Origin: Escherichia coli
Lineage (GTDB): Bacteria > Pseudomonadota > Gammaproteobacteria > Enterobacterales > Enterobacteriaceae
DNA: 64,000 bases
Reading direction: 5' to 3' (one strand)
Assembly: GCF_022846255.1 (NCBI RefSeq)
Contig: NZ_AP025682.1
The notes beneath the pieces are model-generated. The model saw only the letters and a program-made list of their open reading frames with translations. It had not been told where the DNA came from and did no database searches. Within the stretch, counting starts at the first letter, position 1; each line of letters opens with the position of its first letter. Made by a program: the position numbers and the translations under genes. This document shows, one piece after another, positions 1-64,000 of this stretch.

Positions 1-40
1 GCTGATGATTAAGGCTATGCAGGAAGGATTCGCGGGATAA
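1..40 (+). CDS. 3' end of an upstream gene (partial, ...LMIKAMQEGFAG*); possibly the partner kinase subunit of the following PTS phosphotransfer protein
   Basis: Open frame running off the window start and ending at TAA 38-40, three bases before the next start codon; identity is not determinable from 13 codons. Confidence 0.25.
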   Translation, partial: LMIKAMQEGFAG

Positions 41-43
41 ATT

Positions 44-2425
44 ATGGTTGCCATTGTTATTGTTTCTCATAGTCTACGTCTCGCCCAGGGGATTGAGGAA
101 TTAGCACTACAGATGTCTGGAGGGGACGTTCCTCTGGCCATTGCTGCAGGTATTGATGATCCGCAACATCCGATTGGCACTGATGCTATTGCCATTATGT
201 CTGCGATTGAATCGGTCTGGTCACCGGATGGCGTTCTGGTACTCATGGATATGGGCAGTGCGCTGCTTAGTACCGAGATGGCGCTGGAGCTGCTTTCTGA
301 AGAGCAAAGAAGTGCAATTTATCTGCTCGCCGCCCCTGTAGTGGAAGGTGCCATGTCAGCGGTAACGTCTGCCGCAGCGGGGCTTTCGGTGACGGAGATT
401 ATCGCTGAAGTGGATCTTGCGCTGTGCGCTAAACAGCAGCAGCTCATGCCATCCCCGCCTGCAGGCGAGGTTATTCCAGCAATATCACCAGTCAATCATT
501 CCGGTGAATGGCAAACTTTTTGCTGGACGATATGTAATCCCCACGGCATTCATGCTCGTCCGGCAGCCAGCATCCTGAAAGTATCAGCACAATATTCGGC
601 AAACATTATCGTCATCAAAGGCGATAAACGCGCCAGCACCCGCAGTCTCAACGAACTGGCAATGCTGGGCGTCCGCTGTGGCGATGAAATCATCTTCCAG
701 GCCGAAGGCACCGATGCCAGTGACGCTCTCAAGGCAATTGAAACGTTGGCGAAAAATCATTTTGGTGAAGCTCACCTGCTCGCTTCTTCAGAGATTCCGC
801 TAACGGAAACGCCGGTGGTCAGCGCCCCTGTCGATGGCGCAATATCAGGCTTGTCAGTACAAAATGGTATCGCTATTGGTCCTGTTAAATGGTTTACCTG
901 CGAACGACCAGAAATTACGCAGCGCACCGTCGATTCTCCGCAAGAAGAGCTGTCGCGAATCGAGTCTGCTATCGACATTGTTGTTTGTGAACTTGCCGAT
1001 AAAGCGGCAGGCCCTGAAGGCGATATTTTTGCCGCCCATAAAATGATGCTTGAAGATCCAGAGATTAACCGGCAATTACAGCAACGTCTGGCAAAGGGCA
1101 AACAGGCGGAATTCGCATGGTTAGAAGTCATGCAGGCATTAGCAGAGCAATATTGTCAGGCGGAAACACTGTATTTACGTGAACGCGAGGCAGATATCCG
1201 TGACCTTACACGTCAGGTACTGAACCAGCTTTGCGGGGTAAGTGAACAACACTTTATCACTACCGCGCCCTGCATTTTGTTAGCCAACGATCTGTTGCCA
1301 TCACAGATAACCAGCCTGAATAAAGCACACATTCTTGGCATTTGTCTTCATAACGGCGGAACAACTTCACATACAGCGATCCTTGCCAGAGCAATGGGAA
1401 TCCCCGCTATTGTGAAAGCGGCGATTACCCCGCAAAACGTCCGCGATAACGACACGGTCATTCTTGATGGTGAAACAGGCCGTTTGTGGCTACAGCCGGA
1501 TGAGGTCACCCGCCTGGATTTACTGCAACGCGCCGAAGCATGGCGGCAACAAAGGGATCGTCAGTTAGCTGATGCCATGCTGCCCGCTGTCACGCAAGGT
1601 GGGCGTAAAATCAGCGTGCTGGCGAATATTGGTGATCTGCAAGACATTGATGCCGCACTGTCTCACGGCGCTGAGGGCGTTGGCTTGCTGCGTACCGAGT
1701 TTTTATTCCACGATTCTGCGACATTACCTGATGAGGAAGAGCAGTTCCGTGTGTATTGTTCTGTCGCCCGAGTTTTTGGCGACAAACCAGTCACGATCCG
1801 GACTCTGGACATTGGTGGTGATAAACCGCTACCTTCATACCCTTTACCCACAGAGGACAACCCCTTCCTGGGACTTCGAGGTATCCGGTTGTGTCTGGCG
1901 CATCCACAAATATTTATTCCTCAATTGCGCGCACTTATCAGGGCCGGGAAAGAATACCCAACGTTGCAAATTATGCTGCCGATGGTTTCAACGCTCGAGG
2001 AGGTCAGGGCCGTCAAAACATTGATACATGCTCAGGCAAAACTGCTGGAACTTACTGCAGAAAATCTTCCGGCGCTGGGAATTATGATTGAGGTTCCTGC
2101 CGCAGTCATGATTGCAGACAAATTAGCCAGTGAAGTCGATTTCTTTTCCATCGGCACCAACGATCTGACGCAATATATTATGGCGGCAGACAGAGGAAAT
2201 AGCACCGTCGCGAAACTGGTCGATTATTGTAATGACGCGGTGATTAACGCTATTGCTATGGTGTGTCAGGCCGGACGTAATAATGAAATTCCGGTCAGTA
2301 TGTGCGGCGAAATGGCTGGAGATATCCAGCAAACAGCACGACTGCTCACCATGGGGATTGATAAGCTCAGTGCCAGTCCATCCCGGCTTCCGGCCTTGAA
2401 AGCAGCAATCAGAATCTCCCACTAA
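44..2425 (+). CDS. PTS multiphosphoryl transfer protein, DhaM-like EIIA domain + HPr domain + Enzyme I domain fusion (793 aa)
   Basis: N-terminus MVAIVIVSHS...GIDDPQHPIGTDA resembles the DhaM N-terminal domain; HPr-type His motif NPHGIHARPAA; Enzyme I active-site motif GGTTSHTAILARAMGIPA and PEP-utilising barrel motifs (RTLDIGGDKP, NDLTQY). Confidence 0.8.
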   Translation: MVAIVIVSHSLRLAQGIEELALQMSGGDVPLAIAAGIDDPQHPIGTDAIAIMSAIESVWSPDGVLVLMDMGSALLSTEMALELLSEEQRSAIYLLAAPVVEGAMSAVTSAAAGLSVTEIIAEVDLALCAKQQQLMPSPPAGEVIPAISPVNHSGEWQTFCWTICNPHGIHARPAASILKVSAQYSANIIVIKGDKRASTRSLNELAMLGVRCGDEIIFQAEGTDASDALKAIETLAKNHFGEAHLLASSEIPLTETPVVSAPVDGAISGLSVQNGIAIGPVKWFTCERPEITQRTVDSPQEELSRIESAIDIVVCELADKAAGPEGDIFAAHKMMLEDPEINRQLQQRLAKGKQAEFAWLEVMQALAEQYCQAETLYLREREADIRDLTRQVLNQLCGVSEQHFITTAPCILLANDLLPSQITSLNKAHILGICLHNGGTTSHTAILARAMGIPAIVKAAITPQNVRDNDTVILDGETGRLWLQPDEVTRLDLLQRAEAWRQQRDRQLADAMLPAVTQGGRKISVLANIGDLQDIDAALSHGAEGVGLLRTEFLFHDSATLPDEEEQFRVYCSVARVFGDKPVTIRTLDIGGDKPLPSYPLPTEDNPFLGLRGIRLCLAHPQIFIPQLRALIRAGKEYPTLQIMLPMVSTLEEVRAVKTLIHAQAKLLELTAENLPALGIMIEVPAAVMIADKLASEVDFFSIGTNDLTQYIMAADRGNSTVAKLVDYCNDAVINAIAMVCQAGRNNEIPVSMCGEMAGDIQQTARLLTMGIDKLSASPSRLPALKAAIRISH

Positions 2426-2472
2426 TTGTGACCTAACGCGATACGTCTTGCGCGTATCGCGTTTCCCGTCAT

Positions 2473-2865
2473 TTACTGCGGCATCGTGCGATGCCAGTTC
2501 CCCTTCTGCCAGACCAGGTCAAACGTTAGCGGCTCATCATCGTGGTACAGCATCATCTCCAGACTAATGGCCAACTCGTGGCAATAGGCTTCTTTCAGAT
2601 TGACCTGCAATGCCGCAATACGTGGCTCATGAAATAAAAGCGCGGAACGTAACTGGCGGCAATACCAACTCTGGAGAAGCTTGTCGCTCTGATTATGCCC
2701 TTGCCACTCAGGCATGCCTGAAACAAGTAATATTGGTAGCGGTGAATGGGGAGAACTAAAAAGTTGAAAGAGATCCCGGCATACGGAATCACGCAGCGAT
2801 AACGTATTGTTTCCTGTACTTTCAGGTAATACCGTCTGAACTGATTGGCGCATCATTTTGCGCAC
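2473..2865 (-). CDS. iraD: Anti-adaptor protein IraD-like (130 aa)
   Basis: 130-aa ORF consistent in length and sequence with my recollection of E. coli IraD/YjiD; sits beside uxuR as in K-12, but yjiC is not between them. Confidence 0.55.
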
Positions 2866-3232
2866 TCCTGACGTTTAGTGGCATCTGTATCCTGCCCTGG
2901 CTGCCGGACACCACTGGGTTGATGCTCATATTCCATAATCATTCCTTTATGCTCATTGCGTCCCTGGCACTTTCATAAAGGATTTATAAGATCCGCCAAA
3001 GATAAAACACTGTACAGAAAAGAATATCCACTGACTTTTAATTTAAAAAGGTATCATTTGACAAAAGTCATTAAACATAACGGAAATACGTTAACATATT
3101 CTGATTATTCCGAATAATTTCTCAGCGTTAAACTGATATATAATTATTCCAAAACAATATATCGTACGTAATGATTAAATTACGCATAATATATTCTGCA
3201 GAACATAATTAACTATTCAGGGAACATACATA

Positions 3233-3256
3233 GTGCAAAGCGGTTAAACTTTGCAC
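3233..3256 (-). terminator. Weak hairpin downstream of uxuR (gtgcaaag-N8-ctttgcac)
   Basis: Inverted repeat immediately 3' of the uxuR stop on the minus strand; the U-tract is poor. Confidence 0.3.
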
Positions 3257-3269
3257 CAGAAATGAGGGA

Positions 3270-4043
3270 TCAGGCGTCGACTTTATCCAGCGGCCATGAA
3301 TCAAACAGATAGCCATCGAAATAGATGTCATCAACATTAGAGAACTCCAGCAAGCGCTGCTTCACATTCTCCAGATGCTGCCACATTGCCAGCTTCGCCG
3401 CTCGGGCATCTTTTTTGATTAACGCGGCGAGGATCTGTTTGTGATCGCCCAACCACTCTTTGCGATACAGGCTGTCATCCAGGTGGCTGTGCAACTGGAT
3501 CCACATTGGATTGTTTTCCCGCCACTGCCAGGACTGACGGAATAACTCCACCAGCATGCTGTTATGCGTTGCTTCGGCAATAGCGAGATGGAACTGCATG
3601 TCACCGCTTTCGCTGCTGCCCGGCGCGCTGGAAGCCAGTTCACGCTCTTCCAGTTGCAATGCCTGGCGCATTTTGACGATATCTTCGCGGGTAGCCTGCA
3701 GGGCGGCAAACTCGGCGATGTTACTTTCCAGTAACTGCCGCGCCTGTAACAGCTCAAAAGGACCGGCATCGTTGCAGACGTTGGCATCCGGACTGTCTGC
3801 GTTGTGGCTGCCTGAGCTATCAAGAACATAGATACCTGCACCCCGACGCACTTCCACCAGCCCTTTGATCTCCAGCATGATCAGCGCTTCACGTACCACC
3901 GTCCGCGTGACATCAAGCATTTCTGCAATTTCACGCTCCGGTGGCAGCCGTTCGCCAGGATTGTACGGCGTCTTTATGATCAGATCGCGGATCATCGCCC
4001 CGACTTCCTGGTAAGGTCTTTGCGCAGAGGTGGCAGATTTCAT
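3270..4043 (-). CDS. uxuR: GntR-family transcriptional repressor UxuR (257 aa)
   Basis: Full-length ORF with N-terminal GntR HTH (PGERLPPEREIAEMLDVTRTVVREAL); length and sequence match recalled K-12 UxuR; conserved uxuA-uxuB-uxuR synteny. Confidence 0.9.
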   Translation of the reverse strand: MKSATSAQRPYQEVGAMIRDLIIKTPYNPGERLPPEREIAEMLDVTRTVVREALIMLEIKGLVEVRRGAGIYVLDSSGSHNADSPDANVCNDAGPFELLQARQLLESNIAEFAALQATREDIVKMRQALQLEERELASSAPGSSESGDMQFHLAIAEATHNSMLVELFRQSWQWRENNPMWIQLHSHLDDSLYRKEWLGDHKQILAALIKKDARAAKLAMWQHLENVKQRLLEFSNVDDIYFDGYLFDSWPLDKVDA

Positions 4044-4080
4044 GGTGTTGTGTCCGTTAGGTGCGGTTAATCAAATTTTT

Positions 4081-4114
<34 letters not shown>

Positions 4115-4257
4115 AACGGGCAATTTTACGGCACCCGTTAAGCTCAAACTATACCATTAGCACTGGATGTTGGCACGTACAGGTGGGCAAAAAAACGAAA
4201 ACTGGTCAACCAAATATTAGTTTGATTGACCAGTAAGTCTGTAGGGTAATCAGTTAG

Positions 4258-5718
4258 TTACAGCGCAGCCACACACTCGCGCGCACCGCGCTCACACAGC
4301 TGCTGATATGCCGCCGTCACCGCGCCGACAAAGTCGGCGTTCTGCGGCAGATCATCGGCAAAGATACCGCTCAGGCCCAGCAGTGCTTTCACGCGGTCTG
4401 CACCCTGATACTGCGCGTTGATCTTCTGGAACTCCGCCAGCATCGGGTCAACCACGTCAATGGCATTACCCTGCTCATCCACGCCCTGGGTGTAGCGCAT
4501 CCAGCCCGCCACGCCCAGCGCCAGGTGACGCCAGCTGCCGCCGTTTTGCAGGTGCAGACGCACAGGGTCCAGCAGACGCTGCGGTAACTTCTGGCTGCCG
4601 TCCATCGCAATCTGCCAGGTGCGGTGACGCAGAGACGGGTTGCTGAAACGCTCGATCAGCAGCGTCGCATAGGCGTTCAGGTCCGTACCTTCCGGCATCG
4701 ACAGCGTTGGCGCTTGTTCCTGCATCATCAGGGCAAAGGCCGCTTTGCGATAATCCGGATTAGTCATGGTGTCGGCAATAGTTTCATAGCCACCGAGGTA
4801 ACCGAGGTACGCCAGGAAAGAGTGGCTACCGTTCAGCATACGCAGCTTCATCATTTCGAACGGTACAACATCCGCAACAAACTGCGCGCCGACTTTATCC
4901 CAGTCCGGGCGACCATTAACGAAGTTATCTTCAATCACCCACTGACGGAACGGTTCGCAGGCAATGGCGCACGGGTCGTAAACACCCAGCTGGTCAGCAA
5001 TTTCCTGTAAGGTTTCTGGCGTCGCCGCCGGAACGATGCGGTCAACCATGGTGCACGGGAAGGTGACGTTTTCTTCAATCCATGCCGCCAGCTGTGGATC
5101 ACGCGCCTGAGCCAGCCCAAGAACGGCAACCTTCGCCACATGACCGTTTTCACGCACGTTGTCGCAGGACATCACCGTAAATGCTTTCAGCCCTTTTTCA
5201 CGACGCAGACGCAGGGCTTCTACGATGTAACCAATCGCGGACTTCGGCGCAGTCGGGTTTTCCAGATCGTGCTTAATCAGCGGATTATTGAGATCCAGCT
5301 GACCGCTTGCCGCATCGGCGCAATAACCTTTCTCTGTGACCGTCAGGGAGACAATCGCCGTCTGCGGACGCGCCATCGCGTTGAGAATACCTTCACAACC
5401 GTCGATTTCCGGATGCAGGGCTTCTTTCATTGAACCGATAATTTTCAGCTCGGTGCTTTCCGCGCCTTTTTCCGCCACGGTGTACAGCAGTTGCTGTTTT
5501 TTCAGGTTTTCGATCAGCACGCGGTCGTTGCCTGGCATCAGGTTAACTTCGCAGATACCCCAGTCGCTGTCGGTGCTTTCCAGCAGATGATGGGTGTACA
5601 GCGCCTGGTGCGCGCGGTGAAACGCCCCGCAACCGAGATGCACAATGCGTGATTCCAGACGAGAATGATCCCATGACGGGCGGGCAACCGGCAGATTGCT
5701 GTCAACAATAGTAGTCAT
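4258..5718 (-). CDS. uxuB: D-mannonate oxidoreductase (fructuronate reductase), 486 aa
   Basis: 486-aa ORF of the mannitol dehydrogenase family; same length as K-12 UxuB; positioned between uxuA and uxuR. Confidence 0.9.
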   Translation of the reverse strand: MTTIVDSNLPVARPSWDHSRLESRIVHLGCGAFHRAHQALYTHHLLESTDSDWGICEVNLMPGNDRVLIENLKKQQLLYTVAEKGAESTELKIIGSMKEALHPEIDGCEGILNAMARPQTAIVSLTVTEKGYCADAASGQLDLNNPLIKHDLENPTAPKSAIGYIVEALRLRREKGLKAFTVMSCDNVRENGHVAKVAVLGLAQARDPQLAAWIEENVTFPCTMVDRIVPAATPETLQEIADQLGVYDPCAIACEPFRQWVIEDNFVNGRPDWDKVGAQFVADVVPFEMMKLRMLNGSHSFLAYLGYLGGYETIADTMTNPDYRKAAFALMMQEQAPTLSMPEGTDLNAYATLLIERFSNPSLRHRTWQIAMDGSQKLPQRLLDPVRLHLQNGGSWRHLALGVAGWMRYTQGVDEQGNAIDVVDPMLAEFQKINAQYQGADRVKALLGLSGIFADDLPQNADFVGAVTAAYQQLCERGARECVAAL

Positions 5719-5798
5719 CGTAAACTCCAGAATCCGTCTTCAGAGAGTGACGGCAAGGAAGAAGGAACCGGCACGGCGCGCAGCCATGCCGGTGGATA

Positions 5799-6983
5799 TT
5801 AACGGCTAAAGAAAGCGCGCTGGATCGCCAGTTCGACACCGCGAACTTCGGCCAGGCCTTTCAGACGACCAATTGCGGAGTAACCTGGGTTGGTTTTCTT
5901 CTTCAGGTCGTCCAGCATCTGATGACCGTGGTCCGGACGCATCGGGATCAGGTCTTCTTTGCCTTCCGCTTTACGACGGTGTTCTTCTTCAACAATCGCT
6001 TTCACCACTTCGTACATATCAACGTCACCGTTCAGGTGCGCCGCTTCGTGGAAGGTTTTCGGGTTATCTTCACGCATGGTGGAGCGCAGATGGGTGAAGT
6101 AAATACGCGGACCGAACTGCTTGATCATATCAACCAGATCGTTGTCAGCACGCACGCCGTAGGAACCGGTGCACATGGTGAAACCGTTCGCCATGCTGTT
6201 TACGGTATCAACCATCCACTGCATATCTTCAATGGTGGAAACAATGCGCGGCAGGCCGAGGATCGGGCGCGGCGGATCGTCCGGGTGAACCGCCATACGC
6301 ACGCCAACTTCTTCAGCAACCGGAATAATCGCTTTCAGGAAGACAGCGAAGTTTTCGCGCAGTTTGGCTTTGTCGATATCTTTGTACAGCTCCAGGTGCT
6401 TACGGAACTGGTCGAGGGTATACCCTTCTTCCGCACCTGGCAGACCGGCAATGATGTTACGGGTCAGACGCGCTTTGTCTTCGTCGCTCATGGTGGCGAA
6501 GCGTTCAGCTGCCTGAGCAATTTCTTCTTCGGTGTAATCCGCTTCCGCGCCTGGACGCTTCAGGATATGCATTTCGAATGCAGCGAATTCGATCTGGTCG
6601 AAGCGCAGAGCTTTGGAGCCGTCTGGCAGCACGTATTCGAGGTCAGTACGGGTCCAGTCGAGCACCGGCATGAAGTTGTAGCACACGGTGCGAATGCCGC
6701 ACTGCGCCAGGTTGCGCAGAGTCTGCTGATAGTTAGCGATCCACTGCTCATAGTTGCCAGTGTGGGTTTTGATATCTTCGTGAATTGGCACGCTTTCTAC
6801 GACAGACCACACCAGGCCTGCGTCTTCAACGATCGCCTTGCGTTTGAGGATCTCTTCTACGGACCATACTTCGCCGTTCGGGATATGGTGCAGCGCGGTA
6901 ACCACGCCAGTTGCGCCCGCCTGACGGACATCAGCTAAAGAAACCGGATCGTTTGGGCCGTACCAGCGCCAGGTCTGTTCCAT
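5799..6983 (-). CDS. uxuA: Mannonate dehydratase UxuA (394 aa from the internal Met; track ORF extends to 7013)
   Basis: Protein from [23 protein letters not shown]... matches recalled K-12 UxuA along its length; the upstream in-frame Met ([10 protein letters not shown]) is probably not the native start. Confidence 0.9.
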
Positions 6984-7322
6984 GATTTTTCCTCTTTCAC
7001 ATAGTGGGTTCAACAGCGAAGAGACGCGGAACCCCGGAGTTGTTTAGGTATCCGGATGAACAACCCGGCCACAGCCGTAGCGTCGCATCGGATGAGATGG
7101 CGTATAAGTTCTACCTTTTGGTAAGACATGTCAACCCGAATTCTGAAATTGGTTAACCACATCACAAGAATTTTACTCTCACGGTTGTTGCTGCAAATTG
7201 CAGCAAAGGGTAATCGATGGTTATTGATCAGAGGATGTGACATTCATCGCAATAATGGTTGACCAATTTGCATAACATGTCGCCCAAAATAACAACGGTT
7301 CAACCAGGTAAGGTAAAACGTT

Positions 7323-7539
7323 ATGCATGTGCTTAACATTCTCTGGGTGGTATTCGGCATTGGCCTGATGCTGGTACTGACAATGACCGCAGGTTCAGAC
7401 ACATTCCCTACATTAGCAATGCCTCTTAGATTACTTTGACCTGTCAGTAAAAGACACGTTGAAAACCTGGGGTCTGCTGGAGCTGGTCAACTCCGTGGTT
7501 GGGCTGATTATTGTGCTGATTATTAGCATGGTAGCGTAA
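7323..7539 (+). pseudogene. gntP: gntP-family gluconate permease remnant with a large internal deletion (N-terminal ~38 codons and C-terminal ~33 codons, out of frame)
   Basis: Start region MHVLNILWVVFGIGLMLVLTMTAG hits TGA at 7437; a different frame from 7441 encodes ...[28 protein letters not shown], resembling the GntP-family C-terminus; K-12 carries a full ~1.3 kb gntP between fimH and uxuA. Confidence 0.55.
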
Positions 7540-7549
7540 AAGAGCACCT

Positions 7550-7580
7550 GAGCCTGCCATTGGCAGGCTCTGTTCGGATT
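7550..7580 (+). terminator. Rho-independent terminator-like hairpin after the gntP remnant
   Basis: gagcctgcc-attg-ggcaggctc stem-loop followed by a T-containing tract (tgttcggattg). Confidence 0.4.
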
Positions 7581-7604
7581 GTCGGTAAAGTGCGCTTTGT
7601 TTAT

Positions 7605-7640
7605 GCCAGATGCGACGCTGACGCGTCTTATCTGGCCTAC
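7605..7640. repeat. REP-like palindromic element
   Basis: gccagatgcgacgctgacgcgtcttatctggcctac is a variant of the REP consensus; lies between the gntP remnant and the fimH 3' end. Confidence 0.5.
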
Positions 7641-7711
7641 AAAGGGCTAACGTGCAGGTTTTAGCTTCAGGTAATATTGCGTACCTGCATTAGCAATGCC
7701 CTGTGATTTCT

Positions 7712-8614
7712 TTATTGATAAACAAAAGTCACGCCAATAATCGATTGCACATTCCCTGCAGTCACCTGCCCTCCGGTACGTGCGTAATTTGCCGTTAATC
7801 CCAGACTTACCGCCGAAGTCCCTACTGCTCCTAACGATACCGTGTTATTCGCTGGAATAATCGTACCGTTGCGCGTCAACTGTACGCCGACGCCCTGCGC
7901 GGGTGAAAACGACGCGGTATTGGTGAAAATCGAGTTGCCCGCATCTGCGGTTGTGCCGGATAGGTAATACCCCAGGTTTTGGCTTTTCGCACAATAAACG
8001 GTAAGAGGAATCGGCACTGAACCAGGGTAGTCCGGCAGAGTAACGGTGACATCACGAGCAGAAACATCACAGCCGCCAGTGGGCACCACCACATCATTAT
8101 TGGCGTAAATATTCCACACAAACTGGAAATCATCGCTGTTATAGTTGTTGGTCTGTCGCAAAATAAGCACGGCAATTAATGAGCCAGCTTTAATCGCCAC
8201 TCCCCCCGCACTGCTCACCGGCGTCAAATAAAGCGCCACCGGCCACGGCTTATCCGTTCTCGAATTATAAACAACCCGCGGCGTTTCGCTGGTAGTAGGG
8301 AAAGGATAGCTACTGCCATTATATTTTACGGTCCCGGAAAAACTAGATAACACACCGCCATAAGCCGAACCTCGTTGCAGTGTGACATAGTCTGTAATGG
8401 TTTCTGGGTAATCGTTATGGCAAAAGATTTGCGTCGAAAGATCTACGACCAGGTTTTGCCCCACATTCACGGCAGGCGCAAGGTTTACATAAACATTGGC
8501 GCTGCCACCGCCAATAGGGATTGCGGTACCATTGGCGGTTTTACAGGCGAATGACCAGGCATTTACCGACCAGCCCATCAGCAGTACAGCAAACAGGGTA
8601 ATAACTCGTTTCAT
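7712..8614 (-). CDS. fimH: Type 1 fimbrial mannose-binding adhesin FimH (300 aa from MKRVITL)
   Basis: Near-identical to recalled FimH (signal peptide, FACKTANGTAIPIGGGSANVYVNLAP lectin domain, C-terminal ...GVTFVYQ); last gene of the fim operon. Confidence 0.95.
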   Translation of the reverse strand: MKRVITLFAVLLMGWSVNAWSFACKTANGTAIPIGGGSANVYVNLAPAVNVGQNLVVDLSTQIFCHNDYPETITDYVTLQRGSAYGGVLSSFSGTVKYNGSSYPFPTTSETPRVVYNSRTDKPWPVALYLTPVSSAGGVAIKAGSLIAVLILRQTNNYNSDDFQFVWNIYANNDVVVPTGGCDVSARDVTVTLPDYPGSVPIPLTVYCAKSQNLGYYLSGTTADAGNSIFTNTASFSPAQGVGVQLTRNGTIIPANNTVSLGAVGTSAVSLGLTANYARTGGQVTAGNVQSIIGVTFVYQ

Positions 8615-8633
8615 TACAATCATCTCTTTGGGT

Positions 8634-9137
8634 TCAGCTGTAGGTATAGGTGATGCTAATCACTGCCTGAATGGTTCCCTGAGTGGCTCCACCATTTACG
8701 GTCAATGCTCTGACCTGTAACGGGAAGTGCGCTGATTGTGAGGAATCATCCACCTGAACTGTTTTGGTTGCGCCAGTATTCAATGTGTTGCCACTGTCAT
8801 CCTGTAGCTCTAACTGGATGTTTTGCGCGGTCCCCTGATTTTTATAATATCCGGTACTGTCGGCTGCCCCGCTGAAGCTGGCAGTGACCCTCGACGTTCC
8901 CACCGGACAATGAGTCAACTCAAGCGCAACATCATGCCAGGCCGATGCCGCCCCGGCAGACATCAGACTGAAAGAATAAAGATCGCCGAGATCTACCGTG
9001 GCATTGGTGGTGGAAACCGTACACGGTTTGGCGACGACCTTACCGTTAACCGTGATGGTGACATCGGCTGCCTGTATCGTCGCACTTGCGAGCGCCAATA
9101 TTGCCGCCAATACATACCCACGTTTGCACCATTTCAT
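8634..9137 (-). CDS. fimG: Type 1 fimbrial minor subunit FimG
   Basis: 167-aa pilin-like protein starting MKWCKRGYVLAAILALASATIQA; fim operon synteny. Confidence 0.9.
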   Translation of the reverse strand: MKWCKRGYVLAAILALASATIQAADVTITVNGKVVAKPCTVSTTNATVDLGDLYSFSLMSAGAASAWHDVALELTHCPVGTSRVTASFSGAADSTGYYKNQGTAQNIQLELQDDSGNTLNTGATKTVQVDDSSQSAHFPLQVRALTVNGGATQGTIQAVISITYTYS

Positions 9138-9149
9138 GAGCATCTCCAG

Positions 9150-9680
9150 TTACTGATATTCAAGAGTGAAGGTAGCCGTGGCATTGATATGCCCCGCAGT
9201 GACAGGCACCTGTGTCGCCATTAGCCGGGCGTAAAAATTCAACGTATTTGGTTTACCCGGCGTCAGGGTCGTCCACGAAATCGCGGACGATGGGGCATTA
9301 AGGGGTATCTCATTTTGCTGCTCATTCAGAAGCTGTATTCCCAGTCCCGCAGCCGCTGACACCGTATTTTCAAGTGCAAGCAGGTTGGCATTGTGGCTAT
9401 CTGCAACGCCAGTAAACCCAACCTTTACGGCAGAAACAGCGTTACCACAGGGTGACAGCAAAATACGAAATGGAACGACAGGAGTCGTCGCACCAATGTT
9501 GTTAAATTGCTTCGCCGCGTTTTCCATCAGATCAACAGTAAAATTGGTTGATTCAGCGGCCACACTACAGCCATTATCTCTGACATAGCCGCGGATAGTA
9601 ATCGTGCTATCCGCAGCCAAAGCGTGACTTACCGCCAGCCACAAAAAAGCGCAAAGAAGATAAAAAGGTTTGTTTCTCAT
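9150..9680 (-). CDS. fimF: Type 1 fimbrial minor subunit FimF
   Basis: 176-aa pilin-like protein starting [22 protein letters not shown]; fim operon synteny. Confidence 0.9.
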
Positions 9681-9689
9681 CACGCCCCC

Positions 9690-12326
9690 TTAACGACATT
9701 CAGCTGATAGCTGGGTTAATAACTGCTGCTGACTCTCTGGTGGCAGTTGATAATTGGCGACACAGTGAGCATTTTCCTCTTCTCCCCATTTCACCTGCAC
9801 TTTTCCCGCTAAAGGCATTCCGCTGAGGTAAACCTGACCATTATCCGCAACAATGCCGCTACTCTGGCTACTCTCTGATGTCACCATCGCCCCAAACGGC
9901 AGCGGCTTATTATTGTGGGTTAGCGTCATGAGCAGTTTTATCCCAACGCGCGCTTTAAACTCTGCTCGCACGATCGCCCCACGGGTGGGAACAACGTTAG
10001 CGACCGCGTTATCTAAATCGACGTTATCAGCCAGGGTATTGGTATCCAGCGCTACTCTGTTTTCCCGATATTCAGTGGCATAAGGCAGCACGGCATAACC
10101 GCGCCAGTCGGTACGCACCCCCGTCTGGTTTTCGACTTTTGCATCTTTTGCGCCAGGCGCTTTAACAAGCACCACCGTATCGTTTAACGGCTGCCCCAGC
10201 GTTACGCCATTGGCATGAGCCAGTACCCCACCGCTGACTCCGTAATAGAGCTGCTTAATATCATCGCTATGGCTGTAACCGATATTGGCATTGCCGTAAC
10301 CACCGCGATAATTCAGCGTGGCGTAGCCTGTACTTCCGCTATTACCATCGCCTCCCCCGGCATAGCCGGTTTGCACGCTATAGCTGAGGTTGTTGTCTTC
10401 CAGCAACGTACCGTATACACCAGCCAGATTGGTCATCCGACCGTTGAGATCGTGTGACATGCTGTAGCTGGCACTGGCATGTCGCCACTGAGATTTACTG
10501 TCAGAACGCAGCCAGTGGCTGAAAGGAATATTGACGTTAAGCGCTAACATCTGATCACGTCCTTTTTGCCAGGCGTTTTTCGTCAGGCTATAGCTGAGCG
10601 TCCAGTTAATATCTTCGAACGCAGTATTTAATCCAGCCTGGAATTGCTCATCGACATTACTCGTTCCCCAATAAGTTTGATGGCTACCACTCAAATACAG
10701 TGTTGATGTGCGCCCGAGTTGCTGAGTAACGGTGAGTTGTAATTTCCCGCGTTTGTTATAAGCGAGATTGTAATAGTCGGTGAATTTCGGCTTAACCTGA
10801 ATAACACCATCCTGTGTTTCGATGTTGTAGCCATTCATTCGACTGTATGTTGTATCAGCGAAATTAAAATACCCACTGGTCGAATAACGGTAACCCACTA
10901 ACTGAATATTCGTGCCTGACTCATTGAGCGATTTGTTATAGAGAAAACGCACCGATTGTCCGTCATGCTGACTGTCATCGGGAAGTGTGGAATTAGCCTG
11001 CGTCATATCCACAGACAGAGCGCCCAGTGCCCCCATGTTTTTCCCGATACCGAAATTAAAAGCACGATAACGATCCGCCAGTTGCGTTCCACCATATATT
11101 GTCCAGCCAGCCGGAAGGCCGTGGAGTAATGTACTCTGGAAAAAGCGGGGTTTTTCCTGTTGCGCATTTCCACTACGGTATTCTCCTGCCGTAATGGAAT
11201 AACGTGTATGCCCTTCACGCTGCAAAAGCGGGACTGACGAATAGGGTACGGTAAAAATCTGCGTACTGCCGTCAGCCTCTTTAATCGTTACCTGCAAGTC
11301 ACCACTATTACCTGCGGCATAGATATCGTTGATGGTAAAAGGCCCCGGTGGCACCGTACTATTATAAATGTCATACCCATTTTGTTTAATAGTGACCTGT
11401 GCAGTACCACGAGCAATACCGTGGATCACCGGGGCAAATCCTCTTTGGCTATCGGGTAACATATTGTCATCTGAGGCCAATTGTGCGCCGCGAAAGTTAA
11501 TACCATCGAAAATATCGCCCTGAGTATAACCATCACCCAGCGTCAGCCGGGAACGTAACGGAATTATGTCTCGCTCAAGCCAGGTATTGATATGCTGCCA
11601 TTTATTTTTGCTACCTGATGAACTGTCGCTACTGTTATAACTCCAGGTGGTATTGTCGCGTAAACGCCACGCACCAATATTTAACCCACTCTGTAGGTTT
11701 AAATATGCATAATGGCTGTTACCCCCAATTCGATTCTGTACACTATTTCCGCTGAAATTATAATTGAGCAATCCGGCATTAATACCGGGATCCCATAACT
11801 CAGGAGGAATATAACCACGCGCGCGATTACTCATAAATGCCTGAGGGATCGTCAGGTTGAGTCGCTGCTGACCCACATCCAGTTGCGCAGTAGCGTCATG
11901 GATCATTGAGGTTAATGGCACGCAGGCATCATCCGCCAGCAGATTCATACCGGAGACAGAAGCCGTATTCAGCCCCATACTGGCAAGTTGCGCGCGTGTC
12001 AGGCAGGGAACAATCCCTTGTTCGCTGTCGCCCGTATTAAATGTGACATCACGCGTTGCCATATAACCATTATTCAAATAGATATCAACACGATACGTCC
12101 CTGGCGGTAATTCTTGCCCATTTTCAAAACGCGATAAATCAGCCACAGCCTGGGGATCATCCGCTAAAAAACGCGGGTTAAAATAGAGTTCGGCAGATGA
12201 CAAAGGTGCCTGTGCGGCAAAAGCACAGGCAACAAAGAGTCGGACAAAAAAACCAGCCAAACGATGCTTACGAATATGCAAGCATTGTGTGTTTCGCTGG
12301 TAAAGTCTTAAATTCAGATATGACAT
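9690..12326 (-). CDS. fimD: Type 1 fimbrial outer-membrane usher FimD (878 aa)
   Basis: 878-aa ORF matching recalled FimD essentially along its length. Confidence 0.95.
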   Translation of the reverse strand: MSYLNLRLYQRNTQCLHIRKHRLAGFFVRLFVACAFAAQAPLSSAELYFNPRFLADDPQAVADLSRFENGQELPPGTYRVDIYLNNGYMATRDVTFNTGDSEQGIVPCLTRAQLASMGLNTASVSGMNLLADDACVPLTSMIHDATAQLDVGQQRLNLTIPQAFMSNRARGYIPPELWDPGINAGLLNYNFSGNSVQNRIGGNSHYAYLNLQSGLNIGAWRLRDNTTWSYNSSDSSSGSKNKWQHINTWLERDIIPLRSRLTLGDGYTQGDIFDGINFRGAQLASDDNMLPDSQRGFAPVIHGIARGTAQVTIKQNGYDIYNSTVPPGPFTINDIYAAGNSGDLQVTIKEADGSTQIFTVPYSSVPLLQREGHTRYSITAGEYRSGNAQQEKPRFFQSTLLHGLPAGWTIYGGTQLADRYRAFNFGIGKNMGALGALSVDMTQANSTLPDDSQHDGQSVRFLYNKSLNESGTNIQLVGYRYSTSGYFNFADTTYSRMNGYNIETQDGVIQVKPKFTDYYNLAYNKRGKLQLTVTQQLGRTSTLYLSGSHQTYWGTSNVDEQFQAGLNTAFEDINWTLSYSLTKNAWQKGRDQMLALNVNIPFSHWLRSDSKSQWRHASASYSMSHDLNGRMTNLAGVYGTLLEDNNLSYSVQTGYAGGGDGNSGSTGYATLNYRGGYGNANIGYSHSDDIKQLYYGVSGGVLAHANGVTLGQPLNDTVVLVKAPGAKDAKVENQTGVRTDWRGYAVLPYATEYRENRVALDTNTLADNVDLDNAVANVVPTRGAIVRAEFKARVGIKLLMTLTHNNKPLPFGAMVTSESSQSSGIVADNGQVYLSGMPLAGKVQVKWGEEENAHCVANYQLPPESQQQLLTQLSAECR

Positions 12327-12391
12327 TATTCCTCCGGTTTAAATCACCCGGCAGTCAATTCTTTTTATTCAGGCGAAAAAATCCCCCTGCG

Positions 12392-13117
12392 TTATTCCAT
12401 TACGCCCGTCATTTTGGGGGTAAGTGCGCCATAATCATTTATTGTTCGGTAAGTAATATTGCTTCCTGCATCAGAAGGCAATTTAACCGCGCTTTCGCCC
12501 ATTGGAGGCACCAATGCATTTTCAAGAACCCGAGTTCCGGCATTCAACTCTGTTACCGTCAGGTAATAGGGTGTCGGGTTGATCAGCGTCAGAGAATTCG
12601 CGCTACGACGAAATCTTAATTTTTCTGCGGCCTGATCGGGTGGCAACGCTAATTTAGCCGGACGATAGTACAGTTTAATGCGGCTGATAATTGCGAGCTG
12701 TAGCGTATTCTCAGTCAATTTTGATTTATCCATTGACGGAATCGCTTTAACATTCATCCAGAATAAACTTTCCCGATCCTGTGGCAATTGGTTATTTGTT
12801 GCATCAAGAATACGCAAGGTATTCTCTTTTTTTCCCTTCATCGCAAACAGAGGTGGCGTCACGATAAAACGGCCATCCTTTACACCATCGGCATTTTCTA
12901 CCCATGATTGAATTAAATAGGTGCTATTTTCATCATTATTTGTCACGGCAAGTTGCACTTGTTTTTGCCCTGCCGGATAAATTACGCGAGTCGCACCTAA
13001 GGCCACTCCCGCTTCAGCGCGTCCGGCAACCATCATTGCCATGAACATCAGGATACCTGCCAGCAAGCAGAATGTTATTTCCTGCGATTTCCTTACATTG
13101 ACGTTTTTATTACTCAC
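12392..13117 (-). CDS. fimC: Type 1 fimbrial periplasmic chaperone FimC (241 aa)
   Basis: PapD-like chaperone with signal peptide; length and sequence as recalled for FimC. Confidence 0.95.
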   Translation of the reverse strand: MSNKNVNVRKSQEITFCLLAGILMFMAMMVAGRAEAGVALGATRVIYPAGQKQVQLAVTNNDENSTYLIQSWVENADGVKDGRFIVTPPLFAMKGKKENTLRILDATNNQLPQDRESLFWMNVKAIPSMDKSKLTENTLQLAIISRIKLYYRPAKLALPPDQAAEKLRFRRSANSLTLINPTPYYLTVTELNAGTRVLENALVPPMGESAVKLPSDAGSNITYRTINDYGALTPKMTGVME

Positions 13118-13153
13118 TGTCCTGTTCCTGTTATCACATTATCTGCTGAACAA

Positions 13154-13693
13154 TTACTGATAGGTTAAAGAGAACCAGGCCTGGGCATTGGCGATGCCGC
13201 CAGTAACCCGACGCCCGGTAGCACGATATTTGGCGATGAAATGTAGCGAAGTAGAGCCTGAGTAAAGCCGTTTCCAGTTTACTGGAGGACGATTAATCGG
13301 TACGAGGTTTCCTTCATCATCAAACAACGCTACGCCAATATTGGTGGCTATCCCTGGCCCCTCTCCCACGGAAAGCACATCCGGATTTTTACCATCCGCG
13401 ACACCGTGAAACGCCACACCCACACGTTCACTCACCACCGTGCTACATTCCCGTAAATGAATAACAAAAGGCACCGGTGAGCTATCTTCCCCTACCGCAT
13501 GAAACCGGTTACTGCTGATTTGCCCCATATTGACCGTCATTTGTTTATCACCGGCTTCAATCCGGCAAGCTTCCGCAATAATGACGCCCTGAAATTGCAT
13601 ATTTCCGCCGGGCAGCGTGGTATTCCATTTATTTCCGGCCAGAGCAAACATTGGCAGCAACGACGCTAACAGAAATAATCTCTTCCTTTTCAT
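13154..13693 (-). CDS. fimI: Fimbrin-like protein FimI (179 aa from MKRKRLFLL; an upstream in-frame start at 13825 is possible)
   Basis: Pilin-like protein with signal peptide [19 protein letters not shown]; lies between fimA and fimC. Confidence 0.8.
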
Positions 13694-13757
13694 CGTTATT
13701 TTTATCGCACAAGGGTGGGCATCCCTGCCCGTAATGACGTCCCTGAACCTGGGTAGG

Positions 13758-14312
13758 TTATTGATACTGAACCTTGAAGGTCGCATCCGCATTAGCAGCA
13801 CCTGGGGTTGCAGCACCGGTTGCAAAATAACGCGCCTGGAACGGAATGGTGTTAGTACCGTTATTCAGGGTTGTTTCTGCACTAAATGTCGCACCGTCCA
13901 GCGTCAGCTCATTACCTGTTCTGTCCAGAATCTGCACGCCAACGTTTGTTGCGCTACCCGCAGCTGAACTCTGTAGAGCCAGGACTTTAGGATGAGTACT
14001 GTCAATCGCCGTCCCCAAGAAGGCAACAGCGGCTTTTGTGGCAACAGTGGTATCGCAATCATTCAGCTGAATGTTAAAACCGACAGCAGAGCTGGTTGCT
14101 CCAGCCTGCTTCAAAGTGGCGGTACGAACCTGGCCCAACTGAACGGTTTGATCAACAGAGCCTGCATCAACTGCGCAAGCGGCGTTAACAACTTCCCCTT
14201 TAAAGTGAACGGTCCCACCATTTACCGTCGTGGGTGTAGTATCAGCCAGAGCCGCTGTAGAACTCAGGGACAGAGCCGACAGAACAACAATTGCCAGAGT
14301 TTTAATTTTCAT
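13758..14312 (-). CDS. fimA: Type 1 fimbrial major subunit FimA (184 aa allele)
   Basis: [23 protein letters not shown] signal peptide and C-terminal ...ATFKVQYQ; FimA is known to be allelically variable. Confidence 0.95.
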
Positions 14313-14431
14313 ACTGCTTTCCTTTCAAAAAACTATTTCTAAATCGACATGGGCAGTCGTTCTGTACACTTTGTTTTGTCAACGAGTTTGACTGCCAACA
14401 CTGCACAGTTTTCCCCCAAAAGATGAAACAT

Positions 14432-14745
14432 TTGGGGCCATTTTGACTCATAGAGGAAAGCATCGCGCACAAACTTTTTCAGTTTATTTGTTGGCTTAAT
14501 GTTCTATGGTTATCTTTATTTGCAGTTTTTTATATTGCATGAGGTGGTTTTTGGAGAGAAGAATGAGGAAGTTGCGTCGAGCTACAGAAACGTTAGCTTT
14601 ACATATAGCGGAGGTGATGTGAAATTAATTTACAAGAGAAATAATTTACATATCAAACAGTTAGATGATTTTTGTCGTTTTTTAATATTTTTATGCTTGA
14701 GAAAAAATACGTAACTTATTTATGATATAGACAGTTTGGCCCCAA
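14432..14745. promoter_or_regulatory. fimS: fimS invertible phase-variation switch (314 bp) bounded by 9-bp inverted repeats
   Basis: TTGGGGCCA at 14432-14440 and its inverted partner TGGCCCCAA at 14737-14745, spacing 314 bp, between fimA and the tyrosine recombinase genes fimE/fimB. Confidence 0.9.
14697..14727 (+). promoter_or_regulatory. fimA sigma70 promoter inside fimS, pointing away from fimA (phase-OFF orientation)
   Basis: -35-like TTGAGA (14697-14702) and -10 TATGATA (14721-14727), 18-bp spacer, on the plus strand next to the fimE-proximal inverted repeat; fimA is on the minus strand at lower coordinates. Confidence 0.55.
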
Positions 14746-14792
14746 TTGTCTTGTATTTATTTATTTTTTAAGTTTATTATCAATAAGTTAAA

Positions 14793-15389
14793 TCAAACTT
14801 CTTCTCTTTTTAATTTTTCGTTTATGAGATTATTTCTTTCCCATAATCCGGCAAAACGAGCAGCATTACTGGCGGTATAACGCACAGTATGGCGAATATT
14901 TCGATGCCCGAGATAATCCTGAATTAAACGGGTATCTGCACCACGCTCCGCCAGTTCATAACCGCAAGCATGCCTTAACATATGAGGATGAGTCTGCGTT
15001 ACGGTTCCAGCTTCAATACCGGCATCGCGAATAATGCGATAGGCCTGCTGGCGAGAAAGCCGACTCCCGCGGCGAGAAATAAATATAGCGTCGGTCCGGT
15101 CAGCACCTTTCCAGTTAGCACGTTCCTGGGTCCAGCGTTCCACAGCTTCACGCTCATCAAAACGTAACGGGTGAACGGTAGAAAATCCGTTCTTCAGTCG
15201 GCGAATATTTATTCGACCTTCATTAAGGTCAAGATCCTGATAATGCAGATCAAGCAGTTCACTAATACGCATCCCATGCCGATATGCCAACAGAATAAGA
15301 CAATAATCTCTGGCTCCCGTTGCCCCGTAACACACCGCCTGCATCATGGCCTGAACTTCTTTACCGGTAAGATAACGACGTTTACTCAC
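14793..15389 (-). CDS. fimE: Tyrosine recombinase FimE (fim switch ON-to-OFF recombinase), 198 aa
   Basis: MSKRRYLTGKEVQAMMQAV...; C-terminal R..HxxR..Y catalytic region (HPHMLRHACGY, LGHRNIRHTVRYT); matches recalled FimE. Confidence 0.95.
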   Translation of the reverse strand: MSKRRYLTGKEVQAMMQAVCYGATGARDYCLILLAYRHGMRISELLDLHYQDLDLNEGRINIRRLKNGFSTVHPLRFDEREAVERWTQERANWKGADRTDAIFISRRGSRLSRQQAYRIIRDAGIEAGTVTQTHPHMLRHACGYELAERGADTRLIQDYLGHRNIRHTVRYTASNAARFAGLWERNNLINEKLKREEV

Positions 15390-15866
15390 AATAGTAGTAC
15401 TCCTGACTGAGATATATTTGAATGAATACCTATAGGAAACCTCAATCGGTCAAAATTAGCCCAATAGATAAAAAGATAACCACACACGAAGTGATGTGGC
15501 TATCAGTCAATTACATTAAATATCATACAAAAATAAAATATCACTGATGTGACAACATCTATTTTCATTGATTTGATTCAATATAACAATAGATTGCAGT
15601 GGATTAACTTCCAGTTGCTTAAAAAATAAAGAAAAAAGTATGAAAACAGGCGAATTTAAGTGATGTGTAAATTTATGAATGATTTTGTTTATTTATTTTG
15701 AAGAACATAAACCATTGTATTTTGTATGGATATGGTTAACTTAATGTTTATTATGATAATTAAGAATCATACTTACAATAACATCAATTAATAAATGGTT
15801 AATCATTTTTGATATATCGTAAGAATAATGTAGTTTTTAACACCATCCCTGGTATCTCAACTATCT

Positions 15867-16469
15867 CTATAAAACAGCGTGACGCTGTCGTCCTCTGGCT
15901 CTATCCCAGATGCCGTAAAAACGCCCTGCATTGCTGGCGGTATACCAGACAGTATGACGAATATTGCGATGTCCAAGATAATCCTGGATAAGTCGCGTAT
16001 CTATTCCCATATTCGCCAAAGCAAAACCACACGAATGGCGTAACATGTGCGGATGAATCTCCAGTGACAACCCGGCATTACCACCGGAAGTCGAGATAAT
16101 ATGGTAAAACTGTTGCCGAGAAAGTGGATTCCCCTTACGTGATAAAAATACCCACTCGCTCTCAGCATGCGGATAAGAAGTACGGATACTCAACCAGTTT
16201 TTTAAAGCCTGAATTTCTTTGTTCAATAGCGGGTGCGTTGTTGAAAAGCCTTTTTTTAATCGATGGATATATATACACTTTGCCTTAAGATCAATATCCG
16301 AAATCCTCAATCGGCAAATTTCACTCGCCCGGAAACCATGAATAAAACAAAGTAATGTCAGACAATAATTACGTGCAGCATGAGGCCCGGTATTTGCTGC
16401 TTTAAGGAGTGATTCGATTTCACTATGGGTCAGGAAGTTCCTTTTTTTGTTATCAGCCTTATTCTTCAT
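15867..16469 (-). CDS. fimB: Tyrosine recombinase FimB, 200 aa
   Basis: MKNKADNKKRNFLTHSEIESLLKAAN...; paralogue of FimE with the same catalytic motifs. Confidence 0.95.
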   Translation of the reverse strand: MKNKADNKKRNFLTHSEIESLLKAANTGPHAARNYCLTLLCFIHGFRASEICRLRISDIDLKAKCIYIHRLKKGFSTTHPLLNKEIQALKNWLSIRTSYPHAESEWVFLSRKGNPLSRQQFYHIISTSGGNAGLSLEIHPHMLRHSCGFALANMGIDTRLIQDYLGHRNIRHTVWYTASNAGRFYGIWDRARGRQRHAVL

Positions 16470-17494
16470 CGTTTTCCCTTATAATTACAGACGCGCACTA
16501 GCTGTGCTGGGTTAGCAATAATCCAACATTTTAATCCTGATTATGTTTATAAAAGCGAACGTTTGCTTAATAACTAACGTAAGTGGACCAGTTCTTCTGA
16601 GTGAACTTAAATGGAGTAGCGATAGTTACTTATAATAACTTTGCCATACAAACGCCATGCTCTTGCATGCTATGTATCTTTATATATTTATCAATCTGAT
16701 ACGAATCGAATAATAACCCTCATCATTAATGCAACTAATCTTATCTATATATCATGTGATATGTTCTGTAACAAGTAAAATCAACATAAAAAATTCAGCA
16801 AAATTTAATATTTGTTCAACTAGCCGTCTCACATATGACATTATTAGTCAACTGCATTTGCCACAAAATGGCTATTTCATGGAACACAGTAATTTCTTAG
16901 TGGCTATTATCATGCTAATGCTTAGGTCCCTAGCGATTATTCCTGCCTGGTTCGTCAGCTTACGCCATGAGATTGTTACATTCCTTTTTCAGACTGTGTA
17001 TTTCCTGGAGATATGGGGGAACGCAGGAGACGCTTTTTCATCTACATTCGTTGGTAAATATGGCTTTGGTCACTGCGACTTAAACCTTCCTCAATCACAG
17101 CTATTCGCCGGGCGATACGGCAAACAAACTATCTGAAACATCATCCTGAAAACACCAACATCTACAAGCCTTTCCAGATCGACTTCAGGGATGACCACTT
17201 ACAAGCCAAAAACCAGGAAACATATTTCATGATGAGAATTATGATCAGCCTGATGGCGGGTAAACACTTATTTTCACCACGCTCACTGAGTTAGCTTGCA
17301 AAGCTTCCCTTGTTTAGACCCTAAATAAATCATTTATAAAACAAATAGTTAAAAGAATGCCTTTAGTTTTTGAAGACCACCTCAAGTGTTCGTCTGGCTT
17401 CACATGGCATCTTCCTCTTAGAAAAAGATCGACATATTTTGTGACACGAATTGCAAATCTCGTTTTGTTGTATGGATTGCGTGATTTTTGATCT

Positions 17495-17514
17495 GGTATA
17501 ACAGGTATAAAGGT
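17495..17514. promoter_or_regulatory. Putative NanR operator (GGTATA repeats) in the fimB-nanC intergenic region
   Basis: ggtataacaggtataaaggt contains tandem GGTATA hexamers, the recognised NanR binding motif, about 420 bp upstream of nanC. Confidence 0.5.
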
Positions 17515-17933
17515 GCACCGCGATAGTCAATGAGACAGGGCATCTCGCAATCTATGGCAAACATCACTTCAGTTCTTTCTCATCGGGTGATGAAAACGCA
17601 CTTCAGTCTGAAAGGAATATGAAAATGAGATCAACAGACACTCTATTTTATGACTCTGGGTAAAATGGATTGAGTAAGTGATATAGCTTACAAACATTCA
17701 AATCAATTAAACATCAGAAGAGATTTTATACTCAGGTATTTAATCTGGTTCTCTGTTTATTTAAATAATGTGGAAAGAGAATTTTCACAGGAGACCTTAT
17801 ACAAAAAATATAAAATACAGCTACTCGTTGCCAAAGACACTATAAGCCTGGCAAAAAATATTACACAACATAAATGCTAATTGTTTATGCGGGCTTTGTA
17901 TTGCTTTCTGTATCCTACAAATGAGTGAAATAT

Positions 17934-18650
17934 ATGAAAAAGGCTAAAATACTTTCTGGCGCATTATTACTGTGCTTTTCGTCACCACTGATTTCTCAGG
18001 CTGCGACACTGGACGTACGTGGTGGATATCGTAGTGGAAGCCACGCCTATGAGACTCGACTCAAAGTCAGTGAGGGATGGCAAAATGGATGGTGGGCAAG
18101 TATGGAAAGTAATACCTGGAATACCATTCATGATAATAAAAAGGAAAATGCCGCACTCAATGATGTTCAGGTGGAAGTTAATTACGCGATTAAACTTGAT
18201 GATCAATGGACGGTGCGCCCGGGAATGTTAACGCATTTTAGCAGCAACGGCACACGCTACGGACCCTACGTAAAACTGTCCTGGGACGCGACAAAAGATC
18301 TTAATTTTGGCATTCGCTATCGTTACGACTGGAAAGCTTACCGACAACAAGACTTATCCGGTGATATGTCTCGTGATAACGTTCATCGTTGGGATGGATA
18401 TGTCACTTACCATATTAATAGTGATTTCACCTTCGCATGGCAAACGACGCTATACAGCAAACAGAACGATTATCGCTATGCAAACCATAAGAAATGGGCG
18501 ACGGAAAATGCATTTGTTCTACAATACCATATGACGCCCGATATTACGCCATACATAGAATATGACTACCTTGACCGTCAGGGTGTTTACAACGGCAGAG
18601 ATAATTTATCGGAAAACAGTTATCGCATTGGTGTGTCATTTAAACTGTAG
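17934..18650 (+). CDS. nanC: N-acetylneuraminic acid outer-membrane channel NanC (KdgM family)
   Basis: Signal peptide MKKAKILSGALLLCFSSPLISQA; ~238 aa beta-barrel-type sequence ending in an aromatic residue; followed by nanM and nanS. Confidence 0.85.
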   Translation: MKKAKILSGALLLCFSSPLISQAATLDVRGGYRSGSHAYETRLKVSEGWQNGWWASMESNTWNTIHDNKKENAALNDVQVEVNYAIKLDDQWTVRPGMLTHFSSNGTRYGPYVKLSWDATKDLNFGIRYRYDWKAYRQQDLSGDMSRDNVHRWDGYVTYHINSDFTFAWQTTLYSKQNDYRYANHKKWATENAFVLQYHMTPDITPYIEYDYLDRQGVYNGRDNLSENSYRIGVSFKL

Positions 18651-18669
18651 TAGACAGGAGACAGTCACA

Positions 18670-19776
18670 ATGAATAAAACAATAACAGCGCTTGCTATCC
18701 TAATGGCTTCATTTGCCGCAAACGCGTCTGTATTACCGGAAACTCCTGTGCCATTTAAAAGTGGTACCGGAGTAATTGATAACGACACTGTCTACATTGG
18801 TTTAGGTAGCGCTGGTACGGCATGGTACAAGCTGGATACACAGGCCAAAGATAAAAAATGGACAGCGTTAGCTGCATTCCCTGGCGGACCGAGAGATCAA
18901 GCAACCTCTGCATTTATTGATGGCAATCTGTATGTGTTTGGCGGCATTGGCAAAAACAGCGAGGGCTTGACTCAGGTATTTAATGACGTACACAAATACA
19001 ACCCCAAAACCAATAGCTGGGTTAAATTGATGTCGCACGCGCCGATGGGCATGGCGGGCCATGTGACTTTTGTACACAACGGCAAGGCTTATGTTACTGG
19101 CGGTGTTAACCAGAATATCTTCAATGGCTATTTTGAAGATCTCAACGAAGCTGGAAAAGATTCAACCACTATAGATAAAATCAACGCCCACTATTTTGAC
19201 AAAAAAGCAGAAGATTATTTCTTCAATAAGTTTCTGTTGTCTTTTGATCCCTCTACACAGCAATGGAGTTACGCTGGCGAATCTCCCTGGTACGGAACGG
19301 CTGGTGCGGCGGTTGTGAATAAAGGTGATAAAACCTGGCTTATTAATGGCGAAGCCAAACCAGGATTGCGAACGGATGCCGTATTTGAACTTGATTTCAC
19401 CGGTAATAATTTAAAATGGAATAAGCTTGCTCCCGTCGCATCACCAGATGGCGTCGCTGGCGGTTTTGCAGGCATGAGCAATGACTCACTTATATTTGCC
19501 GGAGGGGCCGGATTCAAAGGTTCACGAGAAAATTACCAGAACGGTAAGAACTATGCGCATGAAGGCCTGAAAAAATCATATAGCGCTGATATTCATCTTT
19601 GGCATAACGGGAAATGGGATAAATCAGGCGAATTATCGCAAGGTCGGGCCTACGGAGTATCATTGCCCTGGAATAATAGTTTATTAATTATTGGCGGTGA
19701 AACTGCAGGCGGCAAAGCGGTGACGGATTCAGTTTTGATTTCTGTGAAGGATAATAAAGTCACAGTACAAAACTAA
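18670..19776 (+). CDS. nanM: N-acetylneuraminate mutarotase NanM (Kelch-repeat, 368 aa)
   Basis: Start at MNKTITALAILMASFAANA (the upstream track ORF overlaps nanC and is rejected); Kelch-type repeats (GG...LYVFGG, AYVTGG). Confidence 0.9.
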   Translation: MNKTITALAILMASFAANASVLPETPVPFKSGTGVIDNDTVYIGLGSAGTAWYKLDTQAKDKKWTALAAFPGGPRDQATSAFIDGNLYVFGGIGKNSEGLTQVFNDVHKYNPKTNSWVKLMSHAPMGMAGHVTFVHNGKAYVTGGVNQNIFNGYFEDLNEAGKDSTTIDKINAHYFDKKAEDYFFNKFLLSFDPSTQQWSYAGESPWYGTAGAAVVNKGDKTWLINGEAKPGLRTDAVFELDFTGNNLKWNKLAPVASPDGVAGGFAGMSNDSLIFAGGAGFKGSRENYQNGKNYAHEGLKKSYSADIHLWHNGKWDKSGELSQGRAYGVSLPWNNSLLIIGGETAGGKAVTDSVLISVKDNKVTVQN

Positions 19777-19782
19777 CGCTTC

Positions 19783-19815
19783 AGGGCCCCGGTAAAGGGG
19801 CCCTGCTATCAATTT
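19783..19815 (+). terminator. GC-rich hairpin between nanM and nanS (possible attenuator or terminator)
   Basis: agggcccc-ggtaaa-ggggccct perfect 8-bp stem immediately after the nanM stop. Confidence 0.4.
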
Positions 19816-19840
19816 GTCATTTGTATTACGCGAAAATTAT

Positions 19841-20821
19841 ATGAACGCAATAATATCGCCCGATTATTACTATGTTCTTACCGTTGCTGGTCAGTCTAAT
19901 GCCATGGCGTATGGCGAAGGACTACCATTACCGGACAAGGAAGATGCGCCTCATCCCAGAATTAAACAATTAGCGAGATTTGCGCATACACATCCCGGAG
20001 GCCCGTCATGTCACTTTAACGACATTATTCCACTGACTCACTGCCCACACGATGTTCAGGATATGCAGGGTTATCACCATCCTCTGGCAACGAATCATCA
20101 AACACAGTACGGCACCGTTGGCCAGGCACTGCATATAGCACGGAAATTACTGCCCTTTATTCCTGATAATGCAGGGGTTCTCATCGTTCCGTGTTGCCGT
20201 GGCGGATCGGCTTTTACCGCGGGCAGCGAAGGGACATATTCAGAACGGCACGGAGCCAGCCATGATGCTTGTCGTTGGGGAACGGATACTCCGCTGTACC
20301 AAGATTTAGTCAGCAGAACGCGAGTCGCACTGGCAAAAAATCCGCAGAACAAATTCCTCGGCGTATGCTGGATGCAAGGCGAATTTGACTTAATGACCAG
20401 TGACTACGCGTCACACCCTCAACACTTTAATCATATGGTTGACGCCTTTCGTAGGGATCTAAAACAATACCATTCTCAGCTTAATAAAATTACTGACGCG
20501 CCGTGGTTTTGCGGCGATACCACCTGGTACTGGAAAGAAAATTTCCCTCATGCGTATGAAGCTATTTATGGCAATTATCAAAATAATGTTTTAGCCAATA
20601 TTATTTTCGTCGACTTCCAGCAACAAGGTGCAAGAGGACTGACGAACGCGCCTGATGAAGATCCAGACGATTTAAGCACGGGATATTACGGTTCAGCGTA
20701 CCGGTCACCGGAGAACTGGACGACGGCACTGCGAAGCAGTCATTTCAGCGCGGCAGCCCGTCGGGGGATTATTTCTGACAGGTTTGTAGAAGCAATTTTG
20801 CAGTTTTGGCGCGAAAGGTGA
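19841..20821 (+). CDS. nanS: 9-O-acetyl-N-acetylneuraminate esterase NanS (326 aa from MNAIISPDYYY)
   Basis: SGNH-type esterase motif (VAGQSNAMAYG); matches recalled NanS/YjhS; third gene of nanCMS. Confidence 0.9.
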   Translation: MNAIISPDYYYVLTVAGQSNAMAYGEGLPLPDKEDAPHPRIKQLARFAHTHPGGPSCHFNDIIPLTHCPHDVQDMQGYHHPLATNHQTQYGTVGQALHIARKLLPFIPDNAGVLIVPCCRGGSAFTAGSEGTYSERHGASHDACRWGTDTPLYQDLVSRTRVALAKNPQNKFLGVCWMQGEFDLMTSDYASHPQHFNHMVDAFRRDLKQYHSQLNKITDAPWFCGDTTWYWKENFPHAYEAIYGNYQNNVLANIIFVDFQQQGARGLTNAPDEDPDDLSTGYYGSAYRSPENWTTALRSSHFSAAARRGIISDRFVEAILQFWRER

Positions 20822-20875
20822 GCGTTCATTAATTTGATTTATTCGCATCCATCAACGCTTTTAACTGCTCCGGCG
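20695..20875. repeat. Left copy of a diverged direct repeat (nanS 3' end plus downstream flank) bounding the defence island
   Basis: High similarity to 53494-53661 (shared tail ...ttcattaatttgatttatt[c/t]gcatccatcaacgcttttaactgctccggcg); the right copy lacks ~16 bp. Confidence 0.7.
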
Positions 20876-21660
20876 TGCGGCACTATAATGGTTTTCACAA
20901 CAAGGAGCCATTTTCTTATACCACTTTCAGAGACCATCCGCTTATGCCACCGCCCTCTACGCAACTGTTTGCAGAGCACCTTCCCACCGAGTGGATACAG
21001 CACCTCCTGACGCTTTCTGCTCATGCGACCATTTGTCGTCTTAACCTGAGCGCGGATGGCGAAGCGGGGATTAGCCTGCTGGCCCGCAGCGCTGTCACCC
21101 AGGAGCGCCAGCGCGTGGGGGCCCCCTGGTGGAATGGCTCTTCCGCCAGACCGCACAGACATGGGGCGCGGAACGTTACCTGAAGGATGACTGGCACGGC
21201 CTGCAACTTTTTGCCATTGATGGCGCACAGTTCAGGACACCTATGAACCTGAGTTGCGCGAATATTATGGCTCTGCCAACACATCCACTGAGCGGCAGAG
21301 CGCCTACCCGGTCATGCGTCTGGTGGCGTTAATGAATCTGGGAATCACATTCTGCTGAATGCCATGACCTCGGCCTACCGGCGGAGCGATACAGCGTGAG
21401 GCAACTAAAGCGGCGTCAGAAATCAGCTTTAAGTTCGCATTCCAGTTTATCGTGACAGAAATGATAGTGCAGGGAAATACGGCGTCACCAGGAACCATCC
21501 CGAAACGGCTGGAGCATCTGCGGGGTGCTCTGGAAGCGGTGTTCCCACGACTATCAAGGCCGAGGGCTGTTAAGGTATCAAAAACCCGTTATCCGGTGAA
21601 ACACAGTGCCGCCCCGCTTAAGTGACGGCATTGTGTTTCTGACTGGCCTTAACTTTCCCT
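20876..21660 (+). mobile_element. Degenerate IS4-family transposase remnant (frameshifted and internally deleted)
   Basis: Broken frames encode ...PPPSTQLFAEHLPTEWIQHLLTLSAHATI..., ...WLFRQTAQTWGAERYLKDDWHGLQLFAIDGAQFRTP... and ...PGTIPKRLEHLRGALEAVF..., resembling an IS4-type DDE transposase; no intact ORF. Confidence 0.45.
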
Positions 21661-21794
21661 GAATCTCTGACGATCCTCACCATTGATATTTTCTTCATTC
21701 CTCACCAGAGAAATAAAAAATCACTATACTCATCAAAATATGAGATTACATTTATTCAGGCGATCACCTTACTATTTTATACGGAAAATAAATC

Positions 21795-22445
21795 ATGAAT
21801 ATCCGTCAATCATTACATGACCGAATCTATGCAGAATACCCTCAACAGGCTAAAGATATATTACTGTATTTCCCCACTTATGAAATTATGCCATCGACCA
21901 TAAAAATGGTTATGATTAATGAGGTGGTAGCTATAACACCGCAAGAAGATTTTTATACACCAGAGTCTGGTTATTTTACGACTGTCGCCCGACAGTTAGC
22001 GCTGGCTGGATTATCGGCAAGTAGTGGCGAAGTCTTACTCAACCATGGTATCTACCTGACCTCCGCACTGAAACTACCTAAAACACAGATCACAGCCACA
22101 CCCGCGGAGATCATTCTCTGGTCACCTATTGTAGAATGGGAGCTCGAACTCTTTGCCAATATAAAAGTTATTTTCGTTGGCGGCGATATCGCGCGAAAAT
22201 GCCTTAACATCATCGCGAAAAAGCAAACACGTAAACATGCCATCCCTTCAACTCCGACGTACAAACTGATGAATAGCGAATTAGTCTGGAAAGGAATAAG
22301 CATACTTCCTGGATATATTCTTACCGGAAAAAACCTGCTCATTGAAAAGTCAAAAATCGAAATGAATGTCGAACAATTAAGAAAAGGAATTGCGATTTAT
22401 CGCAATAGTAACAGTAACCATACGAATAATTCAGTTCATGAATAA
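21795..22445 (+). CDS. Hypothetical protein (216 aa), AT-rich orphan gene
   Basis: Intact ORF with AT-rich composition unlike its neighbours; no motif I can assign confidently. Confidence 0.45.
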   Translation: MNIRQSLHDRIYAEYPQQAKDILLYFPTYEIMPSTIKMVMINEVVAITPQEDFYTPESGYFTTVARQLALAGLSASSGEVLLNHGIYLTSALKLPKTQITATPAEIILWSPIVEWELELFANIKVIFVGGDIARKCLNIIAKKQTRKHAIPSTPTYKLMNSELVWKGISILPGYILTGKNLLIEKSKIEMNVEQLRKGIAIYRNSNSNHTNNSVHE

Positions 22446-22916
22446 GAGATGAATCATTAATAACAAGAAATCACTGACAAACCACCTGTAAAAGGTCAAT
22501 CATTTTAGTTCAATTTCCTTTGTCATGATTATATTTTTATCGTCCTGACGATACTATTAACAATTACAATATTTATACCCTCCCCTGAACAAACAGAAAA
22601 GAACTCATACATTCGTTTATAATTCTGGTAATCCTGGCATCATACGTTTAAAATTTAAGGTGTTTGTTTTATAATCATGATTCCAAAGACTATTGGTCAC
22701 CAGAAAATGCCAGCCTTTTCGTGCCAGCTATATTTGTCCAGTGTGTTACCCCATCCAAAAATCATCCACATCCTGATGTTACGTTAGATATAGAGAAAAC
22801 AGGTTGTACTGTGCAATATGCTAACCGCATAAGCGAATATAATTTCTAAGCTGATATTGTCTGGCTGTTGGGAGCTAAACAATATAAATATCGCCAGTTG
22901 CCAGAACGGTTATATA

Positions 22917-22942
22917 GACCAGGAGCGTTTCGGCTCCTGGTC
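22917..22942. terminator. Hairpin in the convergent intergenic region between the orphan ORF and the UvrD-like gene
   Basis: gaccaggagc-gtttcg-gctcctggtc 10-bp perfect stem; could terminate either convergent transcript. Confidence 0.35.
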
Positions 22943-22958
22943 TGTTTCGGACATATTA

Positions 22959-25073
22959 TCAATCAGCCACTAATAGCGGACTAGGGATACCAGATGATGA
23001 AACAAACAGCCCTTTTACGGCACGGGTTGCAGCCACATGCAGTAACGCGCGCTCATTAAATAATGCATCACGCTGTTCAACGGGATCATCGGATGCTAAT
23101 GCTTTTATTTCCGGCACAACGCCTTCGTTAATCCCCACCAGGAACACATACTGGAACTCAAGCCCTTTAATACGGTGCATCGTTGCAACTCGCACGCCTG
23201 GGCGTTCATCGCTGTCACCGCTATCATTGCCTAAATTAAATGTCTCAATTCCGGCGTCATTGAGTGCTGATGCGTAGCGGTCGCAAGCATGTTTAGTACG
23301 CGCAGTAATGCAGATATCCTGAGAACGAACCTGACTCGCCAGCAATGCCTGAATTTGCTTGACGAGTGTTGCAGCCTCTTCTTTGAAATCTGCCGCATGC
23401 GTAATCATGGGCTTTTCCCCGTGCAGTAATGACAAATAATCATTACTGGTATCCGCTTCGCCATCGAGGTTATCAACCTTCACACCAGTTAACAGCCCAA
23501 CAGCAAATTGACGCGTCTCTTCTGTGGTCCGATAGTTAATCTTCAATTTTTTACTGCGACGACCACGGACGTTAATACCACACTGACCAAGAACGACCTT
23601 ATTGCGATAAATACGCTGATGCCCATCCCCGACAATAAACAGATCGTTGGGCGACTCGGGAACCAGGCTGCGAATAAGAGTAAATGCCGGGGCACCGATA
23701 TCTTGAGCTTCATCGACGACAATACTGCTATAAGGTAGTTGGACCTGCTTTTCTTTAAACAGAACAATAGCCTCATGCATGGCATCGCCCATTTCGCGCA
23801 GTTTGGCACGCGCCATTTGTGCTCTGAATTCTTCGAAAACTGGCCAGATTTTCGCCCGTTGAATACGGGATAACGCTGTACCACGTCCAACCCGGCTGAC
23901 TTTGAGGTATTCCTCCCGGGTGTAAACCGCATTTGGCTGGACAACGCGTTGCCACTCTTCAGCATAGAAATTGTCAGGTAGCCCCAGTTCGGCAGGTGCC
24001 TGCTGCAAGGCATAGTTCCAGCATTTACGTCGCCCTTCATCGCTGTCGTATACCACGCGGAAATCATAACCGTGGCGTTTTAGTTGGTCGCTCATCCAGG
24101 CATCAATGTTAACGACGTCAATACGCGCCATCTCTTCTCGCGTACACAACCGCTGGAGATTAGCGCGAATATCTGCCGCCAGGTTACGCGTAAAGGTCGT
24201 GAAAAGTACCTTCTTACCGGGTTTATCTGCCAGACGCTGAGATAACCACCGCGCACGGTGCATTGCAACAACCGTTTTCCCTGTACCTGCACCGCCCAGT
24301 ACTCGTACCGGACCATTAGCGGGCGACTCCACCAGTTTTCGCTGGCTCGGATGCAGAAATACACGCCATTTTTCTAAAGGCGCATTAAGCATCTGCAACA
24401 GCTCCTGTTCATTTTCAACGACATGGAAGCGACGTTTACTTCGTTCAATCGCCTCCATAAAGTCGTTGGTATCAACAGGCTCGTCACGATGATCGTTAAA
24501 CTCTTCCAGCACTTCCTGGTAATCCAGCCCTTCTGCCAGCCAATGCAGGGGTTCCCAGGCTTCTGCTGGCATTATGCTTTCAAGTTGATTAAGCCCGGCT
24601 TCATCGGTAAGCGCCATCACCTGATCAATAAAGACAGGCGGCACACCCAGGGCCAGAATCTGTTCCGCGCTGTAAGCTGCGAAGAGTTTCGGTTTATCTA
24701 GCACCGTTTCCGCCGCCGGTTTGATATAGCTAATATCAATAACCTGAATTGCGCCGGTAACCGGGTGAATTGAACAATCATGCCGCCGCGCCCAGTCGTA
24801 TGCTTCGTCGTGTTTATCCACCCACATCAGCATATACAGGGCACCCTGTTCAGGTTTCAGAACAATGCCGCGATAAGTTTGATCGATTCGCACCGAATGG
24901 ACATTTTTACTGCGCGCATCGTGGATCTTTTCATAGTTAAGTCCATTACTGGTCGGGTCCTGACGGAATTTGGAGATGAATTCCTGCACCTTTTTTTGCT
25001 GTGCTTTTGGGATCCGCGCGAATGCGCCCAGAAAACCATCAGAAAGTGCCACCTTGGGCGTTTGCACCGTCAT
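22959..25073 (-). CDS. UvrD/Rep-like superfamily 1 helicase with a ~200-aa N-terminal domain of unknown function (704 aa)
   Basis: Walker A GGAGTGKT, motif II VVDEAQD, C-terminal UvrD-like motif (MHRIKGLEFQYVFLVG); start overlaps the upstream gene's stop (ATGA). Confidence 0.8.
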   Translation of the reverse strand: MTVQTPKVALSDGFLGAFARIPKAQQKKVQEFISKFRQDPTSNGLNYEKIHDARSKNVHSVRIDQTYRGIVLKPEQGALYMLMWVDKHDEAYDWARRHDCSIHPVTGAIQVIDISYIKPAAETVLDKPKLFAAYSAEQILALGVPPVFIDQVMALTDEAGLNQLESIMPAEAWEPLHWLAEGLDYQEVLEEFNDHRDEPVDTNDFMEAIERSKRRFHVVENEQELLQMLNAPLEKWRVFLHPSQRKLVESPANGPVRVLGGAGTGKTVVAMHRARWLSQRLADKPGKKVLFTTFTRNLAADIRANLQRLCTREEMARIDVVNIDAWMSDQLKRHGYDFRVVYDSDEGRRKCWNYALQQAPAELGLPDNFYAEEWQRVVQPNAVYTREEYLKVSRVGRGTALSRIQRAKIWPVFEEFRAQMARAKLREMGDAMHEAIVLFKEKQVQLPYSSIVVDEAQDIGAPAFTLIRSLVPESPNDLFIVGDGHQRIYRNKVVLGQCGINVRGRRSKKLKINYRTTEETRQFAVGLLTGVKVDNLDGEADTSNDYLSLLHGEKPMITHAADFKEEAATLVKQIQALLASQVRSQDICITARTKHACDRYASALNDAGIETFNLGNDSGDSDERPGVRVATMHRIKGLEFQYVFLVGINEGVVPEIKALASDDPVEQRDALFNERALLHVAATRAVKGLFVSSSGIPSPLLVAD

Positions 25074-28000
25074 TTGTCACCTCCGGACAGATGTTGCAAT
25101 GTATTTTCGTCAATTGGCCCGAATGCTACGTGCCAACCCCTGGTTGTGAATAATGGAATAAATTCTTGATTATCAATAATCAATGCCCATTTTTGTGATG
25201 GCCAGGCGAGATCGGCTTCCGCAATAATTTCCCCCTCATCATTTTGCAATTCGTAGCCGAGAGTCGGCGCAGAGAGAGAATGAGACTGAAGCAACGCGAT
25301 CTCTTCAGCGCTTAATAAGCCAAACTCAATAATCTCAGCCCAACTCTCATCAGTCTCTGGTACTGCCTCTGGCGTTGCCGAAACTTTAGTGTCAACGCTT
25401 TCCTGCGGTAAATGCACGGCTTTACGGCTGGTAAAGGTTATATCCGGCAGGAACTGTAACAGGTTTACCAGTCGCCAGAAGCCATTGAGTCCCGCTTCAT
25501 AACCGTCATCCTGCGTATAGCGATCGTCAAAACAGATATGCAAACGCAGCCAGCTGCGCATTTGTGCGACACTGGTCGTCGGTTTAATGGCTTGTTGTGG
25601 CAACACCGAAGCCAGCTCAATAAATTGCTGCGATGAGTTACAGCTATCGAGTAAACCACCAAAGACAAACGGTTCGTCTGGCAAAAGCTCTGCTAGCCGC
25701 CAGGCTGGCGCGTTTTCCTGCATTTCATAGGCATACTTTTGTTTCGTTCCCGCGTCCTGTGACTTCTTCACATCCAACCACACCCAGGCATGTGCAGCAG
25801 CCATTTTCTGCCATAACTGCGTTCTTCCTCCCGGATCGGCGAGATAATCCAGCAGCAGTGCAAAACTGTTGCGTTCCCGGAACGACGCTTCAAGGGCCGC
25901 AAAGTTGGTATCGTGAAACAGGTTATAAAACTTAGGCTGTTTCATATCCGGGTTATGCCCAAGCCCCAGGACATCCTGAACATGTTTAAGCCCAGGCTCT
26001 TTGAGATCGGCCCACGTGACTGTCCACACCCAGAAATTATCGCTATCCCGAATCGCCTGGCGTTTTTGCACATCCTCTGCGACGCTATTTTTGTGAAACG
26101 CAAAGCCATCAAGGAAAATAGCTACCGGTTTAATGGCATCAGACTGCATAAGCGGATATAGCACGTAATCCGGGCGACAAGGGATCCCCACCGCCTCTTT
26201 AGCGCCTAAATCCACCTGAGCTTTAAGATGCCAGCTCATCATCGGTTCGCTGCGGGTGTTAATAATCCACCCAGCGCCCTGATGCGCGTAACTGCGACTG
26301 ACAATCAGGTTTTTATTTTCTTGCAGGCAGCTAATAAACCGTTTTTCCAGCTCACTGCCCATCATGGCTTCGAGGGAAATGTTTTTGATGGAATCAATTA
26401 CCCGTATCGAATCTCTTGCCTGCAAAATTTTCGCCAGCAAGAGACGCGCCTGATCGCGGGAGACATACTTCATGCGCCCACGGTCACGGTAAGCGTAAAC
26501 GCAACGATAACAACCATCTTTATGCGTATCATGGTTGCAACTGCATTCCACTATCGCCTGATAGGCCAGTTCAAGTAATTTCAGCAAATTGTCGGGAGTG
26601 CGCATCAGCTCTTTAAGAGAACCAGTTCCCCCCGGGACGGTATCGTAAATCACCAGATACTGCCGCCAGGATTCGCCTTCATTTTCCGGCTCGCGGTACA
26701 CAACGCCTTTCAGGTGATCGACATTCCCCTTGAAGTAATGTTTAAGACCTAGCTGGATCGCCGCCCCAAGAGAAGCCTCCACGACACGGTCATTACTGTA
26801 ACTGCTTACCGGGAGCAGAATACGCAACGCTTCTGACTCCAGCTGGCGATAGAGATAGAGATAATCTTCGAACTTCGCCTTTTCGGGTTCCGTGCGATAT
26901 TTGCAGCTCAAATCATGACGGGGTTCATGATCGCGAGGACGCTGTACCATGCCGCACCCGAGGCAAACTTTAAACCCGGTTCGCTTCTTCGCTTCTCCGG
27001 CAATCATCAACTCATTGGCATCATCCGCCATTTTGCCGAAGTTGATATCCCGCAGGGTGACTTTGCTTAAAAATTCAAAACCAAACGGAACTTCGCCTTC
27101 CTCAATCGCGTATGCCGCCGATACATCTTCTTTTTCGAAACTAACCAATAGCTGACGCTGGAAGAAAGCAGGTTCACGGCTGTCGCTCTCGTCGCTGATC
27201 TGGCTATCACGTGCGCTGGCGCGGGCATACACCTGGCGAAGTTTCAGCAGCGTGGTTTTTTGTCCGGCGTCGGCCCACCCCGGTGTGCCACATTTCGGGC
27301 AATATTTATGCTGGTCGCCCGTCTGGTCGATATTTTCGCTGTAGTTACAGTGGCTACAGATACGCCAGTTCTCCGGCTCAGAGACCTTCAGGTCTATCTG
27401 CTCAATTTCAACTTTATGCCCACCGGCATAGAAATTATTCAGCGGAGCCAGCTCAGCCAGCGCCGTTGATGCCGGGCGTTCATATTCGAAAGTGGTGTTT
27501 TGATATTCACGTGCTTCCCCGCCTTCTTTACGCCGCCAGAGCACAGAACGTAACGTAATACCGGCTTCCGGGAAGGCGTAGTTAGGCAGCAGACCTTCAT
27601 CCGTGAGGAAATTCAGCGTCTGCTTATTGTTGATTTGATTGACCAGCGCCATCAGCGCCTGCCGTTCTGAAGTTAACTCGCGCATATCGCTGTCAAAGTT
27701 TTGATCGCGCGGCGCGTTCTCCAGCTTATCGATACTGCGCTTGAGTTTATCGATGCGTGAACGCAGAGATTTGCGATCTTCCACCAGCAGTTTTAACGCC
27801 TCTTCGATACGCTGCACCAGAGAGCGTTGTCCTGGCGCGCCCTGAAGATAAGACAACAACTGTTGGCGAGTTTCTGCGGCAAGATCGGGGAAGATCGCCG
27901 TAAATTGTGCAGCAATCTCCGCATGATGCTGTTCGATATATCTCAGTAAGTTATACGGAAAACCCGATTTACGCCCGAACTCCAGCTCATCCAGCATCTG

Positions 28001-31000
28001 TTTGACGTTTTTACAGATAGCGGATTCTGGTACACCGGTTTTCACCCAGTTATCCATACAAAAAGCTGCCAGCTGGCGTTCGAGAATAGCCGTTGCATTG
28101 AGGAAGACGCCAGGAGCCTGCACCTGGCCCTGCATCATCTCCAGTGGTTCTTCAAAGAAAAACTGATCGTGCGGGTTCCCTTCTGCCACGGTAATGTTTA
28201 ACGCGTTACCATCTTTACGACCGGCGCGACCAATACGCTGCAAGTAGTTGGCCTGAGCAGGTGGGACAGAACAGAGTAAAACGGTGGAAAGATCCCCAAC
28301 GTCGATACCCATCTCCAGCGTCGGTGTTGCCGACAACAGGTTGATATTCCACGGTTGGTTGCCGCGGTAGAACGATTTTTCGGTGGCTTCGCGATCTTCA
28401 CGGCTAAGCAGCCCCGTGTGTTCTGCGCCCTGCACGCGCGCGATGTCCATGTTCTCCCAACGCCAGGTCGCCGTATTGTCGACTTCCTGGTAACGACCTT
28501 CACAACGTAAAGAGAGACAAGGCGCATTACGCCACTGCCACCCTTGATCGGCCGGAGCCCGGACAACCTCACGGCAACATGAGCAATTAAGCTGAACGAC
28601 GTCACGGCTCACCACCAGCGCCGAAGGCACCAGTCCCCAGGCTTCACGCCCTTTGGTGTCAAAATCTTTTACTACTCCGGCTATTTTCAACGCCGTAAAC
28701 AGGCGTCGTAACACCGTTTCCGCAACGCTACTGATAAACAGATTATTGCCGTTACTCAGCGTGCGATTGATCCAATGCTGATACCAACTGGGGTTAGACT
28801 TCGCGCCAATCAGGCGATGGAAACCATTAATTTTTTCAAACGACGCGTAAGCCGGTTTACGCGTTTTCGGACCGATAGAAGGCATATAGCGCGAGGTACG
28901 CTCTTTTTGCGTCATCATAAAGGTCGTGCCATCACGGCGATAACTTTCGAACGCCGGATGCATAACGGCCCCGGCCTGGCGTTGATACCAGATAACCCCC
29001 AGCGCCAGGTGCGCTACCTGCTCGACGCTCACACCGGACATCTCATCACCCAGCTCTTCACAAAGCTGTTGATGCAGGGCGGTAATTGCCGGATTAAAGC
29101 GATCTTTATCCACTCCAGCAACGGCATAACCGGTGGCTTCCAGCGTACGTCCGATACGCGCGCGCAGGGTGAATTCGCTGTACACCTCCCAGTCGAGGCG
29201 CAGGGAAACCAGCTCCGGCAGATCGGAGTTCTCCGCCAGTTTGCCTTCATTTTTCAGTGTCTGATAATCATTCAGCCACTGCATATTTGGTGCGATGAAG
29301 TTCGCTGCAAAATGAGCATCGTCCGGTGAACGTTCACGCGTTTGTTGGCAAACACGCGCCGCGAACGCATCCAGCGGTAATGTCTCTTTTTCGCCAAGAA
29401 CACTGGCGATTTGCCCACGAATCATCAGCGGCCAGGTTCGGGCAGTAAAAAAGCTGGCACGATGCGCGGCGTCTTGTACCGAGTCAGAAAACGTAATCAG
29501 CTTTTTATGTTCGTTGAACTGGCTGCCATAAAGCTGGTGAATCATCACCGCCGACAGACTGGCAGCCCGTGACCCCAGAATCGAAATCCCCTGTTTGCTG
29601 TTGCAGTACGGGCATTCATTAGCAAACTCCAGCTCGTCCTTACGCTCTTTGAGCATATCTGGGATCAGTACCTGCAACAGCTCTGTATGACCACAATGTC
29701 CACACTGGACGCTGGACTGTCGGTTCAGTTTCAGGCAGGTAGGGCACAGTTTCTGGTGTGCGCCACTGACCGCTTTTTCGTTGTTATCCGGGAAAGCAAG
29801 GACGATGGAGCGCCCTTTTTCAAAGAACTGGCGATAAATGCCGTCGAGGTCTGTTTCCAGCTGAACGCTTTGCCCATGACGCAGGCTGGCCCAGCCGGTT
29901 GCGTGGCAGTCACGGCAGTGGATAACCGGCAAATAGTGTTCGCGATCTTCCACCGCCACATCATCGGCAAACACCAGTCTCGGTGTTTTCGCCACGCTGG
30001 CGACCAGACGACGCATCTCACGAAGCCACAACTGGGAGCGCAGTTGCACAAACGGCAGCACCGGGCGCGCTTTCTTCGCCTGGAGACGTTTTTGCCGATC
30101 GTGGTCCGTTTCCGGTACTTCGAGACGTGCCTGCGCGATCAGCGCCAGAATGCTTTGCAGCACGCGTCGGGCATGGTCGGCGCTTTCTGCCAGCATGACC
30201 TGGAGATTTTCCAGACACTCTCGTTCAGAGAGGATCCCGCCTTGCAGATCATGGAGTAAGACATGCATCACGCTGTGGCGGCGTAACAGTGACCCCAGCG
30301 CAATACGCTTTTCACGCCCGTCGTCGCTCTCCAGATCGTCCGGGAGTTGCAAGTCGCTGTCGGGGAACCACAAAGGGATTTGTCCGTTGAGATACGCCAC
30401 CGGGGTAGCGTAACTCTGCGGGTCCAGGGCCGAAGCGACCTCCGGCCCCGGATACTGACTGTACGCAATGGCGTAATCCTGCAAGTACTCCGCTGCCGTG
30501 TAGCGATCTTCGCGAATAACGGCGTCATCGGTAAACGGCTGGTCAAAGATTGTTTTTGCGTAATCGAGCAGTTGCCCCAGTTCGTCGCCGACGGTCGCTG
30601 ATGTCCCGACGCAGGCGAATCGTTGGTTATCTACACCTATGTGATGCTTCAGACGTCGCACCAGACAGGCCAGATCCGACCCTTGCGCGCCATCAAACGT
30701 ATGCAATTCATCCACGACCAGGTAACGCAATGAACCGGGCTGGTTGTAACGCCAGAGCGGCTGATCGCCAGGGCGCATCAGCAGGTAGTCGAGCATTTTG
30801 TAGTTGGTCAACAGGATGTCCGGCGGGCTTTCGCGCAGCGTGTGCTTACAGGTAATGACCTTTTCTGCCGACATTTTTTTGCTGGGTTCGATTTCGCTGT
30901 CGCCGACAAACAGGCCGACGGTCACCTTGCCATGCAGTTGTGGATCGCTGGCGATGGTTTTGGCGAAACGGCTGGCCTGATCGGTTGCCAGGGCGTTCAT

Positions 31001-31411
31001 CGGGTAGATGATAATCGCTTTAACCCCGGCTTGTGACGCGCCCGCGCAGTGGTTGAGCAGCGGGAACATAAAACATTCTGTTTTACCGGAGCCGGTACCG
31101 GTAGCGACCAGTGTCGGCTGTGGCGCGTCGCTTCCCAGACGCTGAAATGCCCGGGCCTGATGCGCGTGCGGCGGGAACGGCAGCGTCAGATTAGGGAAGA
31201 AATTCAGCGGTAAGTCACTTTTACAAAACGGCAACTGGGCGGAAAGGTATGGTCCTTTCAGCAGCGTTTCAGGCTGGGCCAGAAATTGCTCCAGCATTGA
31301 GACATTATCGTTATTCTCGCCGTTAAACAGCGGGCTGTTTAGCGGGAACGCCGCCCGTAAAAAGGCGGCAACGCTGTCGGCGACCTGCCGACTGACAACG
31401 GATGGCAGCAT
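25070..31411 (-). CDS. Giant DEAD/DEAH-box helicase with Zn-ribbons and a DUF1998-like module (DruE-like / fused DrmA-DrmB-like), 2113 aa, with a C-terminal Vsr/DUF559-like nuclease-fold motif
   Basis: Motif I ATGTGSGKTECFMFP, motif II VVDELH, motif VI QRIGRAGR; several CxxC clusters (CSHCNYS...CPKCG, CLGCG, CSCNH...CYRC); DUF1998-like VIYDTVPGGTGS; C-terminal DYVLYP...IFLDGFAFH; 1-nt overlap with the upstream methyltransferase gene (TGATG). Confidence 0.75.
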   Translation of the reverse strand: MLPSVVSRQVADSVAAFLRAAFPLNSPLFNGENNDNVSMLEQFLAQPETLLKGPYLSAQLPFCKSDLPLNFFPNLTLPFPPHAHQARAFQRLGSDAPQPTLVATGTGSGKTECFMFPLLNHCAGASQAGVKAIIIYPMNALATDQASRFAKTIASDPQLHGKVTVGLFVGDSEIEPSKKMSAEKVITCKHTLRESPPDILLTNYKMLDYLLMRPGDQPLWRYNQPGSLRYLVVDELHTFDGAQGSDLACLVRRLKHHIGVDNQRFACVGTSATVGDELGQLLDYAKTIFDQPFTDDAVIREDRYTAAEYLQDYAIAYSQYPGPEVASALDPQSYATPVAYLNGQIPLWFPDSDLQLPDDLESDDGREKRIALGSLLRRHSVMHVLLHDLQGGILSERECLENLQVMLAESADHARRVLQSILALIAQARLEVPETDHDRQKRLQAKKARPVLPFVQLRSQLWLREMRRLVASVAKTPRLVFADDVAVEDREHYLPVIHCRDCHATGWASLRHGQSVQLETDLDGIYRQFFEKGRSIVLAFPDNNEKAVSGAHQKLCPTCLKLNRQSSVQCGHCGHTELLQVLIPDMLKERKDELEFANECPYCNSKQGISILGSRAASLSAVMIHQLYGSQFNEHKKLITFSDSVQDAAHRASFFTARTWPLMIRGQIASVLGEKETLPLDAFAARVCQQTRERSPDDAHFAANFIAPNMQWLNDYQTLKNEGKLAENSDLPELVSLRLDWEVYSEFTLRARIGRTLEATGYAVAGVDKDRFNPAITALHQQLCEELGDEMSGVSVEQVAHLALGVIWYQRQAGAVMHPAFESYRRDGTTFMMTQKERTSRYMPSIGPKTRKPAYASFEKINGFHRLIGAKSNPSWYQHWINRTLSNGNNLFISSVAETVLRRLFTALKIAGVVKDFDTKGREAWGLVPSALVVSRDVVQLNCSCCREVVRAPADQGWQWRNAPCLSLRCEGRYQEVDNTATWRWENMDIARVQGAEHTGLLSREDREATEKSFYRGNQPWNINLLSATPTLEMGIDVGDLSTVLLCSVPPAQANYLQRIGRAGRKDGNALNITVAEGNPHDQFFFEEPLEMMQGQVQAPGVFLNATAILERQLAAFCMDNWVKTGVPESAICKNVKQMLDELEFGRKSGFPYNLLRYIEQHHAEIAAQFTAIFPDLAAETRQQLLSYLQGAPGQRSLVQRIEEALKLLVEDRKSLRSRIDKLKRSIDKLENAPRDQNFDSDMRELTSERQALMALVNQINNKQTLNFLTDEGLLPNYAFPEAGITLRSVLWRRKEGGEAREYQNTTFEYERPASTALAELAPLNNFYAGGHKVEIEQIDLKVSEPENWRICSHCNYSENIDQTGDQHKYCPKCGTPGWADAGQKTTLLKLRQVYARASARDSQISDESDSREPAFFQRQLLVSFEKEDVSAAYAIEEGEVPFGFEFLSKVTLRDINFGKMADDANELMIAGEAKKRTGFKVCLGCGMVQRPRDHEPRHDLSCKYRTEPEKAKFEDYLYLYRQLESEALRILLPVSSYSNDRVVEASLGAAIQLGLKHYFKGNVDHLKGVVYREPENEGESWRQYLVIYDTVPGGTGSLKELMRTPDNLLKLLELAYQAIVECSCNHDTHKDGCYRCVYAYRDRGRMKYVSRDQARLLLAKILQARDSIRVIDSIKNISLEAMMGSELEKRFISCLQENKNLIVSRSYAHQGAGWIINTRSEPMMSWHLKAQVDLGAKEAVGIPCRPDYVLYPLMQSDAIKPVAIFLDGFAFHKNSVAEDVQKRQAIRDSDNFWVWTVTWADLKEPGLKHVQDVLGLGHNPDMKQPKFYNLFHDTNFAALEASFRERNSFALLLDYLADPGGRTQLWQKMAAAHAWVWLDVKKSQDAGTKQKYAYEMQENAPAWRLAELLPDEPFVFGGLLDSCNSSQQFIELASVLPQQAIKPTTSVAQMRSWLRLHICFDDRYTQDDGYEAGLNGFWRLVNLLQFLPDITFTSRKAVHLPQESVDTKVSATPEAVPETDESWAEIIEFGLLSAEEIALLQSHSLSAPTLGYELQNDEGEIIAEADLAWPSQKWALIIDNQEFIPLFTTRGWHVAFGPIDENTLQHLSGGDK

Positions 31412-34400
31412 CAGGCGCTCTCCTTATCTTGTGCAAAGAACGCCCAGGCCACTTTGTAGTCGTCCTCGCGATCTGGCTTGATAAACGGAGCCTGCCAAGT
31501 GACGGTACGGCGCTCGCCTTCGTCGCTGCGGGTATAGTCATCAAAGGTGACGCTGACGGTACCGGTTTGCAGATGTTTGACATCATCCCAACCGATGGCT
31601 TGATCGGTGCAGTCACCGCCGGTCCACTCTGGGCTATCGACGTTAAAGACAAAGCCGTTTTTCAGGTCAGCTTTACGCGCGGTGCGAGGCAAGCCAACGC
31701 CCACCAGCCCTTTGCTTGGGGTAAAGATAATGCGACCGTTTTGATCGTACCAGGTATCCGCTTCGTACTGGCGCATCACCGGGAACTGTACACGGTAAAT
31801 GGTAAGCAGTTCTTCGAGGGTTAACCCCAGCGCCTGCGCCACCAGTACGTCGATTTCCACCAGCGCCTGACGGCGACTGTAGTCAGAGCGTAAGGCGCAG
31901 TTACGCTGCCACTCTGGGGTCAGATTGGTGAAGAAATCTTGTGGGAGCTGCGGGAGATCGCGGCTCCAGCGTTGGGTATTGAAGTCTGGGGTGTAGCAGG
32001 ATTGCCAAAGGCCAGCATATACATCATTTACAGAATTTAATGATAATACTAAGCAGTATAATAATGCCTTTTGTCTCGGATTGAATAATACGTATGAGAA
32101 ACAATCAAGCATCTGATGTAAGTTTGCCTTGCCAGTAGATTTACAAATAAAATCAAAAGGTAAAGAAAAACACATACCTGAATGTTCAAGTAACAGATTC
32201 TGTGAGCTATAGCAGTAAGAACGTACTGCGTTCATGTGACTTATTTCTGGCGGATAAATAGCACTAATTAGTGTACGTTCCCCCGATTGAGCCAACATGG
32301 CTCTGATAGCTAAGCGATAATAATCTGTTACCTTCTTCGGTTCATCTTCAGCCAGTTCAGTCCATGTAACGCATGGAGTACGTTTGGCATACTCCTGTGC
32401 ATCACATGCCGGAATATAGTTAGTGCGCGGCAGATAGTCATCAGGCAGAGTTAGCAAGTCGAGGTTATCGTATGCTTTATTCGTGTCGCAGATCTCTTTG
32501 GGTGTGTTATAGAAAGGATTGCCGACAAAGAAATGTGGACCAGATACAACCCATTGTGAAGGATTTTTTGGAAACTGTGTTTTTCGCAAAATTGTGCCGT
32601 CATTTTGTGCATTAACTTCATTCCAATGCTGGGTTGCATAATAGCTGTTTGTAAAATCATTTAATCTCTTAGGTTGACGAGCAAACTTCTCAAGCACCGC
32701 TACCAATTGTTTAGAATGTAATGCAGGAAGACGAGCTTGTAGGGCCGGCGTGTCGTCAGAATCATAGAGACGAGCAAATAGTCCTAATTTTATAAAATCA
32801 ATAGTCACAATTCGATCTAAATGTCCCTGAAAATTCCATTTAGCTTTGGCCTTTCCATCAATCTCAGCTTCTTCTTTAATGCCTGGAACGTTACCATCAC
32901 CTTTATGTTCGAAACATGCATCAATTGTTTGAGGAATAAACAAATTTACTATGTTCGAAAATACTGGCATTTGAGAAAATGGACCATAGATATTGATGCT
33001 GAATCTAGTGTGATTATCCACCTCAGCAAATAGTTTTATTTCATTCGCAAACTGAAAATGAGCCCTCAACCTCGGATAAACTGATGCACGCATCTGCCCA
33101 CCAGTAGGATCATCATAAATCCCTTCCGGGTGCAGGAGTCCTGTCACACCTCTTTCCGCCCCCAAACGCCACGCCTGCGGCAGGAAGCATTTATACAAAT
33201 TCGCTTTTTGACCTGCTAGTACCGGGTAGTTCTGCTGCGCATTGAGGAAGTTTTGCATCCCTTCACAGCCTTCATACTCGCTGCGCCAGGCCGCTTCCAG
33301 CGCCGGGATCTGGTTAAAGGTATCAATACGCAACGTGGCCAGCTTCGATGCACTCAGCTTACGCAGCACAAATTCCGGCTCGTAATCACCCAGCACGCCC
33401 GCTTCCTGCCATTCCACTTTCAGCCACGGCGGGTTTCCGAGCATCAGGTCAAAACCGCCGCGCTCGGCAAACAAGTCGCAGAACTCCAGATCCCAGTGGA
33501 AGAAACGGTACTGCTTTCTCAGGGCATCGACAATCGCCAGACGCGGCAAATGACGGAACAACACCTCGGTTTTCAGACGACCTGCGCCGGAAAACAGTGA
33601 AGACTCTTCTCGCAGCAGACCTTCTTCGGCAAACAGATCGCCGGTGGTGTGCTCCGCAACTTCAGTGACTTTTTCCGTGATTACAATCCCGTCGAGCAGG
33701 GTTTCAATCTCAAACAACCAGGTGCCGCGATCCGGTAGCTCATCGGCTTTGTCGATCGGCCAGAACCACAGCGCGCACCAGTAGTCCATTACCCAACGCA
33801 GCTTCTGGTAGGCACTGTTATCTTCAAGACGACCACTGAAGGTTTCATCTTTACTGCTCAGCGAAGAACGCGTCTGCTCGCTGTTTTCTGCCGGCCACAC
33901 CGGGTAGCTGTCGGCGGTTTTCAGACGTTCTGCTTTAAGTTGCTGGCGATAGGTGTTCCACAGAGCTTCCACCTTTTCGCTGATACGCTGCACATCAGCA
34001 ATCTCATGCCCGGCAAAGCTTTTAATAAACTCTTTGCGCCAGCTGTCCAGGGCTTTGAAGTCATCCGGATAACGCTGCTTAACAGTTTTATCGCTGTAGT
34101 TAGCCATACCGCCGTCGGGCAGCAGGAAGTGAAAAATCTGCGTCTCTTCACGCGGCGTGTTCATCGCCAGTTCAACCGGCTCGCTGTTAAGCCAGCTCGG
34201 ATCTTTGGCTTTTTTGTAGGTCAGTTCACTCTTGTTAAATACCTGACGGCGCGCGCCCACCAGCGAGTTACCGCAGTGCAGCTGGTAACCAAACCACGGT
34301 ACAAACGCATCGCCACTAATGGCGTTCAGCCACAGTGACACTTCCGCCAGTTCCACCGCCACCGGGTTTAAGTCCACGCCGAAAACGTTGTTGTCGGCAA

Positions 34401-36345
34401 TGTACATTTTCACCCGCTGTAACTCCTGGGTGTAACGATCCTGCGGAATACGGCGACCTTCCGCCTGCTGCTTATGGAACAGATACGCTTCCGCCAGCTG
34501 GTTGATGGCTTCGTTAAGGAACGCCGCGCTGCCCATCGCCGGTTCGCACACGGTGAGGTTTAAGATGGCATCAGCTTTGGCGTGCGGATCGGTAATCGGA
34601 TCAATTTGCTCTTTAAACAGCTCTTTCAGGGCATATTTAACCAAGGAGCGGGTCAGCACTTCCGGGGTGTAATAAGAGGCAGATTTCTCACGGTCGCGCC
34701 CGGCCATACGGTAGATAAAACTGCCTTTGCGGTGAATGCGCAGACTGCCGTCTTTCTCGTAGACCTTCTCGTCTTCGTGGTATTTGCCAATCTCATCCTT
34801 ACTGACGAAGTAACCCGTCTCCAGCTCGTTAAACTCTTCCCCGGCTTTCTTCACCTCGTAGAGATCTTCACTGGCGAAGAATCCGCGATAGGAAAGCAGC
34901 GCCTCATACACCGCACCTAACTGGTTGATACCCAACTGGCGATAAGAAATACGTCCGCGGCGGTTAAAGCGCCCTTTGCCCGGGCGGCTTAACGACATCG
35001 CCTGGATAATCTGTTGCAGGGTTTCGTTACGGAATACCACGCGGTTAAGAATGCGGGTGTTGTTGGCATCGAAAAGATGACTTTCCAGACGCGGGACGCT
35101 GAACTGATGACTATGGATGGTGATCCGGTCGCCGCTCTCCAGGTCACTCTGTATTTTCACGCCGCCGTTGTAGCCTTCGCGCACCAGTTTAAACAGCATA
35201 TTCAGACTGTCGTGGAAGTAGCGCCCGTTGCGATCTTCTTCGCTGGTCAGCGGGATCATCTCCAGATCGCGCAACGTTTCCAGGCTGTAACCTTGCAGAT
35301 AGGTTTTGGCGGTCATTGGCGCATAACCCAGCTCCGGGCGCGCTTCAATGTAGAACAGGAACAGCAGGCGGTACATGTAACGCAGACATTCGCGGCTCAG
35401 TTCATCCGGGTCCACCGCACGGTTACCGGTATAGTTTGCCAGGCCACGGTCGATCAGATAATGCATCGCTTCGTTGCCCAACAACTCTATGCTTTCGCGC
35501 AGGGCATATTTCAGATCTTCCGAAACACCAAACGCATGTTTGTGCGAATTGTCATCCAGCGAGTCAAGATATGGTGCCCCACTGCCCGGCAGCAGCGAAT
35601 CTTTATGTAGCAACACTGCCGTCGCTTTCAGCGTATCCGTTTCACGACGACTTAAAATCTCTTCAAAATCAAAACGTAGCAGACGGTTTTGCGCCCACTT
35701 AGTACGGTCCAACAACAATAGCTGACGGTTACCGAGCAGCAGCACAAAACGCGGCGGTTCATTTTGGGTGAAGACCGCCGTAGAGAGCAGATCCTGCCAG
35801 CTGCGATATTCACCGTTGGCTTTTTTGCGCAGGCTGTCGCGCTTATGTTTGTCGGTATCCGCCGGGAATTGCGCGGTCAGTAAGGAGAGCGCCAGCGGAT
35901 CCAGCGTTCCTTCTTCCTGATCGTGTGCTTCAACAATCCACAGCCACGGGCTACCGTCAGTGCTGTTGTAACGCGCCAGTACCGGCAGTGGTGTATCGTC
36001 ATCCAGCATTTGGATCTGCGGCGTAATTTCGTAGCCCAGCGCCTTTAACAATGGCTGCCAGCGATTACGTTGATCGGCCAGACGCTGCGGGATCTGACGC
36101 TGTTTTTCGTGCTCGGCAAGTTTGCGGAAAAACTCAGTCGCCAGACTGTTAAACTGGTTCCACGGAGCGCGGTATCCCGGCTCTACGTCTTTGCCCTGTT
36201 CACGAGCGGCACGCTCCGCTTCACGCGCGGCATTTTCCTGGGCTATCCAGGGTTCCAGCACATCGCGGATATCACTGGTGAAAACCTCACCCAAATAATG
36301 GTTAGAGTAAAATTCATTTTCGTTATTAATACCGACCAGCGCCAT
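31411..36345 (-). CDS. Large gamma-class N6-adenine (or N4-cytosine) DNA methyltransferase-like protein, 1644 aa (DrmMI/PglX-like)
   Basis: SAM-binding motif I CEPAMGSAAFLNEA followed by catalytic motif IV GNPPW; long N- and C-terminal extensions; start 2 nt after the SNF2 gene stop with a GGAGGG RBS inside the SNF2 3' end. Confidence 0.8.
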   Translation of the reverse strand: MALVGINNENEFYSNHYLGEVFTSDIRDVLEPWIAQENAAREAERAAREQGKDVEPGYRAPWNQFNSLATEFFRKLAEHEKQRQIPQRLADQRNRWQPLLKALGYEITPQIQMLDDDTPLPVLARYNSTDGSPWLWIVEAHDQEEGTLDPLALSLLTAQFPADTDKHKRDSLRKKANGEYRSWQDLLSTAVFTQNEPPRFVLLLGNRQLLLLDRTKWAQNRLLRFDFEEILSRRETDTLKATAVLLHKDSLLPGSGAPYLDSLDDNSHKHAFGVSEDLKYALRESIELLGNEAMHYLIDRGLANYTGNRAVDPDELSRECLRYMYRLLFLFYIEARPELGYAPMTAKTYLQGYSLETLRDLEMIPLTSEEDRNGRYFHDSLNMLFKLVREGYNGGVKIQSDLESGDRITIHSHQFSVPRLESHLFDANNTRILNRVVFRNETLQQIIQAMSLSRPGKGRFNRRGRISYRQLGINQLGAVYEALLSYRGFFASEDLYEVKKAGEEFNELETGYFVSKDEIGKYHEDEKVYEKDGSLRIHRKGSFIYRMAGRDREKSASYYTPEVLTRSLVKYALKELFKEQIDPITDPHAKADAILNLTVCEPAMGSAAFLNEAINQLAEAYLFHKQQAEGRRIPQDRYTQELQRVKMYIADNNVFGVDLNPVAVELAEVSLWLNAISGDAFVPWFGYQLHCGNSLVGARRQVFNKSELTYKKAKDPSWLNSEPVELAMNTPREETQIFHFLLPDGGMANYSDKTVKQRYPDDFKALDSWRKEFIKSFAGHEIADVQRISEKVEALWNTYRQQLKAERLKTADSYPVWPAENSEQTRSSLSSKDETFSGRLEDNSAYQKLRWVMDYWCALWFWPIDKADELPDRGTWLFEIETLLDGIVITEKVTEVAEHTTGDLFAEEGLLREESSLFSGAGRLKTEVLFRHLPRLAIVDALRKQYRFFHWDLEFCDLFAERGGFDLMLGNPPWLKVEWQEAGVLGDYEPEFVLRKLSASKLATLRIDTFNQIPALEAAWRSEYEGCEGMQNFLNAQQNYPVLAGQKANLYKCFLPQAWRLGAERGVTGLLHPEGIYDDPTGGQMRASVYPRLRAHFQFANEIKLFAEVDNHTRFSINIYGPFSQMPVFSNIVNLFIPQTIDACFEHKGDGNVPGIKEEAEIDGKAKAKWNFQGHLDRIVTIDFIKLGLFARLYDSDDTPALQARLPALHSKQLVAVLEKFARQPKRLNDFTNSYYATQHWNEVNAQNDGTILRKTQFPKNPSQWVVSGPHFFVGNPFYNTPKEICDTNKAYDNLDLLTLPDDYLPRTNYIPACDAQEYAKRTPCVTWTELAEDEPKKVTDYYRLAIRAMLAQSGERTLISAIYPPEISHMNAVRSYCYSSQNLLLEHSGMCFSLPFDFICKSTGKANLHQMLDCFSYVLFNPRQKALLYCLVLSLNSVNDVYAGLWQSCYTPDFNTQRWSRDLPQLPQDFFTNLTPEWQRNCALRSDYSRRQALVEIDVLVAQALGLTLEELLTIYRVQFPVMRQYEADTWYDQNGRIIFTPSKGLVGVGLPRTARKADLKNGFVFNVDSPEWTGGDCTDQAIGWDDVKHLQTGTVSVTFDDYTRSDEGERRTVTWQAPFIKPDREDDYKVAWAFFAQDKESA

Positions 36346-36347
36346 GA

Positions 36348-39206
36348 TTAACCCTCCGCTCCGGTGATAACAGCAATTACCTGAATGTAGGGTTCTTTTT
36401 CAGTCGTCATGGTGTCCTCAATCCATTCAATATAGCTGTCAAAATTGTGTTCTATTTCGCGTTGTCTCTGCTCTTTACGGCTCTGCTTAACTGACAATTG
36501 CTGTTTGTTATCGGCAAAATCCAGCTCAAGTTGGCTCAACTGCCGCCCACGCAAAACGTCCAGCTTTTGCAGATGCTCATTCAGTTGCTGGTTAATGTGC
36601 GTTTCAAACGCATTCCGATCATGGATGAATACCTCCCGGGCATGAGCAATAGCCGCTTCCAGTAAATCCTGCTGGCGCTGGTGATTACGATCTTTACCGC
36701 CGCTGTTAGTCAGCTTGTTACTCAACTGCGGATGACGTTGTAAAAACTCAGCAAATGGCTGACTGCCGATTAGCGATTCACGGTTAAAGCTCACCACTAT
36801 CCACGGGTTAACCATCGGATGTGATTTACGGTTCGGGAATAACCCGGAAAGAATGAAGTGATCTTCATCGGGTTCAAGCAAGTATGGCAGACGGATAACC
36901 GGTGCCTGATGACGACCAAAAGCCGAAGAGATTTTATCGTCCAGCCACTGCACTACCGGGTTGATTTGCCAGAGATACTGCACATCGGGCCAGGCATGTT
37001 GCTCACCGCGAGCGCGTGCAATCGCGTCGGTGATGACGGTTTTATCCTGACTTAAATAGAGCTGCCAGTTCTCCGGCGCGATTTCAGGCGGTAGCTGGTT
37101 GAAGCGGCGGCGTAACTCCTCCGGTGCCACCAGCGACAAGGTATTATCAGGCAAGGTTTCATACTGGATAGTTTGACCACTGGCTTTCAGGTAACCCAAT
37201 GCTCTTTCACAGTACGCCTGTTCGCTGGCAAACAAGCTGGTGTCTGTTTCGGTAACCATTGAGGCATCGCTGGAAACCGCACTGCATATTTCGCCAAACA
37301 GATCATGTTCGGCGCTTTCCGAGACGTTGCTGTTCAGCAGTTGATCAAACAGGCTGGCACCATCATCCTGCATCATGAACTCTGCAACCTGCTCTTCTTC
37401 CTCTTCCTGGGTAAATTTGCCGGTAAACTCCGAACTGTCCCCAATGTTCTTCTGCGCCTGTTCGTCTTTGTTGATCAACACTTCCAGTACGCGCATATCG
37501 CCATTGATCTGTGGTTCGCTGGCCTCGGTAAGCAGATAGCGGATTTGAGGCTGATGTTTTTGCCCATAGCGGTCAATACGCCCGTTACGTTGCTGGAATA
37601 CCATCAACGACCACGGAATATCAAAGTGAATCATTTTGTGGCTAAGGTGATGCAAGTTGATCCCTTCAGATGCCACATCCGAACAAACCAGAAGACGCAA
37701 CGGAGACTGCGTTTTACCAAAGGCTTCTACGGTTTCCATCAACACCGTATCGCCCTGATCGCCGCGCAGCGTGGCGATCTGGTCATCTTTCAATTTCAGA
37801 TCCGCTCGCAGTTGCTGTTCGAGGAACTCCAGCGTTTTAATGCTTTCGGTGAAGATCACCAGGCGATCTTCCGTGTTATTGGCTTTCCAGGCGAGGTCTT
37901 TTCGGATGGTGTCGAGCAGCAACTGGTATTTGCTAAACTGGCTGGCATCAATGTTATTCAGCGCCAACAGCAATGACTCCAGTTCGTTGATCTGGCTCTG
38001 GCTATTATGATCTTTACGGCTCTCAAGACGCTTCAGACGATTCGCCACTACGCTGGCACACGCCATCGGGCTGGAAAATAGCGCTTTTTCGAGGGTTATC
38101 TTGAACAGACGACCTTTGTTAGACTGGGCCTGTTCATCGTCATCATCACGGAACTGACTCTCAACCAGGCGACGGTATGCTTCTTCTTCGGCACCGGATG
38201 CCAGGCGAGTCAGTTTGACAATATTGCGCTCGGGGAACTCGCCAGACATCTGATCTTTCACGTCTTTTTTGAAGCGACGGACAACCAGATTTTTATCGGC
38301 AAAGTCGGCGTATTCATACTCTTTCGGGTTGGCGATCGCCGTCGGGTCAAGCATGTTCATCAGGCTGGCAAAACTTTCAGCTTTACCATCATGCGGCGTT
38401 GCTGAAAGCATAATCAGCGTATCGCTGCGCCCGGCGAGCAGCTTTGCCAGTTTACTGCGTAACGAACTGGTTCCACGTTCTGCGACGTTATGGGCCTCAT
38501 CAATGACAATAATATCCCACCAGGCATTTTCCAGATGGTGACGATATTCAATGTCTTGTTTCAGCGTATCGATGGAGATAATGGTCTTGTCAAAATAGTG
38601 AAACGGGTTGTGGTTGGTAGGGATGCGGTTACGCACCTTTTGTAAACCAGCAGAATCCAGGCGGGTCAATGGGATCGCAAAACGGCTCCAGAACTCCTTC
38701 TGGAATTGTGTCAGCATCGATTTAACCGCCAGAACCAGAATACGTTTTCCGCGCCCACGACGGATCAGTTCCGAAACCAGAATACCGGCTTCCAGCGTTT
38801 TACCCAGACCGACAGCGTCGGCAATGAGTATCCGCTGGCGCGGCTGTGCCAGCGCCATCCGCGTAGGGTCGAGCTGAAACGGCATGGAATCCATCGCCGC
38901 CAGATGACCAAAATGGACTTTACTGTCTGTCGGTACGCGTTGGCGTAACTGACTTTCGATATACAACTGCGCCGCCTGATAATTGGCGGATTCATCTTCC
39001 ACCAAATGCGTTTTTGCGGGATCCAGGATCTCTACTTTTTGTTCCAGTTTGGTCAGAAATAACCCTTCTTTACCGCGCACAAGCTCTGAAATACCATCGC
39101 AGGTCAGCAAATACCCACCATCACCACTGTCATCCGCCCGGCGAATACGCCATTCGGCATCACGAATAACCACCCGCATACCAGGTGCATAATTTTGCTT
39201 ATTCAT
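36348..39206 (-). CDS. SNF2-family helicase/ATPase (DrmD-like), 952 aa
   Basis: SNF2 motifs: DAVGLGKTLEA (motif I), IVIDEAHNV (DEAH box), LSATP, QQRNGRIDRYGQ (motif VI); first gene of a four-gene co-directional cluster. Confidence 0.85.
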   Translation of the reverse strand: MNKQNYAPGMRVVIRDAEWRIRRADDSGDGGYLLTCDGISELVRGKEGLFLTKLEQKVEILDPAKTHLVEDESANYQAAQLYIESQLRQRVPTDSKVHFGHLAAMDSMPFQLDPTRMALAQPRQRILIADAVGLGKTLEAGILVSELIRRGRGKRILVLAVKSMLTQFQKEFWSRFAIPLTRLDSAGLQKVRNRIPTNHNPFHYFDKTIISIDTLKQDIEYRHHLENAWWDIIVIDEAHNVAERGTSSLRSKLAKLLAGRSDTLIMLSATPHDGKAESFASLMNMLDPTAIANPKEYEYADFADKNLVVRRFKKDVKDQMSGEFPERNIVKLTRLASGAEEEAYRRLVESQFRDDDDEQAQSNKGRLFKITLEKALFSSPMACASVVANRLKRLESRKDHNSQSQINELESLLLALNNIDASQFSKYQLLLDTIRKDLAWKANNTEDRLVIFTESIKTLEFLEQQLRADLKLKDDQIATLRGDQGDTVLMETVEAFGKTQSPLRLLVCSDVASEGINLHHLSHKMIHFDIPWSLMVFQQRNGRIDRYGQKHQPQIRYLLTEASEPQINGDMRVLEVLINKDEQAQKNIGDSSEFTGKFTQEEEEEQVAEFMMQDDGASLFDQLLNSNVSESAEHDLFGEICSAVSSDASMVTETDTSLFASEQAYCERALGYLKASGQTIQYETLPDNTLSLVAPEELRRRFNQLPPEIAPENWQLYLSQDKTVITDAIARARGEQHAWPDVQYLWQINPVVQWLDDKISSAFGRHQAPVIRLPYLLEPDEDHFILSGLFPNRKSHPMVNPWIVVSFNRESLIGSQPFAEFLQRHPQLSNKLTNSGGKDRNHQRQQDLLEAAIAHAREVFIHDRNAFETHINQQLNEHLQKLDVLRGRQLSQLELDFADNKQQLSVKQSRKEQRQREIEHNFDSYIEWIEDTMTTEKEPYIQVIAVITGAEG

Positions 39207-39364
39207 CGGTTTTTCTGTCTATTTGGGGCAGTGGCGGTAACGTCATCCTGAAAAATGTGGCGCGGCACACTGCGATAAAAAAGAGGGCCTTAAAGATATC
39301 ATGAAGGCCCCCGGCAAAGTGACAAAATGGGAGGGAATGCGCATAATTTGCGCATGATTTTCAA

Positions 39365-39421
39365 ACAAAAATTATTAAAAAGTGAGCTGGGTCAACTCCC
39401 CTGGAAGATATCCCCAGGGGA
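39365..39421 (-). terminator. Rho-independent terminator downstream of druE
   Basis: tcccctgg-aagatat-ccagggga stem-loop (39397-39421) followed on the minus strand by a T-rich tract (plus-strand A-run 39366-39380). Confidence 0.5.
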
Positions 39422-39429
39422 GCAATTAT

Positions 39430-42400
39430 TTATCCAGCGATAATATAACTCCTAAGGTCATTACCCGGGGCAACAGCTCGCGCTCGCGTGTTTGCCAGCA
39501 GTTCAACTTGCTGCGGTACTCGCAGGGAAAAATCAAAGAAGGTATCTTCAATACAGCGCCAGTAGCTAAGCCCCATGTCGAGCAGGACATAATGCTGACT
39601 GCCATCGCTGAAGGTGACTGTCAGTTCTCGTCCATGCTCCGTACTCTGGTTATCCCCCGTTAACCAGCTAATTGCTCCCGGCCACGCTGGCCCCAGATAT
39701 CCTTCTTCAAGTAAAGTGGTCACAACCTGCTGACGATCTTCCTCATTAAGCCACGCGTTATAGAGAGCGTCGTGTTGGCGAGAGTTGTAATCCAATTTTT
39801 TGACGCAAACAGTGAGGCTGGCGCGTTCCGCCATTCCCTGTCCAACCAGCTCGGTTAAGATTTCACCTAACAAACGCGCCGTGAATGGGCTATTAAGATA
39901 ACGATCGCTGTACTCAACATGCGTTATCTCTTTGTGGCGGGTAAATGCCTGCTTCCAGCCAGCGTGCTGTTGCGTGACTAACGACCAGAAACGCGAACCA
40001 AAACCTTCCAGCGGCCCGTCCAGTTGCTCGCAGAGGTTGATGCGCACCGCCCCGGTGGGTAAGGCGGGCAGTAAATCTTCTGCACTTAAGGTCTGACCCG
40101 AGAAGGTTTTTCCGGACGTTCCTTTAAGTGTCACTACTGGTGAGGACGCACTTTGTCCCCATAATTCACCAGGTGCAACGGTAGCGCTGTCGTCTGCGGC
40201 CCACTGTTGGCTTTGCCCTTCGCGAGTCACCTGCGCAAGCCAGCGTCCCTTTCCTTGCATGAGTTGCGCAGTGGCAATGGATTTCACTTGTAAGCGTCCT
40301 CCCGGCATCGCCGCCAACGCGGAAAGCTGATGTCTGGAGCTATCTGTTAAGTTTGCCAACGGCGTGGCCACCAGCAACTCAACATGCCCACCGGAGGAGG
40401 CAAACTGGAGCAACTCTTTAAATAATGGCCATTGGGCAAAATCCCACTGTTCCTGCGGCCCCGCAAGAACCAGCGAGCAGGAGTCATAAATCTCGCTGTT
40501 CAGGCATTGCGCAATACGTAAACTCAGCGGGTTAGTTTCAACCCGGCTACCATCGCCGAAGTACTGATATTCTGGCGCGAGGTTAAGTCGCTGCAACCGT
40601 ACATTGGTAAGCAGGGTTAATGCATGGTGACGATCTAATCTGTTGACATAATGCTGACTGTCGTAGCTGAGCAAGCAGTGGTGACAGAATTTATCGCAAC
40701 TGCAATCGAGCAATTTTCTGGCGTAATTAAAGACATCAGCCCAATGGTCGATCAATTGCACTGCATAACCTGCACCACCCGCATTATTGTCGTAAATGAA
40801 GATGGAATATCCGGTATAGCCATTGATATCGCGCGCTTGCTGCGTCGTCACGCCCAGCTCAGTATTTTCGATACCCAATTTATGCGCTAACCCTTCACGC
40901 AAAGCGACCGCAAGGGATCGCGCGGCAACCTCATCACGGATCAACAGGCCATTATCATCATTGAGTTGCAGCTCAACCATATCTGTACGACTGCTATACC
41001 CCAACCAAAGATCTTTATGCACATGACCGTGGCACAATTTATTGCTCCCCTGACGATCGTTACTGCCCCCTCGCAACAGGTAATGCGTATTTTCCCTCTC
41101 TGGGTTCTTAAGATTTTCAGGGGTACGCTGGGGTTGATTTTGAGATTCTGCCCGACCACATGAGAGGCAAATTGCGTAGCCGTGCCCAAATTCCCCTTCA
41201 CTGAAGTGGAACAATTCCCCACTATGGCTAAAACGGTAACGTCCTAACCCAGCATCGGGTAAAGAAACCCACACCGAAGACGGTACAAGAACACGTGGAT
41301 CTTTCCAGGGAAGTTGTGCAGGCATGGATACATCATTATGCGCCTGATAACGGATATCTGTCGCAAAACCAACAGGCTGTAAATAACGCTTCACATCAAG
41401 TTGCTGTATATCCGCTTTGCAGTGACTACATTCGACAGGACGGGTAGTACTGGTTGCCCCCGCACCACATTTACGACAATGCCAGAACCACGGAATATGA
41501 TGATCGCCTGACAGCTCCTGCCCGCTGGCAAGTACCTTGCCAAGCATAATGCCCGAGGAACGATATACTTTTCCGCCCAATACCACATCTGCACCTGGAG
41601 CATACTCGCGTAATGCTGTAGGCAAATCACGGCTGGGCAATTTTTCAATACGACGAGAAAAGCTTTCTCCCCCTTCATTAGGGTCAGCCTGAGTAGCTTT
41701 TATTGCGCGACGTTTTTCCAGCTCATCTGCCGTCAGATAATTGAAATTGACGACGCCAACCGGGAAACCATGCCCCGGCAGGAACGCTTCACTAATGAGT
41801 TTAGAAAACAGATATGCACCGCGATAATCACGAAGCTGATAAGCGATGGCTTTACCTGCTGGCGTTTCTTCCCACGCGCTGTTATCCGCCTTCAACGCTT
41901 CGATATTTTCCAACAGTATCGCAAGTTGGCTTCTCCAGCGGATATCAACCTGCTGCATCATTGCTTGTGTGCGGGTCAAGAGCTGGGTTGCCGTCAATGA
42001 CATCAGGACGGTTCCCTGAGTAAGGCGTTTAAGTTTATCCGCCAGCTGATCGGCCTGGTTATTTAACCAATGGAGAAAACGAAGACACTGGCTCTCATCA
42101 CCTTCAAAGAACCATTTGCAACTCAGTTTTGTCGCATCAGGAACTTCAGCTCGTAAAAACAGACCTAAAACCAGGGCATTAACATGTCGTTGAACAATAC
42201 TGCTGCTCCCAAAACGAACCCGTGGCGCACTGGCAGTAGTGTTGAACGCCCAGAGGGGGGCTTTGAATACCTCCATTCCATGCGCCGTGTTTTTACATAA
42301 CGTAATGGCAGCAGATGCACTCTCTCCACGTCGACCCGCGCGGCCTGCACGCTGCAAATAATTTGCCGGAGCTGGAGGAACGTTGTTCATTGCCACCAAA

Positions 42401-45400
42401 CTCATACCACCAATGTCCACCCCCATCTCCATGGTCGTGGAGCAGTTCAGCACATTAACTTTGCCTGACTTAAATTGTTTTTCATTAAACTGGTTCTGCT
42501 CAGGCGTTCTCTGCGCAGAGTGTTCCTCCAGACGATACCAGCTATCTTTCAGGGCCAGTCGGTCGCTGCGAGTAGACCATAATCCTTCCTCGCGGGCATG
42601 TTGAATCAGCGCATTACTTTCCAGCCACTCCAGACGTTCTTCTCGGGCGATTTCTCCACCACCAGACAAACGCCAGTGACGTACAGGAAGCTCAGGCATT
42701 TCAATCAACACTGCTTTTTCAGGTGCAATTTCTTTGCTACCCGGCAAATACGGAGAGTATCCCAGTAACGTGACGTCTAACGCACGTCGAGTATAGGGGC
42801 AACGCCACACTTGCTTTGGACTGTAAAATTCAGCTTGTTGTTTAATATCCAGCTGATAACCCGACTCAAACTGACGTAAGCAGGGTCGAATTGCATCCCA
42901 GACCTCAATCATTAAGTGGTTAACTAACGATTTCCAGTGAGCCTGCTCAGGTTGTATTGCCGGAAAGACTGCAATTAATAGCTTAATGACCCGGTTATAA
43001 TGGCGATCGCGTATTTGTGGCCAAAGTTGATCACGTTTCTGCCCTTTGTTTTTTTTATCTGGACCCTGGAGCATTTTTACCGGGAAACGAGCCCCCATCC
43101 AGCGAGGGTATTGCTCGTTTTCGTAAAAAACGGCACTGTTTTCACGTATAAAGAAATCAAGAGTAATCTTCAATAAATTACGCCATTCCGCTAATTGCTT
43201 ATCGGGATCGGGTAATAATGTCTTCCAGTCCTGCGGGCAGGTTGTAACTTTATCAATAAATGGATAGTGAATGGCTACCAGACCCAGACTTTCGAGGGTC
43301 CAGGCATTTTTAGGGCGGCGACCAAACTCACTGTATAAACAAAAATCTGCAAACTGTTGTTTAGTAAGATCAAGCCCAGACAATTCTTTAAAACTGCCTC
43401 TCATTCTATCGGCAAGGTCCACACTGCCAACCAGCTGTTCAGACAGTGTTTGCCATGACATGGTTTTCTTCTGCTGATTGCCAGAGTTAGCCTGGAGTAT
43501 TTGCATCGCTTCAGCATGATCCGGGCTTAAGGAACTCACCATCGGCTCGATAATTTTAAGTGCCTGAATGTCCGCCGGGCTAAGCTCTTCATTAGCAACC
43601 ATCGCTTTTTTCAGCGCGTCAATAGAGTTTTTTAAAGGAAGGATAGAAAACTGGGTAATAAAACTCTCTAACAATGCGCAGTGTGCCGGGCTGAGCTTTG
43701 CTGATGGCTCATTAATATTGGCCAACTCCTGGTAACAAAGAGCTCGCAACGTCGCTTTATCGGCATCCTGCTGTAAGCGGGCAGAAATGCGGGCAGTGCC
43801 CTGACGTGAATCCGTAAAGGTGAGCAGACGTCGACCATTAAACGGTCCTAACTGCTCTTCTCTTGTCTGCGGTAATGGTGAAAACTCCAGCAGAGTAGGA
43901 ATAATTTCATTTAAAAAAAAGGGCGCGCCAAGTCGAAGCGGACGGAATAAAGGATTATTTTTTCGTTGGGTGTCACCACAGCAAACACAAGCAAAGGAAT
44001 TATTACGTCCCTCACCTCGAGATTCCGGTCTTAACAGGTTTATTTCATAGTGCTTTTGCGCTTCACTATCAATTTTCCCCGCCGTCGTTTCTTCCAGAGA
44101 AATGATATATTTTTCACCATCGATCGCAATCAGACGATCAAATTGAGAGTTATTGTCTAATTCGTCGTTGTCTTCATCTTCAGAATAAACATCTACATCA
44201 AGAGCAAATTCATCCACTTCGGCAGCGGCGGGTTGCGCTACCAACCAGTTCGTTCCATCACCGCGCACCTCCTCTTTGGCAGACAAATAAGCTGAACCAC
44301 ACCCGGAGCAACGTAAAACTTCAAATACCGGCGCACCACAGTCACAATATTGGCGCTGCTCAAACCATACCTGACCAAATGGCCAGTCACTCTGATTTAA
44401 TTCATGCGCTTTATGTGAGCATTGTTTGTTTGAACATGCCCATAGACCCGCCAGTGTTCTGATAAACCCATGCATACGTAATGGCGTAAAAGCCAGTTCA
44501 CCTTCTCGCGATCTCGCCATTAGGTCGAGGAGTTGCAGTAACTCACGGTGATTAATATCTGGCCAGGTTCTTCTGGCAACATTGAGCAACTCACTCAAAC
44601 GTACTGCCTGCCGTCCGGGATGAGTTAACGCCTGACGCAATTGCTGGGCCACACGGTAATGACAAAGCTGTTGGTAAAGATCCTGAGGGCTCAAAGATTT
44701 AAGAGAAGTTAAAGATGTGGGATATTCATGACGAATCAGCGACTCCGATACCCGCGGTATTTGTCGATAGCCGCGAACCACTTTGACATCACGTTCTGTA
44801 ACGCCCGCAAGATCAGCGACAAATTTAGCAAGCTCCTTATTACCTTCAGGAGAGTCTTCACCAATAGTGGCAGAGGTCGCGATAATCTGCACAGGTTTAT
44901 CTGTGCCAGGTCCAACATTGAAAGCCTGCATAACACGACGTAAAAGCAGCGCTAACTCAGCAGCCTGAGAACCAATATAACTATGGGCTTCATCCAGGAC
45001 GATATACTTTAACATCCCCTGAGACTTTTCGATGATTGGGGCATCTTTACGACGAATCAGCATATATTCCAGCATGGTGGTATTCGTCACCATGATGGAA
45101 GGTGGTGCTTCGTAAATGGCTTCCCGACTCAAAGCTTGTTCAGGTACTTTCAACTGATCTTCCTGAACTTCGTATTTGGTATGCCGGGTTTCGCCATTAT
45201 ATAGCGCGAAGCGTATTTTCCCCTTAAATCCGCGCGTCCATTCGCGAAGCCGCTCCTGTTGGCTGTTAATTAATGCATTTAACGGATACAAGAAAATAGC
45301 TTGTGTCCCTGTTAGTGACTGACGGGTCGATTTTTGCTGACGAATAAGATCTTCCAGAACCGGTACCATAAAGCATTCTGTTTTCCCGGATCCCGTACCG

Positions 45401-45753
45401 CTGCTCACTAACAAGGATTTTTTGTCTTCCAGAATCGTTCGCCACGCCGTAAGTTGATGACGAAATGGCACCGGCGCTTTGCTCAATGCATCAACCAGCG
45501 GGCTGGAAATTAGCTTGTCCCGCAAATCCTCCATTGTTTCATCCGCAGGCATCCAGCCGAACGTGCTTTCGAATACCGGGTCTGCAAGCAGTGACCCCTC
45601 CTGACCGGGAGGCTGGAAATATTGTGATTCCAGATAATGAGTCAACGACTTGCTCCGCAATGCCAACTGACTTACCACCGACCTCACCGCGCGCTGATGA
45701 AGCTGATTTAGAAGTGGCGCATAATGCAGTTGCTGAACGTCCATCAATGACAT
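39430..45753 (-). CDS. druE: Druantia DruE-like giant helicase (DEAD/DEAH + DUF1998), 2107 aa
   Basis: Motif I SGTGSGKTECFMVP, motif II VLDEAHSY, motif VI QRAGRAGRRG, Zn-ribbon CxxC clusters, DUF1998-like IFIYDNNAGGAGYA; 10-bp overlap with the upstream 1119-aa gene. Confidence 0.7.
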   Translation of the reverse strand: MSLMDVQQLHYAPLLNQLHQRAVRSVVSQLALRSKSLTHYLESQYFQPPGQEGSLLADPVFESTFGWMPADETMEDLRDKLISSPLVDALSKAPVPFRHQLTAWRTILEDKKSLLVSSGTGSGKTECFMVPVLEDLIRQQKSTRQSLTGTQAIFLYPLNALINSQQERLREWTRGFKGKIRFALYNGETRHTKYEVQEDQLKVPEQALSREAIYEAPPSIMVTNTTMLEYMLIRRKDAPIIEKSQGMLKYIVLDEAHSYIGSQAAELALLLRRVMQAFNVGPGTDKPVQIIATSATIGEDSPEGNKELAKFVADLAGVTERDVKVVRGYRQIPRVSESLIRHEYPTSLTSLKSLSPQDLYQQLCHYRVAQQLRQALTHPGRQAVRLSELLNVARRTWPDINHRELLQLLDLMARSREGELAFTPLRMHGFIRTLAGLWACSNKQCSHKAHELNQSDWPFGQVWFEQRQYCDCGAPVFEVLRCSGCGSAYLSAKEEVRGDGTNWLVAQPAAAEVDEFALDVDVYSEDEDNDELDNNSQFDRLIAIDGEKYIISLEETTAGKIDSEAQKHYEINLLRPESRGEGRNNSFACVCCGDTQRKNNPLFRPLRLGAPFFLNEIIPTLLEFSPLPQTREEQLGPFNGRRLLTFTDSRQGTARISARLQQDADKATLRALCYQELANINEPSAKLSPAHCALLESFITQFSILPLKNSIDALKKAMVANEELSPADIQALKIIEPMVSSLSPDHAEAMQILQANSGNQQKKTMSWQTLSEQLVGSVDLADRMRGSFKELSGLDLTKQQFADFCLYSEFGRRPKNAWTLESLGLVAIHYPFIDKVTTCPQDWKTLLPDPDKQLAEWRNLLKITLDFFIRENSAVFYENEQYPRWMGARFPVKMLQGPDKKNKGQKRDQLWPQIRDRHYNRVIKLLIAVFPAIQPEQAHWKSLVNHLMIEVWDAIRPCLRQFESGYQLDIKQQAEFYSPKQVWRCPYTRRALDVTLLGYSPYLPGSKEIAPEKAVLIEMPELPVRHWRLSGGGEIAREERLEWLESNALIQHAREEGLWSTRSDRLALKDSWYRLEEHSAQRTPEQNQFNEKQFKSGKVNVLNCSTTMEMGVDIGGMSLVAMNNVPPAPANYLQRAGRAGRRGESASAAITLCKNTAHGMEVFKAPLWAFNTTASAPRVRFGSSSIVQRHVNALVLGLFLRAEVPDATKLSCKWFFEGDESQCLRFLHWLNNQADQLADKLKRLTQGTVLMSLTATQLLTRTQAMMQQVDIRWRSQLAILLENIEALKADNSAWEETPAGKAIAYQLRDYRGAYLFSKLISEAFLPGHGFPVGVVNFNYLTADELEKRRAIKATQADPNEGGESFSRRIEKLPSRDLPTALREYAPGADVVLGGKVYRSSGIMLGKVLASGQELSGDHHIPWFWHCRKCGAGATSTTRPVECSHCKADIQQLDVKRYLQPVGFATDIRYQAHNDVSMPAQLPWKDPRVLVPSSVWVSLPDAGLGRYRFSHSGELFHFSEGEFGHGYAICLSCGRAESQNQPQRTPENLKNPERENTHYLLRGGSNDRQGSNKLCHGHVHKDLWLGYSSRTDMVELQLNDDNGLLIRDEVAARSLAVALREGLAHKLGIENTELGVTTQQARDINGYTGYSIFIYDNNAGGAGYAVQLIDHWADVFNYARKLLDCSCDKFCHHCLLSYDSQHYVNRLDRHHALTLLTNVRLQRLNLAPEYQYFGDGSRVETNPLSLRIAQCLNSEIYDSCSLVLAGPQEQWDFAQWPLFKELLQFASSGGHVELLVATPLANLTDSSRHQLSALAAMPGGRLQVKSIATAQLMQGKGRWLAQVTREGQSQQWAADDSATVAPGELWGQSASSPVVTLKGTSGKTFSGQTLSAEDLLPALPTGAVRINLCEQLDGPLEGFGSRFWSLVTQQHAGWKQAFTRHKEITHVEYSDRYLNSPFTARLLGEILTELVGQGMAERASLTVCVKKLDYNSRQHDALYNAWLNEEDRQQVVTTLLEEGYLGPAWPGAISWLTGDNQSTEHGRELTVTFSDGSQHYVLLDMGLSYWRCIEDTFFDFSLRVPQQVELLANTRARAVAPGNDLRSYIIAG

Positions 45754-48700
45754 ACTCCTGCTTGTTCAAAATAATATTGATAGATTACCCCTAATTGCTG
45801 CGGGGCTTGCTGATAGTGGAATTCAAAAAGCGCAGACAGTTGATGTATCAAGTTATTATCTTTTTGGGTTAACAGCGCTGCGACTAACATCAAATTAAAA
45901 CGTTTTTCAAGCCGTGAGTGATATTTATCTTCAATCCAAAGCTTATTAAAAACAGATTTTAACTCTGGAGTAATAGCACTAGACCAAAGTTCTTTAGGGA
46001 AGATACTGATACGCCCAAAGCTGTCGGGGTTCCTTAATAGCATCTGTTTAGCTTCATTAAACTGCTCACGACTAACAGTTGGCAAGACATTACAACCGGC
46101 TGGTAGGAGTTCGCCATATGTAAGTAACATATTCGCAATGGGAGCCAGACGACGATCGATATGTGCACGATGGTTCATAAAAGCAATAAAGGGTTGCAAT
46201 ATATGTAATGCTAATGTTTTATCGTTAATCTGTTTTTCCAGATAAGCCCAACACTTTTGAAAAACATCTTTCCAGATTGAAACGGGAATCCATCCCCATG
46301 AAAAGGGTAATTCTTCCTGTATATCATAAATCGTATCGCTATCACCAGAAAGACATGATGATATTAACAACTGAACAACTACGCGGTAATTACTCGAAAT
46401 ACCTCTGAACAAATCCAGATCCAGCAAGGATAAGCCATTATTCATTTTGTATTTCTTAATATACTCCGTTAATAAACAGCAATAATTTTGCAAAGGATTG
46501 TTATCTATTTCAAAAATTAGCTCATTAAAATATTTTTTTCGCTGTTCGGAATCCGCTTCGCATAGAGCATTAAGTAATAAATCATTTGTCTGTAATACAG
46601 GTAGCCCCCATTTAATTACTGGTGCAATGCGAGCTGTACCATCAAGTTTCCCCACAATTAACCATGGGCTATCCTGAACATTCAGAGCTGAAAGATCATA
46701 AGCAAATTCATCTTTTTTTAGCAACGATATGTGTAAGCCAGGATCCTTAAGAGAAATAGCATCAACAACCAGCTCGTCTATTCTATTTGCAGGAAAAACA
46801 ACAGAATTTTTTATATCAACCAGTAACCCTTGATCGTGTTCAATAAAACTACCATCGTAGCGTTTAATACTGAGTGTTGCTTTATCCTTTCCAAATCTGT
46901 CAGAGTAAAAATCAACACATAATGTACTATTGCTGTTCCATGCACATGCCAGCATAGCATTTAGCAAATTATAGTTCTCATAAAGTGAAATTTGTTTTAA
47001 TTTGTCATTGCATCCTGATAAAAGAGGAAGGTCGGCATGTAAATAACGGAATTTTTCAGCTACTGGATTTTCATCCAACAACTCGATATTAAGATATCCT
47101 CTTCCAGCACAAGATATGGTTAACAACTCAGCATCTATTCCATGCAAATGCGCTATAGATGCCACACCATCAAAATGAACAGAACCATCATGAGTTACAA
47201 ATCGGCCACCGCTAACCGGCTTAGGTAATAATAGTTTAAGATTAGAACCATCTTTCCAGGAGACCCGTAAATCAACGGTATTTTCCAGCATCTCCGATGA
47301 ATTATAATAAATAGCACACTCGTTTTGTGAATAATCGGACTTAAGTGTTACTTTTTCATTATTTGAATATTTGTCAATTCTAGTATCCGTTATACCAGAA
47401 AGCATTATGATGCCTTGCTGAGCACTCTCAGGTATAATATTAATATCGAAGTCTGTTGGTAAAACTACAACTTTACCGCTAAATAAAACCTCATCATTAA
47501 CTATTCGTCTGACTTCTATCTGTCCTTTTGGCATTTCTGATGCGACAGAATACCAGGCATTGTTACCTGAACGAATGGAACGCCAAAAAAGTTCTTTCTC
47601 CGGTACAATGCCATATTGCAGATCCTTTTTCCAACCGATCTTCGGCCAGGCTCGATGGACAGGATAATCCGATTTAACCAGTTCAACTTCTGTCGATTTA
47701 ATATAATATTCAATCGCAGAATCATAAAGTTGCTGGGTGCGAATTGTACAAACTGCACCATCATGTAAAACAACGCTAAATACTCCACTTATTTTAGTTA
47801 AGCTGCGTTCACTGTTTTTCAGCAACCTTGGGATATCAAACTCACCTTCTCCACTAATATCTAAATGGCTATTTTTCGGTAGCGAAATAAACAGAGCATT
47901 TAGCCTGGAACTCACAGACCCCATACCGACAAGTTTTAGCTGCGATTCACTCTCATTCATCGCTTCAAAAACCCAGGGGAGTTCTTCAGTAAGTTCATAA
48001 CCGCCTTTTGGAATTGTGTGGCCTAACAGAATTGGACCTTCATGAAGCGACAACGAGATTTCGGCCATTGCATCTGCACCAGAGAGCTTTTGCATCGCAA
48101 TAGGTAATAACTCGACCCGCCAATCTTGCTGCTCATAACGGCTTAGCATTGCCAACCTTGCCCCGCCATTTCTCCATTTTCCTGAAATGATGAGTCGGGT
48201 CTGCTCCGGCTGAATATTGCATTCAAACAAAGAGGTTAACTGTTCTGTACGCATTATGGCCGGGAATCGGAACCGGGCATCACAATACCAACTGTCATCA
48301 ACATCGACCCAGATTCTTTCAACCTGAAGACTACTTGCACTGCGTATTTCAGAAGATTGAGAAAGTAATCGCCTTACAATCTCTGCAGCATTCGCTTCGG
48401 GGAGAACGAGTGGAAGTTGAAGATGCCAGTCTGGAGAGAGCTTACGTAATGCAGAAACGGGATCACTGCTTTGAGGTGGATGCTCACTAAGTAATCGGCA
48501 GAGAGTCTCGCAGAATTCACCGGCTATTTCATAGACCAGTTCGTTTTGCATTGTGACAGGAATCGTATCGCCTAATTCTTGTGCAATTTTAGCGGCAGGA
48601 TATTGAGATGCTTGCCCACGAAGCGCCTGATATATCCTTCTGAAATAGGTAATCAAATAACCGCTCTCATTTTCAATCATGCGGATAGGTAAACCACCTT

Positions 48701-49103
48701 CACAAGCCAGTGTATGCAGATAACCCGAAGCTTGCCCCAGGTTTCTTATCTTTCTTTTCCAGTAGCGAATGCCATCATTAACCAGCTTCTGTTGATGAAC
48801 ATACGGAACTTTCCAGTCAATAGAATCTAAAATTGTGTCCCATTTAGGGTGTCCGACCGTATGAGTCCGGCGGATAAACTCTGCGGCATATATGCTAAAT
48901 AGAACATCGCTATAGGAAATGAATATCGTTCTTGGATAACTACGGGGGGCATATGTACGCAGTAGTTCTGCCAAACTTTCGTACTCTGTATCAGTACAAC
49001 GGTAAGCATATAACGCCCGTCCATCAGCTCCGGATAATGAACGGCGACTAAAAAACATGTTAAGCCATTGCAAAAGTGGGTTAACTGGAGTTTTCACAAG
49101 CAA
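45744..49103 (-). CDS. druH: Large protein without recognisable motifs, consistent with Druantia type III DruH (1119 aa)
   Basis: Assigned only by size, absence of known motifs and tight coupling upstream of the DruE-like gene. Confidence 0.5.
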   Translation of the reverse strand: MLVKTPVNPLLQWLNMFFSRRSLSGADGRALYAYRCTDTEYESLAELLRTYAPRSYPRTIFISYSDVLFSIYAAEFIRRTHTVGHPKWDTILDSIDWKVPYVHQQKLVNDGIRYWKRKIRNLGQASGYLHTLACEGGLPIRMIENESGYLITYFRRIYQALRGQASQYPAAKIAQELGDTIPVTMQNELVYEIAGEFCETLCRLLSEHPPQSSDPVSALRKLSPDWHLQLPLVLPEANAAEIVRRLLSQSSEIRSASSLQVERIWVDVDDSWYCDARFRFPAIMRTEQLTSLFECNIQPEQTRLIISGKWRNGGARLAMLSRYEQQDWRVELLPIAMQKLSGADAMAEISLSLHEGPILLGHTIPKGGYELTEELPWVFEAMNESESQLKLVGMGSVSSRLNALFISLPKNSHLDISGEGEFDIPRLLKNSERSLTKISGVFSVVLHDGAVCTIRTQQLYDSAIEYYIKSTEVELVKSDYPVHRAWPKIGWKKDLQYGIVPEKELFWRSIRSGNNAWYSVASEMPKGQIEVRRIVNDEVLFSGKVVVLPTDFDINIIPESAQQGIIMLSGITDTRIDKYSNNEKVTLKSDYSQNECAIYYNSSEMLENTVDLRVSWKDGSNLKLLLPKPVSGGRFVTHDGSVHFDGVASIAHLHGIDAELLTISCAGRGYLNIELLDENPVAEKFRYLHADLPLLSGCNDKLKQISLYENYNLLNAMLACAWNSNSTLCVDFYSDRFGKDKATLSIKRYDGSFIEHDQGLLVDIKNSVVFPANRIDELVVDAISLKDPGLHISLLKKDEFAYDLSALNVQDSPWLIVGKLDGTARIAPVIKWGLPVLQTNDLLLNALCEADSEQRKKYFNELIFEIDNNPLQNYCCLLTEYIKKYKMNNGLSLLDLDLFRGISSNYRVVVQLLISSCLSGDSDTIYDIQEELPFSWGWIPVSIWKDVFQKCWAYLEKQINDKTLALHILQPFIAFMNHRAHIDRRLAPIANMLLTYGELLPAGCNVLPTVSREQFNEAKQMLLRNPDSFGRISIFPKELWSSAITPELKSVFNKLWIEDKYHSRLEKRFNLMLVAALLTQKDNNLIHQLSALFEFHYQQAPQQLGVIYQYYFEQAGVCH

Positions 49104-49314
49104 CCTGCCTTCCTTTGATACAATTCGTAACAGGTTACTATCATCATAAAAAAGCTCAACCCGATGAACTCGCTAAAAATGAGACAAATCATTTATATCT
49201 CGAAAAAACTTGTTACAATCATGAGCGCTACACCGAACTTAACCATATAAATTATGTGTGTTTTGTTTATTTTTTAAACAATTACAACTATCCATTATTT
49301 ACACAGGTATCAAA

Positions 49315-50967
49315 ATGTTAGCGCAGCTTTTTGAGCAGTTGTTTCAATCGATAGACTCTACACTGATCACCAATATTTTCATCTGGGCTGTTATATTCGT
49401 ATTTTTATCAGCGTGGTGGTGTGACAAAAAAAATATACATAGTAAGTTTAGAGAATATGCTCCAACCTTAATGGGGGCATTAGGTATTCTGGGTACTTTC
49501 ATTGGTATTATTATTGGGTTACTCAATTTTAATACTGAAAGTATTGATACCAGCATCCCCGTATTATTAGGCGGCCTAAAAACAGCATTCATTACAAGCA
49601 TTGTAGGTATGTTTTTTGCCATTTTATTTAATGGAATGGATGCTTTCTTTTTTGCCAATAAACGAAGTGCGTTAGCAGAAAATAACCCTGAATCTGTTAC
49701 ACCTGAACATATCTATCATGAATTAAAAGAGCAGAACCAGACTCTGACTAAATTAGTCTCGGGTATTAACGGTGATAGTGAAGGTTCTCTTATTGCTCAA
49801 ATAAAATTACTACGTACTGAGATTAGCGATTCCTCGCAGGCACAATTAGCTAATCACACTCATTTCAGTAATAAGCTTTGGGAACAACTTGAACAATTTG
49901 CAGATCTAATGGCAAAAGGTGCTACAGAACAAATTATTGATGCTTTACGACAAGTCATTATTGATTTTAATGAAAATTTAACTGAACAGTTTGGTGAAAA
50001 CTTTAAAGCACTTGATGCCTCTGTAAAAAAACTTGTTGAGTGGCAGGAAAATTATAAAACGCAAGTTGAGCTGATGTCAGAACAATATCAACAAAGTGTC
50101 GAGTCTCTGGTTGAAACAAAAACTGCGGTTGCCGGGATTTGGGAAGAATGTAAAGAAATTCCTCTGGCTATGTCTGAACTGCGTGAAGTGCTTCAGGTGA
50201 ACCAACATCAAATCAGCGAACTCTCCCGCCATTTAGAAACCTTTGTCGCCATCCGCGATAAAGCTACAACCGTATTACCTGAAATACAGAACAAAATGGC
50301 TGAAGTGGGTGAACTGCTGAAATCCGGAGCTGCAAATGTTAGTGCATCTCTTGAGCAAACCAGCCAGCAAATACTTCTTAATGCAGATTCAATGCGCGTG
50401 GCCCTGGATGAAGGTACCGAAGGATTCAGACAATCGGTTACCCAAACACAACAAGCATTTGCCTCGATGGCACATGATGTCAGCAATTCCTCCGAAACTC
50501 TAACCAGCACGTTAGGTGAAACAATTACTGAAATGAAACAAAGTGGTGAAGAATTCCTGAAGTCACTAGAGTCGCACTCGAAAGAATTGCATAGAAATAT
50601 GGAACAAAATACGACTAATGTAATTGATATGTTCAGTAAGACTGGTGAAAAGATTAACCATCAACTATCCAGTAATGCCGATAATATGTTTGATTCAATC
50701 CAGACATCATTTGATAAGGCAAGTGCAGGGCTGACTTCTCAAGTCAGAGAATCAATTGAAAAATTTGCTCTATCCATCAACGAGCAGTTACATGCTTTTG
50801 AGCAAGCAACTGAACGTGAGATGAACCGTGAAATGCAATCATTAGGTAATGCTCTGCTTTCAATCAGCAAAGGTTTTGTCGGTAACTATGAAAAACTTAT
50901 TAAAGATTACCAAATAATTATGGGGCAGTTACAAGCATTAATTTCTGCTAATAAACATCGAGGGTAA
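49315..50967 (+). CDS. zorA: Zorya ZorA (MotA/ExbB-like proton-channel subunit with long coiled-coil tail), ~550 aa from MLAQLFEQ
   Basis: N-terminal transmembrane helices (IFIWAVIFVFLSAWW, LMGALGILGTFIGIIIGL, AFITSIVGMFFAILF) followed by ~400 aa of heptad-like, low-complexity helical sequence; zorB and zorE follow. Confidence 0.75.
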   Translation: MLAQLFEQLFQSIDSTLITNIFIWAVIFVFLSAWWCDKKNIHSKFREYAPTLMGALGILGTFIGIIIGLLNFNTESIDTSIPVLLGGLKTAFITSIVGMFFAILFNGMDAFFFANKRSALAENNPESVTPEHIYHELKEQNQTLTKLVSGINGDSEGSLIAQIKLLRTEISDSSQAQLANHTHFSNKLWEQLEQFADLMAKGATEQIIDALRQVIIDFNENLTEQFGENFKALDASVKKLVEWQENYKTQVELMSEQYQQSVESLVETKTAVAGIWEECKEIPLAMSELREVLQVNQHQISELSRHLETFVAIRDKATTVLPEIQNKMAEVGELLKSGAANVSASLEQTSQQILLNADSMRVALDEGTEGFRQSVTQTQQAFASMAHDVSNSSETLTSTLGETITEMKQSGEEFLKSLESHSKELHRNMEQNTTNVIDMFSKTGEKINHQLSSNADNMFDSIQTSFDKASAGLTSQVRESIEKFALSINEQLHAFEQATEREMNREMQSLGNALLSISKGFVGNYEKLIKDYQIIMGQLQALISANKHRG

Positions 50968-50973
50968 TCGATC

Positions 50974-51681
50974 ATGGATAAGATTATAGGGAAACAATTA
51001 CCTAAAAAAGATCAAGATAATGAACACTGGGTATCCATGTCAGACCTAATGGCAGGGCTGATGATGGTTTTTATGTTCATATCTATTGCTTATATGCACT
51101 ACGTACGTATTGAAAAAGAAAAAATTAAAGAAGTTGCCGTAGCCTACGAGAATGCTCAGTTACAGCTTTATAATGCTCTGGATATTGAGTTTGCAAAGGA
51201 TTTGCAAGACTGGGATGCAGAGATCGATAAGCAGACTCTGGAGGTTCGATTTAAATCACCGGATGTTTTATTTGGCTTAGGAAGCATAGAGCTTAAACCA
51301 AAGTTTAAACTCATTCTTGACGACTTCTTTCCTCGCTACCTAAAAGTTCTTGATAATTATCAAGAACATATTACTGAAGTCCGCATTGAAGGTCACACAA
51401 GTACTGACTGGACTGGAACAACGAATCCTGATATTGCTTATTTTAATAATATGGCACTATCACAAGGTCGTACACGTGCAGTATTACAATACGTTTATGA
51501 TATAAAAAATATCGCGACACACCAACAATGGGTTAAAAGTAAATTTGCCGCAGTAGGTTATTCATCTGCACATCCCATTCTTGATAAAACCGGCAAGGAG
51601 GATCCTAATCGCTCTCGTCGTGTCACCTTCAAAGTTGTAACAAATGCCGAGTTGCAGATTAGAAAGATTATTCAGGAGTAA
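50974..51681 (+). CDS. zorB: Zorya ZorB (MotB-like with OmpA-type peptidoglycan-binding domain), 235 aa
   Basis: Single N-terminal TM helix (LMAGLMMVFMFISIAYM) and OmpA/MotB-like C-terminal domain (RIEGHTSTDW..., ...LSQGRTRAV..., RRVTF). Confidence 0.8.
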   Translation: MDKIIGKQLPKKDQDNEHWVSMSDLMAGLMMVFMFISIAYMHYVRIEKEKIKEVAVAYENAQLQLYNALDIEFAKDLQDWDAEIDKQTLEVRFKSPDVLFGLGSIELKPKFKLILDDFFPRYLKVLDNYQEHITEVRIEGHTSTDWTGTTNPDIAYFNNMALSQGRTRAVLQYVYDIKNIATHQQWVKSKFAAVGYSSAHPILDKTGKEDPNRSRRVTFKVVTNAELQIRKIIQE

Positions 51682-51684
51682 GAG

Positions 51685-52788
51685 ATGAAATTATCTATCG
51701 ACATTTCAGAACTTATTCAATTAGGGAAGAAAATGTTACCAGAAGGAGTCGATTTTTTTCTGGATGAATCCCCTATTGACTTTGATCCTATAGATATTGA
51801 GTTATCCACGGGTAAAGAAGTTAGTATCGAAGATCTTGACCCTGGTAGCGGGCTTATCTCTTATCATGGCCGCCAGGTTCTTTTATATATTAGGGACCAT
51901 TCAGGGCGTTATGATGCGGCTATCATCGATGGCGAAAAAGGAAAACGTTTTCATATTGCCTGGTGCAGAACTCTTGATGAAATGCGCCATAAAAATCGAT
52001 TTGAAAGGTATCATGCAACTAACCGCATAGATGGTTTATTCGAAATTGATGATGGTTCAGGTCGGAGCCAGGATGTTGATTTACGGGTATGTATGAATTG
52101 TCTGGAACGACTTAATTACAAAGGAAGTATTGATAAACAAAGGAAAAGAGAGATTTTTAAATCATTCTCATTAAATGAGTTTTTTTCAGATTATAGTACC
52201 TGTTTTCGTCATATGCCTAAGGGTATCTATGACAAAACAAATAGTGGGTATGTCGAAAACTGGAAAGATATATCAAAATCAATACGAGAAAAGGCCAAGT
52301 ATACTTGTAATGATTGTGGTGTGAATTTATCAACCGCCAAAAACTTGTGCCATGTCCATCATAAAAATGGCATCAAATATGATAATCACCATGAAAACCT
52401 TCTTGTTCTGTGTAAGGATTGCCATCGTAAACAGCCCCTCCATGAAGGTATATTCGTTACCCAAGCTGAGATGGCTATCATTCAACGTTTACGTTCCCAA
52501 CAAGGGTTATTAAAAGCCGAATCCTGGAATGAAATATATGACCTGACTGATCCATCAGTACATGGTGATATTAATATGATGCAACATAAAGGCTTTCAAC
52601 CTCCTGTTCCTGGGTTAGATCTTCAAAACTCAGAACATGAAATTATTGCAACCGTAGAAGCAGCATGGCCAGGCCTTAAAATTGCAGTTAACCTTACTCC
52701 CGCCGAAGTCGAAGGATGGAGAATATATACCGTGGGTGAGCTGGTTAAAGAAATACAAACAGGAGCCTTTACGTCAGCAACGTTGTAA
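51685..52788 (+). CDS. zorE: Zorya type II ZorE (HNH endonuclease), 367 aa
   Basis: HNH signature CNDCG...HVHHKNG...NLLVLCKDCH; third gene directly after zorA/zorB. Confidence 0.75.
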   Translation: MKLSIDISELIQLGKKMLPEGVDFFLDESPIDFDPIDIELSTGKEVSIEDLDPGSGLISYHGRQVLLYIRDHSGRYDAAIIDGEKGKRFHIAWCRTLDEMRHKNRFERYHATNRIDGLFEIDDGSGRSQDVDLRVCMNCLERLNYKGSIDKQRKREIFKSFSLNEFFSDYSTCFRHMPKGIYDKTNSGYVENWKDISKSIREKAKYTCNDCGVNLSTAKNLCHVHHKNGIKYDNHHENLLVLCKDCHRKQPLHEGIFVTQAEMAIIQRLRSQQGLLKAESWNEIYDLTDPSVHGDINMMQHKGFQPPVPGLDLQNSEHEIIATVEAAWPGLKIAVNLTPAEVEGWRIYTVGELVKEIQTGAFTSATL

Positions 52789-52799
52789 ATTCCGAAACT

Positions 52800-52835
52800 C
52801 CGTGAAAGTTAAGGCTTTCACGGAAGATAAATATA
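52800..52835 (+). terminator. Terminator-like hairpin after zorE
   Basis: ccgtgaaag-ttaagg-ctttcacgg 9-bp stem 12 nt after the zorE stop, followed by an AT-rich tract. Confidence 0.45.
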
Positions 52836-52998
52836 ATTTTCCTGATTTGTGACTCAAATTACAAAAGTCGTTTATGGCATAACTTGTCTGTTTTTTTTGG
52901 TGTAATAGGTATAAAGGCATATGCTATGGTTAGCCTTATATTTAAAACTTTCCTCATACGGGTGAAGGTTAAAGATTGGTAGATAGGTTACAGTCACA

Positions 52999-53607
52999 AT
53001 GAATAAAGCAATAACGGTGCTTGCTATAATGATGGCTTCATTTTCCGTAAATGCGTATGTATTACCGGAAACGCCTGTGCCATTTAAAAGTGGTACCGGA
53101 GCAATTGATAACAACACTGTCTACATTGGTTTAGGTAGCGCAGGTACGGCATGGTACAAGCTGGAGAAACAGACCAAAGATAAAAAATGGACAGCGTTAG
53201 CTGCATTTCCTGGTGGACCGAGAGATCAAGCAACTTCTGCATTTATTGATGGCAATCTGTATGTGTTTGACGGCATTGGCAAAAACAGTGAGGGCTTGAC
53301 TCAGGTATTTAATGACGTTCACAAATACAACCTCAAAACCAATAGCTGGGTTAAATTGATGTCGCACGCGCCGATGGGCATGGCGGGTCATGTGACATTT
53401 GTACACAACGGCAAGGCTTATGTTACTGGCGGTGTTAACCAGAATATCTTCAATGGCTATTTTGAAGATCTTAACGAAGCTGGAAAAGATTCAACATACC
53501 GAACGCCGGAGAACTGGACGACGACACCACGAAGCAGTCATTTCAGTCGGGGGATGATTGTAGACAAATTTGTTGACGCTATTTTGCGGTTTTGGCGTGA
53601 AGGGTGA
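52999..53607 (+). pseudogene. Chimeric nanM'-'nanS remnant (first ~165 codons of a nanM homologue fused to the last ~37 codons of a nanS homologue)
   Basis: 52999-53493 aligns at roughly nine in ten bases (by eye) with nanM 18670-19166; 53494-53607 aligns with the nanS 3' end 20695-20821 minus a short deletion; a GGTATA-type motif lies ~95 bp upstream. Confidence 0.75.
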
Positions 53608-53661
53608 GCATTCATTAATTTGATTTATTTGCATCCATCAACGCTTTTAACTGCTCCGGCG
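53494..53661. repeat. Right copy of the diverged direct repeat bounding the island
   Basis: Matches 20695-20875 (see left copy); similarity ends at ...ctgctccggcg in both copies. Confidence 0.7.
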
Positions 53662-54193
53662 AAAACGGTGGTTTGCGTCGGTGCAACATCGCATGGCAAT
53701 TAGGGCACACAGGAAGCAAATCATTAACTGGATCCAGCTGGTAATTCTCTTTAATGGCTGAAAGCGGCACCAGGTGATGCACATGGATAAAGCCTTCAGC
53801 GATATCACCATAGATCTTCACCAGATCAACGCCGCATACGTTGCACTGGCATCCATGATGTTCGACCGCTTTATCTCGGGCCTTTTTATCGCGTTCATAG
53901 CGGTTTACTGTCACCTTTATCGCCGCACTTTCAACGTATGTCTCCTGCGACGGCAACTCATCCGGGAACAGAACGTCGGCTATGGGAGCCGCAGCGGCTT
54001 TATCCAGATGAATATGAAATCCCTGCTCTATGAGTAGCTTGAGACATTTAGATTTTATTCCGCCGGTGAAATCCGCAGGGGTAAATTGCGTCCCCGTCAT
54101 CAATGTCGCTGCGATGCCAGCAATCGCCTTCGAGGGGTAACGTCGGCCATGAATACAACCGCGCAGGCTGGAACTGATGAGTTTCTCCCGCAT
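53615..54193 (-). CDS. HNH endonuclease-domain protein (192-aa ORF; probably the 3' part of a frameshifted longer gene together with the overlapping ORF 54048-54254)
   Basis: HNH motif HGCQCNVCG...HVHHLVPLS...LLPVCPNCH; an overlapping upstream ORF in another frame (MNKLPDHLPRRYIIEAIHLWDAGE...) suggests a frameshift; its last ~15 codons are also present in the left repeat copy after nanS. Confidence 0.6.
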   Translation of the reverse strand: MREKLISSSLRGCIHGRRYPSKAIAGIAATLMTGTQFTPADFTGGIKSKCLKLLIEQGFHIHLDKAAAAPIADVLFPDELPSQETYVESAAIKVTVNRYERDKKARDKAVEHHGCQCNVCGVDLVKIYGDIAEGFIHVHHLVPLSAIKENYQLDPVNDLLPVCPNCHAMLHRRKPPFSPEQLKALMDANKSN

Positions 54194-54333
54194 CCCATAA
54201 ATGGATAGCTTCGATGATATACCGCCGCGGAAGATGATCGGGGAGTTTATTCATGGAGAATGTCCTTATACGTTCTCAGAACAGGCAGCAAAAAAACAAA
54301 TGAGATCAAGGTAATATATCTTCACTTGCAGGC

Positions 54334-55263
54334 TTGAACAGCAGAAAATTTGCGAGCATGATCGCAATTATTTCACTGCCAGGGATATCAATGGCTTCCA
54401 GTAAATCGCTACAGCAGGCAATTGCCAATATAAAAATCTGGCACAAGGGTGAACAGCGCGCGCCGCATAAGCCATTGTTATTGCTATATATATTAGCGGG
54501 ATACCTGAATGGACATCCGCGCCTTTTCGATTATGGCTCGGAAATCTACGAACCTCTGCACAGTTTACTGGAACGTTTTGGGCCACAGCGTTCACAGTAC
54601 CGACCTGATATGCCGTTCTGGCGATTACAAGGCGACGGATTCTGGCAATTACACAATGCCGAGCTTTGCTCAACAGCAGGGAGCAGCCGACAACCACCAG
54701 TGAAGGAACTGACTGAATACCACGTTGCAGGCGGTTTCGATGAACAGCACTACGCCCTGGTAACTGGCAATAAAAAACTCATCAATACTCTGGCGCAACA
54801 GATACTCGAAGCGCACTTCACCGAGAGTATTCAGGAAGAAATTGCTGACGAGCTGGGTTTTGATCTCCAGCAAATCCGTAAACAGCGCGACCCGTTATTT
54901 CGCAAAAATGTATTACGCGCTTATAACTACCAGTGCGCGATATGTGGCTTTAATATGCGCCACGACGACACCACCGTCGCGCTGGAAGCGGCGCATATAA
55001 AATGGAAACAGCACGGCGGTCCTTGTGAAATTCCTAATGGCCTGGCGCTTTGCGCAATTCACCATAAAGCCTTTGATAAAGGATCGATTGGCCTGGATGA
55101 AAATATGCGGGTACTGGTATCAGATGCGGTAAACGGCGGAGGGATCGTTGAGAAACTATTCTGGGATTTTGACGGGAAAACTATTGCTTTGCCGCAGGTA
55201 CGTAAAAATTACCCTTATGAGGGATTTGTGGAGTGGCATCGAAAAGAGGTTTTTAGGGGGTGA
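54334..55263 (+). CDS. HNH nuclease-domain protein with an uncharacterised N-terminal domain (309-aa ORF; start uncertain)
   Basis: C-terminal HNH-like motif YQCAICGF...EAAHIKWKQHGG...ALCAIHHKAFDKG; N-terminal ~180 aa has no motif I can name. Confidence 0.55.
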   Translation: MNSRKFASMIAIISLPGISMASSKSLQQAIANIKIWHKGEQRAPHKPLLLLYILAGYLNGHPRLFDYGSEIYEPLHSLLERFGPQRSQYRPDMPFWRLQGDGFWQLHNAELCSTAGSSRQPPVKELTEYHVAGGFDEQHYALVTGNKKLINTLAQQILEAHFTESIQEEIADELGFDLQQIRKQRDPLFRKNVLRAYNYQCAICGFNMRHDDTTVALEAAHIKWKQHGGPCEIPNGLALCAIHHKAFDKGSIGLDENMRVLVSDAVNGGGIVEKLFWDFDGKTIALPQVRKNYPYEGFVEWHRKEVFRG

Positions 55264-55373
55264 GGTTGATAATACCGCGCCCCTATAATCTTGCCATCTC
55301 GTGCATTGAGATGTTAAAAGCTACAAATGTTCTCCCTATTTTTCAATGTAGACATTTATAGCAATATCAAAAT

Positions 55374-56372
55374 TTATTGTTCAGCTTTTTCAACAACAAA
55401 ACCATTTTGCCGTACAAACTCAATCAAGAGTTCAATATTAACAATGCCCCATTGATTAGAAATAGCAACAATTTCACCAGAGGGAAGTGTAATCAACGCA
55501 TCTTCATTAATATGATAGCGACTTTTTTGCTTCTCTGGTATCTGATCGATAAGCATAACCGTACGTTTTTTAAAGTCATCACTTAATCCATTTATTAAAT
55601 CATTATAACTTGCAGGATTAAATTGTCTTATCCAATCACGTAATAATTCAAGCGCTAATTTACGTTTATTAAGTTCTTTATCTTTATATATATACCACGT
55701 ATAGTCCTTCTCTTTTTTCTGACTGCTAATTAGCTGTTCATCACGTTTTTCACGAAATTTAACTTGATATTCTTCCAATTCAGGAACCGGTATGATTTGC
55801 TCTGCATTGATTAGAACATCATCATTAAATCTATAAGGCGTCAGACGAACACATCGAATGTCTACCCCCTTATCTCTTAACCAAATCGCAGTGGTAGTCA
55901 GTTCCTTGCTAAAATCCGATGATGCCAAAACAATTCTGATATCTTTTCCGAAATCAACAAGCTCAGTTTCATCCAATTCAACAAATTCAAGTATTTTTTC
56001 TTTCGCATCGGCATCGCAGTTTTGTTTTTTCAAATACGTCTGGAAATATTCACATGCTTTCGCAAAACTCATTGTGGAAATCATCGCCGCATATCGTAGT
56101 GCCTGTAACTCCATATGCGCCCCCGTTTCATCACGTTTTAATTCGATAACCACTAAATTTGCCTGTTTATCGATTGCCAATAAATCAATTCGCCGACGGC
56201 TATCTTCCCAGTCAGAAAACTCTTCGGAAATCACCAGACAATCAGGAGCAATAATATCTATATTTTTTTTGATTGCTTCCTGTAAATCATAACGTTCCTG
56301 TAATCCTTCCAGAGTAAATGTCGTTTTTTCTAAAGCATGTAGTTCTTTATTTGCGATATTGTACAGCGCCAC
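55374..56372 (-). CDS. PD-(D/E)XK-superfamily nuclease-like protein (332 aa), function unknown
   Basis: Candidate PD-(D/E)XK motif RIDLLAIDKQANLVVIELKRDE in the N-terminal third; co-directional with jetD 126 bp upstream. Confidence 0.45.
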   Translation of the reverse strand: MALYNIANKELHALEKTTFTLEGLQERYDLQEAIKKNIDIIAPDCLVISEEFSDWEDSRRRIDLLAIDKQANLVVIELKRDETGAHMELQALRYAAMISTMSFAKACEYFQTYLKKQNCDADAKEKILEFVELDETELVDFGKDIRIVLASSDFSKELTTTAIWLRDKGVDIRCVRLTPYRFNDDVLINAEQIIPVPELEEYQVKFREKRDEQLISSQKKEKDYTWYIYKDKELNKRKLALELLRDWIRQFNPASYNDLINGLSDDFKKRTVMLIDQIPEKQKSRYHINEDALITLPSGEIVAISNQWGIVNIELLIEFVRQNGFVVEKAEQ

Positions 56373-56498
56373 GTTTATCTTCCTTTTTTAACTGATTTTA
56401 CAGGGACTTTAACACAGTAAAAATTTTATTTCCTGAGCTGTAATCGATTAAGCTGATGCATTCAATGGGAATGATATCACCTAAAAAGCACATTATGA

Positions 56499-57554
56499 CT
56501 ATATAAATAAACCTAAAGAAGCCACACCTTCTTGGGGTAGACGCTGGTGGATCGCCAGAAGAGTCTTCATTTCTCGTAAAACAAACTTTGGCATCCAGCC
56601 ACACTGTAACTCGAAATCAAACCGTTCGTTGTTGGCGTTCCCTTCCGCTGTCATCAGGCCATTTAAGATCAGTTTATTATAAAGCCATTCATCTAAATGC
56701 AAGCTGATACCGTAATCATTAAGCAACTTACAACGCAACTGATGAGCGATTTTTAAGCCCGCAACATCCAGATCGCCAAAATAAAGTAGTTGTTCTACCT
56801 GTTCGACCTCAAGGAGTTGTGACACGCACTCCGCCTGACCGGAAACTTTGTTACCTGCGCCATAAATGACCAGTGACCAGCGAGTCTGTGCTCGATTAAG
56901 TTGGCATAGCCGATAATACACATCGGAGTTTTCAACAATGATAGCCGGAAGATCATGGCAACGAGATGACTCATACGGTAAAGGCGGCGCACGTCGAAAC
57001 GCGCCCATATCAGCCAAAGTCAGAGTGACATGCTTCCAGCCATCAGGTGGCAAGGAGTCCAGAGCTTTTTCGTCACCAAATATAAGCAGAGACCGCTCAC
57101 GATGTCCAAGCAAGCCCGGGAATAGCGACTTGTCGCCCCCGGTTTGGCGAAAAAGATATGTATTCAGCTGTTGTAAGCGTGCCTTGATTGGCTGGGTAAG
57201 TTGTCCTGTAATACGTCGGGCCAACCAGGGATGCCAGGCTATTTCTGATGTTGTCTTCGTAGGAACGATGGCACCTTCGTAAACAAAAGTACTTGGCAGG
57301 CTCATACCCCGCCAGTAACGCTGCCAACTCGCTTTGTGCTTAGGTTGAGCCCGCCAGTCCCTTTCAAGCAGTTGCGTAACAGCCTGACTCAGCAAATCAG
57401 GCACCTCCTGGCTCAAGGCCTCTTGATTGTGTGCGCGTAATACCTCATCCAGCACCGCATTAGCTTTCACTGTACGCACGGCCTTACCAGCGGCAAGACG
57501 ATGTTTATTGGCTGTCGACTCCAGTCGGGATAGCCAGATCATTACGCTACTCAT
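56499..57554 (-). CDS. jetD: Wadjet JetD-like protein (Toprim-type nuclease subunit), 351 aa
   Basis: Candidate Toprim acidic motif (LLYFGDLDVAGLKIA) and position immediately after the SMC-like gene. Confidence 0.65.
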   Translation of the reverse strand: MSSVMIWLSRLESTANKHRLAAGKAVRTVKANAVLDEVLRAHNQEALSQEVPDLLSQAVTQLLERDWRAQPKHKASWQRYWRGMSLPSTFVYEGAIVPTKTTSEIAWHPWLARRITGQLTQPIKARLQQLNTYLFRQTGGDKSLFPGLLGHRERSLLIFGDEKALDSLPPDGWKHVTLTLADMGAFRRAPPLPYESSRCHDLPAIIVENSDVYYRLCQLNRAQTRWSLVIYGAGNKVSGQAECVSQLLEVEQVEQLLYFGDLDVAGLKIAHQLRCKLLNDYGISLHLDEWLYNKLILNGLMTAEGNANNERFDFELQCGWMPKFVLREMKTLLAIHQRLPQEGVASLGLFI

Positions 57555-57566
57555 CTCATATCAACC

Positions 57567-60500
57567 TTAAATGACTGGATCGAACTGTGGCTTAGCAGCC
57601 AGAGAAGCCGCCCACAGGGCATGGCGTTCTTTATCAACGGTTACCAAATCGCGCCGCCTCAGTTTTTGAACTTTATTCAGGAAGAGATGGTTATCAAACA
57701 TTGATTGGGCGTTTTCATCCGAAATACCAGTCAGGTAGATGAGCTGGATTTTATAGGCTTTGGCCATTTGGGTTTGAATGCGCATTAGATCATTGGCATT
57801 CGATTTACCCAGCGGGTTATCGGCTAACAAGAATCCTGCACTTGAAATACCCGTATCGTACTCTCGTACTTTACCAACCGTCACAAACAGTAAAAAGGCA
57901 GATGTAAGGCGCTGTCCACCCGAACCTTCAAGTCGGGTGACAGGAGTCCATTGTGGACGGCTGGCATTCGTCTTCAGCAAACGCACCTCCAGTTCCCCTT
58001 CGCCAAATACCGACTGAACCAAATCAGCTGTCAAGGCGTCCCGATTGGGCGCTCGGGGTATCTGTCCCCTGGCTATCCACTGCTGCAAGCGGCTGCTGGC
58101 AAAACCCCTGATATCAGCGGCAACATCATTCAACCGGTCGGTCATTTTAATAATGGGCCGACCAGGCAGTACGGGGCAATCCTCAGGAATTTTGACCGAC
58201 ATCGCGCGCCTGAGAAGCTTAATCGCCCCTTCCAGATGAGCAGTCAGATGGGTGACAGTCAGATCAATCGAACGTTGGAATTGCTCGAGGCTGTCCTGCA
58301 CAGCTTCGAATACCTGCGAGATCCCTGTACCGACCCTCTCCAAATCGCCCAGCACTTCATGATAAGTTGCGATTGAGTCCAACGGCCGTAAGTATTCCTG
58401 ACTGGCTCGGGCGTCTGGATCCTTGGCCAACTCTTCTTCGATGCGTTTGCGGAATTTTCCCCAGACCGTAGAGACGCGCATATTTTGCTGTTTTAGCGTT
58501 TCATTTAAACCGGCATACACTTGGCATTGTGCAGCCAGATCGTCAGCATATTCTGTGATGCTCAGGATCCTACCAGGTAGACCTGCGGCAGAGCTCGGCG
58601 TAATGGGCTGGATCATCGCTTGAGCTGTTTTGGCGTTCTGTAGCCGCTCTTTCACATTTTCAATCTTTCTCAACAGCAGTGTCTTTTGTTCCAGTAGGAA
58701 CTTGATCTGGTGTTCAATCGCATAAAGGTTATTGACGATTTCAGCCAGAGACGTTTGGATTGCCTCTATCTCAATGGGCTTCTCTTCCCAGACAAAATCC
58801 TCGTCAAGTGCTTTACTAGCCTCCTCACAGCTTTGGGAAAATTTTTGCAGAGTTACCTGAGAGCTAATTAGATTTTGCGTGAATTGCTTTTGCTGTTCTT
58901 TGAGGCGTACGATGCTGTTATTAATTACCGTTAGCTCATTGATGGCCGCAGCTTTTACCTCATCCGGATATGTATTGTAGGTGGGTTGAGCGGTCAAACG
59001 ATCAGAGGCGTAACGTTGTGCCTGTTCAGCATCTTTCAGTTGTTGCTTGAGAACGGTCACTTGATCACCGTTGGCTGCTTCGAGCAATTTTTTGTGCGCC
59101 TGAGCAGCCATCTCATGGGCATATTCAGGGCTTCGTCCTTCCATACCTTCAGTCGCCGTAATCTCTGAATAGAACGGTTCGTTACACAGATTACTCCAGC
59201 TACCTATCTGGATAATTAAAAGGGTTTTCTCGGAGCGTTTGTTCTTCTCGAGCTCGCTCAGCCGTTCCAGCCTCTCTCTCTGGGTGTAAAGAGTGTTCTT
59301 GCTTCGCTGAATCTGTGCAGCTAACTGCTCCAGTTTCATTATCGCCGTTTCACGCTTCGCCCATTCTTTTTCTACAAAAAGACTCACTTTATCATGTGCT
59401 TTTTCTGCCTGAATTTTCTGCTGTTGGGCGTTGTTTAAACGCACCTGGACATCTCTCTTCTCGTCACGCAGTGTTTGCTCATCATGCTCAGCTTGCTTAA
59501 GTGCTGCATCAGCATTTTCCAGTATTAATAGAGCCAGCTCCCGTTGGTCAAGCAGTCCCGCCCAATGCTTACCATACTGTTCGTAATGCCGACTCCAGTC
59601 ATTCCTGAAAGATTCCAGTACTTTAAGGGCGCTCTCCGCAGCCTTCACACTGACTTCCTGCGACGCTACGGTATTCTCCAGGTCTTGCAGCCGGGTTTCG
59701 TAAGCGGCCTGGCTATATCCGTGCTTATCGGGGTTTGAGAGGACAACCTGTACTAATTCAGACGTTTCTCGGCGGAGATCTTGTGCTTCATCCAGCAAGT
59801 AAATAGCAATAGGTGCCTTCTTCCAGGGTAGGATCTCACTAATTTTATGGACCTGTTCAAACGTTACATTGTCGAGTGCGACCAGGCTCAGGTAGCGGCC
59901 AGGGTTCTGATCGATCACCGCTGCAATCTTTTGTGCATCATCGTTGTGAGCAGAGGCCAAATAGTGTGGAAATGTCCATAGCTTATCCCGTGCAATGCCC
60001 GCAGCATAAAACGCTTCAAGTGCCTCATTGACCTGCTTAGCAACCAGTTCATGTCCCGTCACCCTCAACTCGTCCAGTTCGTGCCGGGCTTGCAGTAAAC
60101 GCTCTTTCATTCCATTCAGCGTTTGAGCGTTCGCATTCAATACTTTGTCGAGCTGCAATCCACACAGCTCGCTGTGCCAACTCGTGTCTTCAATATCCAG
60201 ATCATGTCGCGTTGACGATGGCAGTTTTTGATAGGTTTTTGCTAAAAGTAAGGCACTATCCACAGCTGACTGGTGTTTTTGTTTAGCCAGAATGAGTTTT
60301 TGCTGGGCCTCACTTTTCTCAATTGATGCCTCCCGCACAACATTCAGCTGTGCTTCCAGCGCCTGCTCTTTCTGATGAAGAATTGTATTAGCCAGTTCTT
60401 CACTCTGCTTTGCATCGCGTAAGGTTAATTCCAGTCGGTATTGGGCTGCTACTGGTGTTTCATCCTTCTGGATCAACCCAGCTTCACATAATTCATTCCG

Positions 60501-62003
60501 TTGCGATTCGCCCTGAAATTTGTCTCTTTTATATCCGTCACGCTCCGTTTCCAGACCACCCAACGTCTTTTGTAGTTTATCGTATGACTGTCTGAGGACA
60601 TGGCTTTCCCTGTCCATCTGCCCTAATTCTTCCTCAAGCGTAGCCTCCTGCTGGCGATGTCTGTCGATTGCCCACTCTAATGTGCCCAAGGCTTCGCCAG
60701 CAGTACGCTCGAAAATCACCTGTAGCGGCCTTTCCGTTTCACTTTGGAATACCTTCAGATCTTCATCTGCCTGGCGGTACTCATTCAGGGCCTTAGCATA
60801 GGCTTTGTAGTCTATAGCAGCGTGAGTAATCTCAATCTGGTGCTGATTGGTATCGGCTTCGTCTTGAAGCGCATCGACTATCGCTTTTTGTTTGTCGAAC
60901 TGATGCTGCACGAGATCATATTCAAGCAGTGCTCTGCGCTTACCTAACTGCTCACGCAGAGACATCGCCTGGCCAATATGTGTTTGCAAACTATCCATGT
61001 TATCTTCAAGCTGCGTCTGTTCAACCTGAGCATCCCCGACAAAGGCTGCGAGATCGCGCATTGCTTCTCGGAAGCCATCATCCAGCAGTTGCTGCTGTGC
61101 CTGGATGCTTTCCAGCTGTTTAGCCGGATCAAGAAACGCCAGCCAGTTAGCCAGCACATCCTTCAGGAAGGACTCGTTACGACGAATCCCCTCTAACTCT
61201 CCCTGACGCTCAACTTCATGCGCTACCAGTTCCCGCAGCCGCTCAGCCGCATCTTTAGACATGGTGCAGGCGAAGAACGCGCCAAGGAAATCATGTTCAG
61301 TTTTGTATTCGATAAAACGGGTCAGGCCACCTTCTTCGGAGTTGAAGGTCACCATTGTTTTGATAAGATCAACGTTAATTTGTTGTTCCAGTAAAAATGC
61401 GCGCCACTCGTTCTGTCTGGTGGTTTTACGCCAATGCATACCGCCTTCACTACCGGCCTTGAGATTAAGCCAGCTATCAAAACTGCGCAGGCTATTGGCA
61501 TAGGGGCGCAGCTCAGAATTGCGTTCCGCGCGGGAATAAGAAGGGACTTCATCAAACGGCGCGCCCATCAGGGAGTCGGGCGCATCACAAATAAACAGTG
61601 TCCGGTCAACATCATCTCCATTACGCTGATGAGCATGTCCTAGTAATAACGTTTGTCCTGATTCATTGACCATCTCAACCAAAACAACAGAGAGTTCTTT
61701 ATAGAAGTAATTGCGGTAGTGGTATTCACTCTGGCGATGATTTGCCAGATATTGGGTGAAGTCACTAACGGACGGCTCAAAAATCGATAACAGCAGCGCG
61801 ATGTAGGTCGACTTACCACCCCCATTCACAAGCTGCTGATAAGTACTGGTCACCACCTTCGCATTCCTGACGGGCGAGCGCAGACCTTCAACAACAGGGC
61901 TACTGACCGCTTGAGACAGGCCAATATAGTCCAGTGTGAGGTCCTTGTAGAAAGCTTCTTCATGGCCTGCACCATCCATATAAACCCGTTTAATCAGCCA
62001 CAT
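57567..62003 (-). CDS. jetC: Wadjet JetC-like SMC-family ABC ATPase (MksF/MukB-like), 1478 aa
   Basis: N-terminal Walker A (VNGGGKSTY), ~1000 aa of coiled-coil-like sequence, C-terminal ABC signature (LEGSGGQR) and Walker B-like (FLLADNP). Confidence 0.7.
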   Translation of the reverse strand: MWLIKRVYMDGAGHEEAFYKDLTLDYIGLSQAVSSPVVEGLRSPVRNAKVVTSTYQQLVNGGGKSTYIALLLSIFEPSVSDFTQYLANHRQSEYHYRNYFYKELSVVLVEMVNESGQTLLLGHAHQRNGDDVDRTLFICDAPDSLMGAPFDEVPSYSRAERNSELRPYANSLRSFDSWLNLKAGSEGGMHWRKTTRQNEWRAFLLEQQINVDLIKTMVTFNSEEGGLTRFIEYKTEHDFLGAFFACTMSKDAAERLRELVAHEVERQGELEGIRRNESFLKDVLANWLAFLDPAKQLESIQAQQQLLDDGFREAMRDLAAFVGDAQVEQTQLEDNMDSLQTHIGQAMSLREQLGKRRALLEYDLVQHQFDKQKAIVDALQDEADTNQHQIEITHAAIDYKAYAKALNEYRQADEDLKVFQSETERPLQVIFERTAGEALGTLEWAIDRHRQQEATLEEELGQMDRESHVLRQSYDKLQKTLGGLETERDGYKRDKFQGESQRNELCEAGLIQKDETPVAAQYRLELTLRDAKQSEELANTILHQKEQALEAQLNVVREASIEKSEAQQKLILAKQKHQSAVDSALLLAKTYQKLPSSTRHDLDIEDTSWHSELCGLQLDKVLNANAQTLNGMKERLLQARHELDELRVTGHELVAKQVNEALEAFYAAGIARDKLWTFPHYLASAHNDDAQKIAAVIDQNPGRYLSLVALDNVTFEQVHKISEILPWKKAPIAIYLLDEAQDLRRETSELVQVVLSNPDKHGYSQAAYETRLQDLENTVASQEVSVKAAESALKVLESFRNDWSRHYEQYGKHWAGLLDQRELALLILENADAALKQAEHDEQTLRDEKRDVQVRLNNAQQQKIQAEKAHDKVSLFVEKEWAKRETAIMKLEQLAAQIQRSKNTLYTQRERLERLSELEKNKRSEKTLLIIQIGSWSNLCNEPFYSEITATEGMEGRSPEYAHEMAAQAHKKLLEAANGDQVTVLKQQLKDAEQAQRYASDRLTAQPTYNTYPDEVKAAAINELTVINNSIVRLKEQQKQFTQNLISSQVTLQKFSQSCEEASKALDEDFVWEEKPIEIEAIQTSLAEIVNNLYAIEHQIKFLLEQKTLLLRKIENVKERLQNAKTAQAMIQPITPSSAAGLPGRILSITEYADDLAAQCQVYAGLNETLKQQNMRVSTVWGKFRKRIEEELAKDPDARASQEYLRPLDSIATYHEVLGDLERVGTGISQVFEAVQDSLEQFQRSIDLTVTHLTAHLEGAIKLLRRAMSVKIPEDCPVLPGRPIIKMTDRLNDVAADIRGFASSRLQQWIARGQIPRAPNRDALTADLVQSVFGEGELEVRLLKTNASRPQWTPVTRLEGSGGQRLTSAFLLFVTVGKVREYDTGISSAGFLLADNPLGKSNANDLMRIQTQMAKAYKIQLIYLTGISDENAQSMFDNHLFLNKVQKLRRRDLVTVDKERHALWAASLAAKPQFDPVI

Positions 62004-62005
62004 AC

Positions 62006-62902
62006 TTAAATCTCCGTCAAGCGTTGCGTTTCTGTGGTTCCAGTTGTAACTGGACGTTCATTGAGCGAAGGAAACTCCAGGGTATCTGCTAATGCTGCAA
62101 GATCGCTTTCAGCTAAATCGGACGACCGTTCTTCTACGGCTGGACTGATGCTCATGACAAAGCGCACCGTCTCTTCGATGCCAGTATGGCGCAGATAATG
62201 TTTGAGTTTTTGGGTCGGATACCAGTCGGACTCTCCCGACAAACTGCTGTCTTCGGCCAGAAAGCCTTCCTCCTGCAGCAGTTGTATCCAGCGCGTTGCC
62301 ATTTCTGTTTGCGAGCGAATACTTGAGACACGCCCTACCTTTTCGTCGTGAATACGGGGAATACGTTCTTCCTGCACAAACCTGGCCGCCATAAGTAGGC
62401 CATCTACGGTATCGTCACCCTCGGCCTTGCGCTGGGCAATCACCTGGTCGGCAACATTATTGAGCCTGGCTACCACCGAGGCTGCATTAATGGCGTTACT
62501 CTGACCGAACTCGACACGAACGGTGTCTGGAGTTGGAAACAAATCAGCCAGCAACGCAATCAGAGTTAAGCCTGCAAACAGGCGCTGTTCTTTCCGTTCC
62601 TTACCCTGTTGCTCAGCCATTGTTTCAGGTAGCAAGCGTTTGTTCAGCCAACCCAAAGATGGGGAAAACGGACCTCGGCCATCTGCAGCCAGTAATACCC
62701 CGTAGGTCTCATGAATCCCGAGATACCGCAATTTCATACCTGTCGCGACGCCACGGATAATCTCTGTGAACAGGGCATCACCTTGCAGATCAAGAGCACG
62801 TTGAATCAGCTCATCCCCCATTTTATATCCCAGTGAATTCATAATTGCCTGCGTGGCAATCTCGGCGTAGCGTTTAGTTTGTTGATGCGCGTTGTCGTAC
62901 AT
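62006..62902 (-). CDS. jetB: Wadjet JetB-like (MksE-like) subunit, 298 aa
   Basis: Acidic ~300-aa protein between the jetA-like and SMC-like genes; assignment by synteny and size. Confidence 0.55.
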   Translation of the reverse strand: MYDNAHQQTKRYAEIATQAIMNSLGYKMGDELIQRALDLQGDALFTEIIRGVATGMKLRYLGIHETYGVLLAADGRGPFSPSLGWLNKRLLPETMAEQQGKERKEQRLFAGLTLIALLADLFPTPDTVRVEFGQSNAINAASVVARLNNVADQVIAQRKAEGDDTVDGLLMAARFVQEERIPRIHDEKVGRVSSIRSQTEMATRWIQLLQEEGFLAEDSSLSGESDWYPTQKLKHYLRHTGIEETVRFVMSISPAVEERSSDLAESDLAALADTLEFPSLNERPVTTGTTETQRLTEI

Positions 62903-62904
62903 AA

Positions 62905-64000
62905 CTACTCCTCAAAGGGGTATAAGGGAGCAACCGTTAACAGTTTGATATTGTTAGCCCGCCAGAGCGTTGTTTCGATAGCGCCGTCTATCTCCACTTC
63001 TATTGCGGGATCGCTGTTAGCTGCCAGGCTGCCAATATGGAGTAAACAAACCTGTTGCTCTTGTTCGGATAATTCTTCGCCCTCATAGGCGTCAAAAACA
63101 TCTCTAAAGCTCACATGCCCCCAATTCTTCAATCGGTCACTAACCCAATCGCTGCATTTTTTAATGACAGATTCAGGGATACCTCGCAGGTTGGTTTCAA
63201 TAGCTACAGGCTGATCGGTGAGGTCCTGTATCTCATGTGGAAGCGCCTGTTCAAATCTATCGAGATAAAGGTTCAGCAGCGCCTCAAGGTCAAACAGAAT
63301 GTGCCGATCATCATCCTGTCTTCGGGGAGCCAACAGGCGTGCGGTGAGATCATCGATTTCCTTTTCGACAGTGTCGGGGGAATGAGACAGCAAGGGCTTG
63401 AGTGCACCTTTTTCCAGTGTTTCCCGAAAGAGGGTATTATCTCTGGGAATAATGAGTTTCAGACGAGCTCGCTCAAAATCTTTATTCACATCCAGTAAGC
63501 AGTCTTGATAGCGCTGCGTAAAAGCGCAGACCTCAGCAAAAATCTCCTGTGCTCTACGTAGCTTATTTAATTTGTCGGGATTTAATTTCGAAATTCCTTC
63601 AACCAGCATTTCGGTAATGGCCGACATTGAGTTCTGGATATGTTCCAAAACCTCTCGGGTTTTATCAAAGGAATCATTGAGTACGGGACGGATATCGTGT
63701 GCATAAGATGCACTCAAATCACCAGACTGGGCGGCACGCACTTTCATCCGCATTCCAATCAGATATTGCTCCAGTTGCCGCTGTGTTGATTGGATTTGGT
63801 GTACTGCCTTGTCGATCTCTCCGCGACGGATCGTTTTAAGCGTGCGCCAGGCCAGAATCGCAGCGCGTTCTATCGGCGTTTCATCCAAGCGCAGGGTATA
63901 GAACAACATTCCTTCATCAGTCAGCGACCAGAGAATATCATCTGAGCCGGATAGCTGGTCATAGCGTACCAGACGGACTATCTGCTCTTCGGAATGCGTT
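62905..64000 (-). CDS. jetA: Wadjet JetA-like (MksB-like) subunit, partial; N-terminus lies beyond the window end
   Basis: Reading frame stays open from 62905 to the window edge (the track ORF starts at an internal Met at 63909); 2-bp gap to jetB. Confidence 0.55.
   Translation of the reverse strand, partial: THSEEQIVRLVRYDQLSGSDDILWSLTDEGMLFYTLRLDETPIERAAILAWRTLKTIRRGEIDKAVHQIQSTQRQLEQYLIGMRMKVRAAQSGDLSASYAHDIRPVLNDSFDKTREVLEHIQNSMSAITEMLVEGISKLNPDKLNKLRRAQEIFAEVCAFTQRYQDCLLDVNKDFERARLKLIIPRDNTLFRETLEKGALKPLLSHSPDTVEKEIDDLTARLLAPRRQDDDRHILFDLEALLNLYLDRFEQALPHEIQDLTDQPVAIETNLRGIPESVIKKCSDWVSDRLKNWGHVSFRDVFDAYEGEELSEQEQQVCLLHIGSLAANSDPAIEVEIDGAIETTLWRANNIKLLTVAPLYPFEE

Follow-up and report, generated by a model that had tools for sequence, protein, structure and literature searches.

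The iraD-proximal end of a likely GimA cluster in Escherichia coli: a DhaM-HPr-Enzyme I fusion and a yjiC-less haplotype

GimA was reportedly described by Huang et al. in 2001. The cluster comprises 14 genes over approximately 20 kb, is located between yjiE (hypT) and yjiD (iraD) beside the fim operon in group-B2 E. coli, and contains a pptE gene with a published length of 2,382 bp (Homeier 2010, PMC2878320). Its first operon is dhaK-dhaL-pptE, also written ptnIPKC (GimA1), and the other three are cglDTEC, gcxKRCI, and ibeRAT (Homeier 2010, PMC2878320).

The K-12 counterpart for comparison with PptE is DhaM (b1198), a 472 aa protein with the domain order DhaM/EIIA-Man, HPr, and EI-N, whose gene likewise comes after dhaK and dhaL. 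K-12 DhaM ends at residue 472, after the histidine domain of Enzyme I (EI), and lacks a PEP-binding domain. It therefore relies on the general EI and HPr, a dependence that Gutknecht et al. are said to have described in 2001.

We analyzed a 64,000-nucleotide stretch of E. coli DNA (assembly GCF_022846255.1, contig NZ_AP025682.1), hereafter the window, which starts inside the dhaK-dhaL-pptE operon. Positions 1-3269 very probably represent the iraD-proximal end of GimA, with PptE/PtnI as the phosphoryl donor of an accessory dihydroxyacetone (DHA) kinase and the loss of yjiC belonging to the same haplotype block (features in Table 1). The position agrees with this assignment, as iraD, uxuRBA, and the fim side lie in the window and the hypT side is found in two collinear genomes, Z1323HEC0477 and NC101. 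The first GimA gene, pptE/ptnI, is exactly as long as published (2,382 bp), and the pptE primers from the literature match 2084..2103 and 2405..2425 (0 and 1 mismatch), bounding a product of 342 bp. The published yjiD primer matches 2711..2730. That this arrangement is an assembly or sequencing artefact is close to inconceivable: we found no support for such a reading, at least 25 independent complete genomes match the first 12 kb collinearly from end to end at 99.0-99.1% identity, and the short iraD-uxuR spacer occurs once per genome in 491 genomes.

Positions 2..40 translate to LMIKAMQEGFAG*, a tail collinear with dhaL as annotated in Z1323HEC0477 (locus L001, 19408..20040) and in NC101; 3 bp separate the dhaL stop from the pptE ATG. 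The original prediction had seen the end of another gene here, suggested an accessory PTS-dependent kinase operon, and proposed a check for DhaK/DhaL-like genes upstream. The partial gene proved to be the last 13 codons of dhaL, and dhaK and dhaL are annotated directly upstream of pptE in both collinear genomes inspected, which supports the operon; what had gone unrecognized was that the cluster is GimA and the gene pptE/ptnI. In these genomes the order is dhaK, dhaL, and pptE, then glycerol dehydrogenase, MFS, FAD oxidoreductase, BCCT, glycerate kinase, tartronate semialdehyde reductase, hyi, gcl, dhaR (ibeR), ibeA, nhaC (ibeT), and hypT, so that ibeA and genes of the three other GimA operons are present in both. 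Because the window ends 40 bp into dhaL, we infer the other 13 GimA genes of the source genome from these collinear genomes only. The GimA DhaK and DhaL are 59% and 55% identical to the K-12 subunits, respectively.

Compared with GimA of RS218, UTI89, APEC O1, and BEN2908, the window has the same site beside yjiD/iraD near fim, the same gene length and primer matches, and, through the collinear genomes, the same upstream order. There is no essential difference from GimA of ExPEC, of which the window holds only the last gene and 40 bp of dhaL. The pptE gene is 96.3% identical in DNA to the reference GimA-positive strains UTI89 and BEN2908, and the window is ~99% identical to NC101. The allele is of the NC101-like group, not the ST95 group (3.7% difference). 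The PptE protein is 99.6% identical to that of Z1323HEC0477 and 99.0% to that of NC101.

Table 1. Features of the dhaL-uxuR region, in window coordinates.
Feature	Position	Strand	Remarks
dhaL 3' end (ptnC/GimA1 DhaL subunit)	1..40	+	frame 2..40, stop codon 38..40; last 13 codons
pptE/ptnI (PGAP name 'ptsP'), DhaM-HPr-Enzyme I fusion	44..2425	+	793 aa, 2,382 bp
EIIA-Man/DhaM-type domain, aa 4-118, His9	53..397	+	PF03610 2.4e-23; TIGR02364 118 bits vs cut-off 98
HPr-like domain, aa 159-237, His170 in GIHARPA	518..754	+	PF00381 4.3e-21
Complete Enzyme I, aa 267-790, His443 and Cys754	842..2413	+	TIGR01417 459 bits vs cut-off 342
Stretch surviving as the published 'GimA remnant' in strains without the rest, 342 bp	2084..2425	+	published pptE primers
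Hairpin between convergent pptE and iraD	2428..2472	.	inner 12-bp stem 2435..2463
iraD (yjiD), GimA-linked allele, 127 aa	2473..2856	-	NF010728 297 bits vs cut-off 196
idlP, 27-codon iraD leader ORF	2853..2936	-	stop overlaps iraD start (ATGA)
iraD-uxuR spacer, AT-rich, without yjiC	2857..3269	.	413 bp, 35.4% G+C
Terminator-like hairpin just downstream of uxuR	3231..3258	-	single consensus match; weak evidence
uxuR, first gene of conserved backbone	3270..4043	-	NF007588 583 bits

The 793-aa protein had been read as a fusion of a DhaM-type domain, HPr, and a complete EI, and Pfam and TIGR domain searches bore this out. Pfam places EIIA-man at residues 4-118, PTS-HPr at 159-237, PEP-utilisers_N at 269-381, the mobile domain at 408-479, and PEP-utilizers_C at 511-790, with E-values spanning 1e-20 to 6e-99, and at the sequence level PptE unambiguously matches solved structures of EI, HPr, and DhaM. 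The N-terminal domain scores above the TIGR02364 cut-off with His9 aligned. All three EI domains are matched (PF05524, PF00391, PF02896), His443 and Cys754 lie in conserved motifs, and residues 267-790 align to residues 2-538 of E. coli EI (2hwg) with E = 4e-101. PptE GGTTSHTAILARA stands opposite EI GGRTSHTSIMARS, and MCGEMAGD opposite MCGELAGD; the catalytic His loop and the Cys502 motif of E. coli Enzyme I (PtsI; PDB 2hwg, 2kx9) are kept. In contrast to PtsI, the EI part of PptE is fused behind DhaM and HPr domains, lacks the last ~35 residues of PtsI, and falls below the PtsI equivalog cut-off (403 bits vs 824).

Superposing the K-12 DhaM sequence on PptE aligns DhaM His9, His169, and His430 with PptE His9, His170, and His443, within the same domain order. 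The alignment covers only PptE 1-484, at 37% identity, and beyond it PptE adds ~310 residues that constitute a full PEP-utilizers_C domain. PptE is also below the cut-off of the full-length K-12-type DhaM equivalog NF008478 (420 bits vs 520). By these comparisons PptE is a distinct, longer DhaM subtype and not the K-12 orthologue.

The genomic context bears on the partner of PptE. Besides the dhaL tail at 2..40 and the dhaK and dhaL genes of the two collinear genomes, dhaL lies directly upstream of pptE in E. albertii, and in the collinear E. coli the gene follows dhaL by 3 bp within a dhaK-dhaL-pptE operon. We therefore consider it improbable that PptE is not dedicated to a DHA kinase and acts instead as an alternative general or regulatory EI branch like PtsP/EI-Ntr, FryA, or PtsA, feeding other PTS proteins or signalling. 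Such a branch would accord with the PGAP name ptsP, with the several orphan multidomain EI/HPr fusions known in E. coli, and with scores of 393 bits on the PtsP model and 403 on the PtsI model alongside the missed K-12 DhaM equivalog cut-off. Both scores, however, are below the respective cut-offs of 583 and 824 bits, whereas the N-terminal domain exceeds that of the DhaM-specific model, and all of K-12 DhaM is collinear with PptE with the three phospho-histidines matched.

We thus favor PptE as the putative phosphoryl-donor subunit of a second, accessory PTS-dependent DHA kinase. Since it carries a PEP-binding domain, PptE could accept phosphate from PEP unaided. The phosphate would then pass inside the protein from His443 (EI) to His170 (HPr) to His9 (DhaM domain), and from His9 to ADP held by DhaL, which would in turn phosphorylate dihydroxyacetone bound to DhaK. 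We infer this autonomous relay from the domain content and the conserved residues. The GimA neighbors, namely glycerol dehydrogenase, transporters, glyoxylate-to-glycerate genes, and the DhaR-like IbeR, are in keeping with use of a carbon source. If PptE does free the kinase from EI and HPr, DHA and glycerol use would escape PTS-linked carbon control. A search of the available literature returned no experiments on PptE, and ptnI/pptE/GimA1 are covered there by Homeier 2010 only.

On the iraD side, K-12 had been expected to carry other genes at this place, which is not the case. In K-12 hypT abuts iraD, while here ~20 kb of GimA lie between them, and the difference is therefore an insertion/deletion polymorphism and not a replacement. 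The iraD product belongs to the IraD equivalog NF010728 and gives 234 bits with the K-12-type model NF010726. Identity to K-12 is 82.6% for the protein and about 78-81% for the DNA, and the last ~9 residues of the protein are non-homologous. K-12 iraD, the experimentally studied allele, is the genus outlier, with 77-82% DNA identity to all others. The window idlP translation (27 codons) aligns with K-12 IdlP, MENEHQYSGARCSGQAAYVAKRQECAK.

The K-12 region (iraD, idlP, ytiD, ytiC, yjiC) and the window have in common iraD, the idlP leader, the ATGA junction, and then uxuR. The window lacks yjiC, one more small ORF, and most of ytiD; its IraD has a different C-terminus, and its iraD does not overlap hypT. 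As predicted, an AT-rich gap of ~400 bp separates iraD from uxuR, 413 bp long; the corresponding 1,643 bp of a K-12-like genome contain idlP, ytiD, yjiC, and one more small ORF. The predicted absence of yjiC was also upheld: tblastn of the whole 64-kb window with K-12 YjiC (DUF2686) returned a best E of 1.2, so that yjiC is missing between iraD and uxuR, and its relocation elsewhere in the window can be rejected. Positions 2857..3119 are ~78% homologous to K-12 and include a ytiD fragment at 3057..3125, whereas 3120..3269 have no K-12 counterpart. Homology resumes at 3270, and from its stop codon on uxuR is 96.3% identical to K-12 in DNA.

Outside this region the backbone is 96-97% identical to K-12 up to the hypT stop and again from the uxuR stop, with iraD between them at 77-78%. 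Judged by these identities, the variable block appears to be bounded by the hypT and uxuR stops, and it includes the divergent iraD allele and the shortened iraD upstream region. We rejected the idea that a K-12-like ancestor simply lost yjiC by deletion, because the flanking iraD segment is 22% divergent and the backbone 3-4%. The missing yjiC is not a separate event but belongs to the same old haplotype block. The polymorphic unit may accordingly reach beyond the published yjiD-yjiE interval, carrying a divergent IraD C-terminus and a truncated iraD upstream region, and if so, GimA-type strains might control RpoS stability differently. Our joint reading, in which the GimA DHA kinase is independent of EI/HPr and the polymorphic unit exceeds the yjiD-yjiE interval with a divergent IraD, is tentative, and we hold it with slightly more doubt than belief. 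Since the B2 iraD allele and upstream region differ, work on K-12 IraD may not transfer directly to B2 pathogens.

Among 5,426 complete E. coli genomes, 491 have a single copy of the short iraD-uxuR spacer (at least 95% identity) and 4,896 have yjiC, both figures being aggregate totals. The non-remnant part of pptE is present in 245 of the 5,426 (4.5%), at full length in all but one. Homology with the remnant strain N1420 begins at 2052. Publications from 2001 and 2010 already cover GimA together with its DHA-kinase operon and remnant forms, and the absence of yjiC is part of this common variant. The observation is thus genuine but unremarkable, and with every gene annotated by PGAP it carries little weight as a discovery. 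What is added is that the variable block continues across iraD and the yjiC region as far as the uxuR stop, that absence of yjiC is linked to the GimA/GimA-remnant haplotype (491/5,426, about half with full pptE), and that the GimA locus or its remnant also occurs in E. albertii and a cryptic Escherichia clade.

These outgroups came from a profile scan of genome contigs with an IraD alignment, which recovered only six loci because just two peptide patterns were used; the sample is thin and does not include E. fergusonii, E. marmotae, or Salmonella, and locus L009, a 605-bp contig resembling E. coli within an assembly of Bacillus coahuilensis, was left out as contamination. In E. albertii, a full pptE (90% aa) and dhaL (95% aa) adjoin iraD, and yjiC is present as well. 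In Escherichia sp. E1V33 there is a remnant of pptE, and yjiC is absent. The yjiC-less spacer of the window has counterparts in E. whittamii and E1V33 at 95.5% identity. Together these data suggest that the GimA locus is old, and its presence, whole or as a remnant, in E. albertii and the cryptic clade lends support to the view in the literature that GimA is ancestral and that most E. coli have lost it.

The opposite history, in which GimA is a pathogenicity island recently acquired beside iraD in B2 and the yjiC loss an unrelated lineage-specific deletion, is unlikely. The original 2001 description termed GimA an island, its G+C content is 46% compared with the ~51% quoted for the RS218 chromosome, and only 4.5% of complete genomes carry it. 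However, neither mobility genes nor a tRNA or direct repeats are found at the flanks; pptE and dhaL in E. albertii, and a pptE remnant in E1V33, occupy the same position beside iraD; the 95.5% identity of the yjiC-less spacer to those of E. whittamii and E1V33 is a species-level divergence and not the mark of a recent event; and pptE differs by 3.7% between B2 lineages. Ancestry and reductive evolution of GimA were already argued by Homeier 2010 (PMC2878320).

Regulatory signals in the intergenic DNA were also surveyed. An Rfam scan of window positions 1-8000 at gathering thresholds returned no RNA family. A consensus promoter/terminator scan found matches in 2300-3400 no more often than in shuffled sequence, and we therefore claim no promoter for the AT-rich spacer; the hairpin downstream of uxuR is weak evidence for the same reason, its match count being no more than chance in the region. 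The hairpin between pptE and iraD was not called by the consensus scan because it has no T run. It folds at -22.4 kcal/mol with a z-score of -5.1, a stability reached by 0 of 200 shuffles, and is probably a two-way terminator.

The start of the window belongs to GimA, the gene cluster that lies between yjiD (iraD) and yjiE (hypT) in group B2 E. coli, and we consider this identification secure. Among 5,426 complete E. coli genomes searched by megablast, 244 contain all of positions 1-3400, and the annotation beneath those matches reads dhaL, ptsP, iraD, uxuR. We used the annotated neighbourhoods of two genomes, Z1323HEC0477 (99.5% identical) and NC101 (~99% identical and collinear over the window's first 20.9 kb). 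Both carry, in order, hypT, nhaC (ibeT), ibeA, dhaR (ibeR), gcl, hyi, the genes for 2-hydroxy-3-oxopropionate reductase, glycerate kinase, a BCCT transporter, an FAD oxidoreductase, an MFS transporter and glycerol dehydrogenase, and finally dhaK, dhaL, ptsP, iraD and uxuR. GimA has been described as a 20.3-kb cluster in the yjiD-yjiE interval adjoining fim, with four operons (ptnIPKC, cglDTEC, gcxKRCI and ibeRAT) and with the 2,382-bp pptE (synonym ptnI) as its first gene (Homeier et al. 2010, PMC2878320). The ORF in the window, which PGAP names ptsP, has exactly this length and is 96.3% identical to pptE of the reference GimA-positive strains UTI89 and BEN2908. The published pptE probe primers match at 2084..2103 (no mismatch) and 2405..2425 (one mismatch), giving the published 342-bp product, and the published yjiD primer matches perfectly at 2711..2730, within iraD. 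Hundreds of genomes already have this known feature annotated. We add only the extent of the block, with its divergent iraD, retained idlP and lost yjiC, together with counts across genomes and evidence from outgroups.

Coordinates of features in the window and of the domains of PptE
Feature	Position	Strand	Source
pptE ORF, 793 aa, 2,382 bp	44..2425	+	ORF list
iraD	2473..2865/2856	-	ORF list
uxuR	3270..4043	-	ORF list
EIIA-man	PptE residues 4-118		Pfam
PTS-HPr	PptE residues 159-237		Pfam
PEP-utilisers_N	PptE residues 269-381		Pfam
Mobile PEP-utilizers domain	PptE residues 408-479		Pfam
PEP-utilizers_C	PptE residues 511-790		Pfam
UvrD/GajB-like helicase	22959..25073
Second DruE-like helicase, 2,113 aa, C-terminal HNH domain	25070..31411
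Type IIG restriction-methylase, 1,644 aa	31411..36345
DrmD-like SNF2 helicase	36348..39206
DruE3, full length	39430..45753
DruH3, full length	45744..49103

Beyond uxuR the ORF order continues with uxuB, uxuA and then fimH. Positions 2..40 encode a protein C-terminus, LMIKAMQEGFAG followed by a stop, that ends 3 bp before the pptE ATG, in keeping with the original prediction that the end of another gene precedes the fusion gene. That prediction had also proposed an accessory PTS-dependent kinase operon; a check for DhaK/DhaL-like genes upstream supports this reading, with both dhaK and dhaL annotated upstream of ptsP in Z1323HEC0477 and NC101. RNA folding gave a stable hairpin of -22.4 kcal/mol (z = -5.1) between the convergent pptE and iraD, which probably ends both transcripts.

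The 793-aa product is, as had been proposed, a fusion of a DhaM-type domain, HPr and a complete Enzyme I. Five Pfam domains occur in order, and the NCBIfam models for PTS Enzyme I (TIGR01417, 459 bits, cut-off 342) and the DhaM domain (TIGR02364, 118 bits, cut-off 98) score above cut-off; the NCBIfam model for full-length K-12-type DhaM gave 420 bits, under its cut-off of 520. Against solved structures, residues 2-538 of E. coli Enzyme I align with PptE residues 267-790 (E = 4e-101), and PptE keeps the Enzyme I catalytic loop GGTTSHTAILARA and the motif MCGEMAGD. K-12 DhaM is collinear over its whole length with PptE residues 1-484 (37% identity), with PptE His9, His170 and His443 opposite DhaM His9, His169 and His430. 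Beyond this alignment PptE has ~310 extra residues, constituting the PEP-binding domain with Cys754. Identity to the K-12 subunits is 59% for GimA DhaK and 55% for GimA DhaL; between IbeR and DhaR it is 33%.

In K-12, as established by Gutknecht et al. (2001) and by work of the Erni laboratory, phosphate passes from PEP through EI and HPr to DhaM and on to DhaL-bound ADP, and DhaL then phosphorylates DhaK-bound dihydroxyacetone; K-12 DhaM reportedly cannot use PEP directly. Judging from its sequence, PptE would autophosphorylate from PEP, relay the phosphate internally and, independently of EI and HPr, supply the DhaKL pair of its own operon. Combined with the nearby glycerol dehydrogenase and transporters, such a relay would make a self-contained glycerol-to-DHAP pathway by way of DHA. 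A literature search for experiments on PptE found none.

The predicted ~400 bp of AT-rich DNA between iraD and uxuR proved to be a 413-bp spacer of 35.4% G+C overall, with G+C values dropping to 0.32-0.37 between the two genes, and the predicted absence of yjiC was borne out by a YjiC search that gave no match in the whole window. In the K-12-like genome used for comparison, hypT and iraD converge and overlap at their 3' ends, and the iraD-uxuR interval spans 1,643 bp and contains idlP, ytiD, one more small ORF and yjiC. Against this sequence, window positions 2501..3119 (iraD and 263 bp upstream) are only 77.8% identical and 3120..3269 have no counterpart. Window and K-12 IraD share 82.6% protein identity, with the last ~9 residues unrelated; idlP, a leader ORF of 27 codons, persists and overlaps iraD at ATGA just as in K-12, and a ytiD fragment is left at 3057..3125. 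On the hypT side, identity between GimA-positive and K-12-like genomes is 97.4% as far as the hypT stop; on the other side, the window and the K-12-like sequence match at 96.3%, starting at the uxuR stop (3270). The polymorphic block therefore extends from one stop to the other. Its K-12-type version is ~2.0 kb long (iraD, small ORFs, yjiC) and its GimA-type version ~21.1 kb (14 GimA genes, divergent iraD, short spacer).

The short spacer was found in 491 of the 5,426 genomes, always at 95% identity or more and in one copy, and yjiC in 4,896. These aggregate totals sum to 5,387, so the two states appear nearly to exclude each other across the 5,426 genomes. The part of pptE that is missing from GimA-remnant strains was present in 245 genomes; the difference implies that roughly half of the short-spacer genomes are without full pptE. 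One such strain, N1420, has the last 374 bp of pptE directly after hypT, which is the remnant pattern as published (Homeier et al. 2010, PMC2878320). The remnant-forming deletion in N1420 (7990-8010, compared with 2160-2200 and 22040-22060 of the Z1323HEC0477 locus) appears to have fused a short sequence after hypT (TTCTGCAAAA) to a similar short one within pptE (ACTGCAGAAAATC), suggesting a microhomology-mediated event.

One search of species-representative genomes, using the two IraD alleles in alignment as the query, yielded six loci, which were compared by marker proteins and DNA alignment. E. albertii NBRC 107761 has uxuR, yjiC, iraD, full PptE (90% aa) and DhaL (95% aa) before the contig ends, and its YjiC is only 62% identical to that of K-12. 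Escherichia sp. E1V33 has uxuR, a 417-bp spacer without yjiC, iraD, a pptE remnant (aa 669-793) and hypT; E. whittamii has a yjiC-less spacer and iraD, with hypT directly after. Two divergent "E. coli" representatives lack yjiC and are missing hypT in part or whole. Spacer and iraD of the window align collinearly with E1V33 and E. whittamii at 95.5% identity. For the K-12 arrangement, the collinear match to E. albertii reaches only 70.9%. Compared with either K-12 or E. albertii, the window has its breakpoint at one and the same position, 3119/3120. In a DNA identity matrix of iraD, the K-12 allele is 77-82% identical to each of the others, and the window allele shares 97% identity with cryptic-clade alleles and 87% with the E. 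albertii one. From this small outgroup sample we infer that the genus has long had a DHA-kinase operon next to iraD, that the yjiC-bearing and yjiC-less forms both go far back, and that GimA has been lost from most E. coli. This reading agrees with and extends the reductive-evolution view of Homeier et al. (PMC2878320).

The E. albertii locus (8528-13449) has yjiC, full pptE and dhaL all beside iraD, a combination unseen in the E. coli genomes inspected. K-12 iraD (2956-3348 of the K-12-like locus) is the genus outlier relative to the window (2473-2856), E. albertii, E. whittamii, E1V33 and the two divergent E. coli. The flanking uxuR and hypT are 96-97% identical, and NCBIfam keeps three separate IraD models. 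The sixth locus, a 605-bp contig (NZ_ABFU01000118.1) with a K-12-type IraD and a HypT end at 100% identity, was left out as almost certainly E. coli contamination of the Bacillus coahuilensis m4-4 assembly.

Elsewhere in the window, gntP, in the uxuA-fimH interval as in K-12, is cut to ~215 bp by an internal deletion (7013-7712; start codon near 7324, stop near 7539). This arrangement occurs at 80% query coverage or more in 846 of the 5,426 genomes, NC101 and N1420 among them; gntP is intact in Z1323HEC0477, the closest match for pptE. Positions 20877..52978 form a ~32-kb insertion relative to NC101 and Z1323HEC0477, both collinear on either side (the nanS region). The insertion contains a Druantia type III pair (DruH3, DruE3) and a second cluster, comprising the first four entries of the table after the PptE domains. 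Also in the insertion, three plus-strand genes at 49258-52788 encode a 569-aa MotA/ExbB-like protein, a 235-aa OmpA-like protein and, without a Pfam match, a protein of 367 aa, a layout that looks like a Zorya system (ZorA, ZorB, effector). Outside the insertion, a minus-strand operon at 55374-63909 encodes proteins of 334, 298, 1,478, 351 and 332 aa; the 334-, 298-, 1,478- and 332-aa proteins have no Pfam match at 1e-5, and the JetD C-terminal domain of the 351-aa protein suggests a Wadjet-like system.

Follow-up and report, generated by a model that had tools for sequence, protein, structure and literature searches.

The fimS phase switch in the OFF orientation, with intact parts, in an Escherichia coli genome assembly

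Introduction

Since 1985 the fimS element of Escherichia coli has served as a textbook example of how inversion of a DNA segment produces phase variation, and a fimS phase switch in the OFF state, as found here, is biology already known. In this mechanism, a 314-bp segment carrying the fimA promoter is inverted at two 9-bp repeats by two recombinases, FimB acting in both directions and FimE mainly from ON to OFF. Both proteins bind half-sites that overlap the repeats, with IHF, Lrp and Fis shaping the synapse and the directional bias (PMC9993118, PMC9096935, PMC11316696, PMC6458436). The mainly ON-to-OFF role of FimE has been described (PMC9096935, PMC11316696), and FimE activity predominates, with most cells being non-fimbriate (PMC9096935). 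With the switch ON, the promoter reads over the fimA-side repeat and through a leader of 119 nt into fimA. With the switch OFF, as in the window, it fires toward the 3' end of fimE and leaves fimAICDFGH without a promoter; fimE is then joined to a Rho-dependent terminator inside fimS, which affects FimE production (PMC9993118, PMC9096935, PMC11316696, PMC6458436).

Among the described loci, the reference sequence of the uropathogenic strain UTI89 (NC_007946.1) has fimS OFF (PMC6458436), and the switch of O157:H7 Sakai is locked OFF (PMC6765310, PMC8605689). We compared these two loci, K-12 MG1655 (NC_000913.3; fimE b4313, fimA b4314) and a natural phase-ON assembly, FHI_NMBU_03 (NZ_CP019455.1), with a 64-kb stretch of E. 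coli DNA (the window, in whose positions all coordinates are given). We consider it very probable that 14432-14745 is the canonical invertible promoter switch of type 1 fimbriae, in the OFF orientation, with intact parts, probably functional and sampled in its majority state.

Anatomy of the fimS region

The element spans 314 bp (14432-14745). It is bounded by two exact 9-bp inverted repeats, the fimA-proximal IRR TTGGGGCCA at 14432-14440 and the fimE-proximal IRL TGGCCCCAA at 14737-14745, the latter being the exact complement of TTGGGGCCA. The ORF map places it between fimE and fimA, upstream of fimAICDFGH, in the same order as in K-12, Sakai and UTI89, and the 480-bp fimE-fimA intergenic region contains it. 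A sequence-only reading had described a 314-bp element between these repeats, with fimE on one side and fimA, on the minus strand, on the other; all of its coordinates were correct and the ORF map bears out the layout.

When aligned with fimS of K-12 MG1655, the window was collinear and had 302 of 314 bases in common (96.2%), with both repeats and both promoter hexamers unchanged. The best database matches to a 701-nt query across the switch reached 99.7% identity. The identification as fimS is based on this homology to a characterised element (302/314 against K-12) and not on motif statistics. MG1655 resembles the window in the 314-bp length of the element, its repeats, position and OFF orientation, the hexamers and FimE, and differs from it by 12 substitutions in fimS, by one residue of FimB and by the fimA allele (184 aa in the window, 182 aa in K-12).

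The genes around the switch are all on the minus strand. FimB, a tyrosine recombinase that can flip fimS either way, is encoded by a 200-aa ORF at 15867-16469. It is identical to UTI89 FimB and carries one substitution (V86I) relative to K-12 FimB, and its homologues are annotated 'type 1 fimbria switch DNA invertase FimB'. FimE, the tyrosine recombinase that inverts fimS mainly from ON to OFF, is encoded by a 198-aa ORF at 14793-15389. It is identical to K-12 FimE, whereas UTI89 FimE differs from it in the last residue (A198V). On the other side, a fixed leader of 119 nt (14313-14431) leads from fimS to the start codon of fimA, which encodes the major type 1 fimbrial subunit (13758-14312; a 184-aa ORF identical to UTI89 FimA). 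The rest of the operon lies at 7712-13693 in the ORF list and comprises fimI, fimC (12392-13117), fimD (9690-12326), fimF, fimG and fimH (7712-8623), an order shared with the Sakai and UTI89 loci as annotated. In MG1655 the small RNA fimR2 is annotated directly after fimA; its counterpart stretch in the window is at about 13700-13757 on the minus strand, 3' of the fimA stop codon.

Predicted promoter and regulatory sites

A consensus scan of 14250-14950 gave as its best sigma-70 match (10 of 12 positions) a plus-strand site at 14697-14726, which we regard as the putative fimA promoter: TTGAGA (14697-14702), an 18-nt spacer and TATGAT (14721-14726; TATGATA to 14727). It adjoins the fimE-side repeat and reads toward fimE, away from fimA, at the positions and on the strand that had been noted for it from the letters alone. 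The element thus carries a predicted outward-reading sigma-70 promoter near one of its repeats. This stretch is AT-rich, and the two sigma-70-like sites found in it compare with 2.3 expected from shuffled sequence, so that the hexamer match on its own is not above chance and proves nothing. The second site (TTGATA-18-TAAATT, 9 of 12) is a weak promoter-like sequence on the minus strand (14656 to 14627); it is inside fimS, points toward fimA in the OFF orientation and is within chance expectation. No intrinsic terminator was found in 14250-14950.

The -35 and -10 hexamers were the same in all six loci compared, including K-12, O157, UTI89 and the phase-ON strain. We take TTGAGA and TATGAT to be the -35 and -10 hexamers of the fimA promoter, with transcription presumably starting near A14733, a few bases before IRL. 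Olsen and Klemm reportedly assigned the fimA promoter hexamers and start site in 1994, and our literature search showed that the papers citing that work do not restate the hexamer or start-site coordinates. In one study the GrpQ site is numbered -219 to -191 relative to a 'transcriptional start site' (PMC11724981). We dropped this reference point as start-site evidence; when computed for the ON orientation, it falls at approximately the start codon of fimA.

We then placed the binding sites of the accessory proteins on the window. The IHF consensus has nine matches in the whole 64-kb window, and two of them are at the switch. The first, a candidate for IHF site I (TATCAATAAGTTA, 14778-14790, plus strand), is an exact match to WATCAANNNNTTR and lies outside the element, adjoining the fimE-side repeat; IHF-1 has been placed adjacent to IRL (PMC9993118). 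The second, TATCAAACAGTTA at 14651-14663, marks a putative IHF site II (14645-14673, plus strand) and lies within the GrpQ footprint. The published footprint, TTACATATCAAACAGTTAGATGCTTTTTG, overlaps IHF site II (PMC11724981), and the window differs from TTACATATCAAACAGTTAGATGCTTTTTG by one base. At the other end of the element, we placed a Fis/LRP-2 binding region at 14480-14500. Its 8-bp core, the target of published mutagenesis, is at 14487-14494, where the mutagenic primer FBSFOR2 and the wild-type sequence match the window.

Orientation of the switch

The RefSeq annotations of MG1655, Sakai and UTI89 contain neither a fimS feature nor a note on its orientation, and therefore annotation could not settle the orientation. 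Instead, we chose tests that are independent of the earlier promoter call. Two published orientation assays were run in silico, with primers and fragment sizes taken from the original reports (PMC4349694 and PMC9993118). Each uses a restriction site that is unique, HinfI (GACTC) at 14445-14449 and BstUI (CGCG) at 14464-14467.

HinfI digestion of the Phase_L/Phase_R amplicon gave fragments of 358 and 201 bp for the window, compared with a published OFF band of 359 and ON band of 489 (PMC4349694). BstUI digestion of the OL20/OL4 amplicon gave 539 and 188 bp, compared with 539 and 187 for OFF and 433 and 293 for ON (PMC9993118). UTI89 yielded the same fragments as the window in both assays, and MG1655 also showed the OFF pattern (359 and 201 bp with HinfI, 540 and 188 bp with BstUI). 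The pattern of Sakai was OFF too, 16 bp shorter. The natural ON control, FHI_NMBU_03, gave 75 and 484 bp with HinfI and 293 and 434 bp with BstUI, and its promoter is on the fimA-sense strand. Furthermore, the primers of a published 135-bp probe (PMC9993118) are convergent and 135 bp apart in the window, and they gave no product in the ON control.

Two further lines of evidence were examined. In the OFF orientation the Fis site has been described as lying 50 bp from the right-hand repeat, at the promoter-distal end (PMC9993118). In the window, about 50 bp separate the Fis/LRP-2 site from the fimA-side repeat, in line with the published OFF arrangement, and the predicted promoter lies at the end opposite this 'promoter-distal' site. 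In addition, the window is collinear across the switch with UTI89, O157:H7 Sakai and MG1655. UTI89 shares with the window the orientation, the in-silico fragment sizes, FimB and FimA, and Sakai shares the orientation and the repeats.

The fimS element of the window is in the OFF orientation, because the HinfI pattern, the BstUI pattern, the position of the Fis site and the collinearity with references stated to be OFF all agree; nothing that we found contradicts this call. In this orientation fimA is cut off from its promoter. The sequence-only reading had called the switch phase-OFF and proposed a check against reference ON and OFF sequences. In that comparison the window matched the OFF references (UTI89 and Sakai) and the ON control was opposite, and the reference alignment did not reveal a fimA promoter elsewhere in the element directed at fimA.

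We also weighed whether the true fimA promoter might be elsewhere in fimS and point at fimA, in which case the sequence would really be phase ON. The minus-strand TTGATA-18-TAAATT site does point toward fimA, but with two sites found and 2.3 expected it is within chance expectation. The two restriction assays, which are calibrated against fimbriation phenotypes, give OFF for the window, and its sequence is collinear with those of UTI89 and O157, which have been published as OFF and locked OFF, respectively. Moreover, the promoter end is the one opposite the Fis site (PMC9993118), that is, the TTGAGA/TATGAT end. An ON reading of the window is ruled out by the in-silico HinfI and BstUI patterns, and we give a promoter elsewhere in the element practically no chance.

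Inversion and integrity of the switch

The natural ON assembly shows what inversion of this element looks like. FHI_NMBU_03 has the same flanks, FimB and FimE as the window, and its interior is the reverse complement of that of the window except for two bases. When the window was flipped in silico anywhere from 14432/14745 to 14441/14736, only two mismatches to FHI_NMBU_03 remained; outside this range the mismatches rose. This equal fit indicates that the natural breakpoints lie within the 9-bp repeats. The FHI_NMBU_03 allele was also present in the orientation of the window, in Z1323HEC0016.

Because all of its components are intact, the switch of the window is most likely functional, and we infer from the sequence that this strain would actually switch. 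The competing explanation is that the switch is genetically locked OFF, as in O157:H7 or in the enteropathogenic strain E2348/69, and not merely sampled OFF. The OFF orientation is what a lock would give, and there are sequence differences on which such a lock might depend: fimS departs from the K-12 sequence by 12 substitutions and has, at 14537-14538, a GC dinucleotide that is absent from the two closest genomes. A lock could also arise without a deletion, as E2348/69 is reported to be kept OFF via Fis (PMC9096935). However, the 16-bp deletion of Sakai, which is reported to lock the switch OFF, is not present in the window. Alignment with Sakai shows that the corresponding stretch (14665-14680) is retained, and fimS measures 314 bp here compared with 298 bp in Sakai; an O157-type lock was rejected on this ground. 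The two 9-bp repeats match exactly, the window shares its FimB with UTI89, in which switching has been demonstrated (PMC6458436), and its FimE with K-12, and an allele only two bases away is found naturally in both orientations. We therefore regard a genetic lock as very unlikely and a functional switch as the better explanation.

A related possibility is that substitutions alter the switching bias or the strength of the promoter, so that the strain would favour OFF to an unusual degree even with intact recombinases. Two differences are candidates, the GC dinucleotide at 14537-14538 and the A at 14729, where K-12 has G, three bases after the -10 hexamer. We judge such an effect to be highly improbable.

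Orientation among complete genomes

To obtain a base rate, we searched 5426 complete E. coli genomes with the 701-nt query and scored colinear matches over at least 80% of it. A genome in the opposite orientation covers at most 55% of the query per strand, and the 80% criterion consequently separates the two states. The region was matched in 4720 of the 5426 genomes. It was in the orientation of the window in 4458, colinear over at least 80% of the query, and in the opposite orientation in 250, as scored with the same query with 14432-14745 flipped. OFF-like elements hence make up 94% of the complete genomes that carry the region and about 95% of those that were scored, in agreement with the published predominance of FimE (PMC9096935).

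Given the practice of consensus assembly and the 4458:250 ratio, it is a reasonable inference that the sequenced culture was mostly OFF. Under the mechanism described above, the switch would have been caught in its majority state, with cultures containing active FimE being mostly OFF and the assembly reporting the majority orientation. Real cultures are heterogeneous for fimS, and mixtures have been documented at the level of reads (PMC6458436); the culture might accordingly have been a substantial mixture of ON and OFF cells from which the assembler picked one orientation arbitrarily, in which case the assembly would say little about the population. Consensus callers follow the majority, though, and the proportion of OFF genomes (94% of those carrying the region, 95% of those scored) fits both an OFF majority in usual growth and the dominance of FimE (PMC9096935). 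An arbitrary orientation is thus unlikely, if less so than a lock, and we favour a culture that was mostly OFF.

These counts, 4458 OFF-like and 250 ON-like among 4720 genomes, provide a base rate against which the orientation of fimS in an assembly can be judged. Deposited genomes usually show OFF, and the present finding is correct but ordinary, its value being mainly for annotation. Although fimA is promoterless as assembled, the switch is intact, as are both recombinases, and the assembly should therefore not be taken to mean that fimbriation has been lost.

Other features of the window

Next to the fim operon, between uxuA and fimH, the window holds a remnant of gntP (7324-7540). What is left is the start of the gene, ~19 codons (MHVLNILWVVFGIGLMLVL), and its last codons (...VLIISMVA, stop); about 1.1 kb between them is gone. 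This junction was found in 847 complete genomes, NU14 and APEC O18 among them, and is therefore characteristic of a lineage, not a product of misassembly. In UTI89 only a small partial CDS is annotated where gntP would lie.

A dense anti-phage defence island is located to the right of nanCMS. Beyond nanM, UTI89 lacks the island with Druantia, Zorya and Wadjet systems that is found in the window, and at least 80% of window positions 13000-33000 was present in 447 of the 5426 genomes. A Druantia type III system occupies 39430-49103 on the minus strand, where DruH3 (1119 aa) and DruE3 (2107 aa) are full-length PADLOC matches (E = 0). Beside it, also on the minus strand, are four large genes (22959-39206) with no clean fit to one named system. 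They encode a DrmD-like SNF2 helicase (952 aa), a type IIG restriction-methylase-like protein (1644 aa), a second DruE-like helicase with DEAD and MZB domains (2113 aa) and a UvrD/GajB-like helicase (704 aa). O157 Sakai has an 'RNA helicase' and a 'DNA helicase' of equal sizes (2113 and 704 aa) beside nanS, annotated as part of the phage-like element SpLE6.

On the plus strand, 49258-52788 contains a Zorya type II system with strong PADLOC matches for ZorA2, ZorB2 and ZorE2. In the minus-strand block at 55374-63909, a PDC-S11 candidate defence gene (55374-56372) is listed ahead of a Wadjet type III system with JetD3 (56499-57554), JetC3 (57567-62003) and JetA3 (62905-63909). The 298-aa ORF in the JetB position (62006-62902) had no match, and the listed JetA3 ORF covers only positions 155-488 of a model 488 positions long. 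Between Zorya and Wadjet are a truncated second NanM-like kelch protein of 202 aa (52999-53607), which covers profile positions 1-145 of 350, and a lone HNH endonuclease (54334-55263). These two look like debris of the insertion of the island beside the nan genes.

At the opposite end of the window, 44-2425 on the plus strand encodes a 793-aa multidomain PTS protein with EIIA-Man, HPr and enzyme I domains. The gene content beyond uxuR, including this PTS gene, is unlike the layout in O157 Sakai. In UTI89 the corresponding position, beside dhaL/dhaK, is taken by a gene of 2382 bp with the annotation ptsP.

What the first reader, a model, noticed from the sequence alone, without database searches (positions are those of the whole stretch)
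20695..53661. ~33 kb defence island bounded by diverged direct repeats of nanM/nanS sequence, with an IS4 remnant at the left edge
An intact nanC-nanM-nanS is followed, 32 kb later, by a decayed chimeric copy (nanM 5' part fused to the nanS 3' end, 52999-53607) and the same downstream flank ending ...ctgctccggcg (20875 and 53661). The copies appear to differ at roughly one position in ten by eye, so this is not a recent duplication; it looks like the scar of homologous-recombination acquisition or replacement of an island whose donor carried its own nan flank. The left copy also contains the last ~15 codons of the HNH gene that now sits at 53615-54193, suggesting nanS and that HNH gene were once convergent neighbours. 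In K-12 I recall only a helicase-like pseudogene (yjhR) beside nanS.
Basis: partly seen in the sequence, partly recalled or inferred. Interest (0 to 1): 0.6.

Follow-up and report, generated by a model that had tools for sequence, protein, structure and literature searches.

The report
Known defence island with duplicated nan flank
The 33-kb segment is the already characterised E. coli "O-island 172" anti-phage island (ARMADA II, Druantia III, Zorya II), and the repeated nanM/nanS pieces around it are an old recombination scar left when a chromosome carrying the island next to its own nan genes was joined to one carrying the fimbrial genes.

Summary
Window 18650-19166 matches 52979-53495 (94.2%, no gaps), and 20692-20875 matches 53490-53661 (81.5%). 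The left copy ends 16 codons into the HNH gene.

The repeats enclose an IS4-family remnant, an unknown 216-aa ORF and nine genes: armDCBA, druEH and zorABE. This is the published OI-172 defence island of O157:H7. It is present in 511 of 5,426 complete E. coli genomes.

- **Empty sites exist.** Some genomes have nanS and HNH as convergent neighbours with nothing between them.
- **A second arrangement exists.** In ten E. coli genomes the island lies between uxuA and an intact nanM-nanS-HNH, with gntP-fim-nanC absent. Escherichia sp. E1V33 also has an intact nanM directly after zorE; its left side was not recovered.
- **The window is a hybrid.** The fim-type left part meets the island-type right part at one non-homologous joint (20876|20877). 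The same joint is found in 444 genomes.
- **The spare right nan copy decayed.** Different lineages lost different parts of it.
- **No repeat-mediated excision products were found.**
- **K-12 yjhR is unrelated to the island's UvrD-like gene.**

The island content is already known and the scar is ordinary. Interest is low to moderate.

The parts
7325..18649 (.). gntP (internally deleted here), fimH-fimB and nanC. This cassette and the island are alternative occupants of the same uxuA|nanM interval.
   Evidence: This stretch is absent from S43 and GF4-3. Their homology with the window stops at 7324 and resumes at 18650. Annotation comes from matching genomes. The gntP deletion is shown.
18670..19776 (+). 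Intact nanM (left, functional copy).
   Evidence: NCBIfam N-acetylneuraminate epimerase, 603.7 bits. Differs at 9-14 of 517 sites from other E. coli nanM genes.
19841..20821 (+). Intact nanS (sialate O-acetylesterase).
   Evidence: Collinear with the annotated nanS of UTAK-12. The ORF is open.
18650..19166 (+). Left repeat A (nanM 5' part).
   Evidence: 94.2% ungapped match to 52979-53495.
20692..20876 (+). Left repeat B: nanS 3' end plus the last 16 codons of HNH (HNH remnant 20829-20876, minus strand).
   Evidence: 81.5% match to 53490-53661. 98.3% to the empty-site sequence of UTAK-12. Homology to the empty site ends at 20876.
20877..21633 (+). IS4-family remnant. The first ~41 nt with the left inverted repeat are missing, about 530 bp are deleted internally, and the right end is kept. 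The non-homologous joint is at 20876|20877.
   Evidence: Aligned to a full IS4-family element. NCBIfam transpos_IS4_1, E=7e-6. The joint is identical to the base in O157-type genomes and is present in 444 genomes.
21795..22445 (+). orf216, unknown function. It is the leftmost gene of the island unit.
   Evidence: No PADLOC or NCBIfam hit. Only a weak UDG-superfamily hit, E=0.004. A decayed homologue (56-67% aa identity) lies next to uxuA in S43 and GF4-3.
22959..25073 (-). armD: UvrD/GajB-like helicase of ARMADA type II.
   Evidence: PADLOC GajB, 2.9e-36. Pfam UvrD-helicase and UvrD_C over residues 241-693. Named in the literature.
25070..31411 (-). armC: YprA-like DEAD/DEAH helicase, 2113 aa, with DUF1998/MZB.
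   Evidence: PADLOC DruE/DrmA partial hits. Pfam DEAD, Helicase_C and MZB are recorded for 2113-aa products at this position in related genomes.
31411..36345 (-). armB: PglX/DrmMI-like adenine methyltransferase, with a variable block at about 32010-33040.
   Evidence: PADLOC type IIG, 3e-284, and DrmMI, 4e-57. The block is diverged against other genomes and plasmids.
36348..39206 (-). armA: SNF2/DrmD/BrxHII-like helicase.
   Evidence: PADLOC DrmD, 1.4e-99. NCBIfam DISARM_DrmD, 4e-104, below the curated cut-off.
39430..45753 (-). druE (Druantia type III).
   Evidence: PADLOC DruE3, 2179 bits, end to end.
45744..49103 (-). druH (Druantia type III; STY4851/ECs_5259 = YjiT family).
   Evidence: PADLOC DruH3, 2538 bits. 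NCBIfam YjiT_fam, 970 bits.
49258..52788 (+). zorA (49258-50967), zorB (50974-51681) and zorE (51685-52788): Zorya type II.
   Evidence: PADLOC ZorA2 3e-302, ZorB2 4e-104, ZorE2 1.9e-176.
52789..52978 (.). 190-bp spacer between zorE and the right nan copy. It is part of the island-type haplotype.
   Evidence: Contiguous with the island in S43, GF4-3 and E1V33. Boundary sequences are shown.
52979..53495 (+). Right repeat A: nanM' pseudogene fragment.
   Evidence: Of its 18 private coding changes, 9 are at codon positions 1 or 2 and nearly all are GC to AT.
53490..53661 (+). Right repeat B: 'nanS 3' end plus the HNH 3' end, of a different allele class.
   Evidence: A 12-bp deletion and 10 substitutions are shared with Escherichia sp. 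E1V33 and not with E. coli-type nanS.
52999..53607 (+). Open chimeric ORF (NanM residues 1-165 fused to the nanS tail). Presumed non-functional.
   Evidence: Annotated as a partial kelch-repeat protein or nanM pseudogene in related genomes.
53615..54265 (-). HNH endonuclease gene of the backbone, frameshifted here by an 11-bp deletion.
   Evidence: Alignment with strain 19SZHZ713Rt. It is a convergent neighbour of nanS in empty-site genomes.
54334..55263 (+). Phosphorothioated-DNA-binding restriction endonuclease (backbone gene to the right of the island).
   Evidence: NCBIfam PT-DNA_restrict, 437.9 bits. Present next to HNH in island-free genomes.

Best explanation
**What it is.** The segment is the OI-172-type anti-phage island: orf216, armDCBA (ARMADA type II), druEH (Druantia type III) and zorABE (Zorya type II).

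**Two alternative fillings of one interval.** In Escherichia, the interval between uxuA and nanM holds either gntP-fim-nanC ('K-type', as in K-12) or this island ('S-type', as in strain S43). The breakpoints are the same in both.

**How the window arose.** The window carries both fillings in tandem. A K-type stretch runs from uxuA through nanC-nanM-nanS and stops 16 codons into the HNH gene. At a single non-homologous joint (20876|20877) it meets a truncated IS4 element at the left end of an S-type stretch. That S-type stretch brought its own nanM-nanS-HNH flank. This produced a 2.2-kb direct duplication around the island.

**What happened afterwards.** The event happened once and long ago. 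The arrangement then spread among E. coli lineages, presumably by homologous recombination in the flanks. The redundant right nan copy decayed independently in different lineages. In this window a microhomology deletion fused nanM' to 'nanS, and drift followed.

**Shown:** the anatomy, the alternative haplotypes, the shared joint and the independent decay.

**Inferred:** the direction of transfer (island into a fim+ cell, or fim into an island+ cell), the molecular route of the non-homologous join, and spread by flanking recombination.
For: - **Repeats and joint.**
- **Island identity.** PADLOC and NCBIfam hits. 97.3% nt identity over 24.9 kb to O157:H7 genomes. Published as OI-172 / ARMADA II.
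- **Empty site.** nanS and HNH are convergent neighbours in UTAK-12 and APEC 102026.
- **S-type genomes.** uxuA-island-intact nanM-nanS-HNH, without gntP-fim-nanC, in S43 and GF4-3. Homology to the window breaks at 7324|7325 and 18649|18650. Ten such genomes were found. Only these two left contexts appear among places encoding the identical ArmD.
- **Single origin.** The joint ...CTCCGGCGT|GCGGCACTATAA... is identical in O157-type genomes although the surrounding 110 nt differ by 6%. It is present in 444 of 5,426 genomes.
- **Not a transposition joint.** The first 41 nt of the IS, including its left inverted repeat, are missing.
- **The right flank came with the island.** Its nanS 3' end is 81% identical to the left copy and to E. 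coli-type nanS. It shares a 12-bp deletion and 10 substitutions with E1V33.
- **Independent decay from a full-length copy.** The window lost the equivalent of 19167-20691. O157 retains nanM up to the equivalent of 19267 but lost 18686-19022, nanS and HNH. E1V33 retains a complete open nanM. S43 retains all of it.
- **Pseudogene drift.** 9 of 18 private coding changes are at codon positions 1 or 2, and nearly all private changes are GC to AT.
Against: - S-type genomes sampled today are not the direct parent. Their left 600 bp hold only a diverged orf216 remnant and no IS4. Their nan flank is E. coli-type.
- I could not recover the left side of the island in E1V33, so the S-type arrangement outside E. 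coli is not shown.
- The right-copy nanM' is not E1V33-like: only 1 of 18 private changes is shared. The flank is therefore mosaic and its source lineage is unidentified.
- One tandem-type genome (19SZHZ713Rt) has a nanM' much closer to functional alleles. This implies later gene conversion, which blurs any dating.
- I did not test whether S-type strains carry fim elsewhere in the genome.
Confidence: 0.75

Rival explanations
1. Campbell-type integration. A circular molecule was cut out of an S-type chromosome by an illegitimate join between the IS4 element and the HNH 3' end. It carried the IS4 remnant, orf216, the island, nanM, nanS and the HNH remnant. It then integrated into a K-type chromosome by one homologous crossover inside the 2.2-kb nan homology, duplicating that homology around the island.
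For: This gives exactly the observed topology. The left copy ends at the pre-formed HNH'|IS4' joint, and the right copy runs on into a full HNH and the chromosome. Replicons carrying the island plus a nanM' fragment exist as plasmids.
Against: The end product is indistinguishable from a linear import with one homologous and one illegitimate join. No such circle or excision product was seen. The plasmid copies carry the already decayed O157-type scar, so they derive from the tandem form and are not its precursor.
Confidence: 0.2
2. The island is cargo of a prophage-like element that integrated site-specifically at the leuX tRNA gene and was later immobilised. This is the model published for Zorya-Druantia-ARMADA islands at tRNA-Leu. 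On this view the nan repeats are incidental.
For: PMC12458937 describes these islands as composites of elements integrated at tRNA-Leu. The region to the right of the window's island does contain integrase fragments and CP4-like modules in related genomes.
Against: - The window has no tRNA gene, and none of the ORFs examined in 20877-52978 matched an integrase model.
- The island lies on the far side of HNH and the PT-restriction gene. Both sit between nanS and leuX in a strain with no island at all.
- In S-type genomes the island lies beyond nanM-nanS.
- The repeats are 2.2 kb of gene sequence, not 16-20 nt att repeats.
Confidence: 0.1
3. A tandem duplication of nanM-nanS-HNH' arose in place within one chromosome. 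The island then inserted at the duplication joint, and the copies diverged by drift.
For: The island lies exactly at what would be the duplication joint. The nanM' part shows relaxed-selection drift.
Against: - The nanS 3' segment differs by allele class, with features shared with another species' allele.
- The same zorE-spacer-nanM junction exists in genomes with a single nan copy.
- It requires a coincidence of insertion site and duplication joint.
Confidence: 0.03
4. The tandem arrangement is ancestral. Island-free sites arose by RecA-mediated deletion between the direct repeats, which still make the island excisable.
For: Direct repeats of 517 and 172 nt flank the island, with a longest identical run of 74 nt.
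Against: - Synthetic queries for both predicted deletion products found none among 5,426 genomes. No genome has nanC-nanM'::'nanS. No genome has an empty site with the right-type nanS end: the best match is 94.3% and lacks the 12-bp deletion.
- Losses actually seen are IS1-mediated.
- O157 has almost lost the right repeat.
Confidence: 0.05

Closest known systems
[quoted passage not shown]
   Same: The same nine genes in the same order and orientation. 97.3% nt identity over 24.9 kb to O157:H7 genomes. The same HNH'/IS4' joint to the base. The same position beside nanCMS and fim.
   Different: The window keeps an intact orf216, a longer right nan remnant (517 + 172 nt) and the HNH gene. O157 has lost orf216, most of nanM', all of 'nanS and HNH. 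The paper's main text has no mention of nanM, nanS, fim or leuX.
Zorya-Druantia-ARMADA arrays described as cargo of tRNA-Phe and tRNA-Leu integrating elements (PMC12458937)
   Same: The same three systems as a conserved array. The same broad chromosomal region near tRNA-Leu, bounded by the type 1 fimbriae operon.
   Different: Here the array has no integrase, tRNA or short att repeats of its own. It is separated from leuX by backbone genes and is bracketed by duplicated nan gene sequence. It also exists as a replacement for gntP-fim-nanC.
The leuX / uxuA-ahr hotspot of E. coli (Lescat et al. 2009, as cited in the panRGP preprint 10.1101/2020.03.26.007484)
   Same: The same interval. That literature already notes that the fim operon is missing in a few strains and that nanCMS is the usual border.
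   Different: That work treats loss of fim as a sporadic deletion. Here, in ten genomes, fim, gntP and nanC are replaced by the defence island with fixed breakpoints.
Homology-facilitated illegitimate recombination, or Campbell-type integration, as general routes that leave a duplicated flank (my own knowledge of the mechanisms)
   Same: One side is collinear with homologous DNA, the other is a joint without homology (about 1 nt shared). The result is a direct duplication of the shared segment.
   Different: No experiment was done here. The route is inferred from the end product only.

Membership tests
Zorya type II | zorA, zorB and zorE present as one co-directional unit. | tested here: met
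   PADLOC ZorA2 (3e-302, residues 20-569 on profile 1-545), ZorB2 (4e-104) and ZorE2 (1.9e-176), adjacent on the + strand at 49258-52788.
Druantia type III | druH followed by druE (large DUF1998 helicase), with both profiles matched end to end. | tested here: met
   DruH3 2538 bits (3-1119 on 1-1117) and DruE3 2179 bits (9-2105 on 4-2051), adjacent on the - strand. YjiT_fam 970 bits.
ARMADA type II | Strict order: BrxHII/SNF2-like helicase, PglX-like methyltransferase, YprA-like helicase, GajB-like UvrD helicase (PMC12458937). | tested here: met
   In transcription order: 39206-36348 DrmD/BrxHII-like, 36345-31411 type IIG/DrmMI/PglX-like, 31411-25070 DruE/DrmA-like, 25073-22959 GajB-like. In related genomes the 2113-aa product at the ArmC position carries DEAD, Helicase_C and MZB. 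The paper's ARMADA II representative, WP_000937974.1, is the protein annotated at this position in an O157 genome.
ARMADA type II | [quoted passage not shown] | tested here: inconclusive
   Pfam finds UvrD domains only from residue 241 onward and nothing significant in residues 1-240. No structure prediction was done.
ARMADA type II | ArmC has a C-terminal Vsr-type nuclease domain. | not tested
   The only observation is a PADLOC ZorE2 (HNH endonuclease model) hit at residues 2021-2096, E=5.8e-9. No dedicated search was made.
OI-172 defence island (same locus as in O157:H7) | The nine-gene array at the nanS-proximal end of the fim/leuX region, with the same boundaries. | tested here: met
   100% coverage at 97.3% identity to many O157:H7 chromosomes. 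Identical left joint. The right side is more decayed in O157.
tRNA-integrating genomic island or satellite-like element | Integrase gene, tRNA attachment site and short direct att repeats at the two ends. | tested here: not met
   No tRNA in the 64-kb window. None of the ORFs examined in 20877-52978 matched an integrase model. The ends lie in the HNH 3' end/IS4 and at the nanC stop position. att repeats were not searched for exhaustively.
Composite transposon | IS copies at both ends with intact terminal repeats and a target-site duplication. | tested here: not met
   There is only one IS remnant. It is at the left end and lacks its outer 41 nt and left inverted repeat. Nothing IS-like lies between zorE and nanM'.

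The most novel reading that the evidence does not exclude
The triple defence array and the gntP-type 1 fimbriae-nanC cassette are old alternative fillings of one chromosomal interval (uxuA|nanM) in Escherichia. The common O157:H7-type arrangement is a one-off fusion of the two. The decayed nan fragment stuck to zorE acts as a provenance mark. At least one conjugative E. coli plasmid (pQnrS1_005237) carries the O157-type scar with both of its deletion joints, so this chromosomal locus was the source of that plasmid-borne copy. By extension it may be the source of the copies now found on Klebsiella plasmids.
Probability: 0.6. Interest if true: 0.4.

Novelty: already known. Interest (0 to 1): 0.3.

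Why it matters
The island is the main phage-resistance determinant of EHEC O157:H7 and is already under experimental study.

This analysis adds its natural history.

- **It is not mobile here.** In this position the island behaves as a fixed chromosomal haplotype. It arose from one illegitimate fusion and is shared by about 8% of complete E. coli genomes.
- **It has a fim-less allelic form.** In that form the defence array replaces type 1 fimbriae, NanC and GntP.
- **Its nan scar traces export.** The scar can be used to follow copies that moved from the chromosome to plasmids.

This qualifies the published view that such arrays are simply stacked by tRNA-targeting elements. It also gives a practical marker for typing island lineages. 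It does not reveal a new kind of system.

Tried and rejected
- **Reaching the left end of the island in Escherichia sp. E1V33.** I tried hopping with exact-protein look-ups. The DruH look-up worked. The next protein, ArmA, is identical in thousands of genomes, so the trail was lost.
- **K-12 yjhR as a relic of the island's UvrD-like gene.** Rejected. tblastn of all island helicases against the K-12 region gave nothing. yjhR matches, at 89-93% aa identity, a different 1171-aa helicase (AAA_11/AAA_12/PLD) that lies to the right of the PT-restriction gene in E1V33.
- **Repeat-mediated excision.** I built the two predicted deletion products as synthetic queries and found neither among 5,426 genomes.
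- **IS4 transposition as the origin of the left joint.** Rejected, because the joint lies 41 nt inside the element.
- **Function of orf216.** No PADLOC or NCBIfam hit, and only a marginal Pfam UDG hit.
- **RelE-like N-terminus of ArmD.** Not detectable with Pfam.
- **E1V33 as the donor of the whole right flank.** Rejected for the nanM' part, where only 1 of 18 private changes is shared.
- **Short repeats at the island ends.** No obvious shared repeat is visible in the printed boundary sequences. No formal repeat search was made.

Full report
**1. Observation**

BLASTN of the left region against the right region gives two collinear matches.

| Left | Right | Identity | Content |
|---|---|---|---|
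| 18650-19166 | 52979-53495 | 94.2% over 517 nt, no gaps | nanM 5' part |
| 20692-20875 | 53490-53661 | 81.5%, 12 gap positions | nanS 3' end + HNH 3' end |

The right copy is the first 165 codons of nanM joined to the tail of nanS. About 1.5 kb is missing between them, with a few bases of overlap at the deletion joint. The result is an open 202-aa chimeric ORF.

Against an island-free genome, the left side of the window is collinear up to 20876. That point is 48 nt into the 3' end of the HNH gene.

The 'IS4 remnant' is also correct. Window 20877-21633 aligns in three blocks with a complete IS4-family element. The first ~41 nt, with the left inverted repeat, are missing. About 530 bp are deleted internally, and the right end is kept.

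**2. What lies between the repeats**

All of the following are on the minus strand and nearly abutting:

- a UvrD/GajB-like helicase (22959-25073)
- a 2113-aa DruE/DrmA-like helicase (25070-31411); in related genomes the equivalent 2113-aa product carries DUF1998/MZB
- a type IIG/DrmMI/PglX-like methyltransferase (31411-36345)
- a DrmD/BrxHII-like SNF2 helicase (36348-39206)
- DruE3 (39430-45753)
- DruH3 (45744-49103)

ZorA2, ZorB2 and ZorE2 follow, transcribed divergently (49258-52788).

Two 2025 preprints name the first four genes armDCBA, or ARMADA type II. They show experimentally that the nine-gene array is the phage-defence island on O-island 172 of EHEC O157:H7 (z5894-z5902), with synergy between the systems.

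The array is present at 80% coverage or more in 511 of 5,426 complete E. coli genomes. O157:H7 copies are 97.3% identical to the window. The content of the island is therefore already known.

An unannotated 216-aa ORF (21795-22445) lies between the IS remnant and armD. It has no informative match.

**3. The empty site**

UTAK-12 and APEC 102026 have nanC-nanM-nanS followed directly by a convergent HNH gene and then a phosphorothioated-DNA-binding restriction endonuclease. In APEC 102026 only two more genes separate these from tRNA-Leu (leuX).

K-12 has nanS, a relic of the HNH tail (ythB), a relic of the restriction gene, and then yjhR. yjhR is not related to the island's UvrD-like gene. It is the relic of a different 1171-aa helicase found to the right of the restriction gene in another Escherichia species.

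**4. The key result: a second arrangement**

A scan of species-representative genomes with ZorE found Escherichia sp. E1V33. There the island is followed by a complete, open nanM that is 90% identical to E. coli nanM, with a codon-position pattern typical of purifying selection.

Searching E. coli with that junction found strains S43, GF4-3, MB06022 and TW14425. In these, zorE is followed by an intact nanM. The annotated regions of S43 and GF4-3 show the full picture: uxuR-uxuB-uxuA, about 0.6 kb, armD through zorE, nanM, nanS, HNH, and onward toward leuX. gntP, the whole fim operon and nanC are absent.

Homology between these genomes and the window breaks at exactly 7324|7325 and 18649|18650. 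The island and gntP-fim-nanC are therefore alternative fillings of one interval. Ten complete genomes have this 'S-type' junction. Look-ups of the identical ArmD protein across a much larger collection show only these two left contexts.

The literature already regards uxuA-ahr as the leuX hotspot and notes occasional absence of fim.

**5. How the window arrangement arose**

From position 1 to 20876 the window is collinear with the K-type arrangement. From 22713 to its end it is collinear with the S-type arrangement. The 190-bp spacer between zorE and nanM belongs to the S-type stretch.

The only novel joint is 20876|20877. It links HNH codon -16 to nt ~41 of an IS4 element, with about one shared base. 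It is therefore neither a homologous crossover nor a transposition joint.

The same joint, to the base, occurs in O157-type genomes, although the surrounding 110 nt differ by 6%. It is present in 444 genomes. That indicates one old event.

The right flank was not copied from the left one. Its nanS 3' end is 81% identical to E. coli-type nanS. It shares a 12-bp deletion and ten substitutions with E1V33.

The right copy was originally full length and then decayed separately in different lineages:

| Genome | State of the nan copy to the right of zorE |
|---|---|
| This window | lost the equivalent of 19167-20691 |
| O157:H7 | keeps nanM up to the equivalent of 19267; lost 18686-19022, nanS and HNH |
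| E1V33 | lost only part of nanS (and part of HNH) |
| S43 | lost nothing |

The nanM' changes private to the window type are almost all GC to AT. Half of the coding ones fall on codon positions 1 and 2, as expected for a pseudogene. One genome shows a nanM' closer to functional alleles, which suggests later gene conversion.

Two routes give this topology, and I cannot separate them:

- a linear import with one homologous crossover and one illegitimate end-join
- integration of a circle, carrying the island plus its nan flank, by a single crossover in the nan homology

**6. Do the repeats do anything now?**

I built the two deletion products expected from recombination between the repeats and searched for them. 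No genome has nanC-nanM'::'nanS. No empty site carries the right-type nanS end.

The losses I did see are IS1-mediated. The repeats look like an inert scar.

**7. Relation to the published model**

The YprA/ARMADA preprint interprets these arrays at tRNA-Leu as cargo of sequentially integrating, later immobilised elements.

Within 20877-52978 none of the ORFs I examined matched an integrase model, and the window has no tRNA gene. The island lies beyond backbone genes that separate nanS from leuX in an island-free strain. In S-type genomes it lies beyond nanM-nanS as well.

That model may describe how the array first reached Escherichia, or other copies of it. It does not explain the present boundaries.

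**8. Export to plasmids**

The array also occurs on at least 13 plasmids, including conjugative IncFIB plasmids of E. coli and IncFIB plasmids of Klebsiella pneumoniae.

Plasmid pQnrS1_005237 matches an O157 chromosome at 99.3% over 1,342 ungapped nt. That stretch spans zorE, the spacer, both O157-type nanM' fragments and both deletion joints. This plasmid copy therefore came from the chromosomal nan locus.

**9. Verdict**

The island is already known and the scar is an ordinary product of recombination.

The modestly new points are the allelic relation between the defence array and the fimbrial cassette, the single-origin fusion shared by O157:H7 and many other lineages, and the use of the nan scar as a provenance mark.

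Noticed in passing
window 55374-63909 (- strand): A PDC-S11 candidate defence gene (332 aa) is followed by JetD3, JetC3 (1478 aa), a 298-aa ORF in the JetB position with no PADLOC hit, and JetA3. This is a Wadjet type III system immediately to the right of the PT-DNA restriction gene.
   Followed up: partly
window 53615-54265 (- strand): The backbone HNH gene carries an 11-bp deletion relative to strain 19SZHZ713Rt. That shifts the frame after about 36 codons, so it is a pseudogene here.
   Followed up: yes
window 7325-7600: gntP is internally deleted in this strain. About 1.1 kb is missing relative to ECCNB12-2.
   Followed up: partly
window about 32010-33040 (inside armB): This block of the methyltransferase is only 74-76% identical, or unalignable, against other carriers and plasmids, while the rest of the island is 96-98% identical. 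It is probably the specificity domain. This is consistent with the published remark that island diversity sits in armB.
   Followed up: partly
plasmid loci L035 (K. pneumoniae, NZ_CP031815.1) and L036 (E. coli pQnrS1_005237, NZ_CP026578.2): The ARMADA-Druantia array (with Zorya in L036) is carried on IncFIB plasmids, with the same left limit at window 22909. L036 retains the O157-type nanM' scar at 99.3% identity, which shows chromosome-to-plasmid movement.
   Followed up: yes
locus L004 (K-12) 11755-12995 and locus L016 1-3320: K-12 yjhR is the relic of a 1171-aa AAA_11/AAA_12/PLDc_2 helicase. That helicase lies to the right of the PT-restriction gene in Escherichia sp. E1V33 (89-93% aa identity).
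   Followed up: yes
locus L016 (Pfam names for DruH and DruE): Pfam names the N-terminal domains of DruH and DruE YjiT_N and YjiV_N. This suggests that the K-12 pseudogenes yjiT and yjiV, in the immigration control region, are relics of a second Druantia III copy. That link rests on my own knowledge of K-12 gene names.
   Followed up: no
loci L034 (EC23HZZ201) and L037 (SCPM-O-B-12142): IS1-mediated deletions remove large parts of the region. One removes everything from just past uxuA to the leuX integrase remnant. The other removes fimD through zorA, including nanCMS, ARMADA and Druantia.
   Followed up: partly
window 21795-22445 and L015 9870-10473: orf216 is intact in the window, absent in O157, and reduced to a diverged relic (56-67% aa identity) next to uxuA in S-type genomes. 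Its only hit is a marginal match to the uracil-DNA glycosylase superfamily, E=0.004.
   Followed up: partly
window 44-2425 (+ strand): A 793-aa DhaM/PTS enzyme I-like fusion protein lies to the left of uxuR, where other strains have yjiC-iraD. This is another variable spot at the window's left edge.
   Followed up: no

What the first reader, a model, noticed from the sequence alone, without database searches (positions are those of the whole stretch)
21795..22445. AT-rich orphan ORF between the IS4 remnant and the defence operon
A clean 216-aa ORF whose composition is much more AT-rich than the flanking operon, convergent with the UvrD-like gene and beside a transposase remnant. It may be an independently acquired single-gene module or an accessory component.
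Basis: seen in the sequence. Interest (0 to 1): 0.4.

Follow-up and report, generated by a model that had tools for sequence, protein, structure and literature searches.

The report
Stand-alone divergent DNA glycosylase gene
The ORF is a real, horizontally acquired gene for a divergent member of the uracil-DNA-glycosylase enzyme superfamily, sitting at the edge of a large E. coli phage-defence island but not part of the neighbouring helicase operon; its substrate and role are untested, and newer genome annotations already name it at superfamily level.

Summary
Window 21795-22445 (+) is an intact 216-aa ORF with 40% GC, against 50-53% in the adjacent operon. It is convergent with a UvrD-like gene and lies next to an IS4-type transposase remnant.

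It belongs to a small, uncharacterised UDG branch: 442 clusters among 1.84 billion representatives, almost all from gut Firmicutes and Bacteroidales. Compared with family 4 it keeps the motif-A glutamate (E43). It lacks the motif-B histidine (I175), the uracil-reading Asn (S90) and the Fe-S cysteines.

It is not an operon component:
- The helicase operon occurs in about 530 E. coli genomes, but the intact ORF in only 92.
- O157:H7 lacks exactly the ORF, between 10-nt direct repeats.
- Other genera carry the operon without it.
- Its relatives never sit beside such an operon.

Most likely it is an independently acquired, stand-alone base-excision enzyme that does not target plain uracil. Whether it repairs damage or attacks modified phage DNA (like Brig1-3) is unresolved. 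Interest is modest.

The parts
21795..22445 (+). 216-aa ORF for a divergent UDG-superfamily protein (PGAP: uracil-DNA glycosylase family protein, WP_001026378.1). Key residues: motif A I41-N42-E43-V44-V45; F53/Y54; S90; I99; G130-D131; P172-x-Y174-I175-x-T177-G178-x-N180-L-L-I-E-K185.
21791..21800 (.). Left copy of an imperfect 10-nt direct repeat, AATCATGAAT. It contains the start codon.
   Evidence: Read from the sequence. The O157:H7 site keeps a single copy, and the 661 nt between the copies are absent there.
22452..22461 (.). Right copy of the direct repeat, AATCATTAAT, starting 7 nt after the stop codon.
21640..21794 (+). AT-rich (33.5% GC) upstream region between the transposase remnant and the ORF. 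No consensus sigma-70 promoter was found, and the Shine-Dalgarno sequence is weak.
   Evidence: The region is kept (about 93% identity) in the O157 'empty' allele.
22446..22958 (.). AT-rich (36% GC) non-coding spacer between the ORF and the stop codon of the UvrD-like gene. It travels with the operon's 3' end within E. coli but is not conserved in other genera. It holds a 61-aa ORF (22664-22849) with no family hit, and a terminator-like hairpin on the - strand (22728-22709).
20944..21625 (+). Context only: frameshifted IS4-type transposase remnant immediately upstream.
   Evidence: PGAP feature in L001 mapped by offset; faint Nterm_IS4 hit.
22959..25073 (-). Context only, not part of the module: UvrD-like helicase, last gene of the four-gene helicase/methyltransferase operon (22959-39206).

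Best explanation
The ORF is an independently acquired, stand-alone gene for a divergent enzyme of the uracil-DNA-glycosylase (UDG) superfamily. It belongs to a small branch that split from the Fe-S-containing family 4/5 lineage, and within that branch to a clade that has lost the cluster cysteines. It rides at the outer edge of a defence island larger than 40 kb. It is not a subunit of the neighbouring helicase/methyltransferase operon.

Inferred mechanism:
1. The protein binds DNA and flips a base into a pocket. The pocket is built by motif A (I41-N-E43-V-V), the stacking aromatics F53/Y54, S90, I99, and the strand and loop P172-Y174-I175...N180-L-L.
2. It hydrolyses the N-glycosidic bond with help from E43, leaving an abasic site for host AP endonucleases.

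Three residues that read or activate uracil in family 4 are replaced by smaller or apolar residues: N80 by S90, N89 by I99 and H155 by I175. The target is therefore probably not plain uracil. It is more likely a damaged or modified base that is bulkier or a better leaving group.

Shown here: the fold, the motif mapping, the foreign origin and the independence from the operon.
Inferred: catalysis, the substrate class and the role. The role could be damage repair or attack on modified foreign DNA.
For: **Fold**
- AF2 model: pLDDT 89.7, pTM 0.88.
- Foldseek: 34 PDB hits at E <= 1e-3 (34 of the 50 best-scoring hits, all 50 of which are UDG-family entries).
- The relatives pass Pfam UDG.

**Family conservation**
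- 35 columns are invariant across 30 sequences, including INEVV, G-D-x-A-x-K and P-x-Y-I-x-T-G-x-N-L-L-I-E-K.

**Link to families 4/5**
- Distant members carry four Cys and 'LEAPP' where family 4 has GEAPG.
- P0132 aligns to 2d3y at E = 1.3e-6. The residue mapping from that alignment reproduces the published numbering N80, N89 and N120 (PMC5387724).

**Foreign origin**
- GC is 40% against 50-53% in the operon; the relatives' median is 38.9%.
- Relatives were found in 263 species, and the best 80 are all Firmicutes or Bacteroidales.

**Independence from the operon**
-.

**DNA-related role of the family**
- A wHTH-WYL-WCX regulator sits immediately upstream in 20 of 79 loci, with gaps of -35 to +25 nt, in most loci -4 to +4 nt.
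- This regulator class senses ssDNA (PMC11662680, PMC11804915, PMC10853764).

**Maintenance**
- The exact protein and a D21E allele are each seen on at least 1000 contigs.
Against: - No activity data exist for any member of this branch.
- The E. coli protein is the outlier of its family. It deviates at 16 of 65 columns that are at least 90% conserved in relatives (others deviate at 0-5). The changes include Y99I, which aligns with the water-positioning Asn of families 4/5, and two conserved arginines, R159M and R169S.
- The histidine whose loss costs family 4 more than 1000-fold in rate is absent.
- The gene has been inactivated independently several times: a precise deletion, an IS1 truncation and two different frameshifts.
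- No promoter was recognised upstream.
Confidence: 0.55

Rival explanations
1. Brig-like antiphage effector. This is a specialisation of the best explanation, not exclusive of it. The glycosylase would have been captured by the defence island and would excise a modified base from phage DNA, such as the hmC-type or other hypermodified bases of coliphages. The resulting abasic sites would block phage replication.
For: - The ORF lies at the edge of an island that also holds a DISARM/Druantia-like helicase-methylase operon, Druantia III, Zorya II, an HNH gene, PDC-S11 and Wadjet III.
- UDG-fold enzymes Brig1, Brig2 and Brig3 are proven antiphage glycosylases. They are found in AT-rich, MGE-linked or defence loci (PMC11078745).
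- In Brig1 the best structural match was also a family 4 UDG.
- Pocket positions are changed to smaller residues.
- E. coli already has Ung and Mug for uracil repair (background knowledge).
Against: - There is no PADLOC hit.
- No PDB sequence or fold hit other than classical UDG families ranks high.
- Neighbourhoods of 79 relatives show no recurrent defence protein.
- The position at the extreme island edge, beside an IS remnant, also fits unrelated cargo.
- The gene is lost from most operon-carrying E. coli.
Confidence: 0.25
2. Inactive or decaying passenger. The gene would be left-over cargo of an earlier mobile element, still open only because it arrived recently, with no function in E. coli.
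For: - It deviates at 16 of 65 conserved family positions, including pocket and arginine positions.
- There are at least four independent inactivations in a clade whose copies are at least 99.5% identical.
- No recognisable promoter was found.
- It is flanked by an IS remnant.
- Within-species variation is too low to show purifying selection.
Against: - All 35 family-invariant residues are retained although overall identity is only about 40%.
- The model is confident and compact.
- Intact alleles dominate, each seen on at least 1000 contigs.
Confidence: 0.25
3. Accessory component of the adjacent helicase/methyltransferase operon, for example processing DNA for the helicases or protecting self DNA.
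For: - Physical adjacency is seen in two different chromosomal settings: the nanS site and a tRNA-Phe island in ATCC 8739.
- The count of E. coli genomes with the ORF or its remnant (92 + 40) equals the count with the >=99% allele of the UvrD-like gene (132).
Against: - The ORF is convergent with the operon and separated from it by a 513-nt spacer.
- About 400 E. coli genomes and a plasmid carry the operon without it.
- Other genera keep the DEAD/MZB + UvrD pair with unrelated downstream genes, and homology stops at window 22969-22980.
- No relative sits beside operon homologues.
Confidence: 0.05
4. Ordinary back-up uracil-DNA glycosylase for repair of deaminated cytosine.
For: - UDG fold and the PGAP name.
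- The motif-A Glu and the stacking Phe are retained.
- Relatives are coupled to ssDNA-sensing WYL regulators.
Against: - The equivalents of N80, N89 and H155 are S, I and I. In family 4, changing these residues lowers activity 7- to >1000-fold.
- Distribution is patchy and accessory: 263 of about 100,000 species.
- E. coli already has Ung and Mug (background knowledge).
Confidence: 0.1

Closest known systems
Family 4 (UDGa) and family 5 (UDGb) uracil-DNA glycosylases, and UdgX (PDB 1l9g, 1ui0, 2d3y, 6ail)
   Same: - Motif A follows strand 1, and its Glu is equivalent to Tth UDGa E41.
- An aromatic residue is equivalent to F54.
- The 'G-[IV]-Y-[IL]-T-x-A-[VL]-K' strand matches.
- Distant members of the branch keep four Cys like the Fe-S ligands.
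   Different: - Sequence identity is only 14-19%.
- Motif A is INEVV, not GE(A/G)PG or GLAPA.
- The motif-B His is replaced by Ile.
- The N80 equivalent is Ser.
- The N89/N120 equivalent is Tyr in the family and Ile in E. coli.
- The E. coli clade has one Cys in total, so no Fe-S cluster.
- The Pfam UDG score is below the gathering threshold.
Brig1, Brig2 and Brig3 antiphage DNA glycosylases (PMC11078745; bioRxiv 10.1101/2025.10.29.685425; 10.64898/2026.02.25.707755)
   Same: - Divergent single-gene UDG-superfamily proteins.
- AT-rich, horizontally moved, near defence genes or MGEs.
- Non-canonical pocket.
- The expected product is an abasic site.
   Different: - No detectable sequence relationship was found here.
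- No phage phenotype is known.
- Relatives of this ORF are mostly in regulator, efflux and detox-type neighbourhoods, not defence islands.
- Brig2 homologues are mainly Pseudomonadota, whereas this family is Firmicutes and Bacteroidales.
- The Brig2 sequence could not be retrieved for a direct test.
MUG/TDG (family 2 UDGs)
   Same: - They also lack the motif-B histidine and act on bases other than plain uracil, relying on good leaving groups (background knowledge).
   Different: - Different motif A (GINPG).
- Sequence identity is about 9-11%.
- There is no indication that this ORF recognises mismatches.

Membership tests
UDG superfamily | Characteristic alpha/beta/alpha fold with a central parallel sheet | tested here: met
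   [not shown]
UDG superfamily | Match to the Pfam PF03167 profile above the gathering score | tested here: not met
   The E. coli protein scores 18.1 bits against a cut-off of 24.3 (E = 0.003). Most relatives do carry PF03167.
UDG superfamily | N-glycosylase activity on DNA | not testable with these tools
   No biochemical data exist for any member of this branch. No solved structure is closer than 20% identity.
Family 4 UDG (UDGa) | Motif A GE(A/G)PG | tested here: not met
   The ORF has I41-N-E43-V-V-A. Only the Glu is kept. Bridging members show 'LEAPP'. Motif definition from PMC5387724 and PMC4787834.
Family 4 UDG (UDGa) | Motif B histidine (Tth UDGa H155) stabilising the leaving base | tested here: not met
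   1ui0 '...KVFPMF' followed by H155 aligns to P0132 '...RVFPSY' followed by L, which corresponds to E. coli Y174-I175.
Family 4 UDG (UDGa) | Asn reading uracil N3/O4 (N80) and water-positioning Asn (N89) | tested here: not met
   N80 corresponds to S90 (Asn in most relatives). N89 corresponds to I99 (Tyr in relatives).
Families 4, 5 and UdgX | Four Cys (or three Cys plus His) ligating a 4Fe-4S cluster | tested here: not met
   The E. coli protein has a single Cys (C136) and lacks the N-terminal Cys pair. Distant members of the branch keep C-x3-C, 'AVKC' and 'xCS'.
Brig-type antiphage glycosylases | Located among defence genes | tested here: met
   For the E. coli copy, the island 22959 to beyond 63909 holds DruH/DruE, ZorA/B/E, JetA/C/D, PDC-S11, HNH and the helicase-MTase operon. 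For its relatives elsewhere this is not met.
Brig-type antiphage glycosylases | Sequence or close structural kinship to Brig1, Brig2 or Brig3 | tested here: inconclusive
   No such entry appears among the PDB sequence hits at E <= 10 or the top fold hits. I could not confirm that Brig entries are in those libraries, and the Brig2 sequence was not retrievable.
Brig-type antiphage glycosylases | Protection against phages with modified bases; excision of the modified base | not testable with these tools
   Needs plaque assays and glycosylase assays.
Adjacent helicase/methyltransferase operon (DISARM/Druantia-like) | Co-occurrence and co-orientation with the operon across genomes | tested here: not met
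   The ORF is convergent with the operon. The operon occurs in 532 E. coli genomes, the intact ORF in 92. The ORF is absent in O157:H7, on a plasmid, and in Cronobacter/Kosakonia, Shewanella and Photobacterium. No operon homologues occur in 91 loci of relatives.

The most novel reading that the evidence does not exclude
The ORF is the E. coli representative of a previously undescribed UDG-superfamily family. The clade that includes the E. coli gene lacks the Fe-S cysteines; the whole family lacks the motif-B His and has a Glu-containing motif A. In gut anaerobes this family would form a WYL-regulated, ssDNA-inducible base-excision module. After capture by an E. coli defence island, with its pocket remodelled (N to S, Y to I), it would act as a stand-alone antiphage glycosylase with a new specificity for a modified base. 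Natural null alleles (the O157:H7 deletion, the IS1 truncation) would be available for comparison.
Probability: 0.2. Interest if true: 0.55.

Novelty: new member of a known kind. Interest (0 to 1): 0.3.

Why it matters
If the protein is active on a modified or damaged base, it would add a fourth, sequence-unrelated lineage to the recently discovered antiphage or specialised UDG-fold glycosylases. This one is native to E. coli, where phage panels and natural knock-out alleles make the test easy.

The conserved WYL-regulator / UDG-like / MFS-transporter cluster in gut Firmicutes would point to an inducible base-excision response in the gut microbiome. Enzymes with new base specificities are also useful reagents for mapping DNA modifications.

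If it is inactive or merely a redundant uracil glycosylase, the finding is ordinary. It would then be an AT-rich passenger gene at an island edge that current annotation already names correctly at superfamily level.

Tried and rejected
- **NCBIfam and PADLOC on the ORF:** no hit.
- **PDB sequence search:** with the single sequence, only 2d3y at E = 0.18. With the family profile this improved to E = 0.0012.
- **Rfam on 20800-23100:** only a sub-threshold, implausible snoRNA match, so there is no RNA element.
- **Promoter scan:** nothing convincing upstream of the ORF.
- **Donor neighbours:** blastx of 21500-23000 against 516 neighbour proteins of relatives found no remnant of a WYL, MFS or DUF6194 gene (best E = 2).
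- **dN/dS:** not possible. The only 'divergent' relatives, P0002 and P0003, are frameshifted copies at the same locus. E. coli alleles differ by single residues. The next relatives are at most 48% identical, so synonymous sites are saturated.
- **Phage genomes:** tblastn found no match. Plasmid matches were only Enterococcus megaplasmids.
- **Wide alignment A3:** too diverse for the locus scan, so A1 was used.
- **AFDB fold library:** unavailable.
- **Brig2 sequence or accession:** not retrievable from the truncated supplement. The accession WP_001026378 appears in no held paper.
- **Literature:** searches for a described UDG family with these motifs or with WYL linkage found none.
- **Non-DNA (nucleoside) substrate:** considered because one Clostridia relative follows a pyrimidine-nucleoside phosphorylase gene. 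That adjacency is not recurrent, so the idea was not pursued.

Full report
**1. Observation**

Window 21795-22445 (+) is an ATG-started ORF of 216 codons (sequence).
- Its GC content is 40.1% (GC3 38.7%). The four genes of the adjacent operon are 50-53% GC. The immediate flanks are 33-36% GC.
- It converges on a 704-aa UvrD-like gene at 22959-25073 (-).
- It follows a frameshifted transposase that PGAP annotates in an identical copy of the locus. That transposase gives a faint IS4 N-terminal hit.
- The window is E. coli chromosome: fim, then nanC-nanM-nanS, then the island.

The description is correct. The label 'orphan' is not.

**2. What the protein is**

*Family searches*
- Pfam gives only a sub-threshold UDG hit: 18.1 bits against a cut-off of 24.3.
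- NCBIfam and PADLOC give nothing.
- Recent PGAP runs nevertheless name it 'uracil-DNA glycosylase family protein' (WP_001026378.1).

*Homologues*
- A search of 5.8 billion proteins finds one tight E. coli/Shigella cluster. The next relatives are at 36-48% identity and 184-206 aa long. They come from Muribaculaceae, Duncaniella, Clostridia and similar organisms, and most carry PF03167.
- The 30-sequence alignment has 35 invariant columns, including I41-N-E-V-V, F53, G85-x-Y87, K93-x-P-K96, E114/E116, G130-D-x-A-x-K135, N138 and P172-x-Y-I-x-T-G-x-N-L-L-I-E-K185.

*Structure*
- With this alignment AlphaFold2 gives pLDDT 89.7 and pTM 0.88.
- The 50 best-scoring Foldseek PDB hits shown are all UDG-family entries; the best is 2d3y at E = 4.5e-6.

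*Size of the branch*
- An exhaustive profile search of 1.84 billion cluster representatives finds only 442 at E <= 1e-3, many of them fragments.
- This is a small, separate branch, not one of the large classical families.

**3. Active-site anatomy**

More distant members of the branch carry four cysteines (an N-terminal C-x3-C, 'AVKC' and 'xCS'). They have 'LEAPP' where family 4 has GEAPG.

One of these members, P0132, aligns to the family 5 structure 2d3y at E = 1.3e-6, and more weakly to family 4 structure 1ui0. Counting along those alignments reproduces the published residue numbers N80, N89 and N120 (PMC5387724).

Carried through alignment A3, the mapping is:

| Tth UDGa residue | E. coli ORF | Note |
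|---|---|---|
| E41 | E43 | kept |
| F54 | F53/Y54 | kept |
| N80 (reads uracil N3/O4) | S90 | Asn in most relatives |
| N89 (= N120 of UDGb, positions water) | I99 | Tyr in relatives |
| H155 (stabilises leaving group) | I175 | H155S costs more than 1000-fold in rate |

- The E. coli clade has a single cysteine. It therefore lacks the Fe-S cluster that typifies families 4, 5 and UdgX.
- The protein fails the defining motifs of families 4 and 5 while clearly having the superfamily fold.
- Plain uracil is an unlikely preferred substrate. This last step is inference.

**4. Relation to the neighbouring operon**

*The island*
- The neighbouring genes are an SNF2/DrmD-like helicase (36348-39206), a 1644-aa type IIG-like methyltransferase (31411-36345), a 2113-aa DEAD/MZB helicase (25070-31411) and the UvrD-like helicase.
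- Further along come Druantia III, Zorya II, an HNH gene, PDC-S11 and Wadjet III.

*Distribution in 5,426 complete E. coli genomes*
- The UvrD-like gene is present in 532 genomes: 132 at >=99% identity and 393 at 95-99%.
- The full ORF is present in 92, and a 165-nt 3' remnant in 40 more.
- The equality 92 + 40 = 132 suggests that the ORF tracks one allele of the island. I did not verify this genome by genome.

*The precise indel*
- In O157:H7 EC4115 the same nanS / IS-remnant site lacks window 21801-22461 (equivalently 21791-22451: one 10-nt repeat copy plus the 651 nt between the two copies).
- The ORF is bracketed by an imperfect 10-nt direct repeat: AATCATGAAT at 21791-21800 and AATCATTAAT at 22452-22461. 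The 'empty' site keeps one copy.
- Both AT-rich flanks persist there at 93-95% identity. Deletion between the repeats is therefore more likely than insertion (inference).

*Other states of the locus*
- In ATCC 8739 the operon lies in a tRNA-Phe island and IS1 has cut the ORF.
- A plasmid copy has IS elements directly after the UvrD-like gene.
- Two different frameshifted copies exist.

*Outside E. coli*
- The DEAD/MZB + UvrD-like pair is conserved in Cronobacter/Kosakonia (93%), Shewanella (84%) and Photobacterium (63%).
- The downstream genes there are unrelated, and none is UDG-like.
- Nucleotide homology to the window ends at 22969-22980.

The ORF is physically linked to one E. coli allele of the island. 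It is not a conserved component of the operon.

**5. The family elsewhere**

- A scan of one genome per species (about 100,000 species) finds relatives in 263. The best 80 are all Firmicutes (Lachnospiraceae, Enterococcus, Oscillospiraceae, Clostridium, Paenibacillaceae) or Bacteroidales, with at most 48% identity.
- There are no phage hits. Plasmid hits are only Enterococcus megaplasmids.

*Gene neighbourhoods* (crude gene calling and clustering of 516 neighbours)
- A WYL+WCX regulator lies immediately upstream in 20 of 79 loci, with gaps of -35 to +25 nt, in most loci -4 to +4 nt.
- An MFS transporter lies immediately downstream in 15 loci.
- In Bacteroidales, a DUF6194 protein lies 2-7 nt downstream in 10 loci.
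- None of the loci contains relatives of the window's operon, DruE or DruH.
- A scan of 149 neighbour-cluster representatives finds no recurrent core defence protein in PADLOC.
- The same scan against Pfam gives a regulator, efflux and detox flavour: MerR, TetR, GNAT, glyoxalase/bleomycin-resistance, MatE.

*What the WYL link means*
- wHTH-WYL-WCX regulators sense ssDNA. They control both DNA-damage regulons (PafBC, DriD) and defence systems (CapW, BrxR).
- The coupling therefore argues for a DNA-acting enzyme, but it does not separate repair from defence.

**6. State of the E. coli copy**

- It is the outlier of its family, at 38-42% identity to all others, which share 46-98% with each other.
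- It deviates at 16 of the 65 columns that are at least 90% conserved in the others, where they deviate at 0-5. It still keeps every invariant residue.
- Its GC matches the relatives' median of 38.9%, which fits an unameliorated import from an unsampled low-GC lineage.
- The exact protein and a D21E allele are each seen on at least 1000 contigs. Other variants are singletons or truncations.
- Selection within E. coli cannot be measured.
- No promoter was recognised upstream.

**7. Interpretation**

The best-supported reading (confidence about 0.55) is an independently acquired, stand-alone UDG-superfamily base-excision enzyme that is not specific for uracil.

Its role in E. coli is open:
- *Brig-like antiphage function, about 0.25.* The island context and the three precedents Brig1-3 favour it. 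The non-defence context of its relatives and the lack of any kinship to Brig proteins count against it.
- *Inactive passenger, about 0.25.*
- *Ordinary uracil repair, about 0.1.*
- *Accessory subunit of the operon, about 0.05.*

**8. Novelty and score**

- At superfamily level the gene is already correctly named by current annotation.
- At family level it belongs to an uncharacterised branch with an unusual motif combination.
- I file it as a new member of a known kind, with interest 0.3.
- The most novel reading not excluded is a new WYL-linked UDG family recruited as an E. coli antiphage glycosylase. I give it about 0.2 probability and 0.55 interest if true.

Noticed in passing
window 22959-39206 (-): A four-gene operon with overlapping stops and starts: SNF2/DrmD-like (952 aa), type IIG-like methyltransferase (1644 aa; DrmMI/REase_MTase_IIG hits), DEAD + MZB helicase (2113 aa; partial DruE/DrmA hits) and a UvrD-like helicase (704 aa; GajB-like hits). 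It resembles DISARM and Druantia but matches neither fully. The DEAD/MZB + UvrD pair recurs across Gammaproteobacteria with different partners, including Zorya-like genes in Photobacterium (L104).
   Followed up: partly
window 39430-63909: The rest of the island is dense with defence systems: Druantia III (DruH 45744-49103, DruE 39430-45753), Zorya II (ZorA 49258-50967, ZorB 50974-51681, ZorE 51685-52788), an HNH protein (54334-55263), PDC-S11 (55374-56372), and Wadjet III (JetD 56499-57554, JetC 57567-62003, an unassigned 298-aa gene at 62006-62902 that is probably JetB, and JetA 62905-63909).
   Followed up: partly
window 21791-21800 and 22452-22461; L014 about 8489-8502: The ORF is bracketed by an imperfect 10-nt direct repeat. 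The O157:H7 allele lacks exactly the 661 nt between the copies, leaving an 11-codon mini-ORF that starts at the same ATG. This is a clean natural knock-out shared by about 390 complete genomes.
   Followed up: yes
L026, L029-L031, L037, L049, L052, L058, L064, L089, L095, L096 (around 7000 in each locus): A conserved three-gene cluster in Lachnospiraceae and other Firmicutes: WYL+WCX regulator, UDG-like gene and MFS transporter, with the first two genes overlapping or 3-4 nt apart. To my knowledge it is not described in the literature searched.
   Followed up: partly
L023, L032-L034, L038, L048, L050, L070, L074, L077: In Bacteroidales the UDG-like gene is followed 2-7 nt later by a DUF6194 protein (about 149 aa). 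This is a second conserved pairing, of unknown meaning.
   Followed up: no
window 22664-22849 (+): A 61-aa ORF in the AT-rich spacer with a good sigma-70-like promoter just upstream (22647-22675; 10 of 12 matches). Older annotations call it a hypothetical protein and newer PGAP drops it. It has no Pfam hit.
   Followed up: partly
window 22959-25073 (-), N-terminal about 230 aa of the UvrD-like protein: The region before the helicase core has no Pfam domain. JGI annotations of homologues call it RelE-like ('mRNA-degrading endonuclease RelE').
   Followed up: no
L013 (E. coli ATCC 8739), locus 3570-10793: The same helicase operon sits in a tRNA-Phe integrase island. An IS1 element has cut the UDG-like ORF down to its last 165 nt. 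So the island, or its right-hand part, has moved or recombined between two chromosomal sites.
   Followed up: partly
L007/L008 (Clostridia MAGs), 3887-5825: One relative lies 14 nt downstream of a pyrimidine-nucleoside phosphorylase gene and near a thymidylate-kinase fusion. This hints at nucleoside metabolism, but the adjacency is not recurrent in the other loci.
   Followed up: partly
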